This document shows, piece by piece, positions 1-37,853 of a stretch of 37,853 nt of DNA; within the stretch, counting starts at the first letter, position 1, and the number at the start of each line of letters is the position of its first letter. The stretch comes from Gammaproteobacteria bacterium (GTDB taxonomy: Bacteria > Pseudomonadota > Gammaproteobacteria > Acidiferrobacterales > UBA6901), in contig JANOTM010000151.1 of assembly GCA_031416355.1 (NCBI GenBank), positions 1-37,853 on the forward strand. The letters are read 5' to 3'. Under the pieces are notes generated by a model. That model had not been told where the DNA came from. It saw nothing but the letters and a program-made list of their open reading frames with translations, and did no database searches. The position numbers and the translations under genes were made by a program.

Positions 1-11
1 GTATTAAATCA

Positions 12-881
12 ATGACCAAAATTACCAAAGCTGTATTTCCGGTTGCCGGCATGGGCACCCGCTTCCTGCCTGCGACCAAAGCCAATCCTAAAGAAATGTT
101 GCCCATCGTCGATAAACCGCTGATCCAATACGCGGTGGAAGAGGCGGTCGCCGCGGGCATCACTAGTATGATTTTTATCACTGGTAGAAATAAGAGATCG
201 ATTGCCGATCACTTCGATAAAGCCTACGAGCTCGAAACCGAGTTACAGGCACGCGGTCGTAATAAGCTTTTGGAGATACTGCACAATATACTTCCATCCA
301 ATGTTTCATGTATCTATCTACGCCAGTCCCAAGCCCTGGGTCTGGGGCATGCGGTACTATGCGCGCGCCCTGTGGTGGGTAATGATCCGTTTGCGGTGAT
401 TCTCGCCGACGATCTGATCAGCGCCGAGGTACCGGCCATGAAACAGATGACGGATATCTACGACCACTACAATAATTCCGTAATCGGCGTACAGCAGGTC
501 GCCCCGAATGAAACCTCGCGCTACGGCATCGTCAAAGTGCGTTCGTGGGAGCAGGGCATCCATAAAATAGACGGCATCATCGAAAAACCCAAACCCGAAG
601 ACGCCCCTTCCAATCTGGGCGTAGTTGGGCGTTATATCCTTACGCCACGGATTTTTGATCATCTTGAAAAAGTCCAAGCCGGTGTTGGCGGTGAAATTCA
701 GCTCACCGACGGCATCGCCAGCTTGCTCGAAAAAGAACAAGTGCTCGCCTATGAGTTTGCCGGCATACGCTATGACTGCGGCGATAAGCTTGGCTACCTT
801 CAAGCCACCGTCGAATATGCCCTGCGCCACCCGGAACTTGCGGAAAAATTCCGCACCTACCTACAACAATTGAAATACTGA
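12..881 (+). CDS. galU: UTP--glucose-1-phosphate uridylyltransferase
   Basis: Complete 289-aa ORF. The N-terminal motif [26 protein letters not shown] and the VGRYIL and EIQLTD segments are typical of GalU. Confidence 0.95.
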
Positions 882-996
882 GCTAGATATTATGCGTCGA
901 AGGCTGTCAGGCAGTGCCAATAGCGCTGGCATTTACCCGTCAGGTTGTGGCACTCTGCCCATCATCTTTTTAATTAACTTGGGCGAATAGACACTA

Positions 997-1551
997 GTGC
1001 TGGAATCTGTCACTGCGCAACAGGCATGGAAAGTCATGCAACAGGCTGATTGCCTACACAACGCATCCGAGGTAGAGGCGGCCTTGGAGAAAATGGCGGG
1101 TGCCATCAGCCGCACACTGGCGGATTGCGATCCGCTATTGGTGTGCCTGATGAATGGTGCCCTTGTGCCCTTCGGCATACTTCTGCCCAAACTTCAGTTC
1201 CCCTTGCAGGTGGATTATGTCCATGCCACCCGCTATGGCGATCGTCTGCAGGGAGGGGAACTAAAGTGGATCGCCGGCCCTTTTATATCCCCCCAAAACC
1301 GCACCATCCTGCTAATCGACGACATACTTGACGAAGGTGCAACCCTGGCGGCAATCGAAGCGTATTATCGTCAGCATGGCGCGCGCGCAGTACACAAGGC
1401 GGTCATGGTTAAAAAAGAACGCCCACGTTCCCTGGATATCGACGCCGAATTCATCGGCCTCACGGTGCCAGACCGCTATGTTTTCGGATTTGGCATGGAC
1501 TACAAAGGATATTTACGCAATGCGCCCGGTATCTATGCCGTGGCCGAGTAA
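997..1551 (+). CDS. hpt: hypoxanthine-guanine phosphoribosyltransferase
   Basis: 184-aa ORF with a GTG start. It has the PRPP-binding loop ILLIDDILDEGATL and the length and layout of 6-oxopurine PRTases. Confidence 0.85.
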   Translation: MLESVTAQQAWKVMQQADCLHNASEVEAALEKMAGAISRTLADCDPLLVCLMNGALVPFGILLPKLQFPLQVDYVHATRYGDRLQGGELKWIAGPFISPQNRTILLIDDILDEGATLAAIEAYYRQHGARAVHKAVMVKKERPRSLDIDAEFIGLTVPDRYVFGFGMDYKGYLRNAPGIYAVAE

Positions 1552-1578
1552 TCAAACCAGTCACCACGAACGGATATC

Positions 1579-2331
1579 ATGACACTTATCGCAATCATAG
1601 GCGGCAGCGGTCTCACCAACCTCAAGAACCTCGAAATCACCCGGCGCGAAGTCATGCGTACGCCCTATGGCGAACCCTCGACGCCGTTGGTATATGGCCA
1701 CCTCGGCGGGCAAGATGCGGTGTTCTTGGCGCGTCACGGCCACGGCCACACTATACCGCCGCACGAGGTTAATTATTGCGCCAACATCTGGGCCCTGAAG
1801 GAGGCCGGGGCCACTCATGTGATCGCGGTCAATGCCGTGGGTGGCATCAGTGCGGCATTGCCGCCCGGCAGCCTGATTTTCCCCGACCAGATTATCGATT
1901 ACACCTACGGACGCAGCCATACTTATTTTGGCAACGAACAAAAATCCGTGACCCATATCGATTTTACTTTCCCCTATTGTGACGAGATACGCCAAGTCCT
2001 GATACGCGCGGCGCGCGCCGCAAAAATCCCGGCAGCCGAACGCGGTACCTACGCCGCCACCCAAGGACCGCGTTTCGAAAGCGTAGCCGAGGTGAAACGT
2101 CTAGAGAAGGATGGTGCGGACATCGTCGGCATGACCGGTATGCCAGAAACCAGCCTGGCACGTGAACTCGGTCTGTGCTACGCCAGCATTTCCGTTATCG
2201 CCAACCCCGCGGCCGGTAAGTCGGAGGGGGTCATACGACTCAAGGAAATTGAAGAGGTGTTGGAAATCGGCATGGGCAAGGTACGCGCCTTGTTAGAGCA
2301 GGTCATTCCCTTGCTGGCGCACGCCCGTTAG
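1579..2331 (+). CDS. mtnP: S-methyl-5'-thioadenosine/-thioinosine phosphorylase (PNP/MTAP family)
   Basis: 250-aa ORF with an IAIIGGSGL N-terminus and GPRFES and GMTGMPE motifs of the MTAP family. It lies directly after hpt. Confidence 0.85.
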   Translation: MTLIAIIGGSGLTNLKNLEITRREVMRTPYGEPSTPLVYGHLGGQDAVFLARHGHGHTIPPHEVNYCANIWALKEAGATHVIAVNAVGGISAALPPGSLIFPDQIIDYTYGRSHTYFGNEQKSVTHIDFTFPYCDEIRQVLIRAARAAKIPAAERGTYAATQGPRFESVAEVKRLEKDGADIVGMTGMPETSLARELGLCYASISVIANPAAGKSEGVIRLKEIEEVLEIGMGKVRALLEQVIPLLAHAR

Positions 2332-2693
2332 GCATCACGGACGTCGGCGCGACGCCTAGTGTAAATGCGCCATTCTGTGTTATGCGCGCTAGCGCGCACG
2401 ACTTGAAGGCTCACGCTACGCTTGCTAGGGGATTATGCTAAGTGTCACGACGATAGGTGTAGATTTTACAATCCCCTTAGCGCTCGCCGCGCACCGCAGC
2501 CCCACCGGGGAGGTGTCGCGAGCACTGTCTGAGCATTACCATCGACAGTGGCAATGCGAGTTGCGGCCGCTCTCGCGCATCCCTGCGCTCCGCGGCATTT
2601 GTACTTCCTGTACATCACAGCGCCCCGGTGGGGTGAGGAGCACAGGGGACCGGGCGTGTTTTGCCCGGCGAGCGATAGGGTGTGTTTTCTTTT

Positions 2694-2729
2694 GGGTACT
2701 TTTCTTTGCACAAGCAAAGAAAAGTACCC
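2694..2729. repeat. perfect 16-bp inverted repeat (gggtacttttctttgc-ACAA-gcaaagaaaagtaccc)
   Basis: Read directly from the sequence: arms 2694-2709 and 2714-2729 with a 4-nt loop. It lies in the 467-bp convergent spacer between mtnP and the csiV-like gene. No U-tract follows on either strand. Confidence 0.8.
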
Positions 2730-2770
2730 CAGGGTGCAGGGGCGGAGCGCCCGCAATTAGTTTTTAAAGC

Positions 2771-2786
2771 CCGCGCGGTAGCGCGG
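2771..2786 (-). terminator. possible weak intrinsic terminator of the csiV-like gene
   Basis: 6-bp GC stem ccgcgc/gcgcgg with loop ggta, located 13 nt past the stop at 2799. On the minus strand it is followed by GCTTTAAAAA, so the T-tract is short. Confidence 0.3.
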
Positions 2787-2798
2787 CACGACAACATG

Positions 2799-3398
2799 CT
2801 ATCTAGCACCTTTTACCGGCGTCAGCCGCAGCAGCGCACCGAACTTGGGATGGTCGATATAGTGGGTTTCTTGTCCCTTGATGCGGCGTTGCTCATTGAT
2901 ACGGTAAGCAATTTTCCCCGGGTTCGCAGCAGTCACTCCCATGAATCCGCCCTCGCGCATCTCCTCTTGATACACCAGGTTGATATCCATGTGTAAATAG
3001 CGACTTAAGTAAATACGTAAAGTGCCGTCTAGTTCCTCCGGGCTTTTGGGATTGGCGGCGCGGATGCGCACCGGCAGACTTGCCGACTTGGCCTCCATGG
3101 TTTGGATCCAGCGCTGATGCGCCAGGACACGGAAACGCCCATCCTTTTCCAGGTCGGCGGCCGCGGCTGCGAAAATACCAGCGGAAGTATTCATGTTCGC
3201 CGGTTGTGCGGCATTGACCTGCGGTACGGCGATCTGTTTGGGGTCGAATGTCCACAGCTCATCGCCCTCGAGCTGCGGTAGTTTCGTGGTAAACACCAGG
3301 ATTTCCACGGTGTAGGTACTCGTCTTGTCCGTCACGGCTGCGGCCAGCGCCCAACCGGGCATAACTGCTGCGATGATCAATAGCAGGGCAGGGGGCAT
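2799..3398 (-). CDS. CsiV-like (DUF2803) periplasmic peptidoglycan-binding protein
   Basis: The ORF runs to 3455, but the signal peptide starts at the internal MPPALLLIIAAVMPGWALA, giving a start near 3398. YTVEILVF near the N-terminus and HYIDHPKFGALLRLTP at the C-terminus match the CsiV family pattern as I recall it. Confidence 0.6.
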   Translation of the reverse strand: MPPALLLIIAAVMPGWALAAAVTDKTSTYTVEILVFTTKLPQLEGDELWTFDPKQIAVPQVNAAQPANMNTSAGIFAAAAADLEKDGRFRVLAHQRWIQTMEAKSASLPVRIRAANPKSPEELDGTLRIYLSRYLHMDINLVYQEEMREGGFMGVTAANPGKIAYRINEQRRIKGQETHYIDHPKFGALLRLTPVKGAR

Positions 3399-3478
3399 GT
3401 GTCGCACAGTATTTTCCTCGGTATACAAAGATGCGATAGTATGTCGCAGATGCAATCAGAATTCGAGTAGGGCCTAGC

Positions 3479-3997
3479 ATGACCATACGGCGCGTTTTAA
3501 AAATGGGCGATCCGGCATTATACCGCGTGGCCGAACCGGTGGTTGAGTTTAATACACCTGAGTTCGATGCCCTCATCGCCGACATGACGGACACCATGGC
3601 GGCCCTGAATGGCGCCGGGATCGCCGCGCCCCAGATCGGCGTGCTGCGCCGGGTGGTGATTTTCGGCATAGAGTCCAATCCGCGCTATCCCGATGCCGAG
3701 CCAGTGCCGACCACGGTACTGGTCAACCCGGTCATCGAGATACTGACCGCTGAAATGGACGATGCCTGGGAGGGCTGCTTGAGCGTGCCGGGGATGCGCG
3801 GCGTGGTTAGCCGCCCTACCCACGTACGCTACCGCGGATACGACCGGCATGGTGTTCCCATGGAACGCGAGGCACACGGTTTCCACGCGCGCGTGGTACA
3901 GCACGAATGCGATCACCTGGATGGCGTGCTCTATCCCATGCGCTTGAAGGATACGCGCTTATTCGGCTATGAGGACACCTTGTTCCCGGATCGTTAA
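3479..3997 (+). CDS. def: peptide deformylase
   Basis: 172 aa with the three PDF motifs [16 protein letters not shown] and HECDHLDG. Confidence 0.95.
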
Positions 3998-4013
3998 TCC
4001 CGCCTGCGTCCGT

Positions 4014-4502
4014 TTATGGTTGTTGCGCGGTAACCCTGCCTACTGGCAACCAAGGTGTGGGCTGCGACTGGGTACCATCATCGAAGTGGGTAACCACCCT
4101 GACCGCAAGCAGACCCTCGATAGTAGACAGCTGGGTCGTGCGTGCCACCAAACCCGCCGCTTTAGGGTTGTCGCCCTTGGCGACTTCGATCACTAATTGC
4201 GGTTCCCCTTGCATACCCGTTTTACGACTTACCCCTTCCGATGTTTTGTAGCGTATCTCGTAGTGACGCACATGCGCGAGCGGCGCCCACGTCACTACCC
4301 AATCCGAGCGCCAGCGCAGATATTCTTCGCCCCCGGGTCGGCGGTAGGTCTGCACATGGTCGCGTAAACTTGCCGCAAGCCGCACTGCCGCCGGTGCTTC
4401 CGCCGCCACTGCGGTGTTACATAGGCAAGAGGCAAAAAACAGGGCCGCGAAAATCGCGGCCCTGGGAAACCCGCGCTCAGGTATCAGCAGCCGGGATTCC
4501 AT
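4014..4502 (-). CDS. hypothetical exported protein
   Basis: 162-aa ORF with signal peptide AAIFAALFFASCLCNTAVAAEA. It overlaps the upstream hexapeptide-repeat gene by 19 nt. I recognised no family. Confidence 0.55.
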   Translation of the reverse strand: MESRLLIPERGFPRAAIFAALFFASCLCNTAVAAEAPAAVRLAASLRDHVQTYRRPGGEEYLRWRSDWVVTWAPLAHVRHYEIRYKTSEGVSRKTGMQGEPQLVIEVAKGDNPKAAGLVARTTQLSTIEGLLAVRVVTHFDDGTQSQPTPWLPVGRVTAQQP

Positions 4503-5761
4503 TCCACGGAATAACGCTGCGGGTTGGCGTGGCCTGCATTGATGATGATGGTGCGGGCAGGGATAACCGTGTCATTGGCCAGGGTAGCGCCATCCACTAA
4601 ACTACCGCAGCCGATCTTGACGCCATGGCCCAAGGTCGAGCGAAACACCACCGCATAGTTGCCAATCTTGCTATGGTCGCCGACGGTGGTCTCCGAGTGC
4701 GGGTTATTCGCCGTGGCGGCCGAGGCGCCGCCATGAACGATGGAACGCATGCCATAGGTAATATCGTCGTGCAACTGTATGCCGGTATGTTCCAGGGCGT
4801 GGAAGGTGGTGCGGTCGCTCATGCGCTCGATTTCACCCACATGAAAGGGCTCACCCTCGTCCGCGCGCAGCGATATGCGCGAGCCAACTAGGTCGGTATT
4901 ATTCAAATTGCTTTTGCTGTCACTCATGACCACATTGCCGATGATACGATTGCGATAATTGGGATCGCGTGTGCCGACACCGGCTAAGGTCGGCAGATCG
5001 CGCGTAGGATTAAAGCTTGGCAGCGCGCCGCCGTCGCTCGGATCATAGTTAATGCCCTTGACGTTACTCGGATTGTTGTAATAAAGATTAGTATATTCAC
5101 GCGCGAAGGTTTCATTGACATGCAGTACGCCGTCCATGAATATCCGCAGGCCGTCGGTGATGGGTATGACTTTGCCCAGGGCCGGGTCATCCGCCTGGGC
5201 CTGGGTGGTAACGTTCTTGCCCGACAGCACCACCCGGCCTGCACGCACGGTAATGCCCGGAGCAACGCGCGCCAAGTGCAATACCATAGCGTCGGACTCG
5301 ACGTTGCCACGATCCACCAGACTGTTAAAGCCGATGAAGGCGGCGTTGTGTGCCCCCGCCACTGCATCGTGTCCGATCATGGCAGGTCCGTTGACGCGCG
5401 CGCCATGGGCCAATATCACTTCATCGCCCAGGGCAATGCCGGAACCATTCAATACGACGTTGTCCTGCAAGTTGGTCTTTTCGCCTATGGTCACAGCAGC
5501 CGTCGTTCCCATCATTCCCTTGCCGGGGTTAATCTCGACGAATGGGGCGATGTAGATATGCTTACCCAAACGCACATTGCTGGCATTGAGTATGGTGGCG
5601 GTGGGATCGATAAAGGTAGCGTCTTGCGCGATGGCCCCCGCGGGGCACACGGGGCGGTTGGTGCTATTGGGCGCACAGCCACCGGCCACCGCGTTGCTCA
5701 TGTACAAGAAGGTTAATATCCCTGTTGTTGCCGATGCTTTCCATAACTTTCCTTTATGCAT
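4484..5761 (-). CDS. exported protein with two left-handed beta-helix (hexapeptide-repeat) domains
   Basis: 425 aa with an N-terminal signal peptide (ILTFLYMSNAVAGG). There are two blocks of imperfect [LIV]-G-x4 hexapeptide periodicity at about aa 60-190 and aa 330-410. Cys residues sit near both termini. Confidence 0.6.
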   Translation of the reverse strand: MHKGKLWKASATTGILTFLYMSNAVAGGCAPNSTNRPVCPAGAIAQDATFIDPTATILNASNVRLGKHIYIAPFVEINPGKGMMGTTAAVTIGEKTNLQDNVVLNGSGIALGDEVILAHGARVNGPAMIGHDAVAGAHNAAFIGFNSLVDRGNVESDAMVLHLARVAPGITVRAGRVVLSGKNVTTQAQADDPALGKVIPITDGLRIFMDGVLHVNETFAREYTNLYYNNPSNVKGINYDPSDGGALPSFNPTRDLPTLAGVGTRDPNYRNRIIGNVVMSDSKSNLNNTDLVGSRISLRADEGEPFHVGEIERMSDRTTFHALEHTGIQLHDDITYGMRSIVHGGASAATANNPHSETTVGDHSKIGNYAVVFRSTLGHGVKIGCGSLVDGATLANDTVIPARTIIINAGHANPQRYSVEWNPGC

Positions 5762-5874
5762 AAAATTCTCCCTAGCGATAGACTATTAGTGAAGGAACTG
5801 CGGGTCCATTGTGTGGGTAATTGTGCGCCGCTTGAATAAGCCCCACACGCCGTTTGTCGGAAGTCACCCGCGCC

Positions 5875-8800
5875 TTATTCTTCCGGCGGACCCAGGGCCT
5901 CCACCAGTGTGCGCACGGCATTGAGGCGACTGGCGGCATCGGGCATATCTCCCAGTATGCGCAGCCGGTTGGGACCGTCCAGCTTATAGAGGCGCGGCGC
6001 CGACTGTAACAGCCGGATAATAGCGGCCGGATCGACCTTGGGATTTTTTTCGAATTCCACGCGCGCGCCCTTAGGCCCGGCCTCGATCTTGCTAATGCCC
6101 AGGGGGCTCGCTAGAAGTTTAAGCCCGGTAATCTGAAATAGCACTTTGCCTGCTTCCGGTAGCAGGCCGAAGCGATCGATGATCTCGGCCTGCAAATCAT
6201 CTAATTCCTCGCGCTGCATAACACTGGCGATGCGTTTGTACAAAATGAGACGCATGTGCGCATCCGGCAAGTAAGCCTCGTTTAGCAACGCCGGCACATG
6301 CAGGTCGATGTGGGCGCCGCGGTTCACCGGTGTATCCAGATCCACGCCCGTTCCCGCCTTAAGCGACGCCACGGCGCGATTCAGTAATTCCATGTACAGC
6401 GTAAACCCCACCTCGTCGATTTGTCCGCTTTGCGATTCGCCCAAGAGTTCGCCGGCACCGCGTATCTCCAGATCGTGGGAGGCGAGGGCGAAGCCCGCGC
6501 CCAGGTCTTCGATGGAAGCGATGGCATCCAGGCGTTTGAGGGCATCGCCAGTTAGGGCACTGCGTTGCGGGATCAGTAGGTAGGCATAGGCGCGATGATG
6601 CGAGCGTCCGACGCGGCCGCGCAGTTGGTGCAGTTGCGCCAGGCCGAATTTGTCGGCACGCTGAATGATAATCGTATTGGCAGTGGGTATGTCGATACCG
6701 GACTCGATAATGGTGCTGCACAGCAGTACGTTGAAGCGCTGGTGATAAAATTCCAGCATCACCTGTTCCAGTTCGCGTTCCGGCATCTGCCCGTGGGCCA
6801 CGCGGATATCCGCTTCCGGCACCAGCGCCTGCAGTTGGCGCAGAGCTCGGTCCATGGTCTTGACCTCGTTGTGCAGAAAATATATCTGGCCGCCGCGGTG
6901 TATTTCGCGCAGGAACGCCTCGCGCAACAGGGCATCGTTCCACTCGCATACAAAGGTCTTGACCGACAGGCGTGCCTCGGGCGCGGTGGTAATCATGGAG
7001 ATGTCACGCAGTCCGGACAAGGACATATTTAGCGTGCGCGGCACCGGTGTAGCGGTCAGGGTCAGAATGTCCACGGCACTGCGTAGTTTTTTGAGTTGTT
7101 CCTTCTGGCGCACGCCGAAGCGATGCTCTTCATCGATAATCACCAGCCCTAGGTTTTTGAATCGCACGTCGCTTTGCAGCAAGCGGTGGGTGCCGATAAC
7201 GATATCCACGCCGCCATCCGCCAGGTGTTGTAATGTCTGCGCCTGCTCGGCCTTGGTGCGGAAGCGCGATAACAATTCAATTCTCACTGGCAGGTCCGCT
7301 GCTTCCGCCAGCCCGCCTCCGGCGGTAGGCGTACGCCCTCGAACGTCGGCGAAGCGATCGCAGAAATTTTGAAAGTGCTGTTGCGCGAGCAAGGTGGTGG
7401 GCACCAGGACCGCCACTTGCCGCCGGCCCTGCACCGCCAGGAATGCCGCGCGCAAGGCCACCTCGGTCTTGCCGAAGCCCACGTCACCGCATACCAGGCG
7501 ATCCATGGGGCGTGCGGCCTCCATATCGCGCAGGGTGTCTTCGATGGTGCGCGCTTGATCCGGAGTCTCTTCGAACGGGAAGGCGGCGGCGAATGCGGCG
7601 TAGTACTCGTCGCGTCCGGGAAACGCATACCCCGAGCGACTGAGCCGTAGGGCCTGTACCTCCAGCAGCTCCACCGCCGCGTCATGTGCCTTTTCCTGGG
7701 CCCGGCGCAGCGCCTTGTCCCAGGCCTCGCCGCCGAGCTTGTGCCAGGGCGCCTGGTCCGGATGCGTGCCGGTATAGCGGCCGATACGCGCCAGGTCAGT
7801 TACTGGGGTGTAGAGCTTGTCGCCGCCGGCGTATTCCAGTGTGAGGAACTCCATGGGGCCGTCGCCCACGTCCAAGGTCTGTAGACCCCGGTAGCGGCCG
7901 ACGCCATGGTCCTCATGTACCACCGGGTCGTCCAGACGCAGTTCGGCCAAGTGCCGGATAACCGTTTCCGGATCGCGGTTGCTCAAGGTTCGGCGACGGC
8001 GTTGGGCGGCACGCTCGCCGTAGAGTTGCGGTTCGGTGATGACGGCTAGGGCCGGGGCCCGCAACAGCAAGCCCTTTTCCAGTGCCGCCACGGTCAGGCC
8101 CAGGGGGTCGGTGGCGGCGAGGAACGCCTGCCAATCGTGATAAGGCGTAGGAAAGAAATCGTGATCCTGTAATAAACCACGCAGGACTTCCCTGCGCCCC
8201 GGGGTCTCCGCCACCACCAGCACCCGGCCTGGGTAGGCGCGCAGCCACGCGAACAAGGCCGCATGCGGGATATCGGCTTTGTGGTCTATGGGGAGGCTGG
8301 GCGGGGCATCGGTGGCAAATACTACCGATCCAGGGGCGTCCGGCTGTGTATCGACGACGTCCGCTTGATACGGTTGCAAGATCACCCTGGCCAGGGGCTT
8401 GAGGGTGGCGGCCAGTTCATCCGCCGCCAGGAACAGCCGCTCTGGGGGCAGCACCGGGCGCTCCCGGTCGTGCTGCAGCAGGCGGTAGCGCTCGTGGGCT
8501 TCGTGCTGGAAGGCGGCAGCGGCTTCCATGACCCCGGCCTCATACATGCACAAGGGCGCGGCACCAAAATAGTCGAAGAGCGTGGCGGTATGGGCATAAA
8601 ACAGCGGCAAGTAATATTCGATACCGCCGGGGCTCACTCCCTTGCTGACGTCGCGGTAGATGCTCGTCTTTTGGGGATCGCCTTCAAAAGCCGCGCGGAA
8701 CGCCTGACGGAAGCGCTGGATGGCATCTTCCGTCATGGGATATTCGCGCGCCGGCAGCAGATGTACCGCCGCGAGTTTGGCGCCGGAGCGCTGGGTTTCC

Positions 8801-9402
8801 GGGTCGAACTCGCGGATGGAGTCGATATGGTCGCCGAACAAATCGATGCGGAACGGCCGTTCGCTGCCCATGGGAAAAATATCCAAAAGACCGCCACGCA
8901 CCGCATATTCGCCTGGGGCCATCACCTGGGTCACTGATTGATAGGCGGCCTGGGCCAATTGGTGGCGGAACACGCCCAAGTCCAGTCGGTCACCCACGTC
9001 CAGCATCAGGCTGTGGGCGAGAAGGTAGTCCAGAGGCGGCAAACGCTGCATCAGGGTGGTGGCGGACACCAGTAGTATCCCCTGCGTCAACCCACTCAAG
9101 CGCGACAGGGTGCGTAGGCGGCGGGAGAGTATGTCTTGATGCGGAGAGAAGGTGTCATAGGGCAGGCTCTCCCAGTCTGGAAATGGCAACAACGGCAGGT
9201 CCGCATCCCACGGGGCATAAAAACGCAGCTCGTCCTCCAACTGCTGGGCAGAGCGGTTGTCCCGGGTAATTACCAGGACCGGCCCCGCATGGGCGCGTGC
9301 CGCCTGTATGAGGCTCAAACCCCGGCTACTGCCAAACAGGTGTTGCCACACCACAGTGCGCCCTGGGGTCTGGGGTAGGACCGGATGCAGGGGACTGATC
9401 AT
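5875..9402 (-). CDS. mfd: transcription-repair coupling factor
   Basis: The ORF is open to 9492 (TTG). Colinearity with E. coli Mfd favours the ATG at 9402 (MISPLHPVLPQ...), and 9447 is an alternative. It has a CarD-like domain (VVHEDHGVGRY), helicase motifs GDVGFGKTE and DEEHRFG, and a TRCF C-terminal domain. Confidence 0.93.
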   Translation of the reverse strand: MISPLHPVLPQTPGRTVVWQHLFGSSRGLSLIQAARAHAGPVLVITRDNRSAQQLEDELRFYAPWDADLPLLPFPDWESLPYDTFSPHQDILSRRLRTLSRLSGLTQGILLVSATTLMQRLPPLDYLLAHSLMLDVGDRLDLGVFRHQLAQAAYQSVTQVMAPGEYAVRGGLLDIFPMGSERPFRIDLFGDHIDSIREFDPETQRSGAKLAAVHLLPAREYPMTEDAIQRFRQAFRAAFEGDPQKTSIYRDVSKGVSPGGIEYYLPLFYAHTATLFDYFGAAPLCMYEAGVMEAAAAFQHEAHERYRLLQHDRERPVLPPERLFLAADELAATLKPLARVILQPYQADVVDTQPDAPGSVVFATDAPPSLPIDHKADIPHAALFAWLRAYPGRVLVVAETPGRREVLRGLLQDHDFFPTPYHDWQAFLAATDPLGLTVAALEKGLLLRAPALAVITEPQLYGERAAQRRRRTLSNRDPETVIRHLAELRLDDPVVHEDHGVGRYRGLQTLDVGDGPMEFLTLEYAGGDKLYTPVTDLARIGRYTGTHPDQAPWHKLGGEAWDKALRRAQEKAHDAAVELLEVQALRLSRSGYAFPGRDEYYAAFAAAFPFEETPDQARTIEDTLRDMEAARPMDRLVCGDVGFGKTEVALRAAFLAVQGRRQVAVLVPTTLLAQQHFQNFCDRFADVRGRTPTAGGGLAEAADLPVRIELLSRFRTKAEQAQTLQHLADGGVDIVIGTHRLLQSDVRFKNLGLVIIDEEHRFGVRQKEQLKKLRSAVDILTLTATPVPRTLNMSLSGLRDISMITTAPEARLSVKTFVCEWNDALLREAFLREIHRGGQIYFLHNEVKTMDRALRQLQALVPEADIRVAHGQMPERELEQVMLEFYHQRFNVLLCSTIIESGIDIPTANTIIIQRADKFGLAQLHQLRGRVGRSHHRAYAYLLIPQRSALTGDALKRLDAIASIEDLGAGFALASHDLEIRGAGELLGESQSGQIDEVGFTLYMELLNRAVASLKAGTGVDLDTPVNRGAHIDLHVPALLNEAYLPDAHMRLILYKRIASVMQREELDDLQAEIIDRFGLLPEAGKVLFQITGLKLLASPLGISKIEAGPKGARVEFEKNPKVDPAAIIRLLQSAPRLYKLDGPNRLRILGDMPDAASRLNAVRTLVEALGPPEE

Positions 9403-9584
9403 GGTGGGTTCGCTAGCCAAGTGGCCGGGAATATTTTGTAAAGTCATGGGCGCGTGGGAGGCTACGATTCTTAGGGCTAGGCGAGTGTGCAACTATATAA
9501 ATAAAATAGGTGCCCATTGTAGCCCAACCGAGGTCGTAAAGGGTGCGCACATAGATGACACAATCAAATACTTACGTCGTCAAG

Positions 9585-9613
9585 TTGACAAACATTAAAT
9601 AATACTGTTCAAT
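9585..9613 (+). promoter_or_regulatory. candidate sigma70 promoter for carD (TTGACA-17 nt-TTCAAT)
   Basis: Perfect -35 hexamer at 9585-9590 and a 4/6 -10 hexamer at 9608-9613. It lies in the AT-rich divergent mfd/carD spacer, about 40 nt upstream of the carD ATG. Confidence 0.3.
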
Positions 9614-9653
9614 AGCTTATGTTAACTTATTAAATAAAAAAGACAGGTGCAAT

Positions 9654-10157
9654 ATGAATCCTAGTCCACGTTATAAAGTCGGGGACACGGTATTTTATCC
9701 GTCCGCCGGTGTCGGGGTGATAGAGTCCATCGAAGACATTTTCTTAACCGGGCAAAGCGAACGCTGTTTTGTCATTCGTATTCATGAATCCCAGGTCACC
9801 ATCAAGGTGCCGCAAATGAATATGACCAAAAACGGCATTCGTCCCCTGCTCGAAGGCAAAAAAATCAAAGAGCTTTTTAAGGTCCTGGCTGCCGCCTGTC
9901 AACGGCGCGCCACCGGCAACCTAACGGAACGCTGCAAGGGCATCGCCCACAAGATCAACGCCGGTTCGCCCATAGAGCTAGGCGAAGTGGTCCGCGACCT
10001 GACCCATTGGAAGGTCATCTCGGGCTTATCGTTCGATGAAACCCGGTTACTCGAAACCGCCAGCAATTACCTGTCCCGGGAATTGGCGAGTGTAGAAGGC
10101 ATTTCCCAAGAAGACGCCTATCAACGTATCCGTAGCCAGATCGAGGTCAGCGTTTAG
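9654..10157 (+). CDS. carD: CarD/CdnL family RNA-polymerase-binding transcription factor
   Basis: 167 aa. The N-terminal Tudor-like segment YKVGDTVFYPSAGVGVIESIED is typical of CarD_CdnL_TRCF domains. AGGTG lies 5 nt before the ATG. Confidence 0.85.
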   Translation: MNPSPRYKVGDTVFYPSAGVGVIESIEDIFLTGQSERCFVIRIHESQVTIKVPQMNMTKNGIRPLLEGKKIKELFKVLAAACQRRATGNLTERCKGIAHKINAGSPIELGEVVRDLTHWKVISGLSFDETRLLETASNYLSRELASVEGISQEDAYQRIRSQIEVSV

Positions 10158-10190
10158 TCTCGGGCTGCGGTCGCCCCATTGAGTTCGCCC

Positions 10191-10925
10191 ATGTTCACCC
10201 CGCGGACACGCCCGCCGGAGGCCGCCCTATGGGGCCTGGTGCCCGCCGCAGGCACGGGGGCACGCATGCATGCCGGTCGCCCCAAACAATATCTCCACCT
10301 TATGAATCGCCCGATTCTACAGCTTACCCTGGAGCGTCTCGGTAGTTATATGCCACTACAGGGCATCGTCGTGGGCATCGCCCCAGATGATACTTATTGG
10401 ACTACGCTGCCGCAGGACCTGCCCAAGGTAAGGGGAACCTTCCCCGGCGGTCGCGAACGTGCCCATACGGTCTTAAATGGCCTGAGCGCCTTGCTCCAGC
10501 ACCACGCCGCGCCTGACGATTGGGTGCTGGTACATGATGCGGTGCGCCCGTGCGTGCGCCATGCGGACATAGACAAACTGCTCCATAGCGTAGACCGACA
10601 CCCGGATGGCGGGCTGCTGGGCCTGCCGCTGACCGATACGGTAAAGCGCGTGGACGCGGCGGAGCGGGTGTTGGGTACGGCACCGCGAACGGAATTGTGG
10701 CGCGCCCTGACACCGCAAGTGTTTCCCATCACGCGCTTAAAACTCGCCTTGGAAGCGGCGGTGAAGCAGGGCCAGCCCGTTACCGACGAGGCCACCGCCA
10801 TTGAACTCGCCGGTGGGCATCCGCGCATGGTCGCGGGCCACGCGGACAATATCAAGATCACCCTGCCGGCGGATCTGGCGTTGGCGGAAATCTACCTCAA
10901 GCAACAGGCACAGGAACCAGACTGA
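10191..10925 (+). CDS. ispD: 2-C-methyl-D-erythritol 4-phosphate cytidylyltransferase
   Basis: The ORF opens at TTG 10179 and the first ATG is at 10191. It has the motif [11 protein letters not shown] and VHDAVRPC, and is translationally coupled to ispF by an ATGA overlap. Confidence 0.9.
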
Positions 10926-11404
10926 TGCGCATCGGCCACGGTTATGACGTGCACACCTTGGTGCCCGGACGTCCCCTGATTTTGGGTGGCGTGAAAATTC
11001 CTCACCCCAAAGGCCTGCTCGGACATTCCGATGCGGATGTATTGATTCATGCGGTGTGCGATGCCTGTCTCGGCGCCGCCGGGCTCGGCGATATCGGCCG
11101 GCACTTTCCTGATACCGATGCCCAATACAAGAACATCGACAGCCGTATTTTGTTGCGCACGGTGTGCGTCAACCTCAAACAGCGCCAACTACGCGTGGAG
11201 AATCTCGACGCCACCCTCATCGCCCAGGCGCCGAAGTTAGCGGAACATCTACCGGCCATGGTACGCAATATCGCCATGGATCTCGAGATTGAACCAAGCC
11301 AAGTGAACATCAAGGCCACGACTACCGAAAAACTTGGCTACGCCGGACGCGAGGAAGGCATAGGCGCGCACGCAGTGGTACTGCTCAGCAGCACAGTGGT
11401 ATAA
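10925..11404 (+). CDS. ispF: 2-C-methyl-D-erythritol 2,4-cyclodiphosphate synthase
   Basis: 159 aa with RIGHGYDVH and [11 protein letters not shown] zinc-ligand motifs and [15 protein letters not shown]. Confidence 0.95.
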
Positions 11405-11435
11405 ATACCAACGACACACCCACCACGAGAACCCC

Positions 11436-11909
11436 ATGACCAACATTGATTACCTCATCCCCAAGAACAAGCGTGCAGTGTGGACGCCAGAACTGGAAAT
11501 ACTCGAAACCTATGCCGACGCCATGATCGAAATTCCTTTACTAGGCTGGGTAGCGGCCGGACAACCGGTGGATCTTAACGACGATCACGGCCGGGTGTCG
11601 GTACCCGCCAACATGGTGCGCAAGAACACCTATGCCTTGCGCGTGCGCGGCCACTCCATGATCGACGACAATATTCAGGACGGCGACATCATCGTCATCG
11701 AAAAGCGCGAAACCGCCCACAACGGCCAGTCGGTCGTGGCCATGATCAACGGCGAGCAGGTTACCCTAAAGAAATTTTATGTAGAAGCCGATGGCATACG
11801 CCTGCAGCCGGCCAATCCCGGCATGGCGCCGATACGATTGAAGAACGAAGAAGTACAGATACTGGGGATAGTGACGGGTGTCATTCGCATGGCGGAAGAA
11901 CCGCGTTAG
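11436..11909 (+). CDS. S24 peptidase, LexA/UmuD-like, without a DNA-binding domain
   Basis: 157 aa with a LexA-type cleavage region IPLLGWVAAGQP, a catalytic Ser context VRGHSMID and a Lys context VTLKKF. Only about 39 aa precede the Ala-Gly site, and ispF ends 31 nt upstream, so there is no room for a winged HTH. Confidence 0.75.
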   Translation: MTNIDYLIPKNKRAVWTPELEILETYADAMIEIPLLGWVAAGQPVDLNDDHGRVSVPANMVRKNTYALRVRGHSMIDDNIQDGDIIVIEKRETAHNGQSVVAMINGEQVTLKKFYVEADGIRLQPANPGMAPIRLKNEEVQILGIVTGVIRMAEEPR

Positions 11910-12028
11910 GTTCTTGACGTAATGACCATGCGGCGCAATTCGCTTCGTCATTGGCGCCCTACGGAGTGCGCCTTACCGCGCCGGGTGCTGGGTTTGCCGG
12001 GTTGTGCTGTATTGCGGCTCACATAAGT

Positions 12029-12301
12029 TTAAGCAATACGGCGGGATTTGCCGCGCCCGCTTGAGCGCGTAGTTAGGCGCACGGTAGCTTCGGCAACGCG
12101 TAACAAATTACGTAGTGCCTCGTTAACTGCTTGCGAGCTTTTAAAATTCTCGGCAACGTCTGGATCAAGAACGATAACGTTCGTGCTCGACATCAGACGC
12201 TTGTAGTATTTTCCCCGTACGGCTTTGGAGAAGTCGTACTCGGCCCGCATTTCATCATCTCGGACCTTATGGGACTTAGCCTTCGTAATCTTTTCTTTCA
12301 T
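12029..12301 (-). CDS. BrnA-like (DUF4415-type) antitoxin
   Basis: 90 aa. The motif DDEMRAEYDFSKAVRGKY followed by VIVLDPDVAENFKSSQAVNEALRNLL is the pattern of antitoxins paired with BrnT/DUF497 toxins. Confidence 0.65.
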   Translation of the reverse strand: MKEKITKAKSHKVRDDEMRAEYDFSKAVRGKYYKRLMSSTNVIVLDPDVAENFKSSQAVNEALRNLLRVAEATVRLTTRSSGRGKSRRIA

Positions 12302-12413
12302 GTCGAGTTACCTCTCTGGCGCTAATGATACGAATAATATCATCGTCGTCGGTGTGGGAAACTGTGGGTCGGGGTCGGACCTGTGCAATCGTATGAATTA
12401 TCTGCCATTGCAT
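12276..12413 (-). pseudogene. truncated BrnT (DUF497) toxin remnant
   Basis: My own translation of the minus strand gives ...VSHTDDDDIIRIISAREVTRHERKDYEG*. This matches the conserved BrnT C-terminus (..IRIISARkaTrkErk.Ye). Its stop overlaps the brnA start. An in-frame TGA lies just upstream at about 12432-12434, so only about 45 codons remain of a normal length near 90. Confidence 0.6.
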
Positions 12414-12505
12414 TCGATATGCAGGCCGCCCTCAGCGCTTAGAGTTGTCTTTTTGGCTGTCGAATCGGCAAGTTTAAGTAGACGATCTGCGCGCGCCGGT
12501 TCAGC

Positions 12506-12931
12506 TCAACGTTGCGCGCGCCCAGTTTCGTACAGCGTTCGCATCAGGGCGGTATACATCTTGAGTTCCGCCGCGAGCCGGTCGTAGTCGCGTTTCGAAA
12601 GAGAGTGCTGTAACGCCGCCGCGGCGCGTTCGCGCGCGCTCGCCGCCGCGACTGCGTCCAGATCGCCGGCGCGAACCGCAGTATCGGCCAGCACCGTGAC
12701 GCAATAGGGCTGTACCTCGACGAAGCCGCCCGAGACCCAGATCATCTCTATGTCGTCCGGGAAGTTACGGATCACCCGCGCCACGCCGGGCCGCAGGCGC
12801 GCGAGCAGCGGCGCGTGCCCCGGCAGTATGCCCATCTCACCGATCTCGCCCGGCACGAACACCCGGCGCGCGCCGCCTGAAAACAACGTGGCTTCCGTGC
12901 TTACGATATCGACGTGCAGATTTCGCGGCAT
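12506..12931 (-). CDS. atpC: F-type ATP synthase epsilon subunit, orphan copy
   Basis: 141 aa, colinear with E. coli AtpC (HVDIVSTEATLFSG, GILPGHAPLL, SGGFVEVQP, VTVLADTA). No atpD or other atp gene lies upstream, and 12932-13449 is noncoding. Confidence 0.85.
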   Translation of the reverse strand: MPRNLHVDIVSTEATLFSGGARRVFVPGEIGEMGILPGHAPLLARLRPGVARVIRNFPDDIEMIWVSGGFVEVQPYCVTVLADTAVRAGDLDAVAAASARERAAAALQHSLSKRDYDRLAAELKMYTALMRTLYETGRAQR

Positions 12932-13184
12932 GGACCGCCGAGCTTCAAAAACGATATGCGAATGATCGGGTTAGCGCGTGGGCGGTGTACGCCGGGTGTG
13001 GGGTCTCGCGCCAGAGCCCGGCTCCCGAGGCGTACTGCGCTCGGTCGCCCAACGACCGCCACTGCTTCATGAGCTGTGTGTCCACGTGCGCGCCCGGTAA
13101 TAGGGGTTATTCTCACCCGCGCCGTCTCGACTCGGCGCGGCAATATACGCGCTCACATCATACGCCGGCCGCGCGCGGGCGATA

Positions 13185-13198
13185 TTGATACATATCAA
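13185..13198. promoter_or_regulatory. perfect FNR/ANR/FixK-type box TTGAT-ACAT-ATCAA
   Basis: Exact match to the TTGAT-N4-ATCAA consensus. It lies in the divergent spacer between atpC and the first cytochrome gene. A TAAAAA -10-like hexamer at 13223-13228 fits class II spacing. Confidence 0.6.
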
Positions 13199-13301
13199 GT
13201 CCTACACGCGCGTTTCAGATCGTAAAAAACACATCCGCATCAACGGATTGAACGCGGCGTTATTGCTTGCCCTATGGCGTCTCCCGGAATTTCCTCCGCA
13301 T

Positions 13302-13315
13302 TTGATTTAGATCAA
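13302..13315. promoter_or_regulatory. perfect FNR/ANR/FixK-type box TTGAT-TTAG-ATCAA
   Basis: Exact consensus match, centred 141 nt upstream of the ATG at 13450 and 117 bp from the first box. Confidence 0.6.
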
Positions 13316-13449
13316 GGCACTATGCCCTTTTTTGGAGGAAAAGGAGCAGTGGGGTTCGCTTCGCGGTTCTGGATAAAGTCGATCGTGAGGAAGGCGGTAG
13401 CGGATCGCTGGATGCCAGGTTTGTCCCTAACTAAAGTAAGGAGGCAACA

Positions 13450-14130
13450 ATGAGAACGCCTACAAGAAGCACCACGTTTCTGAGTCGTTTTGCAGCAGTT
13501 GGGGGCGCGTCTCTGCTTATAGCAAGCGCGCAGGCGGGGACCATCGTCGGGTCGCCGCACGATTTTTCCACGACGGGCTGGGCTGGCGGGCAGATCTGCG
13601 TGGCCTGCCACACGCCCCATAACGCCAACGTCACGGTGACCGATGCGCCGCTGTGGAATCACGCCCTGACGACCAAGACATATGCGCTTTATACCTCCCC
13701 CACGTTAAATGCCGCCACCGGCCAACCGGGCGGGGCATCCAAACTTTGCTTGTCGTGCCATGACGGCACGGTCGCTATCGACAGCTTCGGCGGCACCACC
13801 GGGACTAACCTGATGGGCGGCAGCGATGCCGTCGGCCGCGGGCCAGCCGATCTGACCGACGATCACCCGATCTCCATCACCTATAACACGGCGTTGGCGA
13901 CGGCGGATGGCGGTCTGTACGACCCGGCTACCCGGACCGTCGCGATCGGTTCCGGCACGCAGACGCGGACCGGTACGGTGGCGGCCACCTTGCTGTACAA
14001 TGGGCAGCTGCAGTGCGCGTCGTGCCACGACGTGCACAACACCTTCACCGTCGGCGGCATCAACGGCGAGCCGCTCCTCAAGGTCAGCAAGGCCGGCAGC
14101 GCTTTGTGTCTAACTTGTCACAATAAATAA
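13450..14130 (+). CDS. tetrahaem c-type cytochrome, exported
   Basis: 226 aa with signal peptide ...LLIASAQA and four CXXCH motifs (CVACH, CLSCH, CASCH, CLTCH). SPHDFS...CxxCHTPHN resembles the doubled-CXXCH domain type. A strong SD AAGGAGG lies 5 nt before the ATG. Confidence 0.9.
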   Translation: MRTPTRSTTFLSRFAAVGGASLLIASAQAGTIVGSPHDFSTTGWAGGQICVACHTPHNANVTVTDAPLWNHALTTKTYALYTSPTLNAATGQPGGASKLCLSCHDGTVAIDSFGGTTGTNLMGGSDAVGRGPADLTDDHPISITYNTALATADGGLYDPATRTVAIGSGTQTRTGTVAATLLYNGQLQCASCHDVHNTFTVGGINGEPLLKVSKAGSALCLTCHNK

Positions 14131-14153
14131 AACCAAAGGCTCGACCCCAAAAC

Positions 14154-14172
14154 CCCTGGCGCAACGCCAGGG
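14154..14172 (+). other. intercistronic GC hairpin (ccctggcg-caa-cgccaggg)
   Basis: 8-bp perfect stem with a 3-nt loop, 24 nt after the tetrahaem gene stop. No U-tract follows. Confidence 0.5.
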
Positions 14173-14218
14173 CTGGGGCAGAAATGGGGTAAAATCCGCG
14201 AGCGGAAAGGAGGTCGGT

Positions 14219-15373
14219 ATGCCGTTGCGGCTGGGGTGGTTTTACGCCCGTATCAGAATGAACGCCATCGCACCCGCTGTGGTATGTGCAGGCGCCGTGG
14301 CGATCGCCCTGTTGACCGGTTGCGCCACCACCCCTATAACCCGGAGCGCGGCCGCACCGGTCTTCTATCCGCCACTGCCTAACCCACCGCGCATTCAATA
14401 TCTCACGACGTTCTCGTCCGCGCGCGATTTGGCGCACAAACCCGGCGCATTCGCCGAGTTCATCTTCGGCAAGGAGACCGCCGACACCCAGGGCGTTAAA
14501 AAGCCCTACGGTGTAGCGTTGCACGACGGCAAGATCTACGTGGTCGACACACGTGGGCCGGGTTATGCGATCTTTGATCTCGTCAACCGGCGCTTCGAGA
14601 CCGTATCCGGCAGCGGCGGTGGCAAGATGCAAAAGCCGATCAACATTACCGTCGATCACGACGGCACCAAATACGTCACCGACACCGGTCGCGATCAGGT
14701 GCTGGTCTACGACCGCGATAACCGCTACCTGCGCGCCTACGGCGTGCAGGGGCAGTTCAAGCCGGGCGACGTGGCGATCGCGGGCGACCGGCTTTACATC
14801 ACTGACCTCAGTCACCACGCGATCGAGGTGCTCGATAAAGACTCGGGCAAGACGTTATTCAAGTTCGGCGCGACCGGTTCGAAGGACGGCGAGCTGTATC
14901 ACCCGACCAATCTCGCGCTCGCCGGTGGATATCTATATGTCGCCGACACCGGCAATTACCGTATTCAGAAATATACACTCGACGGTACGTTCGTGCGCAG
15001 CTACGGGCAGATTGGCAGCGGCCTCGGTCAGTTCGCGCGCCCGAAGGGGGTGGCGCTCGATGCGGACGGGCGCATGTACGTCGTCGATGCCGCGTTCGAG
15101 AACATCCAGGTGTTCGACGCCGATGGCATGCTGCTGCTCTTCTTCGGCGAGCCGGGCGACCGTCCGGAAAACATCAATCTGCCGACCAAGGTGACGATCG
15201 ATTCGGCGCACGTCGCGTTGTTCCAGCGCTACGCCGACCCGAAGTTCAAGCTCGAATACGTGATCCTGGTGGCGAGTCAGTTCGGAGCCAACAAAGTGAA
15301 CGCCTTCGGCATCGGCAAGATGGACGACATGGACTACGCCATCACGGAGCGGACCGAGCGAGAGCAGCGATGA
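14219..15373 (+). CDS. NHL-repeat beta-propeller lipoprotein (paralog 1)
   Basis: 384 aa. AGGAGG lies 5 nt before ATG 14219, and ATG 14258 is an alternative start. It has a lipobox ALLTGC. Repeated NHL-type blades include YGVALHDGKIYVVDT, LYHPTNLALAGGYLYVADTGNYRIQKY and FARPKGVALDADGRMYVVDAAFENIQVFD. Confidence 0.85.
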   Translation: MPLRLGWFYARIRMNAIAPAVVCAGAVAIALLTGCATTPITRSAAAPVFYPPLPNPPRIQYLTTFSSARDLAHKPGAFAEFIFGKETADTQGVKKPYGVALHDGKIYVVDTRGPGYAIFDLVNRRFETVSGSGGGKMQKPINITVDHDGTKYVTDTGRDQVLVYDRDNRYLRAYGVQGQFKPGDVAIAGDRLYITDLSHHAIEVLDKDSGKTLFKFGATGSKDGELYHPTNLALAGGYLYVADTGNYRIQKYTLDGTFVRSYGQIGSGLGQFARPKGVALDADGRMYVVDAAFENIQVFDADGMLLLFFGEPGDRPENINLPTKVTIDSAHVALFQRYADPKFKLEYVILVASQFGANKVNAFGIGKMDDMDYAITERTEREQR

Positions 15374-15385
15374 CACCGGTGCATA

Positions 15386-17443
15386 ATGCTGCAGACGCGT
15401 GGTAACCGAAATGATGCAATGCAAGGAAAATCATGTTCAGGCACAGCATCGATCCGATGCGGCTGGCGCGGGCCGGGGCTGATCGCCCTGGCCGCCTGCA
15501 TGCCCGCATTCGCGCTCGGCCAGGAGCCGGAGATCGCACCGTTTCGCCTCACCAGTATCGAGGGCTATATGGCGCTGCGCTACGCCGAGGATGAGCAGCG
15601 GCTCGGTTCGACCGGCGGCGTCGCGCGCGAGCGGCGTTCGACCTGGGAAGAGGAGGTGTTCGTGCAGACTCGAAGCTACATCTACCACCCGAACTTTCTT
15701 AAGTTCGACCTGGGGGCCGGTCCGCTGTTTGCGCAAAATCGTTTCGAATCCGACGCGGGTAGCAGCCGTTCCAACGACGGGCTCTACAACCTGACCGCGC
15801 GCGCGAGTTTTCTGGAGCAGAAGCCATATCCGTTCGCGCTGTACTACGAGCACCTGAATCCGTCGGTCTCCGTCGGCCTCACCCAGACTTTTCGCCAGGA
15901 AAACGACAAGTACGGTTTCAACCTTGCGTTGCGCCAGCCGCTGACGCCGATACTATTGACACTCGATGCCTTCCGGCTGACGACCAAAGGTGAAGGTTTT
16001 GATATCATCGTGGACGACACTATCGATCAGGCGACGCTGCGGGCGCATCAGTCGTTCGGCGCGGGCAACTACAACCAGCTCATGTTCCAGACCACGCACC
16101 AGGAATCCTTGAGCGGCAGCCCGAATCTACCGATCCAGCCAACCACCACCGATACCGATTTGTGGAATCTCGACTCGCGCGCCACGTTCGGCGCGCAGCG
16201 GCAGTTTCTGCTCACGAACATCGTTTCCTACACCACGCAGAACTACACCCTCGGGAGCGAGACGCCAGCACGGCGCGACCTGCGCGTCAGCCCGGACCTG
16301 CGCTGGGAACATTCGCCGGCGCTGTATTCATTCTATCGGGTCAATCTACTGCAGAGCGAAGAACGCCAGCTCGAGACACTGCACCGTTCCGCGGTGGCGG
16401 GTCTGGCGCATCGCCCCGACGACCGCTGGTTCACCACCACCGACGTGCATGCCGAACGCTTCGATGCTACCGGGTTCACGCAGCACACCGATGGCGTCGC
16501 CGGGTCCATCAGCTACCGTCGCCCGATCCCCGTCGGCAGCCTGCAGCTGAGCTACGCCGCGCGCTACGACCTAAAGGACCGCGACGCCCCAGCGGTGCAG
16601 GTCGCGATCTTCGGCGAGCGCATCACGCTTGCCGACGCGATCGCGGTAACGCTCGCCAACGACTTCATCGTGCCCGGGACCATCGTCGTGAGGAATCTTA
16701 CGCGCACGCAAATCTACGCCGAAGGTCTGGACTACCGCGTCATCGCGATCGGCGCCAAGACTCAAATTCAGCGATTGGTGGCGGGCAATATCCTCGACGG
16801 CCAAGAGGTGCTCGTGGACTACGCCTACCAGACCGGCGGTTCGGTTGCGTACGCGACGTTCGACCAGAATCTCCAGACGAACCTTGCGTTGTTTCGCTAC
16901 TACAATTTGTTTGCACGTTACCGCGACGTCGCGCAGGACGTGCGCTCGGGTGTGCCGACACTACCGCTCAATCCCGGGCGCAACACGTTATACGGCGCGC
17001 GCGCCGACGTACCGGTGTGGCGCGAGTGGATGGTGGGCGGCGAGGTGACGCGCGAGGAACAGAGCGAGGATATCTCACCCTACATGCGGCGCAGCATCGA
17101 CACTTACGTACAGTTACTGCTGCCGTATGCAAGCACGTTGCGCGTCGCCGGCCGGCGCGTCGTGGCTGACAACCTCAACTCGCCCGAGGACGTGGACCTG
17201 CGCGGATACAGCGTTCTGCTGCGCGCGCGCCCGGGTTTTCGTGCGACACTGGTCGCCGAAGCGAACGTCGACAAGGACATCGGCGGCACGATACCACGCG
17301 AGTTCCAGTCGCGCGTCCTGGCGGCGGAATGGCGCTACCGGCAGTTGAGTTTGCGTGCCGAGGCGCGTTCCGCGCGCGAGGTGCAGGGCGGGTTCGAGCG
17401 CGAACGCAGGTTGATCCGCGTGCAGGCGCGGCGGGATTTTTGA
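15386..17443 (+). CDS. predicted outer-membrane beta-barrel porin
   Basis: 685 aa with signal peptide (GLIALAACMPAFALG). It shows a long run of alternating hydrophobic/polar strands rich in Y, R, N, G and T, and has no CXXCH. The C-terminus ...VQARRDF ends in Phe as in OMP barrels. The start is uncertain (15386 or 15419). Confidence 0.65.
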   Translation: MLQTRGNRNDAMQGKSCSGTASIRCGWRGPGLIALAACMPAFALGQEPEIAPFRLTSIEGYMALRYAEDEQRLGSTGGVARERRSTWEEEVFVQTRSYIYHPNFLKFDLGAGPLFAQNRFESDAGSSRSNDGLYNLTARASFLEQKPYPFALYYEHLNPSVSVGLTQTFRQENDKYGFNLALRQPLTPILLTLDAFRLTTKGEGFDIIVDDTIDQATLRAHQSFGAGNYNQLMFQTTHQESLSGSPNLPIQPTTTDTDLWNLDSRATFGAQRQFLLTNIVSYTTQNYTLGSETPARRDLRVSPDLRWEHSPALYSFYRVNLLQSEERQLETLHRSAVAGLAHRPDDRWFTTTDVHAERFDATGFTQHTDGVAGSISYRRPIPVGSLQLSYAARYDLKDRDAPAVQVAIFGERITLADAIAVTLANDFIVPGTIVVRNLTRTQIYAEGLDYRVIAIGAKTQIQRLVAGNILDGQEVLVDYAYQTGGSVAYATFDQNLQTNLALFRYYNLFARYRDVAQDVRSGVPTLPLNPGRNTLYGARADVPVWREWMVGGEVTREEQSEDISPYMRRSIDTYVQLLLPYASTLRVAGRRVVADNLNSPEDVDLRGYSVLLRARPGFRATLVAEANVDKDIGGTIPREFQSRVLAAEWRYRQLSLRAEARSAREVQGGFERERRLIRVQARRDF

Positions 17444-17445
17444 CG

Positions 17446-18555
17446 ATGCGCGCCTTCGCGATGCCGTTGCCGGAGATGCGGAACCGCCGGGTTCCGGGTC
17501 GCGCGCCGCGGCGGACGGACAACAAGGTATCGCATCGCGTTACATCGATCATCCTGGCTGCCGCGCTCGCGGCAGTCGCCTGCGCCCCTTTGTCGCGGAC
17601 TGCGGCACTCCCCGACGCACCGCGCGCATGGCCCGAGCCGCCGGCCCCGGCGCGGATCGTCTACGTGCGCAGCTTCTCGCGCCCGCAGGATCTAGGCATT
17701 ACCAAGGGTTTGTTTCAGCGACTCGGCGAATTTTTTGTCGGGCGCGACGATGTACGTCTGGTCCGCCCCATGGCGGTCGTTGCGTGGGGCGACGACCTCG
17801 TATTCGTCGCCGATCCGGGCGCCAAGGGTGTGCACCGCTTCGATCTCGCCAAGGGCCGACACCATCTCATCCGCCGCGAAGGCGGTGCGCCGCTGCCCTC
17901 GCCGGTCGGTCTGGCGCTGGGCGTGCACGGAGAGGCCTATGTTACCGACTCCGCGCTCGGTCAGGTATTCGTCATTCGGCCCGGCGCGAAAGCGGCGGCG
18001 GCGCTCGCGCTCGCGGCCACGCTCGCGCAACCGACCGGTATTGCGCTCGATCCGGCGACCGGACGGCTCTACGTGGTCGATACCGCGAACCATGAGGTAA
18101 AGATATTTACGCCGGACGGCGCGTTGCACGCTACGTTCGGCCGACGCGGCACGGGCGACGGCGAGTTCAACTATCCGACAATGATCTGGCGCGACGTCGG
18201 CGGGCGGCTGTTCGTCGCCGATTCGCTCAACTTCCGCACCCAGATGTTCGACGCGGCCGGGAGACCGCTCGGCAAATTCGGCAAGCTCGGCGACGCGACC
18301 GGCGACCTGGCACGCCCGAAGGGCGTCGCCACCGACCGCTTCGGGCACGTGTACGTGGTCGATTCGATGTTTCATGCGCTGCAAGTTTTCGATACCGAAG
18401 GCCGACTCCTGCTCCACATCGGCAGCCAGGGGCGCGCGCCGGGCGAGTTCTGGCTGCCCACCGGCGTGTATGTCGGCGCGCAGGACAAAATCTACGTCGC
18501 CGATACACACAACCGGCGGGTGCAGGTGTTTCGCTACGTCGGGAGCGAGCCGTGA
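17446..18555 (+). CDS. NHL-repeat beta-propeller (lipo)protein (paralog 2)
   Basis: ATG 17446 lies 2 nt after the porin stop. The N-terminus ...ILAAALAAVAC has a lipobox-like Cys. PAPARIVYVRSF parallels PNPPRIQYLTTF of paralog 1. NHL blades include FNYPTMIWRDVGGRLFVADSLNFRTQMFD and LARPKGVATDRFGHVYVVDSMFHALQVFD. Confidence 0.85.
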   Translation: MRAFAMPLPEMRNRRVPGRAPRRTDNKVSHRVTSIILAAALAAVACAPLSRTAALPDAPRAWPEPPAPARIVYVRSFSRPQDLGITKGLFQRLGEFFVGRDDVRLVRPMAVVAWGDDLVFVADPGAKGVHRFDLAKGRHHLIRREGGAPLPSPVGLALGVHGEAYVTDSALGQVFVIRPGAKAAAALALAATLAQPTGIALDPATGRLYVVDTANHEVKIFTPDGALHATFGRRGTGDGEFNYPTMIWRDVGGRLFVADSLNFRTQMFDAAGRPLGKFGKLGDATGDLARPKGVATDRFGHVYVVDSMFHALQVFDTEGRLLLHIGSQGRAPGEFWLPTGVYVGAQDKIYVADTHNRRVQVFRYVGSEP

Positions 18556-20246
18556 ATCGGTACGCGCTGACGTGTGTCTCGTTGATTCTCGGTCTCGGCG
18601 TTCTTGCGGCCGCTGCCGACGTCGCGACGACGAAACACAATCTTTCCGTCAGCGGACCAGGGGCGATCAAGGCGACGGATGAATCGCAGATATGTGTCTT
18701 CTGCCATACGCCGCACAACGCACGTCCGATCTCGCCGCTATGGAACCGCCGCGATTCCGGCAGCACCTATGTTCCGTATACGAGCTCGACCGCGGTCGCT
18801 GTGCCGGGCCAACCGACGGGTTCTTCGGTACTCTGTCTGTCGTGCCACGACGGCACTATAGCGCTCGGTGAGGTACTGAGCCGCGCGACGTCGATCCCGA
18901 TGGCGGGCGGGACCACCACCTTGCCGACCGGTGCCGGGCGCCTCGGCACCGATTTGTCCGACGATCATCCGGTCTCGTTTGTGTACTCCGCCGGGCTCGC
19001 GAGCCAACGCGGCGAGCTCGTGAACCCGGCGACGCTCACCGGCGCCATCAAGTTGGATGCATCCGGGCAGCTCCAATGCACGAGCTGCCACAACGCGCAC
19101 GACGACATCTTTGGAAAATTTCTGGTGATGTCGAATCGTGGTTCGGGGTTGTGCCAGACTTGTCACACCAAGAATTTCTGGTCGCAGACCGCGCACCGGG
19201 CGTCGACCGCGATCTGGAACGGTGTCGGGCCGAATCCCTGGCCGCACACGCCATGGACCAATGTCGCGGACAACGCGTGTGAGAACTGCCATCGCCCGCA
19301 CATAGCCGGTGGCCGGCAGAGCCTGCTCAACTATCAAGTCGAGGAAACCAATTGCAGCGTGTGCCACGGCGGCAACGTCGCGCAGAAAAATGTCGCGGGC
19401 GAGTTCAACAAGAGCTCGAACCATCCCATCGCCGACACGACCGGCACGCACAGCCCATCGGAGCCGGCTGTGGTGAGCGCACGTCACGTCGAGTGCGCGG
19501 ACTGCCATAACCCGCACGCGGCGCGCGCCGCCGGGGCCGGCACGCCGCCCGGCTCGCTCGCGGGCGTGCGTGGTGTCGGCATCACCGGGGCCGAGGTGAA
19601 CCCGGTGACGCATGAATATCAACTATGTTTCCGCTGCCACGCCGACAGTCCCAACAAACCTCCGCCGCGCACCACGCGCCAGATCGCGCAGACCAACGTG
19701 CGTCTCGAGTTCGCCACGACCAATCCGTCGTACCATCCGGTCGCCGGCCCCGGCCGCAATGCGAACGTGCCGAGCTTGATGGCGCCGCTCACCACTGCGA
19801 GCACCATCGGTTGCGGCGACTGCCACAACAACAACGCCGCGCCGAAGGCCGGCGGCGTCGGACCGAACGGTCCGCACGGCTCGATCTACGCGCCGTTATT
19901 GGTGCGGCAATACGTGACCGTCGACAACTCCGCCGAGAGCAGCTCCGCCTATGCGCTGTGCTACTCCTGCCATAGTCGCGACAGCGTTCTCGGCGACCAG
20001 AGTTTCCGTGAACACCGCAAGCATATCGTCGGGGAACGCACGCCGTGCAACGTCTGCCACGATCCGCACGGCATCAGCGGCAGCCAGGGCAACAGCGAGA
20101 ACAACACCAAGCTCATCAACTTCGATACCTCGGTGGTCCGCCCCAGCTCCTCCGGGTTGCTGCGATTCGAGTCGTCCGGGACGTTCACCGGGCGCTGCTA
20201 TCTCATGTGCCATGGTGAGAATCACGACCCCAAACCATCGAGGTAG
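18552..20246 (+). CDS. undecahaem c-type cytochrome (11 CXXCH plus 1 CX3CH), exported
   Basis: 564 aa with a GTG start overlapping the upstream stop by 4 nt, GGGAG about 7 nt upstream, and signal peptide SLILGLGVLAAAA. I counted 11 CXXCH plus CYLMCH. The first roughly 205 aa are colinear with the 226-aa tetrahaem protein. Confidence 0.9.
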   Translation: MNRYALTCVSLILGLGVLAAAADVATTKHNLSVSGPGAIKATDESQICVFCHTPHNARPISPLWNRRDSGSTYVPYTSSTAVAVPGQPTGSSVLCLSCHDGTIALGEVLSRATSIPMAGGTTTLPTGAGRLGTDLSDDHPVSFVYSAGLASQRGELVNPATLTGAIKLDASGQLQCTSCHNAHDDIFGKFLVMSNRGSGLCQTCHTKNFWSQTAHRASTAIWNGVGPNPWPHTPWTNVADNACENCHRPHIAGGRQSLLNYQVEETNCSVCHGGNVAQKNVAGEFNKSSNHPIADTTGTHSPSEPAVVSARHVECADCHNPHAARAAGAGTPPGSLAGVRGVGITGAEVNPVTHEYQLCFRCHADSPNKPPPRTTRQIAQTNVRLEFATTNPSYHPVAGPGRNANVPSLMAPLTTASTIGCGDCHNNNAAPKAGGVGPNGPHGSIYAPLLVRQYVTVDNSAESSSAYALCYSCHSRDSVLGDQSFREHRKHIVGERTPCNVCHDPHGISGSQGNSENNTKLINFDTSVVRPSSSGLLRFESSGTFTGRCYLMCHGENHDPKPSR

Positions 20247-20285
20247 AGTAGTGGGAGGCGAGACTAGATATGGGCGCCTCGTTGT

Positions 20286-20299
20286 TTGATCTGGATCAA
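20286..20299. promoter_or_regulatory. perfect FNR/ANR/FixK-type box TTGAT-CTGG-ATCAA inside the cluster
   Basis: Exact consensus match in the spacer between the 11-haem and 8-haem genes. It is preceded by a 6-bp hairpin (gaggcg/cgcctc, 20255-20280) and GTTGTTT. Confidence 0.55.
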
Positions 20300-20328
20300 A
20301 GGCAGTGCATGAGGATAGGTGCAAGGTA

Positions 20329-21366
20329 ATGGTATGCGGACCGGCTCGACGGTACGGGCGTGCGGGCGGCGCGGGTGCGCGCGGGACGATCGCCTGGGTC
20401 GCCGGCGTTGCGATGCTGTTGGCGGCGGGTACGGGCCTGCCGGCGCAGGAGAAGCGGGCGATGCCGAATGTCGATGAAAAACAACTGCTCGATCAGCCGC
20501 AGCGCATTCCCGCGCTGCTCGCGCAGCAGGCGTTGCGCGTCGAGCAGGTGCCGAACCCGCACTGGCGACGCGACGCGTGCCAGGCGTGTCACAGCGGACC
20601 GGCGACCCGGGCGGCGGTCAAGCTGCGCGACGTGGACGTGAACCGCTCGTGCAACACCTGCCATGACGCGGTATGGCCGCATAGTTACATTCACCCGGCC
20701 GGCATGAAGCCGGCGGAGGACATGCAGCGGCGCATGTCCGAGACGTTTCGCCAGTCGCTCAGGCGCGGCGCCGGCACGGTTACCTGCGCCACTTGCCACG
20801 ATGTGCCGATGCAATGCCTGCCGGAGCGCGTGCGCGAACGCGCGCTCAATCCGCTGTTCCTTCGCGGCGGGCCGTACAAGGCGCGCACCGGCATCTGTTA
20901 CCAGTGCCACGATCCAAAACAGTACGAGCGCCTGAACCCGCACGACCAGGTTGCCGACGACGGCGCGATGCGCGAGAACCTATGCCTCGTATGTCACCGC
21001 GACACCCAGGGACTGAAGGACATGCGCGCGAGCGCCGGCCTGCGCTTCGTTACCGACGACCTGTCGGCGCTTTGCACCGGTTGTCACAAGTCGATTCCGC
21101 ATCCGGGCGGCGTTTCATTCTCGGGCAAAGCCGGCCCGAGTCATTTTGTGGCGCCGTCGAAGGCAGTGGCGGCACGCATGAAGCGGGCGGAACGCCTATA
21201 CGAGATTTCCTTGCCCCTAGACCCCGGGACCGGCAAGGTGTACTGCGCCACCTGTCACAACCCGCACGAACGCGGCGTAGTGCTGCGCACGGCTGCGGCC
21301 AAGGGCGCCGACAGCAAGGATCGATTGCGTACCTCCGACATCTGTGCGATGTGTCATGAAAAATAG
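20329..21366 (+). CDS. octahaem c-type cytochrome, exported
   Basis: The ORF opens at GTG 20305 and the first ATG is at 20329. The signal region is GTIAWVAGVAMLLAAGTG. Eight CXXCH motifs are present (CQACH, CNTCH, CATCH, CYQCH, CLVCH, CTGCH, CATCH, CAMCH). Confidence 0.88.
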   Translation: MVCGPARRYGRAGGAGARGTIAWVAGVAMLLAAGTGLPAQEKRAMPNVDEKQLLDQPQRIPALLAQQALRVEQVPNPHWRRDACQACHSGPATRAAVKLRDVDVNRSCNTCHDAVWPHSYIHPAGMKPAEDMQRRMSETFRQSLRRGAGTVTCATCHDVPMQCLPERVRERALNPLFLRGGPYKARTGICYQCHDPKQYERLNPHDQVADDGAMRENLCLVCHRDTQGLKDMRASAGLRFVTDDLSALCTGCHKSIPHPGGVSFSGKAGPSHFVAPSKAVAARMKRAERLYEISLPLDPGTGKVYCATCHNPHERGVVLRTAAAKGADSKDRLRTSDICAMCHEK

Positions 21367-22477
21367 GCAATCCAACGTAGGGCGGCGCGCGCTTTTCGGA
21401 CTGGCGCTGTTCCTGCTCGCGAGTGCCGGCGCGCGCGCGTTCGAAGACAGCGAAGGTTGTCTGGTATGCCACAAGTACCCGCGCATGGGGCGCATCACCG
21501 AGGACGGGGTGCTGCGGTCCTATTACATCCAGCCGCAGGTCTACGGCAAGACGGTGCACCGTAACGTACCGTGCCGCGACTGCCACACCGAGATCAAGGA
21601 GCTGCCACATAAGCCGGTGAAGGTCGGCGTCACCTGCAACACCGAATGCCATTCGATCAAGAACCCGGCGACCGGCAAACCGTTCAGCCACAAGCCGATC
21701 TACGACGTCTACCGCGCGAGCATCCACGGGCGCGACAAACTCGCCACCGGTCTCGACGCGGACAAGCCGTATTGCGTGACATGTCACACCAATCCGCTGT
21801 ACAACCCGGCGGAAAACGAACCACCGAAACAGATCGTCGCGCGCTGCGTGATTTGCCATGAGGACAAGGACTTCGTCACGCGTTGGTACAATCATACCAG
21901 CCGGCGCATTCGCGAGGTGCGGCGTACACCGGGCGAGATCGTGGCGTTGTGTTCCACCTGTCACGACGACCGGAAGATGGTCGCGCGCCACGTGCAGGCG
22001 GCGAAGGCCGATGGGCGCGCGCTCGGGCGCAAGTTTGCCTATGCCGTCGATTCGTATTACGAAAGCTTTCACGGCAAGATGACCCGCTATGGGTTTACCG
22101 CGGCCGCCAACTGTCTCGATTGCCACGCCGATGCCGCCAACTATTTCAAGGGCGTGCACGAGATCCGCCCGTCGCGCGATCCGGCCTCGCCGGTGCACGC
22201 CGACCAGCGCCTGCGGACGTGCCAGCGCTGCCACACGTCTGCCGATGAGAACTACGCGCGGCTCGATCCGCACCCCACCAGCCTGCGCGCGGACAATCCG
22301 TTCCGCTACTACGCCGAGTGGATTTACAACGTCATCGGCGCCGTCGTGATCACCGGCCTCGTCGGTCTAGCGCTGTTCGAGACCTACAGGCGGCGGCGTG
22401 ACGGTGTGGCGTGGCTGCTGCGCCACGGTTCCTCGTGGCGGCGCAAAAGCCGGCGCGGGCGGGACCGGATTAAGTGA
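21356..22477 (+). CDS. heptahaem c-type cytochrome (7 CXXCH plus 1 CX3CH) with C-terminal membrane anchor
   Basis: ATG 21356 (MKNRQSNVGRRALFGLALFLLASAGARA) overlaps the upstream gene by 11 nt. Seven CXXCH plus CNTECH are present. The C-terminal TM WIYNVIGAVVITGLVGLALF is followed by RRRRD. Confidence 0.88.
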   Translation: MKNRQSNVGRRALFGLALFLLASAGARAFEDSEGCLVCHKYPRMGRITEDGVLRSYYIQPQVYGKTVHRNVPCRDCHTEIKELPHKPVKVGVTCNTECHSIKNPATGKPFSHKPIYDVYRASIHGRDKLATGLDADKPYCVTCHTNPLYNPAENEPPKQIVARCVICHEDKDFVTRWYNHTSRRIREVRRTPGEIVALCSTCHDDRKMVARHVQAAKADGRALGRKFAYAVDSYYESFHGKMTRYGFTAAANCLDCHADAANYFKGVHEIRPSRDPASPVHADQRLRTCQRCHTSADENYARLDPHPTSLRADNPFRYYAEWIYNVIGAVVITGLVGLALFETYRRRRDGVAWLLRHGSSWRRKSRRGRDRIK

Positions 22478-22519
22478 GCAGGCCAGAATGGCCCCAATGA
22501 AAACGAAGGTGACGACACG

Positions 22520-23449
22520 ATGAAATTATCCAAGCCCGCGCGCGATGTCCTCGAAACCTCGCTGCGTCAGAATCGAATCGACGCGCGCGAGCGCAAGGAA
22601 ATCGAGGCGCTCATCGCGCTTCTGCCCGCGGACCGCGTGCTGTTCTACAAGAACGTGGTGTCGAATCCGCTCGGCGATCTGTACCGCTATTCTATCCACA
22701 TCCGCATCCAGCACATGCTGATCTTCGTCACGTTCCTCACGCTCGCCTTCACCGGCCTGCCGATCCACTTCTTCGACTCGTTCTGGGCCGGGCCGCTCAA
22801 CGCACTGCTCGGCGGTGTGAGCGTCACCCGCATCATTCACCGTACCATCGCCGTCATCATGATTCTGGCGATGGCCTACCACATCCTCACCCTCACGCTC
22901 GGAACGCTCGCGCGCCTCAAGGCCGGCACCTTCGATCTCCGCCGCACCATCGTGCCGCTGCCGAAGGATATCCGCGACTTCAAGGAGGACCTCTTGTATT
23001 TCTCGGGCAAGCGCGGCCAGCGTCCGGAGATGGATAAATTCAATTACAAGCAGAAGATCCACTACTTCGCCGCCGGTTTCGGCAACACCGTGATGGTGGT
23101 GTCGGGCTCGACCTTCCTGTTTCCCGAATTGTGGGCGGCGATGCTGCCGGCCGGCATGGTGGCGCATTGGCAGGAGCTGATGCGCCTGTCGCACCCGCAC
23201 GAGGCGTTGTTGGCGCTGCTCGTGATCGCCTTCTGGCATTGGTACAATGTGCACCTCGCGCCCGGACGCTTCCCAATGCAATGGACGTTCCTCACCGGCA
23301 AGATCACGCGCGAGCACCAAATCGAGGAACATTTCCTGGAGTATCTGCGCAACCTGGTGGAACAACCGCAGGAGCGGCAGGCGCTGCTGGGCATGCTGGA
23401 GAGCCGCGAACTGGCGGGCGGGCCCCCCGCCGACGAGGGCGTACCATGA
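22520..23449 (+). CDS. membrane b-type cytochrome, FdnI/HydC/PhsC-like (Ni_hydr_CYTB type)
   Basis: 309 aa with four predicted TM helices. Conserved His residues are placed as in dihaem cytochrome b subunits (RIQHML, IIHRTIAVIMILAMAYH, KIHYF, HPHEALLALLVIAFWHWYNVH). SD AAGGTG is upstream. Confidence 0.75.
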   Translation: MKLSKPARDVLETSLRQNRIDARERKEIEALIALLPADRVLFYKNVVSNPLGDLYRYSIHIRIQHMLIFVTFLTLAFTGLPIHFFDSFWAGPLNALLGGVSVTRIIHRTIAVIMILAMAYHILTLTLGTLARLKAGTFDLRRTIVPLPKDIRDFKEDLLYFSGKRGQRPEMDKFNYKQKIHYFAAGFGNTVMVVSGSTFLFPELWAAMLPAGMVAHWQELMRLSHPHEALLALLVIAFWHWYNVHLAPGRFPMQWTFLTGKITREHQIEEHFLEYLRNLVEQPQERQALLGMLESRELAGGPPADEGVP

Positions 23450-23571
23450 TCAAGCCCATGACACCATGGCAGAAGGCGATCGCCTACGGGGCGCTGGTGG
23501 TCATGCTCATCTGGACCGCGCTCGGCATGCTCGCGGTCTGGCTCATGCTCACCGATCCACACGGGCACTGA
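23446..23571 (+). CDS. 41-aa single-TM peptide, translationally coupled to cytochrome b
   Basis: My own reading: the ATG overlaps the cytochrome b stop as ATGA. The sequence is MIKPMTPWQKAIAYGALVVMLIWTALGMLAVWLMLTDPHGH, with one clear TM helix. It fills the gap up to the next SD. Confidence 0.5.
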   Translation: MIKPMTPWQKAIAYGALVVMLIWTALGMLAVWLMLTDPHGH

Positions 23572-23583
23572 AGGGAGACGCGC

Positions 23584-24660
23584 ATGCACGGCAACGAAAC
23601 GCTCGGCGTACTGGTAATCGTGACGGTGCTGCTATTTTTCGGCCTCGGCATTGCGATGATGGTCATCATGGACCACAAGGCGCGGTTGCCCGGGGGCTTC
23701 ACCGAGAATCCGTTCAGCGTCGTCGGCATGCATCGCGACCACCCGGTAATCGCGTTCCTGACCGCGGCCATCCTGCTTAGCGTCATCGCAGCGCTGCTGC
23801 TGGCGCTGTTCGGTGCGTTGGCCGGGACGTTCGGGTTATTCCAGGCGCCGGCGCCGCCGGCGCTGCTCAGCCGCCTGAGCGAGGAGCGCACCGCCGAGCG
23901 GCTGCGCCATTTTCACAATATGCCAGCGCAGGACCTGACGGCGCTGGGCAAAAAAAACGTGTGCTTCTTCTGCCACGGCGACTATCCGCATTCGAAGGAG
24001 CCGATGGTGCGCACGCTGCTCAACATGCATACGCAGTTCATCGGCTGCATGACGTGTCACGCCAGCGAGCGCAAGTTGCCGGAAGATCGATTGCGGCTCG
24101 CGTGGCTTAATTACTCGGGACTGGCGGTGACGGGCCGGCCGTACGGCATCGACATCGATCCCGCCACCGGCATGCTGATCGAGACGGACGATTTGTATTC
24201 CAAGATCGTCGCCTACGCCCAAACAGGGACGACCGAGACACTGCTTGAAATCACCGCCGATGACCCGCAAGCGCGGGAATTCGTGGCGCTACAGAGTAAG
24301 CTTTCTGACCATGACCGCGAGGCGGTCAAAAAAACCTTCCACAAGCAGGTGGGCGCCAACGGCCGGTCTTGCGGCCGCTGCCATGCGAACGAGGCCAAGA
24401 GCTACGTGCCGTTCCGCGCACTCGGTTTTTCCGAGCGGCGAGTTCGCGAGCTGACTCAACTCAACATCATCGGACTCGTGCAAAACTATCGGGAGTTCTA
24501 TCTTCCGAGCTTGATGAAATCGGGCCATGCGCCGTCGGAAGAGGCCGGCGCACCGGCGCCGGCAGGCCCCGCGGCCGAGGACGTCCTGCGCAACGACCCG
24601 CGCGGGTGGTGGAAGCGAACCTATGACGCACCGACTGAACCAGCGAAAGACAAGCCATAA
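23584..24660 (+). CDS. membrane-anchored trihaem c-type cytochrome
   Basis: 358 aa. SD AAGGGAG lies 6 nt before the ATG. There are two N-terminal TM helices and three CXXCH motifs (CFFCH, CMTCH, CGRCH). Confidence 0.85.
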   Translation: MHGNETLGVLVIVTVLLFFGLGIAMMVIMDHKARLPGGFTENPFSVVGMHRDHPVIAFLTAAILLSVIAALLLALFGALAGTFGLFQAPAPPALLSRLSEERTAERLRHFHNMPAQDLTALGKKNVCFFCHGDYPHSKEPMVRTLLNMHTQFIGCMTCHASERKLPEDRLRLAWLNYSGLAVTGRPYGIDIDPATGMLIETDDLYSKIVAYAQTGTTETLLEITADDPQAREFVALQSKLSDHDREAVKKTFHKQVGANGRSCGRCHANEAKSYVPFRALGFSERRVRELTQLNIIGLVQNYREFYLPSLMKSGHAPSEEAGAPAPAGPAAEDVLRNDPRGWWKRTYDAPTEPAKDKP

Positions 24661-25582
24661 TGGCACGTGTGCCGCGCTCGCGTGCCTGCTGGCGGCGACG
24701 TTGGGTCACGCGGCCTTCGCCGCCCCGCCCATTCCTACGCGCGACATCCGGCACGTGCATAACCTCACGACCGCGGGCGGCGTGCCGCTGTCGCTGCCAA
24801 CCGACGTCGCCATCGGCCGCGACGGCCGAATTTACGTAGTCGACAGCGGCAATCACCGGCTGGTCGCGTTCGACCGCGGCGGGCGCTTTCTTTTCAGTGT
24901 CGGCCAGCCGGGCAAAGGACGTGGACAGTTCAAGGACCCGGTCGGCATCGGCACCGGGTCGGACGGCGCAGTGTACGTCGCCGACAAAGGCAATCAGCGC
25001 ATTCAGGTATTTGAACCAGACGGTGCGTTGCGTCATGTCTTCCCCGTAGCGTACGCCGGCAAGCCGGTGTCGCCGGTCGACGTCGCTGTCGATGCCGCCG
25101 GCAAAACGCTTTACGTCACCGGCAACAGCAACCACCGTGTCATGGCCTATACCCCGGGTGGACGGTTTCTGCGTCAGTGGGGCGGAGAGGGCGTGAATCG
25201 CGGCGAATTCCGTTATCCCGCGACGGTGGCGGTGAACGCCGAGGGCTCGGTGTTCGTGGTGGATGTGTTCAACACGCGGGTGCAGGTATTTGATCGTGGC
25301 GGGCGCGTTTATGCGGTGGGTGAGTGGGGCGTACTGCCCGGCCAGTTGTTCCGGCCCAAGGGCGTCGCGCTCGATAGGAACGGACGGATTTACGTCAGCG
25401 ACAGCTACCTCGATGTGGTCCAGGTGTTCGATAACGAATACCGGTTCCTGGCCGTGCTAGGGCGCGGCGGCAGACCGCAGCGCTTGACCTCGCCGGCCGG
25501 TATCACGATCGATGGTAGTGACCGGTTGTATATCTCCGAGATGCTGAAACACCAGGTCTCAGTGTACGAGTTGCGGCCATGA
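24623..25582 (+). CDS. NHL-repeat beta-propeller protein (paralog 3), exported
   Basis: The ORF opens at 24527. The signal peptide begins at ATG 24623 (MTHRLNQRKTSHNGTCAALACLLAATLGHAAFA). NHL blades include LPTDVAIGRDGRIYVVDSGNHRLVAFD, FRYPATVAVNAEGSVFVVDVFNTRVQVFD and LFRPKGVALDRNGRIYVSDSYLDVVQVFD. Confidence 0.85.
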   Translation: MTHRLNQRKTSHNGTCAALACLLAATLGHAAFAAPPIPTRDIRHVHNLTTAGGVPLSLPTDVAIGRDGRIYVVDSGNHRLVAFDRGGRFLFSVGQPGKGRGQFKDPVGIGTGSDGAVYVADKGNQRIQVFEPDGALRHVFPVAYAGKPVSPVDVAVDAAGKTLYVTGNSNHRVMAYTPGGRFLRQWGGEGVNRGEFRYPATVAVNAEGSVFVVDVFNTRVQVFDRGGRVYAVGEWGVLPGQLFRPKGVALDRNGRIYVSDSYLDVVQVFDNEYRFLAVLGRGGRPQRLTSPAGITIDGSDRLYISEMLKHQVSVYELRP

Positions 25583-27921
25583 ACGGCATGCGCCGAGGTG
25601 CGCGGTTTATTGCCTTGCTGATCGCGTCCGCGCCGCTCGCCACGCACGCGGCGAGCGATATCGCGGAGAACCGCGAGTGCGCCACCTGCCACATCATGTC
25701 ACTCGCCGATTTCAAGCGCGACGACGTGACGCCGTTGGTTGCCTACGATCCCAGGCCTATGGTCGAAACCGGCAGGCAGGACGTGTCCTCGACCGAGCGC
25801 ATGTGTTTCTCCTGCCACGACGGGTTCGTGCTCGACTCGCGTTCGGTCTGGCGCAACAAACACCACGAGCATCCGGTCGGGGTGCGGCCATCGAGCAAGG
25901 TGAGGATTCCAACGGCGCGCGGCAAGGTCGTGTTCCCGCTGAACGACGACGGCAAGCTGTACTGCGGCACCTGTCACACCGCGCATGGTGTGGATTGGGC
26001 GCAGACCGAATCGCCGGTGTTCATGCGCGTCAAGAACGTCGATTCGAGCTTATGTCTTGCATGTCATCTCGACCGGGGGACCGGACCGGCCGCGGGCAAC
26101 CATCCGGTGTTTGGCAAGCTCGACGCATGGCCGGCGGCGCTGCTCGCGGCCGGCGGCAAGCCGGGCCGCCACGACGACGTGACCTGCGAGTCTTGCCATC
26201 GCACACACGGCGGTGCCCAGGACAAGATGCTGGTACTGGCGAATACGGATTCGCAGTTGTGCGGCGCGTGCCACGCCGACAAGTACCGGATTCGCAAGAC
26301 CAAGCACGATCTGTCGGTTATGGCACCCGAGGCGCGCAACCGCAAGGGCCACACCGCCGTCGAGTCTGGGCCGTGCGGCGTGTGCCACGTGGCGCACGGC
26401 GGCAATGGACCGGACTGGTGGGCGCGAGATATCACGAACCCCGAGTCCACCGGCGGGCGCTGCCTGAGCTGCCATCAGCCCGAGGGGCTCGCTAAGAAAA
26501 AAACCATCGGTGAACACACGCATCCGATCAACGTTCCGGTGGCCAATGCCGGCATCACCGCCACGATCAAGGGCTGGGTCAGCCGCTTCTCGCTTCTCAA
26601 CAAAGATGATCCGCTGCTGCCGTTGCCGCTGTACGACAAGCGCGGTCTGCACACGCGTACCGGCGGCAACGTCGGATGCGGTACCTGCCACGATCCGCAC
26701 GTGTGGTCCCCGGCGGAAGCGGCCTCCGGCGATCCGCGCAAGATCGAAGGCGGCGCGCGCGACAGCTTTCTGCGCATGACGGCCGATGGCGACGGAAAAC
26801 TGTGTGCAAACTGCCATGTGGACAAGGGCGCGGTGGCGCTGTCCAAACACAATCCCACCGTCATGGCGGCCGCAAAAATCCGCTCGCAGGAAAAAAAGGC
26901 ACCAAAGATTCCGGATGCAGGACGCACAGCAGACGCCGGCGTATGCGGCGCATGCCACGCGCCGCACAATGCCAAGGCATCCAATCTCTGGGCACGCGAC
27001 CGCGGACCGGGCGCGGGCTTTACCGAGGCGCTCTGCAACGATTGCCACCGTGACGGCGGCGAGGCTGGCAACAAGCGCGTTGGCGCGCACAGCCATCCGC
27101 TCAACGTGAAGCTTGCGCCAGGCATGACGTCGCGGCTGCCGCTGTACACCGCCGCCGGCCGTAGTCAAACGGCCGAGGCCAAAGTGGATTGCGCCACCTG
27201 TCACGACCCGCACCAATGGACCCCGGCGGATGCGGCGAGCCGCGCGGGCACCCGGGCCGACGTGGACGGCGATGCGCGCGACAGTTTTCTGCGCCTCACG
27301 GCCAGCGGCCGCGCGGATTTGTGCGTCGAGTGTCATCAGGCACAGCGCTTCGTGCGCGGCAGCGATCACGATCTCTCAGTCACCGCCCCGCAAGACACCA
27401 ATGCCAAAGCACAGACCGTCGTGCAATCGGGGGTCTGCGGCCAGTGCCATGTGCCGCACAATGCGCCGCACGCACAAGGCCTGTGGGCGCGCGCCCCGGG
27501 GGCCGCGCCGGAAGAGAACGAGAGGCTCTGCCGCAGTTGCCACGCACAGGGCAAAACCGCCGCCAGCAAAGTGCCATCCGAGAGCCGTCATCCCCTCAAC
27601 ATCACTGTGTGGTCCGACCGGGTGCGTGCCGGCTACCGCCCGGGCGCGAGCACCGGCCTACCGGTTTTTAACCGCGATGGGAGACGCGACATCACCGGCA
27701 TTATCACGTGCGTGAGCTGTCATGATCCCCACCAGTGGAGCGCGCGCCACGCCACGGAAGGTCCGGGCAGGAATGTCGAAGGCGACGTCGGCAACAGCTT
27801 CCTGCGGCTGGAGCAGAGCGCCGAATTCGTGTGCGCCGACTGCCACGGCCTCGATGCGTTGTTCCGCTACAAATATTTTCACGGCAAGTCGTCACGCAAG
27901 GAGTATCCGCTCTATCGTTGA
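25579..27921 (+). CDS. 18-haem c-type cytochrome, exported, internally repetitive
   Basis: 780 aa with an ATGA overlap with the upstream gene and signal peptide FIALLIASAPLATHAA. I counted 18 CXXCH motifs. Three clear tandem tetrahaem modules of about 175 aa are present, plus a degenerate N-terminal copy. Confidence 0.9.
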   Translation: MNGMRRGARFIALLIASAPLATHAASDIAENRECATCHIMSLADFKRDDVTPLVAYDPRPMVETGRQDVSSTERMCFSCHDGFVLDSRSVWRNKHHEHPVGVRPSSKVRIPTARGKVVFPLNDDGKLYCGTCHTAHGVDWAQTESPVFMRVKNVDSSLCLACHLDRGTGPAAGNHPVFGKLDAWPAALLAAGGKPGRHDDVTCESCHRTHGGAQDKMLVLANTDSQLCGACHADKYRIRKTKHDLSVMAPEARNRKGHTAVESGPCGVCHVAHGGNGPDWWARDITNPESTGGRCLSCHQPEGLAKKKTIGEHTHPINVPVANAGITATIKGWVSRFSLLNKDDPLLPLPLYDKRGLHTRTGGNVGCGTCHDPHVWSPAEAASGDPRKIEGGARDSFLRMTADGDGKLCANCHVDKGAVALSKHNPTVMAAAKIRSQEKKAPKIPDAGRTADAGVCGACHAPHNAKASNLWARDRGPGAGFTEALCNDCHRDGGEAGNKRVGAHSHPLNVKLAPGMTSRLPLYTAAGRSQTAEAKVDCATCHDPHQWTPADAASRAGTRADVDGDARDSFLRLTASGRADLCVECHQAQRFVRGSDHDLSVTAPQDTNAKAQTVVQSGVCGQCHVPHNAPHAQGLWARAPGAAPEENERLCRSCHAQGKTAASKVPSESRHPLNITVWSDRVRAGYRPGASTGLPVFNRDGRRDITGIITCVSCHDPHQWSARHATEGPGRNVEGDVGNSFLRLEQSAEFVCADCHGLDALFRYKYFHGKSSRKEYPLYR

Positions 27922-27956
27922 TGGTGCCACGCGCAGCCGGCATAACTCTTAAACGT

Positions 27957-28892
27957 CTACTTGGTAGCCGTCAGTGCCGCCGCCAGTCGCACCTGCACGC
28001 GATCGCTGTTGAACGTATTGAAGTCGGGGTATTTCTGAAACACCCAGCCTTCGGCGAGGGTGCGGTCTTTGTCCAGCAGGCGCACGAGCACCGCCGGGTT
28101 GTCGGGATTGTTGGAGGTGCTGGTGACCGCGTCGGCGTTACTCTGGAATGCGGGCACGAGCGCGATGACGCGCACCGTCAGCCCGGATCCACCGACCGCG
28201 GCATCGCCGCCGACCGGCACGCGCACGGTTTGCGGCGCCCCGCCTTTGCCGGTGAGCGTCAGTTCCACCGCCTTCCACTTGGCCCGCACCTCGGCCGGAA
28301 TCTCGAGCACGAGCTTGGCCCCGGATTTCGGGTGGCCGAGCGCGGCGGACGCGGACGCGGGTTTGGGCGGCATGATGACGGGCAGCGGCGGCGGGTGATC
28401 GCCGACGACCTGCGCGATCACCACCTCCGCCTGCCGCTGAGTCGCCGGCGCAAACGCGTGGCTGTAGCCTTCCAGGTCGCCCACCTGCGGCGTCGCCTGA
28501 CCGGACTTCGACACGCGTGCGCCGACGATGATTTCCGGGAAGTTGGCGAACCTCATGTCCGGCATCAGCGTGCTCGAATCGTCGAGCGTCACGTTCGCCG
28601 GCAGGTCTTTTGACTGTATGCGGGCAATTGCGAGCGGCATTTTCGGCCCTTGTGTGGAGCGCGCAAAGACGAACACGGTATCGGTGGGAGCGACCTTGTT
28701 CGCAAGCGCGGGGTCTAGACTCACTCTGACGTTTAGGCTGTGCGCCGCGGCGCGAACGGCCGCAGGGTCGTTGCCCGTGTGCGATGCTTCATCGCGATCG
28801 GTGCAGGCGCTCGGCATGAATACTAAAATAAAGATCGATAAGACCCGGTGGGGTCTTCGCCCCAGCCGCAATAGCCATTGCCTGGTTATCAT
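27957..28892 (-). CDS. hypothetical exported or lipoprotein with a CcmI-C-terminal-like N-half and a DUF2155-like C-half
   Basis: 311 aa, convergent with the cytochrome operon and sharing its high-GC codon style. The N-half (VRVSLDPALANKVAPTDTVFVFARSTQGPKMPLAIARIQSKDLPANVTLDDS...GARVSKSGQATPQVGDLEG) resembles the C-terminal domain of CcmI/CycH as I recall it. The C-half has a ...GWVFQKYPDFNTF... pattern. Confidence 0.5.
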   Translation of the reverse strand: MITRQWLLRLGRRPHRVLSIFILVFMPSACTDRDEASHTGNDPAAVRAAAHSLNVRVSLDPALANKVAPTDTVFVFARSTQGPKMPLAIARIQSKDLPANVTLDDSSTLMPDMRFANFPEIIVGARVSKSGQATPQVGDLEGYSHAFAPATQRQAEVVIAQVVGDHPPPLPVIMPPKPASASAALGHPKSGAKLVLEIPAEVRAKWKAVELTLTGKGGAPQTVRVPVGGDAAVGGSGLTVRVIALVPAFQSNADAVTSTSNNPDNPAVLVRLLDKDRTLAEGWVFQKYPDFNTFNSDRVQVRLAAALTATK

Positions 28893-28920
28893 GAAATTCT
28901 CTCCGTTTGACTCAAAATTA

Positions 28921-29060
28921 TTAAATCATTGCACCGCTTGATCGCCTCGGGTACGGCCACATTGATGAGTGTTTGAATTGTCTGTGGCTGCCCCGTGTGG
29001 CGGCGAGAACCCACCCATCATCTTTAAGCATCCTACGATGAGCCAGGGATAGTGAAGCGC
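28921..29060 (-). pseudogene. HicA-like toxin fragment, no hicB
   Basis: Minus-strand translation gives ...AHRRMLKDDGWVLAATRGSHRQFKHS. This matches the HicA core (..L.kdGW...r.rGSHrqF.H). The family C-terminus (..VtvPghp..dl..GTl.sIlkqAGL) is not recognisable in this frame, and no antitoxin gene follows. Confidence 0.5.
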
Positions 29061-29166
29061 TGGCGAAGAGCCCGCGAAGCTTAAGTAGGGACTTAAGCGT
29101 TAAGCCATTGTGGCGCTTCCCAGCCGCAGGGCGGTCGCGGCAAAAAATACGTCGCGAGACCGAAGG

Positions 29167-29193
29167 CACTCGGCACACGGGACGTGCCGAGTG
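29167..29193. repeat. perfect 10-bp inverted repeat (cactcggcac-acgggac-gtgccgagtg)
   Basis: Read directly from the sequence. It is followed by TTT on the plus strand and lies in the noncoding stretch between the hicA fragment and the SPFH gene. Confidence 0.6.
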
Positions 29194-29299
29194 TTTACTG
29201 AGGGCCGCGACACAACGAGCACTTCGCTAACTTTCATTAAATCAAGAATAGCAGTTCGTTATTCCACAGGCAAAAAACGACTGTCACCTTCAGAGTGTT

Positions 29300-30226
29300 T
29301 TATTTTGCAGCCTTGCTCTGTGTTTTCACCACACTCATGGCCGTAGCAATCATGCCACTGAGATCGGCGAGGTTGCTTGGCAGGATAAGGGTGTTACCTT
29401 CCTGCGCCAGGTTGGCGAAGGCCTCCACGTATTTTTCCGCCACCTTCAGGTTGATGGCATCCATGCCGCCCGGAGACTGTATGGCGTTGGCAATTTTCTG
29501 GATGGCGTGCGCAGTGGCCTCGGCCACGGTCTTGATGGCGATGGCTTCGCCTTCGGCGCGGTTGATGGCCGCCTGGCGCTCGCCTTCAGAGCGCTGGATA
29601 GACGCTTCACGCTCTCCCGTGGCGATGTTGATCTGCTCCTGTTTGCGGCCTTCGGAGGCGGCGATGAGGGCGCGCTTTTCGCGCTCGGCGGTGATTTGCT
29701 GCTGCATGGCGTGCAGTATGTCCTTGGGCGGCGTCAGGTCCTTGATCTCGTAGCGCAGTACCTTTACGCCCCAGTTGGCGGCGGCCTCGTCCAGCGCCGC
29801 GACCACGGTGTGGTTGATGCTGGCGCGCTCCTCGAAGGTGCGGTCCAGTTCCATCTTGCCGATGACCGATCGCAGGGTGGTCTGGGCGAGTTGGCTGATG
29901 GCGAGGATGTAATCGCTGGAACCGTAGGACGCGAGCTTGGGATCGGTAACTTGAAAATACAGTATGCCGTCCACCTGTAGCTGGGTGTTGTCGCGCGTAA
30001 TACAGACCTGGCTGGGCACGTCCAGCGGCACTTCCTTGAGTTCGTGTTTGTAGGCCAGGCGATCAATGAACGGCAGGACCACGGTCAAGCCCGGGGCGAG
30101 GGTGGAGTGATAGCGCCCTAGACGCTCGACCACATACGCGGTTTGCTGGGGTACGACCTTGATCGACTTGAAGACAAAAATTAAGGCGACCGCAAAAAGC
30201 ACTACGAATACAATTTCCATTTCCAT
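29300..30226 (-). CDS. SPFH/band 7 (stomatin/QmcA-like) membrane protein
   Basis: 308 aa with an N-terminal TM, an SPFH core (VVERLGRYHSTLAPGL...RDNTQLQVDGILYFQV) and a coiled-coil AEREKRA...EGERQAAI region. Confidence 0.9.
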   Translation of the reverse strand: MEMEIVFVVLFAVALIFVFKSIKVVPQQTAYVVERLGRYHSTLAPGLTVVLPFIDRLAYKHELKEVPLDVPSQVCITRDNTQLQVDGILYFQVTDPKLASYGSSDYILAISQLAQTTLRSVIGKMELDRTFEERASINHTVVAALDEAAANWGVKVLRYEIKDLTPPKDILHAMQQQITAEREKRALIAASEGRKQEQINIATGEREASIQRSEGERQAAINRAEGEAIAIKTVAEATAHAIQKIANAIQSPGGMDAINLKVAEKYVEAFANLAQEGNTLILPSNLADLSGMIATAMSVVKTQSKAAK

Positions 30227-30235
30227 GTGAGCCTC

Positions 30236-30670
30236 TTACTTAAGATTAATCGGGTTGGTGTGGGTGAGTATGAGAATCGAACCGCGTCGGTCCTTGATAT
30301 ATAATGGCCTATCCCGTGGTGTATCTGGCGATGCCAGTTCTGCATCCCACTGGGTACCGCGGTAGCTTACACGCGCAGTACCATTGGGGTTCCATGTCTC
30401 CACGGTAACCGGCTGGCCTATGTCCAGATTTTGATGATCCTGGGGCTGCTGGCGCTCCTGCGCCGCTTTCCAGGAGCGCAACAGTACCGTGCCGATGATG
30501 CCGAAGACAGCGGCTACCACCAACTGGGTGGTGAAACTGTACTGCCAATAAGCCATGAGCCCACCGGCACTGAACGCGATGCTGAACACCAGGATGTAAA
30601 ACGTGCCGGTCATGATCTCCAGCCCGATCAGGCCTATGGCCAGCAGGAACCACCAGATATACGCTTGCAT
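30236..30670 (-). CDS. NfeD-family membrane protein (YbbJ-like)
   Basis: 144 aa with three N-terminal TM helices and a C-terminal OB-like segment (GTARVSYRGTQWDAE). It sits directly upstream of the SPFH gene, the canonical nfeD-SPFH pair. Confidence 0.85.
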   Translation of the reverse strand: MQAYIWWFLLAIGLIGLEIMTGTFYILVFSIAFSAGGLMAYWQYSFTTQLVVAAVFGIIGTVLLRSWKAAQERQQPQDHQNLDIGQPVTVETWNPNGTARVSYRGTQWDAELASPDTPRDRPLYIKDRRGSILILTHTNPINLK

Positions 30671-30749
30671 GTGTCCCCTTAGCGCAGAAAATAATTGTGG
30701 GTTATTGGGGGAATTTTAGCAGTAAATCGGCACTCGTGGGCGTGCTATT

Positions 30750-31487
30750 TCATTGCGCCCAGGCCTTCCATAATAGAGAAACACCGCTGATGACCAGCAG
30801 GCCGCCGATGAGGCGTTGCATATGCTGTTGCGACAGACCCACGTGTACCCGGTGGCCCGCGTACAGACCCAAAGCCATGAGGGGGAGCGCGGCCAATGCA
30901 GACAATAATATGCCATCTTGCAGCAACAGCCCAGCGATAATAAAAACCACAATACGCAGTGCGCCATCGATCAAAAATAGAACAGAGAACGTGGCACGCA
31001 GTTGCGATTTGTCCCGCAGCCGACGGCTAAGATACATCACAAACGGCGGTCCACCGGTGCCGAATAATGCGCCTATGGTGCCTCCCATAAAGCCCGCGGG
31101 TAGGGCCCAGGTGCGCGCAATGGGATGGATGCTCTGCATCTTCAGCATACTGCGCACGCCGAATGCTAGTATTAACACTCCTAGCCCCATCAATAGCGGC
31201 GGTGTCGGCAGACTAACCAGCAGGCCCGCGCCCAGCACGATGCCGACCGCGCTGGCGGCGAGCAATATCCAGACTTCCTCCCAGCGCGCATGACGATGGG
31301 TGCCGCCGCTCATGACCACCGAGGCGCAAACATCCGTCACCAAAATCAGTGGTACAACGAATTGCAGAGGCAAATACAGGGCAAGCAACGGCACCGCCAC
31401 CAGGGCGGAACCGAAACCGGAAATGCCACGGATAAAATACGCCAGCAGGATAATGCAGACGGCGATGATGAATGCTGTGATAGTAAT
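30750..31487 (-). CDS. TauE/SafE-family anion exporter (start codon uncertain)
   Basis: The first canonical start is GTG 31400 (216 aa). The same frame stays open to 31496 and encodes ITAFIIAVCIILLAYFIRGISGFGSAL, the conserved first TM and G-x-G-G motif of the family. Only ATT 31487 or ACG 31493 is available there as a start. Confidence 0.7.
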   Translation of the reverse strand: MTITAFIIAVCIILLAYFIRGISGFGSALVAVPLLALYLPLQFVVPLILVTDVCASVVMSGGTHRHARWEEVWILLAASAVGIVLGAGLLVSLPTPPLLMGLGVLILAFGVRSMLKMQSIHPIARTWALPAGFMGGTIGALFGTGGPPFVMYLSRRLRDKSQLRATFSVLFLIDGALRIVVFIIAGLLLQDGILLSALAALPLMALGLYAGHRVHVGLSQQHMQRLIGGLLVISGVSLLWKAWAQ

Positions 31488-31544
31488 ATGCGTATCTCAA
31501 TAGAGGCAGATGAGGGAGCACTAGAGAACGCAGTAGCGGGAGAT

Positions 31545-32087
31545 TCAGACTCGCTTCAGCAGAACATACACCGCCCCGGTGCCACCATCGTTATTGCGGG
31601 CCGAACAAAACGCCAACACTGCGTCCTTTTGACGCAACCATGAGTTAACTTTTCCCTTTAAAACCGGCATCTTACCTTCTGAACTTAAACCTTTTCCGTG
31701 TATGATGCGCACACAGCGTTTGCCATGGGCCTGGGCATTGCGCAGAAAATCGCTCACCAATTCGCGCGCCTCCGCCACCACCCGGCCATGCAGGTCTAAC
31801 TCCGCCTCAATGGCGTACTGCCCGCGTCGAAACTTGCGCCATACCCGCTGTTGTATGCCGGTACGCATGAACAGCAGCTCTTCACCGGTTTCCAACTCTA
31901 CCGGGTCGTAGTCATCCGACAACAAGCTGCGTATGACTTCTTCCTCGTCGCGCCGGGTCTGTTGTGGCACGGGTTTGCGCCGCGGCTTATGCGGCGCCAC
32001 CCGGTCTTGTTTCAGCGGGCGCGCACCCTTGGCGGCCTTGTGAAACAGCGAGCGGTCATCGCTAGGGTCCGGCTTGTCTTTGGCCAT
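31545..32087 (-). CDS. smrB: Smr-domain endonuclease (SmrB-like)
   Basis: 180 aa, colinear with E. coli SmrB/YfcN: LFHKAAKGARPLKQD at the N-terminus and the Smr domain ELDLHG...VRIIHGKG... Confidence 0.8.
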   Translation of the reverse strand: MAKDKPDPSDDRSLFHKAAKGARPLKQDRVAPHKPRRKPVPQQTRRDEEEVIRSLLSDDYDPVELETGEELLFMRTGIQQRVWRKFRRGQYAIEAELDLHGRVVAEARELVSDFLRNAQAHGKRCVRIIHGKGLSSEGKMPVLKGKVNSWLRQKDAVLAFCSARNNDGGTGAVYVLLKRV

Positions 32088-32132
32088 GACTTGCCCGTTC
32101 TGTTACAGATGGCTATTTAAGACCCATGGTCC

Positions 32133-32319
32133 GAATAGCACTTACTTAAGCCTAAACGTAGGGTGGGTGGAGCGTTTTTTGCGTAACCCGCAAGCGTTGC
32201 GTAGCAACACAATGCCTTTTAAAGGAGTGCCTGGCGGCACGCCTGGTGGGTTACGGCACATACTGCGTGCCTCCACCCACCCTACGTGAACATAGAACTG
32301 CTTTAAGTAAGCGCCATTC
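32133..32319. mobile_element. 187-bp MITE-like element with imperfect terminal inverted repeats and an 11-bp direct duplication
   Basis: The direct repeat acccatggtcc occurs at 32122-32132 and 32320-32330, immediately flanking the element. The terminal IRs are gaatagcacttacttaag and the reverse complement of ctttaagtaagcgccattc. An internal perfect 17-bp IR acgtagggtgggtggag (32156-32172) pairs with 32271-32287. Confidence 0.65.
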
Positions 32320-32348
32320 ACCCATGGTCCCTAAAACAACAGGGCGTC

Positions 32349-32882
32349 TCAATCGTCTTTGCGGTCGTGTTTACGCCCCTGGTCGTGTCCGCGCCCACGT
32401 TCAGAGTGTTCGCTTGCTTCGCGATCGCGGCCATGGTTTTTTTCATGTTTGTGTTTTTTCTCTTTCCAGCCCACGAAGTTGCGGTGCTCGTGATCATCAT
32501 CATCACGATAGCGCGGTCGCGCTTGGTGCTGAAAATCGTCCCATTGCTCGCGGCGATACTTGCGCAGGCCCGGCGGCAGATGACGCACTTTAATGCGCGC
32601 CCAAGGCCCGCCATAGCCCGGGCCGGCATACCAGACATCATGGTCGTAGAGATAATAGTGATCGTCATCGAAAAATATCTGATGCGGCGACTCGAAGGCC
32701 ACATAGATGCGCGGGGCCGGCAGCCATACCATGTGCGGCGGTGCCGGTAGTCTCACCACCGGCACCGGGAGATTAATGTTGATGGATACATCCGCCGCCT
32801 GGGCCATAACACCGGCCGCGGCGTATAGCCACAGCGCGGTCATGGAGGAGACGATTAACCACTTCTTAAGCCATATAGTCAT
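32349..32882 (-). CDS. hypothetical exported protein with highly charged H/D/R/K-rich C-terminal tail
   Basis: 177 aa with signal peptide SSMTALWLYAAAGVMAQA and an aromatic-rich core. The tail reads RDDDDHEHRNFVGWKEKKHKHEKNHGRDREASEHSERGRGHDQGRKHDRKDD. I recognised no family. Confidence 0.55.
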   Translation of the reverse strand: MTIWLKKWLIVSSMTALWLYAAAGVMAQAADVSININLPVPVVRLPAPPHMVWLPAPRIYVAFESPHQIFFDDDHYYLYDHDVWYAGPGYGGPWARIKVRHLPPGLRKYRREQWDDFQHQARPRYRDDDDHEHRNFVGWKEKKHKHEKNHGRDREASEHSERGRGHDQGRKHDRKDD

Positions 32883-32908
32883 AGTATTATTAACCTCGTA
32901 GTTTGAAC

Positions 32909-33934
<1,026 letters not shown>

Positions 33935-33996
33935 TTACAAATCCTCTGGTATGTTGGGCGCTGAAATGCGGTTAATCCGGGACAGAAGGAGCAGGT

Positions 33997-35067
33997 ATGC
34001 GTATAGGTATTCCTAAAGAGATCAAGCCCCTCGAAGGGCGCGTGGCCTTGGTGCCGGACGCGGCCGCCGAGGCGGTGCGTTACGGACACACAGTGTTTAT
34101 ACAAGCGGGTGCGGGGCAAGCGAGTGGTTATAGCGATGCCGACTATGAACGCGCCGGGGTTAGCATCGTGCCGGATGCCGTGGCGGTATATACCCAGGCC
34201 CAGCTCCTGCTGAAGGTAAAAGAGCCCATTGCCCCCGAGTTTGGCCTGTTGCGCCGAGACCATGTGTTGTTCTCGTTTCTGCATCTGGCCGCAGAACCGG
34301 TATTGGCCATGACCCTGAAGGAACGCGGCCTTACCGCCATTGCCTTCGAGACCGTGGAAGAAGCCGGGCGCTTGCCACTGCTGGCGCCCATGAGTGATAT
34401 CGCCGGGCGCATTGCGGTGCAGGTGGGCACGACGCTACTGCACAGCCCCCAGGGTGGTCGCGGGCTGTTGCTGGGCGGTATGCCGGCGGCGGCGCGTGGG
34501 CGGGTGGTGATATTGGGCGCCGGGGAGGCCGGTGGTAATGCGGCGGCAGTGGCCGCGGCGCTGGGCGCGGAAGTGCTGGTGTTCGACCGGTCGCGCGCCG
34601 CCTTGGTCCGTATGCATGCCCTGGGCCCCAATGTGACCGCACTCACTCCCTATCAGGCTACCCTGACCGAGGCCTTGCGTACCACGGATCTGCTCATTGG
34701 GGCGGTGCTCATACCCGGTGCCCGCGCGCCGCGGCTGGTGACCCGTGACATGATACGCGGCATGCGCCCGGGCTCGGTGGTGGTGGATATTTCCGTGGAC
34801 CAGGGCGGTTGTATAGAAACCACCCGACCCACGGATTATACCCGCCCCACCTATGTGGAAGAGGGCGTGACCCATTTTGCGGTGACCAATATGCCGGGCG
34901 CCGTGCCACGCACCGCGTCCCAGGCCCTATCGGCGGCGCTCCTGCCTTTTGTATTGCGCCTAGCCGAAGACGACTGGGCAGCGGATCCCGGGCTTTACTC
35001 CGGTATCAATGTTCAGGCCGGGCGTATTGTGCATAAACAGGTCGCCGAGGCCCTAGGTGTCATCTAA
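33997..35067 (+). CDS. ald: alanine dehydrogenase
   Basis: 356 aa with [20 protein letters not shown] at the N-terminus and the NAD-binding [14 protein letters not shown], typical of AlaDH/PNT family Ald. Confidence 0.88.
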
Positions 35068-37477
35068 CGTGACCAAGCCGCGACCGAAAAACCATTATTT
35101 CCCTTGGCTTAACCCGCTCAAAAAGGGAAAATGGGCGGGTCTACGCCCGAACTCGAGGAATGCTGTGGCCCAGGCGACCTGGAAAAAGACCCAACGACCG
35201 CCCCTTGCTCCGAAACTGGTCCGGATAATCCGGGAGGTGGGCCTATATCTGCTGGCGGCGCTGTCGCTCTATCTCCTGATCTTTCTCTGGACCTACCACC
35301 CCACGGACCCGGGCTGGTCCACCAGCGGATTCAGCGGGCAGGTGGCTAACGCCGGGGGGCGTGCCGGTGCCTGGCTGGCGGATGTCTTTTTCGGCCTGTT
35401 TGGCTATGTCGCGTATGTGTTCCCCGTGATTGCGGCCATCGGTAGCTGGCGTTTCTACCGCGATCGCCAGAGTGAGCAGTTGTCGGATATTCGCCATCGC
35501 GCCCTGTGGTGGGGCGGTTTCCTGATGCTGCTCTTGGGCGCGTGCGGCCTAGGGCATTTGCATTTTCAAGATCTGGCGACCGGCATGCCGTTCACCACCG
35601 GTGGCGTGCTGGGTCGGGCGGTCAGCGCCGGCCTGGTGTCTGCTTTTAGTTTTGTGGGTGCCACGCTATTTCTGCTTACTCTGCTGCTTTCGGGTATCAC
35701 CCTGTCCACCGGTCTGTCCTGGCTCAAGGTGATGGACGTGGTGGGTTCTTGGTCGCTGGAGTTCGGCGAACGCCTGCGCAAACACCTGTCCACCTGGATC
35801 GATTATTTTATCGGTCTGCGTGCCAAGCGCGAGCGCCGCGAGACTGTGGCGGTGGAAAAAAAGGTCATGCAAAAGCACACGCCGCCGCGCATCGAGCCGG
35901 TGCTCAAGCCGCCGGCCAAAAGCGAGCGCGTGGAGCGCGAAAAACAAGTGCCGCTGTTCGATATGCCCGCCAGCGGTGCACTGCCGCCCCTGGCCTTGCT
36001 CGATCCACCGGATGCAAAAAAAGTTTCTTACTCCACCGAAACCCTGGAGACCCTGTCGCGCCTGGTAGAAAAGAAGCTGCTCGATTTCAATATCGAGGTG
36101 CAGGTAGTAGCGGTGCATCCGGGGCCGGTGATCACGCGTTTTGAGGTCGATCCGGCGCCGGGCATAAAGGCCAGCCAGATCACCGGACTCGCGCGCGATC
36201 TCGCGCGCGCACTGTCGGTTATTAGCCTGCGGGTGGTGGAAAACATTCCGGGTAAATCCGTGGTCGGTCTCGAAATCCCCAATGAGCAGCGTGAAATAGT
36301 GCGCCTGAGCGAGGGTTTGTCGTCCAAGGCCTACGAGGATATTCATTCGCCTTTGGCGCTGACCTTGGGCAAGGACATCGGCGGCCACCCCATTATCGTG
36401 GACCTGGGCAAGATGCCGCACATGCTCATCGCCGGCACCACCGGTTCTGGCAAGTCGGTGTGCATTAATGCGCTAATTCTGAGCCTGCTCTACAAAGCCA
36501 CACCAGATCAGGTGCGACTCATCATGATCGACCCCAAGATGCTGGAGCTGGCGGTGTACGAAGGTATTCCGCATCTACTGGCACCGGTGGTGACGGACAT
36601 GAAGCAGGCCGCCAATGCTTTACGTTGGTGTGTGGTGGAAATGGACAGACGCTATCGTCTGATGGCGGCCCTGGGAGTGCGTAACATCGCCGGTTATAAT
36701 CACAAACTCAAGGACGCGGAGAAAGCCGGCAAACCCATACTCGATCCGGTCACGGTGCCGCCGGACGGCGAAGAGCCGCAGGCGCTCACCACCTTGCCTT
36801 ATATCGTCATCATCATCGACGAACTCGCCGACATGATGATGGTAGTGGGCAAAAAAGTGGAAGAGCTGATTGCGCGCCTGGCGCAGAAGGCGCGCGCCGC
36901 CGGCCTGCATCTTATCGTGGCCACCCAGCGTCCGTCGGTCGATGTCATCACCGGTCTCATCAAGGCCAACATCCCCACGCGTATTGCGTTCCAGGTGTCG
37001 GCGCGGGTGGACTCGCGTACTATTTTGGATCAAATGGGCGCGGAACAACTGTTAGGCCAGGGCGATATGTTATTTTTGCAGCCGGGCACGGGCCTGCCCA
37101 TACGCGTACACGGCGCCTTTGTGGCCGACCAGGAAGTACACAAAGTGGTGGCCTTCCTTAAGAAACACGGCAAGCCCAATTACAACGAAAGCATACTTAC
37201 CGGCGACATGGACAATGCCAATGGTAGCGGCGACGGTGGCGGTTTCGGCGGCGATCCGGGCATGAACGGCGAGGCCGACCCCCTGTACGACGAAGCCCTC
37301 AAGATCGTCACCGAAAGCCGGCGCGCCTCCATCTCCGGTGTGCAGCGGCGCTTGCGCATAGGCTATAACCGCGCCGCGCGCCTGATCGAAGAAATGGAAA
37401 AGACCGGCGTGGTCGGTCCCTTGCAACCCAACGGCAGCCGCGAGGTCCTGGCACCAGCGCCTCCGCCTCGCGGTTGA
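35057..37477 (+). CDS. ftsK: DNA translocase FtsK
   Basis: 806 aa (GTG 35057 or GTG 35069). It has N-terminal TM helices, a linker, a motor domain with Walker A GTTGSGKS and Walker [11 protein letters not shown], and a C-terminal gamma wHTH ([23 protein letters not shown]). Confidence 0.95.
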
Positions 37478-37574
37478 GAGCTACGGAAAAATATTTGTAG
37501 GGGGCACAGTTAATTCTGTATCTATTTTTTAAGAACGTATAACAAAATGATCGGGGCTTGCTTCATGCCTCGGC

Positions 37575-37606
37575 CCCCTCCCCTCTCCCGCGGGAGAGGG
37601 GAGGGG
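37575..37606. repeat. perfect 32-bp palindrome (cccctcccctctcccg|cgggagaggggagggg), REP-like
   Basis: All 16 base pairs were checked by hand. It lies in the ftsK-lolA spacer, and no U-tract follows. Confidence 0.8.
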
Positions 37607-37667
37607 ATGAGGGCCAGAGCTAGCAGCAAGTTCTAGTCATTTTATTTAGGGACTCTAAGGAAAATGT

Positions 37668-37853
37668 ATGACTATGTTGCGATTGAACCTGTTGGCACTC
37701 TTGCTTCTGCTCAGCGTAGTGGTACACGCGTCCGCGCCTAAGGATCTGGAACGTTTTTTCAACGGTGTACACACCTACACAGCACGCTTTCAACAGGTGG
37801 TGCTGGACGACAAACTCAATATTACCCAAGAGTCTTCCGGTACCCTATGGATA
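37668..37853 (+). CDS. lolA: outer-membrane lipoprotein carrier protein LolA, 5' partial (runs off the window)
   Basis: This ORF is absent from the ORF track and comes from my own translation: MTMLRLNLLALLLLLSVVVHASAPKDLERFFNGVHTYTARFQQVVLDDKLNITQESSGTLWI. It has a signal peptide and a LolA-type N-terminus, in the conserved position after ftsK. Confidence 0.8.
   Translation, partial: MTMLRLNLLALLLLLSVVVHASAPKDLERFFNGVHTYTARFQQVVLDDKLNITQESSGTLWI

Follow-up and report, generated by a model that had tools for sequence, protein, structure and literature searches.

The locus described here raises the question of whether twelve adjacent genes, located in a window of 37,853 nucleotides (the whole stretch of DNA analyzed), form a single uncharacterized electron conduit across the cell envelope, as the original prediction proposed. 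As claimed, twelve open reading frames on the + strand (g1–g12) were found at 13450–27921 (Table 1), and these genes were also called in the public MAG contig matching the window, GCA_031427175.1. Calculated from the coordinates, the junctions from g1 to g12 were, in order, +88, +12, +2, −4, +58, −23, +42, −4, +12, −38, and −4 nt, in agreement with the claimed range of −38 to +88 and three 4-nt overlaps. Recounting also gave the same 51 CXXCH motifs, distributed as listed in Table 1, plus two CX3CH motifs, located at C549 of g5 and C98 of g7. Since both CX3CH motifs are invariant within their respective families, the locus likely encodes about 53 c-haem sites.

Table 1. Features of the locus (positions in the window).
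Feature	Coordinates	Strand	Basis and remarks
Perfect FNR/CRP-type palindrome TTGATACATATCAA	13185..13198		~258 nt upstream of g1 start codon
Second perfect FNR-type palindrome TTGATTTAGATCAA	13302..13315		~141 nt upstream of g1
g1, secreted tetrahaem cytochrome, OmcE homologue	13450..14130	+	PDB alignments, 4 CXXCH; proposed fibre subunit
GC-rich stem-loop without U-tract	14145..14178	+	directly 3' of g1 stop codon
g2, NHL beta-propeller lipoprotein	14219..15373	+	Pfam NHL E = 5.8e-17; lipobox LLTG-C
g3, outer-membrane beta-barrel, ~28–30 strands	15386..17443	+	AlphaFold2 model
g4, second NHL beta-propeller lipoprotein	17446..18555	+	Pfam NHL E = 2e-27; lipobox AAVA-C
g5, 11 CXXCH + 1 CX3CH cytochrome	18552..20246	+	OmcE-like N-terminal domain + 7–8-haem extension
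Third perfect FNR-type palindrome TTGATCTGGATCAA	20286..20299		g5–g6 gap, very near g6 start
g6, periplasmic 8-haem cytochrome	20305..21366	+	8 CXXCH; start 20305 or 20329
g7, 7 CXXCH + invariant CX3CH cytochrome c	21344..22477	+	C-terminal TM anchor, basic cytoplasmic tail
g8, 4-TM b-type cytochrome, HydC/FdnI (Ni_hydr_CYTB) type	22520..23449	+	PF01292 E = 1e-9
g9, 41-aa single-TM peptide	23446..23571	+	hydropathy; 4-nt overlap with g8
g10, two N-terminal TM helices + periplasmic 3-haem domain	23584..24660	+	3 CXXCH, hydropathy
g11, third NHL beta-propeller	24623..25582	+	Pfam NHL E = 4.3e-34, four repeats resolved
g12, 18-haem cytochrome, g1/g5-like modules	25579..27921	+	18 CXXCH

The claim of a single twelve-gene unit did not hold. 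Judged by gene content and synteny, the locus is a composite of a widespread five-gene cassette, g1–g5, with g6 as its companion (block A), and a lineage-restricted second block, g7–g12 (block B). The cassette order is OmcE-like cytochrome, NHL lipoprotein, 28–30-strand barrel, NHL lipoprotein, and 11/12-haem cytochrome, and this gene set was mostly kept across approximately 13 phyla among the best 80 of at least ~600 g5-family matches, together with the loci of the porin scan. At a distance of up to 9 kb from the 11-haem gene, 64 of the 76 loci with enough upstream flank contained a 4-haem gene, two or more NHL genes, and a barrel of the g3 family. Block B was found only in some Gammaproteobacteria among the loci compared. 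In L010 and L054, g6 comes after g5 and is itself followed by a gene of opposite orientation; g6 stays with g1–g5 when the second block is inverted. The term operon carries a caveat: a perfect FNR-type box lies in the g5–g6 gap and g7–g12 form a separate unit in other genomes, so that a single transcript can at most be presumed.

Such a composite could consist of two unrelated neighbors, an outer-membrane and extracellular system (g1–g6) beside an independent inner-membrane and periplasmic respiratory module (g7–g12), acting for example on a soluble periplasmic substrate, with no electron exchange between them. Betaproteobacteria and most other phyla have block A by itself, and block B is missing from the majority of genomes that carry block A, so A can do without B. 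Block B is moreover inverted in L010 and L092, with its internal order kept, and is present only in part in Woeseiaceae and Thiodiazotropha. However, block B adjoins block A in approximately 20 gammaproteobacterial genomes, where the adjacency outlives rearrangement, and more distant g7/g8-like pairs recur near the cassette in Verrucomicrobiota and Planctomycetota. Together with the evidence from block B and the regulatory boxes given below, this makes two unrelated systems very unlikely.

Sequence alignment identified g1 as homologous over its entire length to OmcE, the tetrahaem nanowire subunit of Geobacter. End-to-end alignments were obtained with PDB entries 7tfs_A (E = 1.7e-21) and 9yuq_N (E = 1.2e-18), in which all four CXXCH motifs and four distal histidines, i.e., all eight haem-ligating histidines, were kept; a ninth conserved histidine is H71. 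Identity to OmcE homologues from two Geobacter-type omcE loci (L133 and L137) was 34–35%, and a signal peptide was read from the sequence. In the hairpin folding scan, the strongest 44-nt window after g1 reached −25.1 kcal/mol; folded as a whole, the 98-nt gap gave no significant z-score. In a comparison of 127 loci, the median energy of the strongest hairpin was −22.7 kcal/mol behind the tetrahaem gene and about −14 kcal/mol behind the other four cassette genes. In a metaproteome from a sulfide chimney (PMC6850669), a related gammaproteobacterial tetrahaem cytochrome ranked third to fifth in protein abundance. This conserved hairpin and in situ abundance would fit a polymer subunit better than a partner in a 1:1 complex.

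The NHL assignment of g2, g4, and g11 was confirmed by Pfam as six-bladed propellers, and for g4 also by structure matches to TRIM71/Thin NHL domains (E = 5e-82). In g2, the lipobox cysteine is followed by Ala at +2, which therefore predicts an outer-membrane-type lipoprotein. A lipobox-like motif was present in 38 of 43 members of the g2 family, and a g2 homologue adjoins the OmcE-like gene in most loci. In Geobacter loci, the NHL lipoproteins encoded beside omcE share 28–35% identity with g4 (E 1e-39 to 1e-54).

The g3 gene likely starts at 15419 (15500 in the public annotation). Its product, ending in ...RRDF, was modeled by AlphaFold2 as a confident barrel (pLDDT 92.7, pTM 0.82), as had been claimed, with a small, highly conserved insert domain at approximately residues 378–444 (numbering of the 647-aa form). 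No Pfam match was found for g3, whose family (2468 clusters at 50% identity, E ≤ 1e-3) has no Pfam model. Foldseek returned only generic large-barrel matches (MtrB, ushers, and LptD), with the best TM-score for MtrB (0.43). Whether the barrel might be too narrow for a cytochrome had been raised as a possible objection; with about 28–30 modeled strands versus 26 in MtrB, it is wide enough.

Propellers and a barrel could also belong to a system with no role in extracellular electron transfer, for example one that serves redox buffering or detoxification in a haem-rich periplasm, with the NHL proteins as enzymes and the barrel as a substrate channel. NHL/SGL-type propellers do include enzymes, weak Pfam matches to SGL, arylesterase, and Vgb lyase were obtained, and the members are known from sequence, with all functions predicted. 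This explanation is nevertheless considered extremely improbable, given the OmcE homology of g1 and g5, the prediction of two propellers as lipoproteins with no catalytic family above cut-off, and a g3 barrel far wider than solute channels. In addition, related clusters are expressed in cells growing on cathodes or metal sulfides and in cells starved of electron donor.

In g5, the OmcE-like tetrahaem domain spans approximately residues 24–207. The alignment to 7tfs_A covered residues 10–207 (E = 2.7e-35), and the domain was 41% identical to g1 and 32–37% identical to the OmcE homologues of the two Geobacter-type loci. For the g5 family, 7598 proteins matched, as did at least ~600 species-representative genomes, and 11 CXXCH motifs were counted in 30 of 30 homologues from the first 47 loci, with genes cut by contig ends left out. 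An AlphaFold2 monomer model of g5 without haem was poor (pLDDT 57) and was set aside. Eight CXXCH motifs were present in all nine g6 homologues extracted; g6 contains an NrfB-like stretch (E = 5.6e-6), and the 8-haem cytochrome encoded in Geobacter omcE clusters resembles it weakly (22–28% identity, E 1e-4 to 3e-6). The OmcE identity of g1 and of the g5 N-terminal domain had been missed in the original prediction.

That prediction corresponds to a classical porin–cytochrome conduit without a fibre, in which g5 would sit in g3 like MtrA in MtrB, g1 would be a monomeric terminal reductase or oxidase held at the surface by the NHL lipoproteins, and block B with g12 would feed electrons into it. 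Such an arrangement is possible, though on balance doubtful. The g3 barrel falls in the size class of MtrB, its best match by TM-score, the 11/12-haem protein would form a rod of MtrA-like length, and the same scheme has been used to depict the Uet cluster of Ca. Tenderia electrophaga; the sequence itself holds no proof of polymerization. In contrast, the end-to-end homology of g1 to OmcE with all haem ligands kept, its membership in the same gene-set class as proven filament subunits, and the hairpin and abundance data argue for a polymer. The two arrangements are not mutually exclusive, as g5 within the barrel could serve as the base of a fibre.

Within block B, the claimed b-type cytochrome g8 was recovered by domain search as Ni_hydr_CYTB/FdnI-like; its TIGR01583 match (E = 1.1e-13) was below the cut-off of that model. 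Hydropathy supported two of its four claimed helices, and the other two, below threshold, were read by eye. His65, 107, 121, 225, 240, and 245 were invariant in 13 family members, and a quinone site is presumed. Hydropathy also agreed with a TM anchor at the C terminus of g7, a TM segment in the 41-aa peptide g9, and two helices at the N terminus of g10. An equivalent of g9 (38–40 aa) was found at the same position in 7 loci, and g9 is also present in the public annotation. Three CXXCH motifs were found in 8 of 8 g10 homologues, and the search for g10 family assignments gave none above cut-off. The signal peptide of g11 is non-lipoprotein in appearance.

The g11 protein is paralogous to g2 and g4 (34–36% identity), and g12, with five module matches to the g1/g5-family profile, is a distant paralogue of g5 and g1. 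This kinship with the NHL and cytochrome families of the cassette speaks against two unrelated systems, as does the result of domain searches of block B, in which no catalytic subunit defining another substrate was found. Homologues of g12 contained 8, 16, 18, 22, 23, or 24 CXXCH motifs, the haem number differing by genome; a search for a solved structural relative found none.

Three perfect FNR-type boxes were observed in the window, compared to 0.04 expected by chance. Of 20 perfect boxes in related loci, 9 were positioned upstream of the OmcE-like gene at no more than 450 bp; upstream distances to the g1 homologue were 110–198 nt in L006, L007, L009, L015, L016, L019, L061, L063, and L074. 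One-mismatch boxes occurred at the g5–g6 gap position in L006, L008, L017, and L056. The g6-proximal box leaves too little distance to the start codon to act as a simple activator site. A separate box ahead of g6 and block B would suit two independent systems, but the box type is common to both blocks. Because FNR-type boxes accompany both, the pathway is probably induced at low oxygen via an FNR-like protein, and this control signal tilts the expected electron flow slightly toward the outward direction.

The explanation favored here, with confidence only a little above even, is a gammaproteobacterial OmcE-type nanowire gene set combined with an inner-membrane quinone-linked module, which would provide a self-contained, low-oxygen-induced path between the quinone pool and an extracellular fibre. 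The secreted tetrahaem subunit g1 would polymerize outside the cell, with the very wide barrel g3 as its exit and/or anchoring pore and the outer-membrane NHL lipoproteins g2 and g4 scaffolding or chaperoning assembly. The likeliest piece inside the barrel would be g5, its OmcE-like head and 7–8-haem tail wiring the periplasm to the fibre. Block B would be the inner end of the path, where the anchored multihaem cytochrome c g7 and the dihaem cytochrome b g8 may act as a CbcBA-like quinol/quinone:cytochrome c oxidoreductase with g9 and g10 as two extra membrane subunits. Periplasmic relays would be g6 and g12, although g12 may be either a periplasmic wire or exported, and g11 would be a third NHL protein. 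Inner membrane, periplasm, and outer membrane are all represented, as had been claimed.

Compared with known systems, the locus is not of the Mtr/Pio/Mto type, as originally stated: the porin had no MtrB_PioB match, and scores for the DmsE-family decahaem were far below cut-off. The lack of a haem motif in the barrel likewise sets the locus apart from Cyc2. The g7/g8 pair, an anchored 7/8-haem cytochrome c with a 4-TM cytochrome b, resembles CbcBA as published (10.1101/2021.04.15.440034), whereas the g7 anchor helix, unlike that described for CbcA, contains no His. The statement that the Uet and D. ferrophilus clusters are known from omics only agreed with the literature covered, with one exception: cytochrome genes of the D. 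ferrophilus NHL–cytochrome clusters have been deleted, with no Fe(III) oxide phenotype (PMC9769857). As described, the Uet model has a tetrahaem and an undecahaem cytochrome on the outer side of a 28-strand barrel that is accompanied by two NHL proteins. No biochemical characterization of any component in this lineage was found in the literature.

The claim that the locus is unlike any characterized system was contradicted by g1 and the g5 N-terminal domain, homologues of a protein with a solved filament (PDB 7tfs). In Geobacter, neither current production nor the reduction of Fe(III) oxide is reported to require OmcE (PMC13194489). Gene order in Geobacter omcE clusters is unlike that of the locus, their 9-/8-haem partners have no OmcE-like domain, and no homology was detectable between the g3 family and their barrel (hhalign probability 1.5%). 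As described in a 2025 preprint, the minimal omcE nanowire cluster of Desulfuromonadia comprises OmcE, two beta-propeller lipoproteins, a large beta-barrel, and two multihaem cytochromes; its accessory proteins are uncharacterized, with a secretion or anchor role proposed in the preprint, and cluster homologues have been reported in Pseudomonadota (10.1101/2025.10.22.684050). With these Geobacter-type OmcE clusters, whose layout was verified in the fetched loci, the locus shares common classes of parts.

All twelve plus-strand open reading frames of the original prediction were recovered, and together they filled the cluster. They are designated g1 to g12: the tetrahaem cytochrome g1, the NHL propellers g2, g4 and g11, the outer-membrane barrel (porin) g3, the 11-haem, 8-haem, anchored 7-haem, 3-haem and 18-haem cytochromes g5, g6, g7, g10 and g12, the cytochrome b g8 and the 41-aa membrane peptide g9. 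Genes g1–g5, with g6 as companion, are referred to as block A or the cassette, and g7–g12 as block B. The same genes were called in the matching contig of the metagenome-assembled genome (MAG) GCA_031427175.1.

Translation yielded 4, 11, 8, 7, 3 and 18 CXXCH motifs for g1, g5, g6, g7, g10 and g12, respectively, reproducing the predicted total of 51, and both predicted CX3CH motifs were located, one in g5 (C549/C553/H554) and one in g7 (C98/C102/H103). Because both are invariant within their families, about 53 c-haem sites are likely. The gene junctions were +88, +12, +2, -4, +58, -23, +42, -4, +12, -38 and -4 nt, in agreement with the expected range of -38 to +88. Pfam and NCBIfam recognised the three NHL propellers and placed g8 among the FdnI/HydC-type b cytochromes, while hydropathy analysis confirmed the anchor of g7, the transmembrane nature of the g9 peptide and both helices of g10. 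As for the four helices attributed to g8, two were scored by hydropathy and the other two fell to reading by eye.

The Mfd protein encoded in the window shared 80–85% identity with its counterparts in uncultured Gammaproteobacteria MAGs, 63% with that of an Acidiferrobacterales MAG and 58% with that of a Thiohalobacteraceae MAG. Three MAG records titled 'Halobacteria archaeon' (L174, L192 and L194 among the related loci fetched for comparison) carried a bacterial Mfd, 53–56% identical to that of the window; these bins probably bear a wrong label or are contaminated. Immediately ahead of the cluster, the N-terminal domain of an ATP synthase epsilon chain is encoded by an isolated gene, and the vicinity contains no further atp genes; the gene keeps this position in the other contigs of the same organism. 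The convergent gene downstream matched the cytochrome c biogenesis CcmH/CycH Ig-like domain (PF23892, E=1.3e-37), and its product may be a haem-maturation helper beside the 53-haem cluster.

Positions of the cluster, its neighbouring genes and its candidate control elements in the window
Feature	Position	Strand	Placement
Epsilon-chain-like gene	12506-12931	-	directly upstream of cluster
Perfect TTGAT-N4-ATCAA palindrome	13185-13198		upstream of g1
Perfect TTGAT-N4-ATCAA palindrome	13302-13315		upstream of g1
Twelve-gene cluster, g1–g12	13450-27921	+	
GC-rich stem-loop without U-tract	14145-14178		directly 3' of g1
Perfect TTGAT-N4-ATCAA palindrome	20286-20299		g5–g6 gap, 6-30 nt before possible g6 starts
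CcmH/CycH Ig-like domain gene	27957-28892	-	convergent, downstream of cluster

In a sequence search of solved structures, g1 matched 7tfs_A end-to-end (residues 23-226, E=1.7e-21), and a second end-to-end match was obtained with 9yuq_N (E=1.2e-18). An even stronger match to 7tfs was given by residues 10-207 of g5 (E=2.7e-35). We take 7tfs to be the OmcE filament of Geobacter sulfurreducens (GSU0618; Wang et al. 2022, as cited in PMC13194489), an identity confirmed by the retrieval of Geobacter loci with a query rebuilt from the 7tfs alignment; the 9yuq filament entry is probably the Desulfuromonas soudanensis OmcE bundle. The claim of an uncharacterised system was consequently not upheld: the kind is known, since g1 and the N-terminal domain of g5 are homologous to the OmcE filament subunit.

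All eight ligand positions of OmcE (four CXXCH motifs and four distal histidines) were kept in 35 to 37 of the 37 members of the g1 family. The N-terminal domain of g5 was 41% identical to g1, and both shared 32–37% identity with OmcE homologues from two omcE loci of the Geobacter type (L133 and L137). A ninth conserved histidine, His71 of g1 in the motif LWNH, was present in 34 of the 37 family members; the corresponding motif is LWNR, without that histidine, in both Geobacter OmcE and the g5 N-domain. His71 might serve as an additional or substitute haem ligand, or as a ligand between subunits.

Judged by its sequence, g5 is an OmcE-like head fused to a 7–8-haem extension, and this putative fusion is the hallmark of the cluster variant in the window. 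The AlphaFold2 model of g5, computed without haems, was poor (pLDDT 57.5). A further fusion of g1 with g5, suspected in Ignavibacteria and Calditrichia from long tblastn matches, was rejected, as the reading frames proved to be adjacent but separate.

For the barrel g3, an alignment of 118 relatives gave an AlphaFold2 model with pLDDT 92.7 and pTM 0.82, comprising approximately 28–30 transmembrane strands. A small, beta-rich insertion at about residues 378-444 holds the family's best-conserved motif, DGQxVLVDYAYxTGG. The 685-aa product had no Pfam or NCBIfam match, and its family, which forms 2468 clusters at 50% identity, has no Pfam model. Foldseek returned only generic large barrels (MtrB, the best at TM 0.43, FimD/PapC ushers, LptD and TonB-dependent receptors), so g3 was left without a specific family assignment. 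The public annotation starts g3 38 codons downstream of the start of the 685-aa reading frame. A scan of species genomes with a single porin sequence gave no matches; the loci of porin relatives were collected with a 10-sequence alignment. Both g2 and g4 carry lipoboxes with Ala at +2.

The possibility that the barrel might be too narrow to hold a cytochrome, on which the original prediction had made its conduit depend, does not apply: the C-alpha diameter of a 28-strand barrel, by our own estimate from simple barrel geometry, would be near 5 nm, wider than that of the 26-strand MtrB. The wide barrel and its leading MtrB match are consistent with the main rival reading, a simple porin-cytochrome conduit that carries no fibre. 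The end-to-end homology of g1 to a filament subunit, with the haem ligands conserved, argues instead for a fibre, and we regard the conduit without one as rather unlikely. The fibre and conduit models are compatible if g5 within g3 forms the base of the fibre.

The distribution of the cluster was surveyed in 47 loci collected via the porin and 80 via the 11-haem protein, the latter being the best 80 of at least about 600 g5-family matches. The g1–g5 block recurred, in the same or permuted order, in Gammaproteobacteria, Betaproteobacteria, Ignavibacteria, Bacteroidota, Calditrichota, Nitrospirota, Verrucomicrobiota, Planctomycetota, Myxococcota, Desulfobacterota, Acidobacteriota, Zixibacteria, Eisenbacteria and Omnitrophota. 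All four partners of g5 lay within 9 kb of the 11-haem gene in 64 of the 76 loci with sufficient upstream flank. Haem counts were constant across homologues, at 4 for g1 and 11 for g5, and the g5 family extends to at least about 600 species-representative genomes and 7598 database proteins. OmcE homologues with such neighbours had been reported in five phyla, including Pseudomonadota (10.1101/2025.10.22.684050); the present loci raise this to approximately thirteen, among them Planctomycetota, Verrucomicrobiota, Bacteroidota, Ignavibacteria and Acidobacteriota.

Whole or partial cassettes were also found in three cultured organisms that could serve as hosts for experiments: the betaproteobacterial isolate Azoarcus sp. 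Aa7, Desulforhopalus sp. IMCC35007 and Planctomycetales bacterium ZRK34. The cassette order of Azoarcus is that of the window, and no tetrahaem gene was detected near g5 in ZRK34. In seven loci from Ignavibacteria, Calditrichia, Bacteroidota, Planctomycetota and Omnitrophota, an extra gene for a five-haem lipoprotein of about 190 aa, absent from the window, adjoins the barrel gene.

Block B was confined, among the loci fetched, to some Gammaproteobacteria: Acidiferrobacteraceae, Arenicellales, Thioalkalispiraceae and other MAGs. It was inverted as a unit in two loci (L010 and L092), with g6 remaining beside g1–g5, and was partial in Woeseiaceae and Thiodiazotropha. Loci of Betaproteobacteria carried the five-gene cassette alone. 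More distant g7/g8-like pairs were found near the cassette in Verrucomicrobiota and Planctomycetota, which argues for a functional link between the two blocks. Two lucinid-clam symbiont MAGs (Ca. Thiodiazotropha) possess the cassette together with g6–g8 and g10, after which comes another, divergent g7/g8-like pair; no g11 or g12 was detected within the fetched part of the locus.

Within block B, g7 combines seven CXXCH motifs and one CX3CH with a C-terminal transmembrane helix (residues 327-345) and a basic tail. Its partner g8, which scored 38.9 bits against PF01292 (cut-off 30.1), has four transmembrane segments with six invariant histidines in or beside them. This architecture, compared by description, resembles that of CbcBA (GSU0593-0594) from the inner membrane of Geobacter sulfurreducens, a bc-type cytochrome characterised by genetics, for which a role as quinone oxidoreductase has been proposed (10.1101/2021.04.15.440034), in pairing a seven-CXXCH cytochrome c bearing a C-terminal anchor with a separate four-helix dihaem cytochrome b of the hydrogenase/formate-dehydrogenase gamma type. 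The gene order differs, being c followed by b in the window. Unlike CbcBA, g7 has the additional invariant CX3CH and lacks an anchor-helix histidine: no histidine occurs in its residues 320-350, so the CbcA-style fourth b-haem ligand is absent from g7, and g8 alone has enough invariant histidines for its haems. The window also adds the membrane subunits g9 and g10, which contribute three further helices and three further haems.

The pair g11–g12 mirrors g4–g5, with an NHL gene followed by a cytochrome gene at a 4-nt overlap, and g12 is assembled from g1/g5-like modules; its product may either reach across the periplasm or be an exported protein. Its length is polymorphic, with 8, 16, 18, 22, 23 or 24 CXXCH motifs across ten loci, whereas the haem numbers of all other cluster cytochromes are fixed between genomes. 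Sequence searches of solved structures with g6, g7, g8 and g12 returned nothing informative past generic haem motifs.

Three perfect TTGAT-N4-ATCAA boxes were found in the window, where chance alone would give 0.04. Among the 20 perfect boxes of the related loci, nine fell in the 450 bp preceding the OmcE-like gene, a region making up 2.5% of the sequence, and eight of the nine loci concerned were gammaproteobacterial. One-mismatch boxes recurred in the g5–g6 gap of related loci. Since the boxes match the FNR/ANR-type consensus, the cluster is likely to be under low-oxygen control. In this respect it differs again from CbcBA, whose control signal is of the sigma-54 type; a sigma-54 promoter as for Geobacter cbcBA was considered for the window and rejected, matches being below chance and none lying upstream of g1. 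Inside the cluster, neither a sigma-70 consensus nor a convincing terminator was found, and Rfam gave no matches in the window.

The stem-loop directly after g1 draws its support from comparison across loci. The median folding energy after the OmcE-like gene was -22.7 kcal/mol in 127 loci, compared with about -14 for the remaining four genes of the cassette, a contrast that is only suggestive because the control regions are mostly coding. The whole g1–g2 gap folded no better than shuffles (z=-1.0). A fibre subunit made in excess would be expected to show such a hairpin, which may, suggestively, reflect differential expression. In a sulfide-chimney metaproteome, a gammaproteobacterial tetrahaem cytochrome 44% identical to that of Tenderia was among the five most abundant proteins, and gammaproteobacterial tetrahaems clustered with those of Tenderia and Leptothrix cholodnii (PMC6850669).

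When these observations are considered together, the best-supported model, which we hold to be slightly better than an even chance, is a fibre linked to the quinone pool. The g1 subunit would leave the cell through g3 or be assembled there, aided by the two NHL lipoproteins, and would form an OmcE-like fibre; g5 would sit in the barrel and join the fibre to the periplasm; g6 and g12 would carry electrons across the periplasm; and g7–g10 would exchange them with the quinone pool. Polymerisation of g1, the position of g5 and contact between blocks A and B are what we infer.

As to the direction of electron flow, the low-oxygen signal slightly favours outward respiration. However, FNR-type regulators also turn on microaerobic oxidases, and relatives, the Uet cluster and those of Desulfovibrio ferrophilus, have been discussed as uptake systems (10.1101/2022.05.06.490989; PMC5815863).

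A bolder and quite doubtful proposal is that g5 forms the membrane end of an OmcE-type nanowire, its 7–8-haem tail threading the 28–30-strand barrel and its head nucleating or capping the g1 fibre. The cassette would then mark fibres in hundreds of species of about 13 phyla, with their own quinone oxidoreductase and low-oxygen control in Gammaproteobacteria of the sulfur-oxidiser type. If this were true, abundant sediment bacteria would gain a route of electron exchange with minerals or partner cells. The exit of nanowires from the cell, their anchoring and their feeding have been stated as open questions, and Geobacter omcE operons are said to encode no base or tip candidate (10.1101/2025.10.22.684050). 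With an OmcE-like domain and a haem rod of barrel length, beside a confident model of a wide barrel, g5 offers a testable candidate for a nanowire anchor. The composite form, carried by uncultured Gammaproteobacteria close to Acidiferrobacterales, Thioalkalispiraceae, Woeseiaceae and Thiodiazotropha, points to one particular partner in the inner membrane and to a switch responding to low oxygen, and it bears on sulfur-oxidising sediment bacteria, for which minerals, and possibly partner cells, might serve as electron sinks or sources.

The literature search found no paper describing this composite cluster. The distinction from MtrCAB, MtoAB and PioAB drawn in the original prediction was substantiated: g3 had no MtrB_PioB match, and scores against the DmsE family TIGR03508 were 18–62 bits compared with a cut-off of 192. 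These systems are built on the principle of a wide barrel (26 strands in MtrB) around a multihaem rod, a principle that the window would share; in contrast to them, the window has no MtrC/OmcA-type decahaem cytochrome, and it possesses NHL lipoproteins and an OmcE-like subunit. The separation from Cyc2 was equally sound, as g3 contains no CXXCH and so no cytochrome-porin fusion.

Closer in composition is Uet, the undecahaem electron transfer cluster of Ca. Tenderia electrophaga/Tenderiales and some Gallionella (10.1101/2022.05.06.490989; PMC10734462). By description, its tetrahaem UetA, barrel UetC (28 strands predicted), NHL proteins UetH and UetI and UetJ, with 11/12 motifs and a 'doubled CXXCH', correspond to the five part classes of the window, and it is likewise gammaproteobacterial and known from omics only. 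However, the peptidyl-prolyl isomerase UetB, the trihaem c7 proteins UetD/E/G and the cupredoxin UetF have no domain counterpart in the twelve products, the gene order differs, and Uet has no attached b-type cytochrome module. No Tenderia locus was among the best 80 of at least about 600 g5-family loci. In view of the shared part classes, what has been described as the Uet 'conduit' may itself be a system of nanowires.

The clusters DFE_0448-0451 and DFE_0461-0465 of D. ferrophilus interleave multihaem cytochromes with NHL proteins and are expressed under electron-donor limitation (PMC5815863; PMC9769857), and no Fe(III) oxide phenotype resulted when cytochrome genes of the clusters were deleted (PMC9769857). 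Compared by description, they differ from the window in having no apparent porin. The Occ cluster of Ca. Dechloromonas occultata, also composed of NHL proteins and multihaem cytochromes, is expressed in Mn(III)-reducing conditions (10.1101/695007); as described, it comprises 19 genes, and its undecahaem OccP measures 922 aa, compared with 564 aa for that of the window. The osc cluster of OmcS nanowires (Shen et al. 2025), to the extent that it is described in PMC13194489, similarly provides a cytochrome fibre with companions (channel-like, beta-propeller-like and a folding helper); its subunit is the hexahaem OmcS, and the window has no prolyl isomerase.

The nearest relative is the omcE cluster of Desulfuromonadia, whose composition and gene neighbourhood were described together with the Desulfuromonas soudanensis OmcE bundle, its barrel being proposed as a secretion pore or anchor (10.1101/2025.10.22.684050). 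The order in 33 Geobacter-type loci was 9-haem, 8-haem, NHL, OmcE, (NHL), a barrel of about 750 aa and then glycosyltransferases. Shared with the window are a tetrahaem subunit, to which g1 is homologous from end to end and with every haem ligand kept, NHL beta-propeller lipoproteins beside the subunit gene (g2 and g4), a large outer-membrane barrel as a part class, two larger multihaem cytochromes (here g5, with 11+1 sites, and g6, with 8) and the sub-order OmcE-NHL-barrel. Homology extends to g4, which was 28–35% identical to the NHL lipoproteins flanking omcE in 30 Geobacter-type loci (E 1e-39 to 1e-54).

There are differences as well. The barrel families are not detectably related: homology of g3 to the Geobacter barrel was rejected (hhalign probability 1.5%, E=0.034, 118 vs 7 sequences), and the g3 HMM had no match in Geobacter-type loci. 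The Geobacter 9- and 8-haem partners lack the OmcE-like domain of g5 and are weakly similar to g5/g6 (E 1e-4 to 1e-8), the 8-haem protein to g6; a suspected OmcE-like domain in the 9-haem partner was rejected, the matches being short and confined to generic haem motifs. Identity of g1 and the g5 N-domain to OmcE reaches only 32–37%, the block order differs, the window has no glycosylation island and no adjacent resB/ccsB, and the quinone-linked block B is attached. From this comparison of loci, with g4 homologous and the barrel and large-cytochrome architecture different, the window holds a cluster of the same kind in a variant form of its own, and block A is a distinct sub-type of the recently recognised omcE-type kind. 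Within a cluster category that is itself already known, what is new here is the g5 fusion protein, a barrel of an unrelated family and the CbcBA-like block joined to the cassette.

Follow-up and report, generated by a model that had tools for sequence, protein, structure and literature searches.

Which electron-transfer system is encoded by a gene for a large outer-membrane barrel that lies between two genes for lipid-anchored NHL propellers, in the company of several multihaem cytochrome genes, and what part would haem-free propellers play in it? An earlier note on this DNA had viewed the arrangement in the frame of MtrCAB, in which the lipoprotein partners of the porin are themselves cytochromes, and had suggested that the propellers may act as scaffolds or docking platforms, or as substrate-binding modules. 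Here we analysed a 37,853-nt stretch of gammaproteobacterial DNA (contig JANOTM010000151.1, hereafter the window) and compared about 100 related loci. Judged from its sequence, the segment 13450-21366 is a new bacterial example of the gene cluster already described around OmcE, a four-haem nanowire cytochrome whose filaments are conductive.

Organization of the locus

All genes discussed here lie on the forward strand. The first (13450..14130) encodes an OmcE-like tetrahaem cytochrome of 226 aa that carries four CxxCH motifs as well as an ordinary signal peptide, and is followed by genes for NHL1 (14219..15373), a six-bladed NHL beta-propeller lipoprotein; the large outer-membrane beta-barrel of 685 aa (15386..17443); NHL2 (17446..18555), a second six-bladed NHL beta-propeller lipoprotein; an 11-haem cytochrome (18552..20246), composed of an OmcE-like four-haem module (approximately residues 19-207) and a seven-haem extension; and an 8-haem cytochrome (20305..21366) with eight CxxCH motifs. 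The gaps given previously, 12 nt between NHL1 and the barrel and 2 nt between the barrel and NHL2, are correct when the first in-frame ATGs are taken; with the alternative ATGs, at 15419 for the barrel and 17476 for NHL2, the gaps would instead be 45 nt and as much as 32 nt, respectively. The database gene call P0001 begins the barrel at 15500, which is unlikely, since the protein would then have no signal peptide. The stop of NHL2 and the start of the 11-haem gene overlap by 4 nt. In most gammaproteobacterial and distant loci the 8-haem gene comes after the 11-haem gene, and its product, which weakly matches NrfB (2ozy_A, E 5.6e-6), probably fills the place of the second multihaem cytochrome in the minimal omcE-type cluster and is likely a periplasmic relay.

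Further downstream, the segment 21344..23449 encodes a 7-haem cytochrome that has a membrane helix at its C-terminus, together with a cytochrome b (b561/FdnI-like). This pair, which has Pfam Ni_hydr_CYTB and TIGR01583-like matches and is kept in five of the related loci (L001, L002, L006, L019 and L020), probably links to the quinone pool. A 3-haem protein (23584..24660, three CxxCH motifs) is conserved in the same loci, and visual inspection of its N-terminal sequence revealed hydrophobic segments that suggest membrane anchoring. Next comes NHL3 (approximately 24623..25582; Pfam NHL, E 9e-34), a propeller having a signal peptide without a lipobox, whose stop overlaps by 4 nt the start of the gene for an 18-haem cytochrome (25579..27921); a third NHL paralog does, as had been stated, precede the 18-haem gene. 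The CxxCH counts agree with the 11 and 18 haems assigned earlier to the two cytochromes. Orthologs of the 18-haem gene come after NHL3 in L001, L002, L006 and L019, and the 18-haem gene, NHL3 and the 7-haem/cytochrome b pair were lacking in the betaproteobacterial loci that we examined (L007, L010, L015 and L016). The 18-haem cytochrome and NHL3 are part of an optional extension, as are the 7-haem/cytochrome b pair and the 3-haem protein. Rfam, tRNA and promoter/terminator scans gave nothing exceeding chance.

The outer-membrane barrel

The middle protein of 685 aa had been taken for a large outer-membrane beta-barrel, and several observations bear this out. Its AF2 model (pLDDT 86.8, pTM 0.70) is all-beta; the best PDB match of the model in Foldseek was MtrB (6r2q_B, E 1.4e-7, TM 0.42-0.44), followed by FimD, SDBC and LptD, all of which are large outer-membrane barrels; and the protein has a signal peptide and ends in RRDF, with a C-terminal Phe that is nearly invariant. 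As for membership of the MtrB class, the fold match to MtrB speaks for it and the strand number against it: MtrB has 26 strands, whereas about 30 long strands were counted in the secondary-structure string of the single AF2 model. By sequence, the barrel had no Pfam match, no Pfam/NCBIfam MtrB match and no match among PDB chains. It belongs to a family with 2412 cluster representatives at E<=1e-3, the nearest named relatives being from Acidiferrobacteraceae (54% identity), and a plasmid search with the barrel gave no match.

The barrel contains a conserved insert of 57 aa (residues 416-472). This insert also gave a weak NCBIfam 'phage tail tube' match (E 0.0014; 18 bits, the cut-off being 60), which we take to be due to chance. 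When we looked for conserved turns on one face of the barrel, odd and even turns showed no overall difference (Mann-Whitney p = 1.0); post hoc, the N-terminal half appeared to conserve its even turns and the C-terminal half its odd turns, an observation that is not relied on here.

The NHL propeller proteins

Most of what had been read from the two flanking genes held on closer analysis: both products contain NHL repeats (Pfam NHL, E 5.8e-17 for NHL1 and 2e-27 for NHL2), both are free of haem sites, with no CxxCH motif in either, and both have N-terminal lipobox cysteines (LLTGC with Cys35 in NHL1 and AAVAC with Cys46 in NHL2). The lipobox Cys is kept in 17 of the 18 NHL1 orthologs inspected and in all 16 NHL2 orthologs, and some NHL2-type proteins of distant variants are without a lipobox; none was found in the N-termini of the NHL3 orthologs. 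Under the Lol sorting rule of E. coli, the residue following the lipobox Cys is read as a sorting signal, and because this residue is never Asp in the lipobox proteins tallied, sorting of the NHL lipoproteins to the outer membrane is suggested. The post-lipobox motif reported to be shared by NHL1 and NHL2 is real, and is conserved in both families as [FW][YW]PxxPxx[PA]R[IV]x[YFH]. In the model, however, it is at least partly a structural closure strand of the propeller, rather than a special docking signal.

NHL1, modelled with AF2 on an alignment of three sequences, the paralogs encoded in the window (pLDDT 79, pTM 0.81), has six blades, of which the sixth is atypical, and a C-terminal extension. 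In Foldseek, canonical NHL domains ranked at the top (target-normalised TM 0.82-0.84), these being non-enzymatic NHL binding scaffolds (TRIM, Thin and Brat), whereas six-bladed propeller enzymes such as PAL ranked lower (rank 28).

The OmcE-like cytochromes

In naming the cytochrome partners of the propellers, the earlier note had overlooked the OmcE homolog at 13450-14130 and the OmcE-like head of the 11-haem protein. In a phmmer search of the PDB, the 4-haem protein matched 7tfs_A (E 1.7e-21) over its full length (residues 23-226) and also 9yuq_N (E 1.2e-18), 7TFS being the OmcE filament (PMC12954529), and the 11-haem profile matched 7tfs_A at E 1.3e-43 (residues 11-209). The 11-haem and 4-haem proteins are 41% identical to each other over 211 residues. 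The four CxxCH motifs and the distal histidines H37, H57, H139 and H196 do not vary among 121 aligned sequences, including the N-terminal module of the 11-haem protein, and all complete 11-haem orthologs have 11 haems except three, with 10, 10 and 12 motifs. Neither the 4-haem nor the 11-haem cytochrome has a lipobox.

The 4-haem family is very large and has a ninth conserved histidine, H71, in place of which the two proven filament formers have Arg, so that the 4-haem protein could be a non-polymerising cap. Across the wider superfamily, however, H, R, G, P or A may stand at this position, and H71 may therefore not be a haem ligand; for this reason we set aside the ninth histidine as a 'stopper' signature. 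From these comparisons, the candidates for filament subunit or cap and for base or anchor subunit are the 4-haem and the 11-haem protein, respectively, the latter being a concrete candidate for a filament base because it carries an OmcE-like head.

Conservation of gene order

The order 4-haem, NHL, barrel, NHL, 11-haem was found in 40 fetched loci, and the same order in dozens of independent loci indicates that the arrangement is not due to chance. The five-gene module persists in loci whose barrels are just 20-40% identical to that of the window; the near-zero spacing between barrel and NHL2 genes is also seen in distant clades, and the 4-nt overlap between the NHL2 and 11-haem genes in all clades examined, distant ones included. 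The 11-haem gene has an NHL gene immediately upstream in 79 of 84 loci. A few loci are rearranged as cyclic permutations, in which the 4-haem/NHL and NHL/11-haem pairs are intact; in the orders NE4NB and BNE4N, for example, one NHL gene is off the barrel, yet it adjoins its own cytochrome gene. One locus with a barrel and an NHL gene without cytochromes (L018) is no exception because its sequence is a small scaffolded contig with 100-N gaps on either side. The barrel with two propeller lipoproteins is a near-invariant partner of OmcE-like cytochromes.

These data support the docking or scaffold reading of the propellers only in part: the NHL genes adjoin cytochrome genes, which fits an adaptor role, but the MtrCAB-variant frame in which that reading had been placed does not suit a cluster of the omcE type.

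Comparison with known systems

The minimal omcE cluster consists of OmcE, two beta-propeller lipoproteins, a large beta-barrel and two multihaem cytochromes (bioRxiv 10.1101/2025.10.22.684050); its members include G. sulfurreducens OmcE (GSU0618, PDB 7TFS) and D. soudanensis WTL OmcE, both of Desulfuromonadia. The same parts are present at 13450-21366, namely an OmcE-homologous tetrahaem cytochrome having all four CxxCH motifs and all four distal histidines of OmcE, two propeller lipoproteins, a barrel, and the 11-haem and 8-haem cytochromes. This match rests on the OmcE-like cytochromes and on composition, the barrel and NHL proteins being likened by type. The OmcE homolog and the OmcE-like module of the 11-haem protein are the reasons for which we assign the system to the omcE nanowire cluster and not to a variant of MtrCAB. 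Several features differ: the host here is gammaproteobacterial; six more genes are fused to the cluster, among them those for the 7-haem cytochrome, cytochrome b, 3-haem protein, NHL3 and 18-haem cytochrome; there are no glycosylation genes after it; the ninth conserved histidine of the 4-haem family is not shared by OmcE; and the 11-haem protein clearly bears an OmcE-like N-terminal module, unlike proteins of the omcE operons, in which no OmcE-like candidate for a tip or stopper was found (bioRxiv 10.1101/2025.10.22.684050). The same preprint terms the omcE barrel a putative 'secretion or anchor' protein, reports homologs in Pseudomonadota, offers the barrel and propeller roles in the Geobacter and Desulfuromonas clusters as proposals, and explicitly leaves open how the nanowire exits the cell and is attached. 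Experimental support for omcE-type members is confined to Geobacter and Desulfuromonas.

The cluster also resembles the Uet (undecahaem electron transfer) cluster, uetABCDEFGHIJ, described from Ca. Tenderia electrophaga and reported also from Gallionella and Leptothrix, in which UetC is a large barrel with 28 predicted strands and a pore of about 5 nm (Uet literature). The likeness is one of composition only, with tetrahaem UetA, barrel UetC, NHL proteins UetH and UetI, and 11-haem UetJ. The Tenderia order is 4-haem, PPIase, barrel, three trihaem cytochromes and a cupredoxin, NHL, NHL, 11-haem, which differs from that of the window, and in L. cholodnii UetC and UetJ are nine genes apart. With Pfam/NCBIfam, we found no PPIase (UetB), c7 trihaem cytochromes (UetD, UetE and UetG) or cupredoxin (UetF) in the window's cluster. 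Among the related metagenomic variants, L091, L096 and L102 do have domains of the UetB and UetD-G types, and relatives of the window's NHL and 11-haem proteins are encoded in a variant with a SurA-like PPIase (L096) and in variants with c7 trihaem cytochromes (L091, L102 and L104), so that these variants resemble the Uet cluster. Barrel-profile matches (E 1e-22 to 1e-35) were obtained in the trihaem loci only, not in L096; the OmcE-likeness of the variant tetrahaem proteins was checked in L096 and L102. Protein searches with the barrel, the 4-haem protein and a distant-barrel profile returned no Tenderia-named protein.

With MtrCAB of Shewanella (PDB 6R2Q), the cluster shares a large outer-membrane barrel encoded with multihaem cytochromes, and both are plausible electron routes across the outer membrane. 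The two differ in these respects: MtrB has 26 strands, as against about 30 in the model of the window's barrel, to which it has no sequence homology; MtrCAB has the decahaem MtrA and the lipoprotein cytochrome MtrC, of which the window has neither; and in the window the lipid anchors are on haem-free propellers and the cytochromes are OmcE-like. In Pfam/NCBIfam searches no membership of the MtrA, MtrB or MtrC families was found, the match to the MtrA/DmsE family TIGR03508 scoring 44 bits against a cut-off of 192.

The osc (OmcS-companion) cluster of G. sulfurreducens follows a comparable logic, combining a cytochrome, an outer-membrane channel and a propeller, the accessory proteins being likened to ours by description. 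Shen et al. are said to have reported in 2025 that OscH has a prolyl isomerase, that OscEFG are channel-like and that OscD is propeller-like. The osc cluster differs in gene order and in its cytochrome, OmcS having six haems and being unrelated in sequence to OmcE. Dedicated genes adjoining a nanowire cytochrome gene are described for osc in PMC13194489.

Finally, chaperone-usher systems (FimD, PapC) offer an analogy only, one that has also been drawn for OmcE (bioRxiv 10.1101/2025.10.22.684050). In these systems a large barrel is encoded with polymerising subunits that donate an N-terminal element to the subunit that follows, variant subunits could start or stop the fibre, and ushers were among the structural matches of the window's barrel. 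There is no sequence relationship, however, the accessory proteins here are lipid-anchored propellers, and neither an usher plug nor an Ig-like chaperone was found.

Proposed mechanism and alternatives

We consider it fairly probable that the segment 13450-21366 encodes an OmcE-type extracellular cytochrome module related to Uet, in which the barrel serves as export, anchor and electron pore and the NHL proteins as adaptors. Starting from what is shown, namely homology, lipoboxes, a barrel fold and conservation of gene order, we infer a complex, its topology and the formation of a filament as follows. The 4-haem and 11-haem proteins would leave the cytoplasm through Sec and be loaded with haem in the periplasm. 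The barrel of about 30 strands would form an outer-membrane pore that passes or holds OmcE-like modules, with electrons crossing through it. The 11-haem protein would be the base, its seven-haem extension reaching as far as the 8-haem relay in the periplasm and its OmcE-like head accepting OmcE-like subunits by histidine-to-haem contact, as in OmcE filaments. NHL1 and NHL2, tethered to the outer membrane via short lipid-anchored linkers of 11-21 residues, would be dedicated to the 4-haem and the 11-haem protein, respectively, with one adaptor per OmcE-like module, and would hold or deliver the modules at the barrel like chaperones serving an usher.

A bolder form of this proposal, to which we give rather low probability, is that the 11-haem base nucleates or terminates a 4-haem filament by the histidine-to-haem contact of OmcE filaments, its seven-haem stalk lying in the barrel, and that the NHL proteins are subunit-specific chaperones at the pore, the whole being a chaperone-usher-like nanowire assembly line common to metal reducers (omcE clusters), lineages named for iron or sulfur oxidation, and electron-uptake bacteria (Uet).

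The strongest alternative, itself somewhat unlikely, is a static MtrCAB-like conduit without a filament, in which the 11-haem protein is threaded through the barrel and capped by a single 4-haem protein, docked on its OmcE-like head, to give a finite wire of 15 haems. An equally doubtful element of it is that the NHL lipoproteins act as clamps by which the soluble cytochromes are kept at the membrane, replacing the lipid anchor that MtrC has of its own. That MtrB is the barrel's best structural match and that the lipoboxes are on both NHL proteins and on neither cytochrome agree with such a conduit, as do the nine conserved histidines of the 4-haem family, which would answer the need for a non-extending 'stopper' (bioRxiv 10.1101/2025.10.22.684050), and the proposal of a conduit of this kind, with extracellular UetA and UetJ, in the Uet literature. 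The 4-haem protein is, however, a full-length homolog of two proven filament formers and keeps their four distal histidines, the position of the extra histidine is variable and may not hold a haem ligand, and the cytochromes fall outside the MtrA and MtrC families, the DmsE-family match being far under its cut-off.

It is improbable that the NHL lipoproteins are barrel assembly factors only, which would fold or plug the barrel and make no cytochrome contact in the mature system, in the manner of BamB or LptE. BamB of the BAM complex is a propeller lipoprotein, both NHL proteins are predicted outer-membrane lipoproteins whose genes adjoin that of the barrel, and LptD/LptE complexes were among the structural matches of the barrel. 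Against this, the rearranged loci (NE4NB and BNE4N) keep the NHL genes with the cytochrome genes, the overlap of NHL2 with the 11-haem gene is found in every clade examined, and NHL3, which is not a lipoprotein, is coupled likewise to the 18-haem gene. Least credible of all is that the propellers are surface modules that bind or convert substrates (minerals, Fe(II), sulfur species or humic compounds) and pass either electrons or substrate on to the cytochromes: work cited in the Tenderiales preprint connects the NHL protein Gmet_0556 with the reduction of Fe(III) oxide, probably via adhesion, and PAL is among the lower-ranked structural matches, but the best matches are non-enzymatic scaffolds, the NHL proteins have no redox cofactor motif, no obvious factor for lipoprotein surface export is encoded in the cluster, and the module is not tied to one substrate because it occurs in lineages named for iron or sulfur oxidation as well as in (reported) metal reducers.

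Implications

The locus and its approximately 100 relatives provide testable leads on how nanowires are exported and attached: the near-invariant partnership of barrel and propellers with OmcE-like cytochromes, the way in which each propeller gene stays with one OmcE-like module in rearranged loci, and the 11-haem protein as a candidate base. An assembly line of the kind outlined above, if real, would join the omcE and Uet literatures, two key papers of which do not cite each other. Our comparisons suggest that a single machine exists in two versions, one being Uet, which has been proposed to serve electron uptake, and the other the OmcE nanowire system found in metal reducers; genetics from tractable Geobacter would in that case be transferable to uncultured bacteria with Uet-like clusters.

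Gene organization of the cytochrome cluster

Eleven tightly packed genes were found on the + strand of the window at 13450-27921, encoding, in order, a 4-haem cytochrome (13450-14130), the beta-propeller protein NHL1 (14219-15373), a 685-aa protein without a Pfam match (the barrel, 15386-17443), NHL2 (17446-18555), cytochromes with 11 haems (18552-20246), 8 haems (20305-21366) and 7 haems (21344-22477), the last ending in a membrane helix, a b561/FdnI-like cytochrome b (22520-23449), a 3-haem protein that is hydrophobic in N-terminal segments (23584-24660), NHL3 (about 24623-25582) and an 18-haem cytochrome (25579-27921). The earlier note had described a porin gene enclosed by two NHL lipoprotein genes, and inspection of ORFs and motifs bore out this observation, together with its coordinates, haem counts, lipobox strings and common motif. 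Pfam NHL repeats were detected in all three NHL paralogs and a haem motif in none. The gaps of 12 and 2 nt around the barrel gene hold with the first in-frame ATGs; later ATGs at 15419 (barrel) and 17476 (NHL2) give gaps of 45 and 32 nt.

Convergent with the 18-haem gene, a gene at 27957-28892 (- strand) has a 311-aa product that combines a lipobox-like N-terminus (FMPSAC) with a CycH Ig-like domain (Pfam, E 1.3e-37) and may represent a cytochrome maturation accessory. Upstream of the cluster, and separated from it by a 1.5-kb stretch without a convincing gene, lies a gene (11436-11909, + strand) for a 157-aa protein consisting only of a LexA/UmuD-like S24 peptidase domain, too short to include the LexA DNA-binding domain.

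Similarity to OmcE and its gene cluster

In sequence searches of the PDB, the 4-haem protein proved homologous over its full length to 7tfs_A (E 1.7e-21), the OmcE filament of G. sulfurreducens (PMC12954529), and to 9yuq_N (E 1.2e-18), one of 16 identical chains of an entry that, from the OmcE preprint, we infer to represent the OmcE bundle of D. soudanensis. Its four CxxCH motifs and four distal histidines were invariant across 121 family members. The N-terminal ~200 residues of the 11-haem protein shared 41% identity with the 4-haem protein and, used as a profile, matched 7tfs_A with an E of 1.3e-43, indicating that the 11-haem protein consists of an OmcE-like module followed by seven haems. 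A tetrahaem protein 64% identical to that of the window was also located alone at 10001-10663 of an 85.5-kb contig (L025; GCA_006243245.1, VAPM010421002.1) whose other genes appear phage-like (Phage_DsbA, HNH, RNA ligase, PrkA/SpoVR and ribosomal protein S21), and may represent an OmcE-like cytochrome carried by a phage.

The minimal omcE cluster comprises OmcE, two beta-propeller lipoproteins, a large beta-barrel that putatively acts as a pore for secretion or as an anchor, and two multihaem cytochromes (bioRxiv 10.1101/2025.10.22.684050); window 13450-21366 has exactly the same composition. Judged from its OmcE-like cytochromes and its composition, the arrangement is a further instance of a gene-cluster type already described, with a predicted function. 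The interpretation in the earlier note was partly right; it took the wrong reference system, MtrCAB, and missed the OmcE-like genes, although the barrel, the haem-free lipoprotein partners and the docking that it proposed are all plausible. OmcE homologs with such neighbours occur in five phyla, Pseudomonadota among them, and the omcE clusters come from metal reducers (bioRxiv 10.1101/2025.10.22.684050); carriers of the module include lineages named after oxidisers (Acidiferrobacteraceae, Thiobacillus and Leptothrix).

Conservation of gene order

Among 106 loci collected by genome scan, context look-ups and metagenome scan, 40 had the intact order 4-haem, NHL, barrel, NHL, 11-haem, spanning clades in which the barrel is only 20-35% identical to that of the window, and nearly all incomplete contigs were compatible with it. 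L018, the one apparent exception, was rejected as a scaffolding artefact. The haem counts of 4 and 11 were nearly invariant, with three complete 11-haem orthologs having 10 or 12 motifs. In 79 of 84 cases, an NHL gene lay immediately 5' of the 11-haem gene. In every gene-called locus inspected, NHL2 overlapped the 11-haem gene by 4 nt and followed the barrel gene with almost no spacing. Five loci had cyclic permutations (barrel-NHL-11h-4h-NHL or NHL-11h-4h-NHL-barrel), all of which kept the 4-haem/NHL and NHL/11-haem pairs. The five-gene module stood alone in the betaproteobacterial loci examined (L007, L010, L015 and L016), and the six downstream genes were also kept in several gammaproteobacterial loci (L001, L002, L006 and L019).

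Tandem NHL/11-haem duplicates (NHL-11h-NHL-11h) or a second 11-haem gene were present in L078, L106 and L035, the pair appearing to be a unit of duplication. In distant variants, NHL1 and the barrel are separated by the gene for a lipoprotein cytochrome of 5 to 7 haems that carries FFFDGVPP as an N-terminal motif (L039:6068-6763, L058:5922-6752, L070:5584-6735, L083:5858-6535 and L093:5459-6694), so that in some relatives a lipid-anchored cytochrome adjoins the pore.

The barrel and the propellers

The barrel protein has a signal peptide, and its C-terminal sequence is RRDF, in which the last residue is nearly invariant; a terminal Phe is the usual mark of BAM-inserted proteins. An AlphaFold2 model from a 29-sequence alignment was entirely beta (pLDDT 86.8, pTM 0.70), and 30 long strands were counted in it, 18 of them N-terminal and 12 C-terminal to a conserved, small beta insert of 57 residues (residues 416-472, window 16631-16801, between strands 18 and 19). 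In the model, this insert shares its side of the barrel with the termini; it scored slightly higher in conservation than the strands (0.62 versus 0.58) and could be a plug or docking domain. The top Foldseek match in the PDB was MtrB (6r2q_B, E 1.4e-7, TM 0.42-0.44), followed by the FimD and PapC ushers, the Deinococcus SDBC barrel and LptD; a PDB search with the barrel sequence matched no chain. The family is a large one, of 2412 representatives (50% clustering, E<=1e-3). Usual barrel geometry leads us to expect a diameter of about 55 A (C-alpha) for 30 strands, in agreement with the 5-nm pore of the 28-strand UetC model (Tenderiales preprint).

The lipobox Cys was present in 17 of 18 NHL1 and 16 of 16 NHL2 orthologs inspected, the residue following it, in a wider tally, being mostly Ala and never Asp, and the tether from Cys to the first conserved motif spans 11-18 residues (NHL1) or 14-21 residues (NHL2). 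Most NHL proteins of the wider superfamily keep the lipobox, and a dozen or so distant proteins of the NHL2 type have an ordinary signal peptide; NHL3 is a non-lipoprotein. The NHL1 model, built from a 3-sequence alignment (pLDDT 79, pTM 0.81), had canonical six-bladed NHL binding scaffolds as its best structural matches and showed five complete four-strand blades and a sixth with three C-terminal strands only. The missing strand is most simply the N-terminal RIQYLTTF (mature residues 24-31), and half of the post-lipobox motif would thus be a strand that closes the propeller. For the other half, the proline-rich [FW][YW]PxxPxxP, disorder is predicted; it is a candidate contact site.

Relation to the Uet cluster

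The undecahaem electron transfer (Uet) cluster of Ca. Tenderia electrophaga, uetA to uetJ, encodes a tetrahaem protein, a PPIase, a barrel, three c7 trihaems with a cupredoxin, two NHL proteins and an undecahaem protein (Tenderiales preprint), whereas the window lacks the PPIase, c7 trihaems and cupredoxin and differs in gene order. Since UetC and UetJ are nine genes apart in L. cholodnii, the compact module of the window is a different architecture. In metagenomic loci, a SurA-like PPIase (L096) or c7 trihaems (L091, L102 and L104) are encoded between tetrahaem and barrel. All four loci have NHL and 11-haem genes related to those of the window (11-haem 44-47% identical); the barrels of the trihaem loci matched the barrel profile (E 1e-22 to 1e-35), the 626-aa ORF that takes the place of the barrel in L096 did not, and the tetrahaems of L096 and L102 matched OmcE (E 7e-30 and 1.6e-12). 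From these loci, we concluded that the Uet-like and omcE-like clusters probably form one superfamily; the Uet preprint does not mention OmcE, nor does the OmcE preprint (bioRxiv 10.1101/2025.10.22.684050) mention Uet.

A possible route of electron transfer

The barrel probably serves as an outer-membrane pore for the OmcE-like modules, with NHL1 and NHL2 as membrane-tethered adaptors for one module each and the 11-haem protein as a base joining a periplasmic relay to the outside. The main alternative, a less likely one, is an MtrCAB-like conduit of finite length, the 4-haem protein only capping the 11-haem protein. It is compatible with H71 of the 4-haem protein, the ninth histidine conserved in this family, which is present in 120 of 121 sequences. 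At this position, Arg stands in the proven filament formers, the OmcE of G. sulfurreducens and of D. soudanensis, and in the N-terminal module of the 11-haem protein, and H, R, G, P or A in the wider superfamily. In the favoured reading, the relay would consist of the 8-haem protein and then the 7-haem/cytochrome b pair (21344-23449, + strand), read as the quinone link, which we take to resemble the inner-membrane quinone oxidoreductase CbcBA of Geobacter. Should this likeness be true, the window would encode every step of an electron path that leads from the quinone pool out of the cell.
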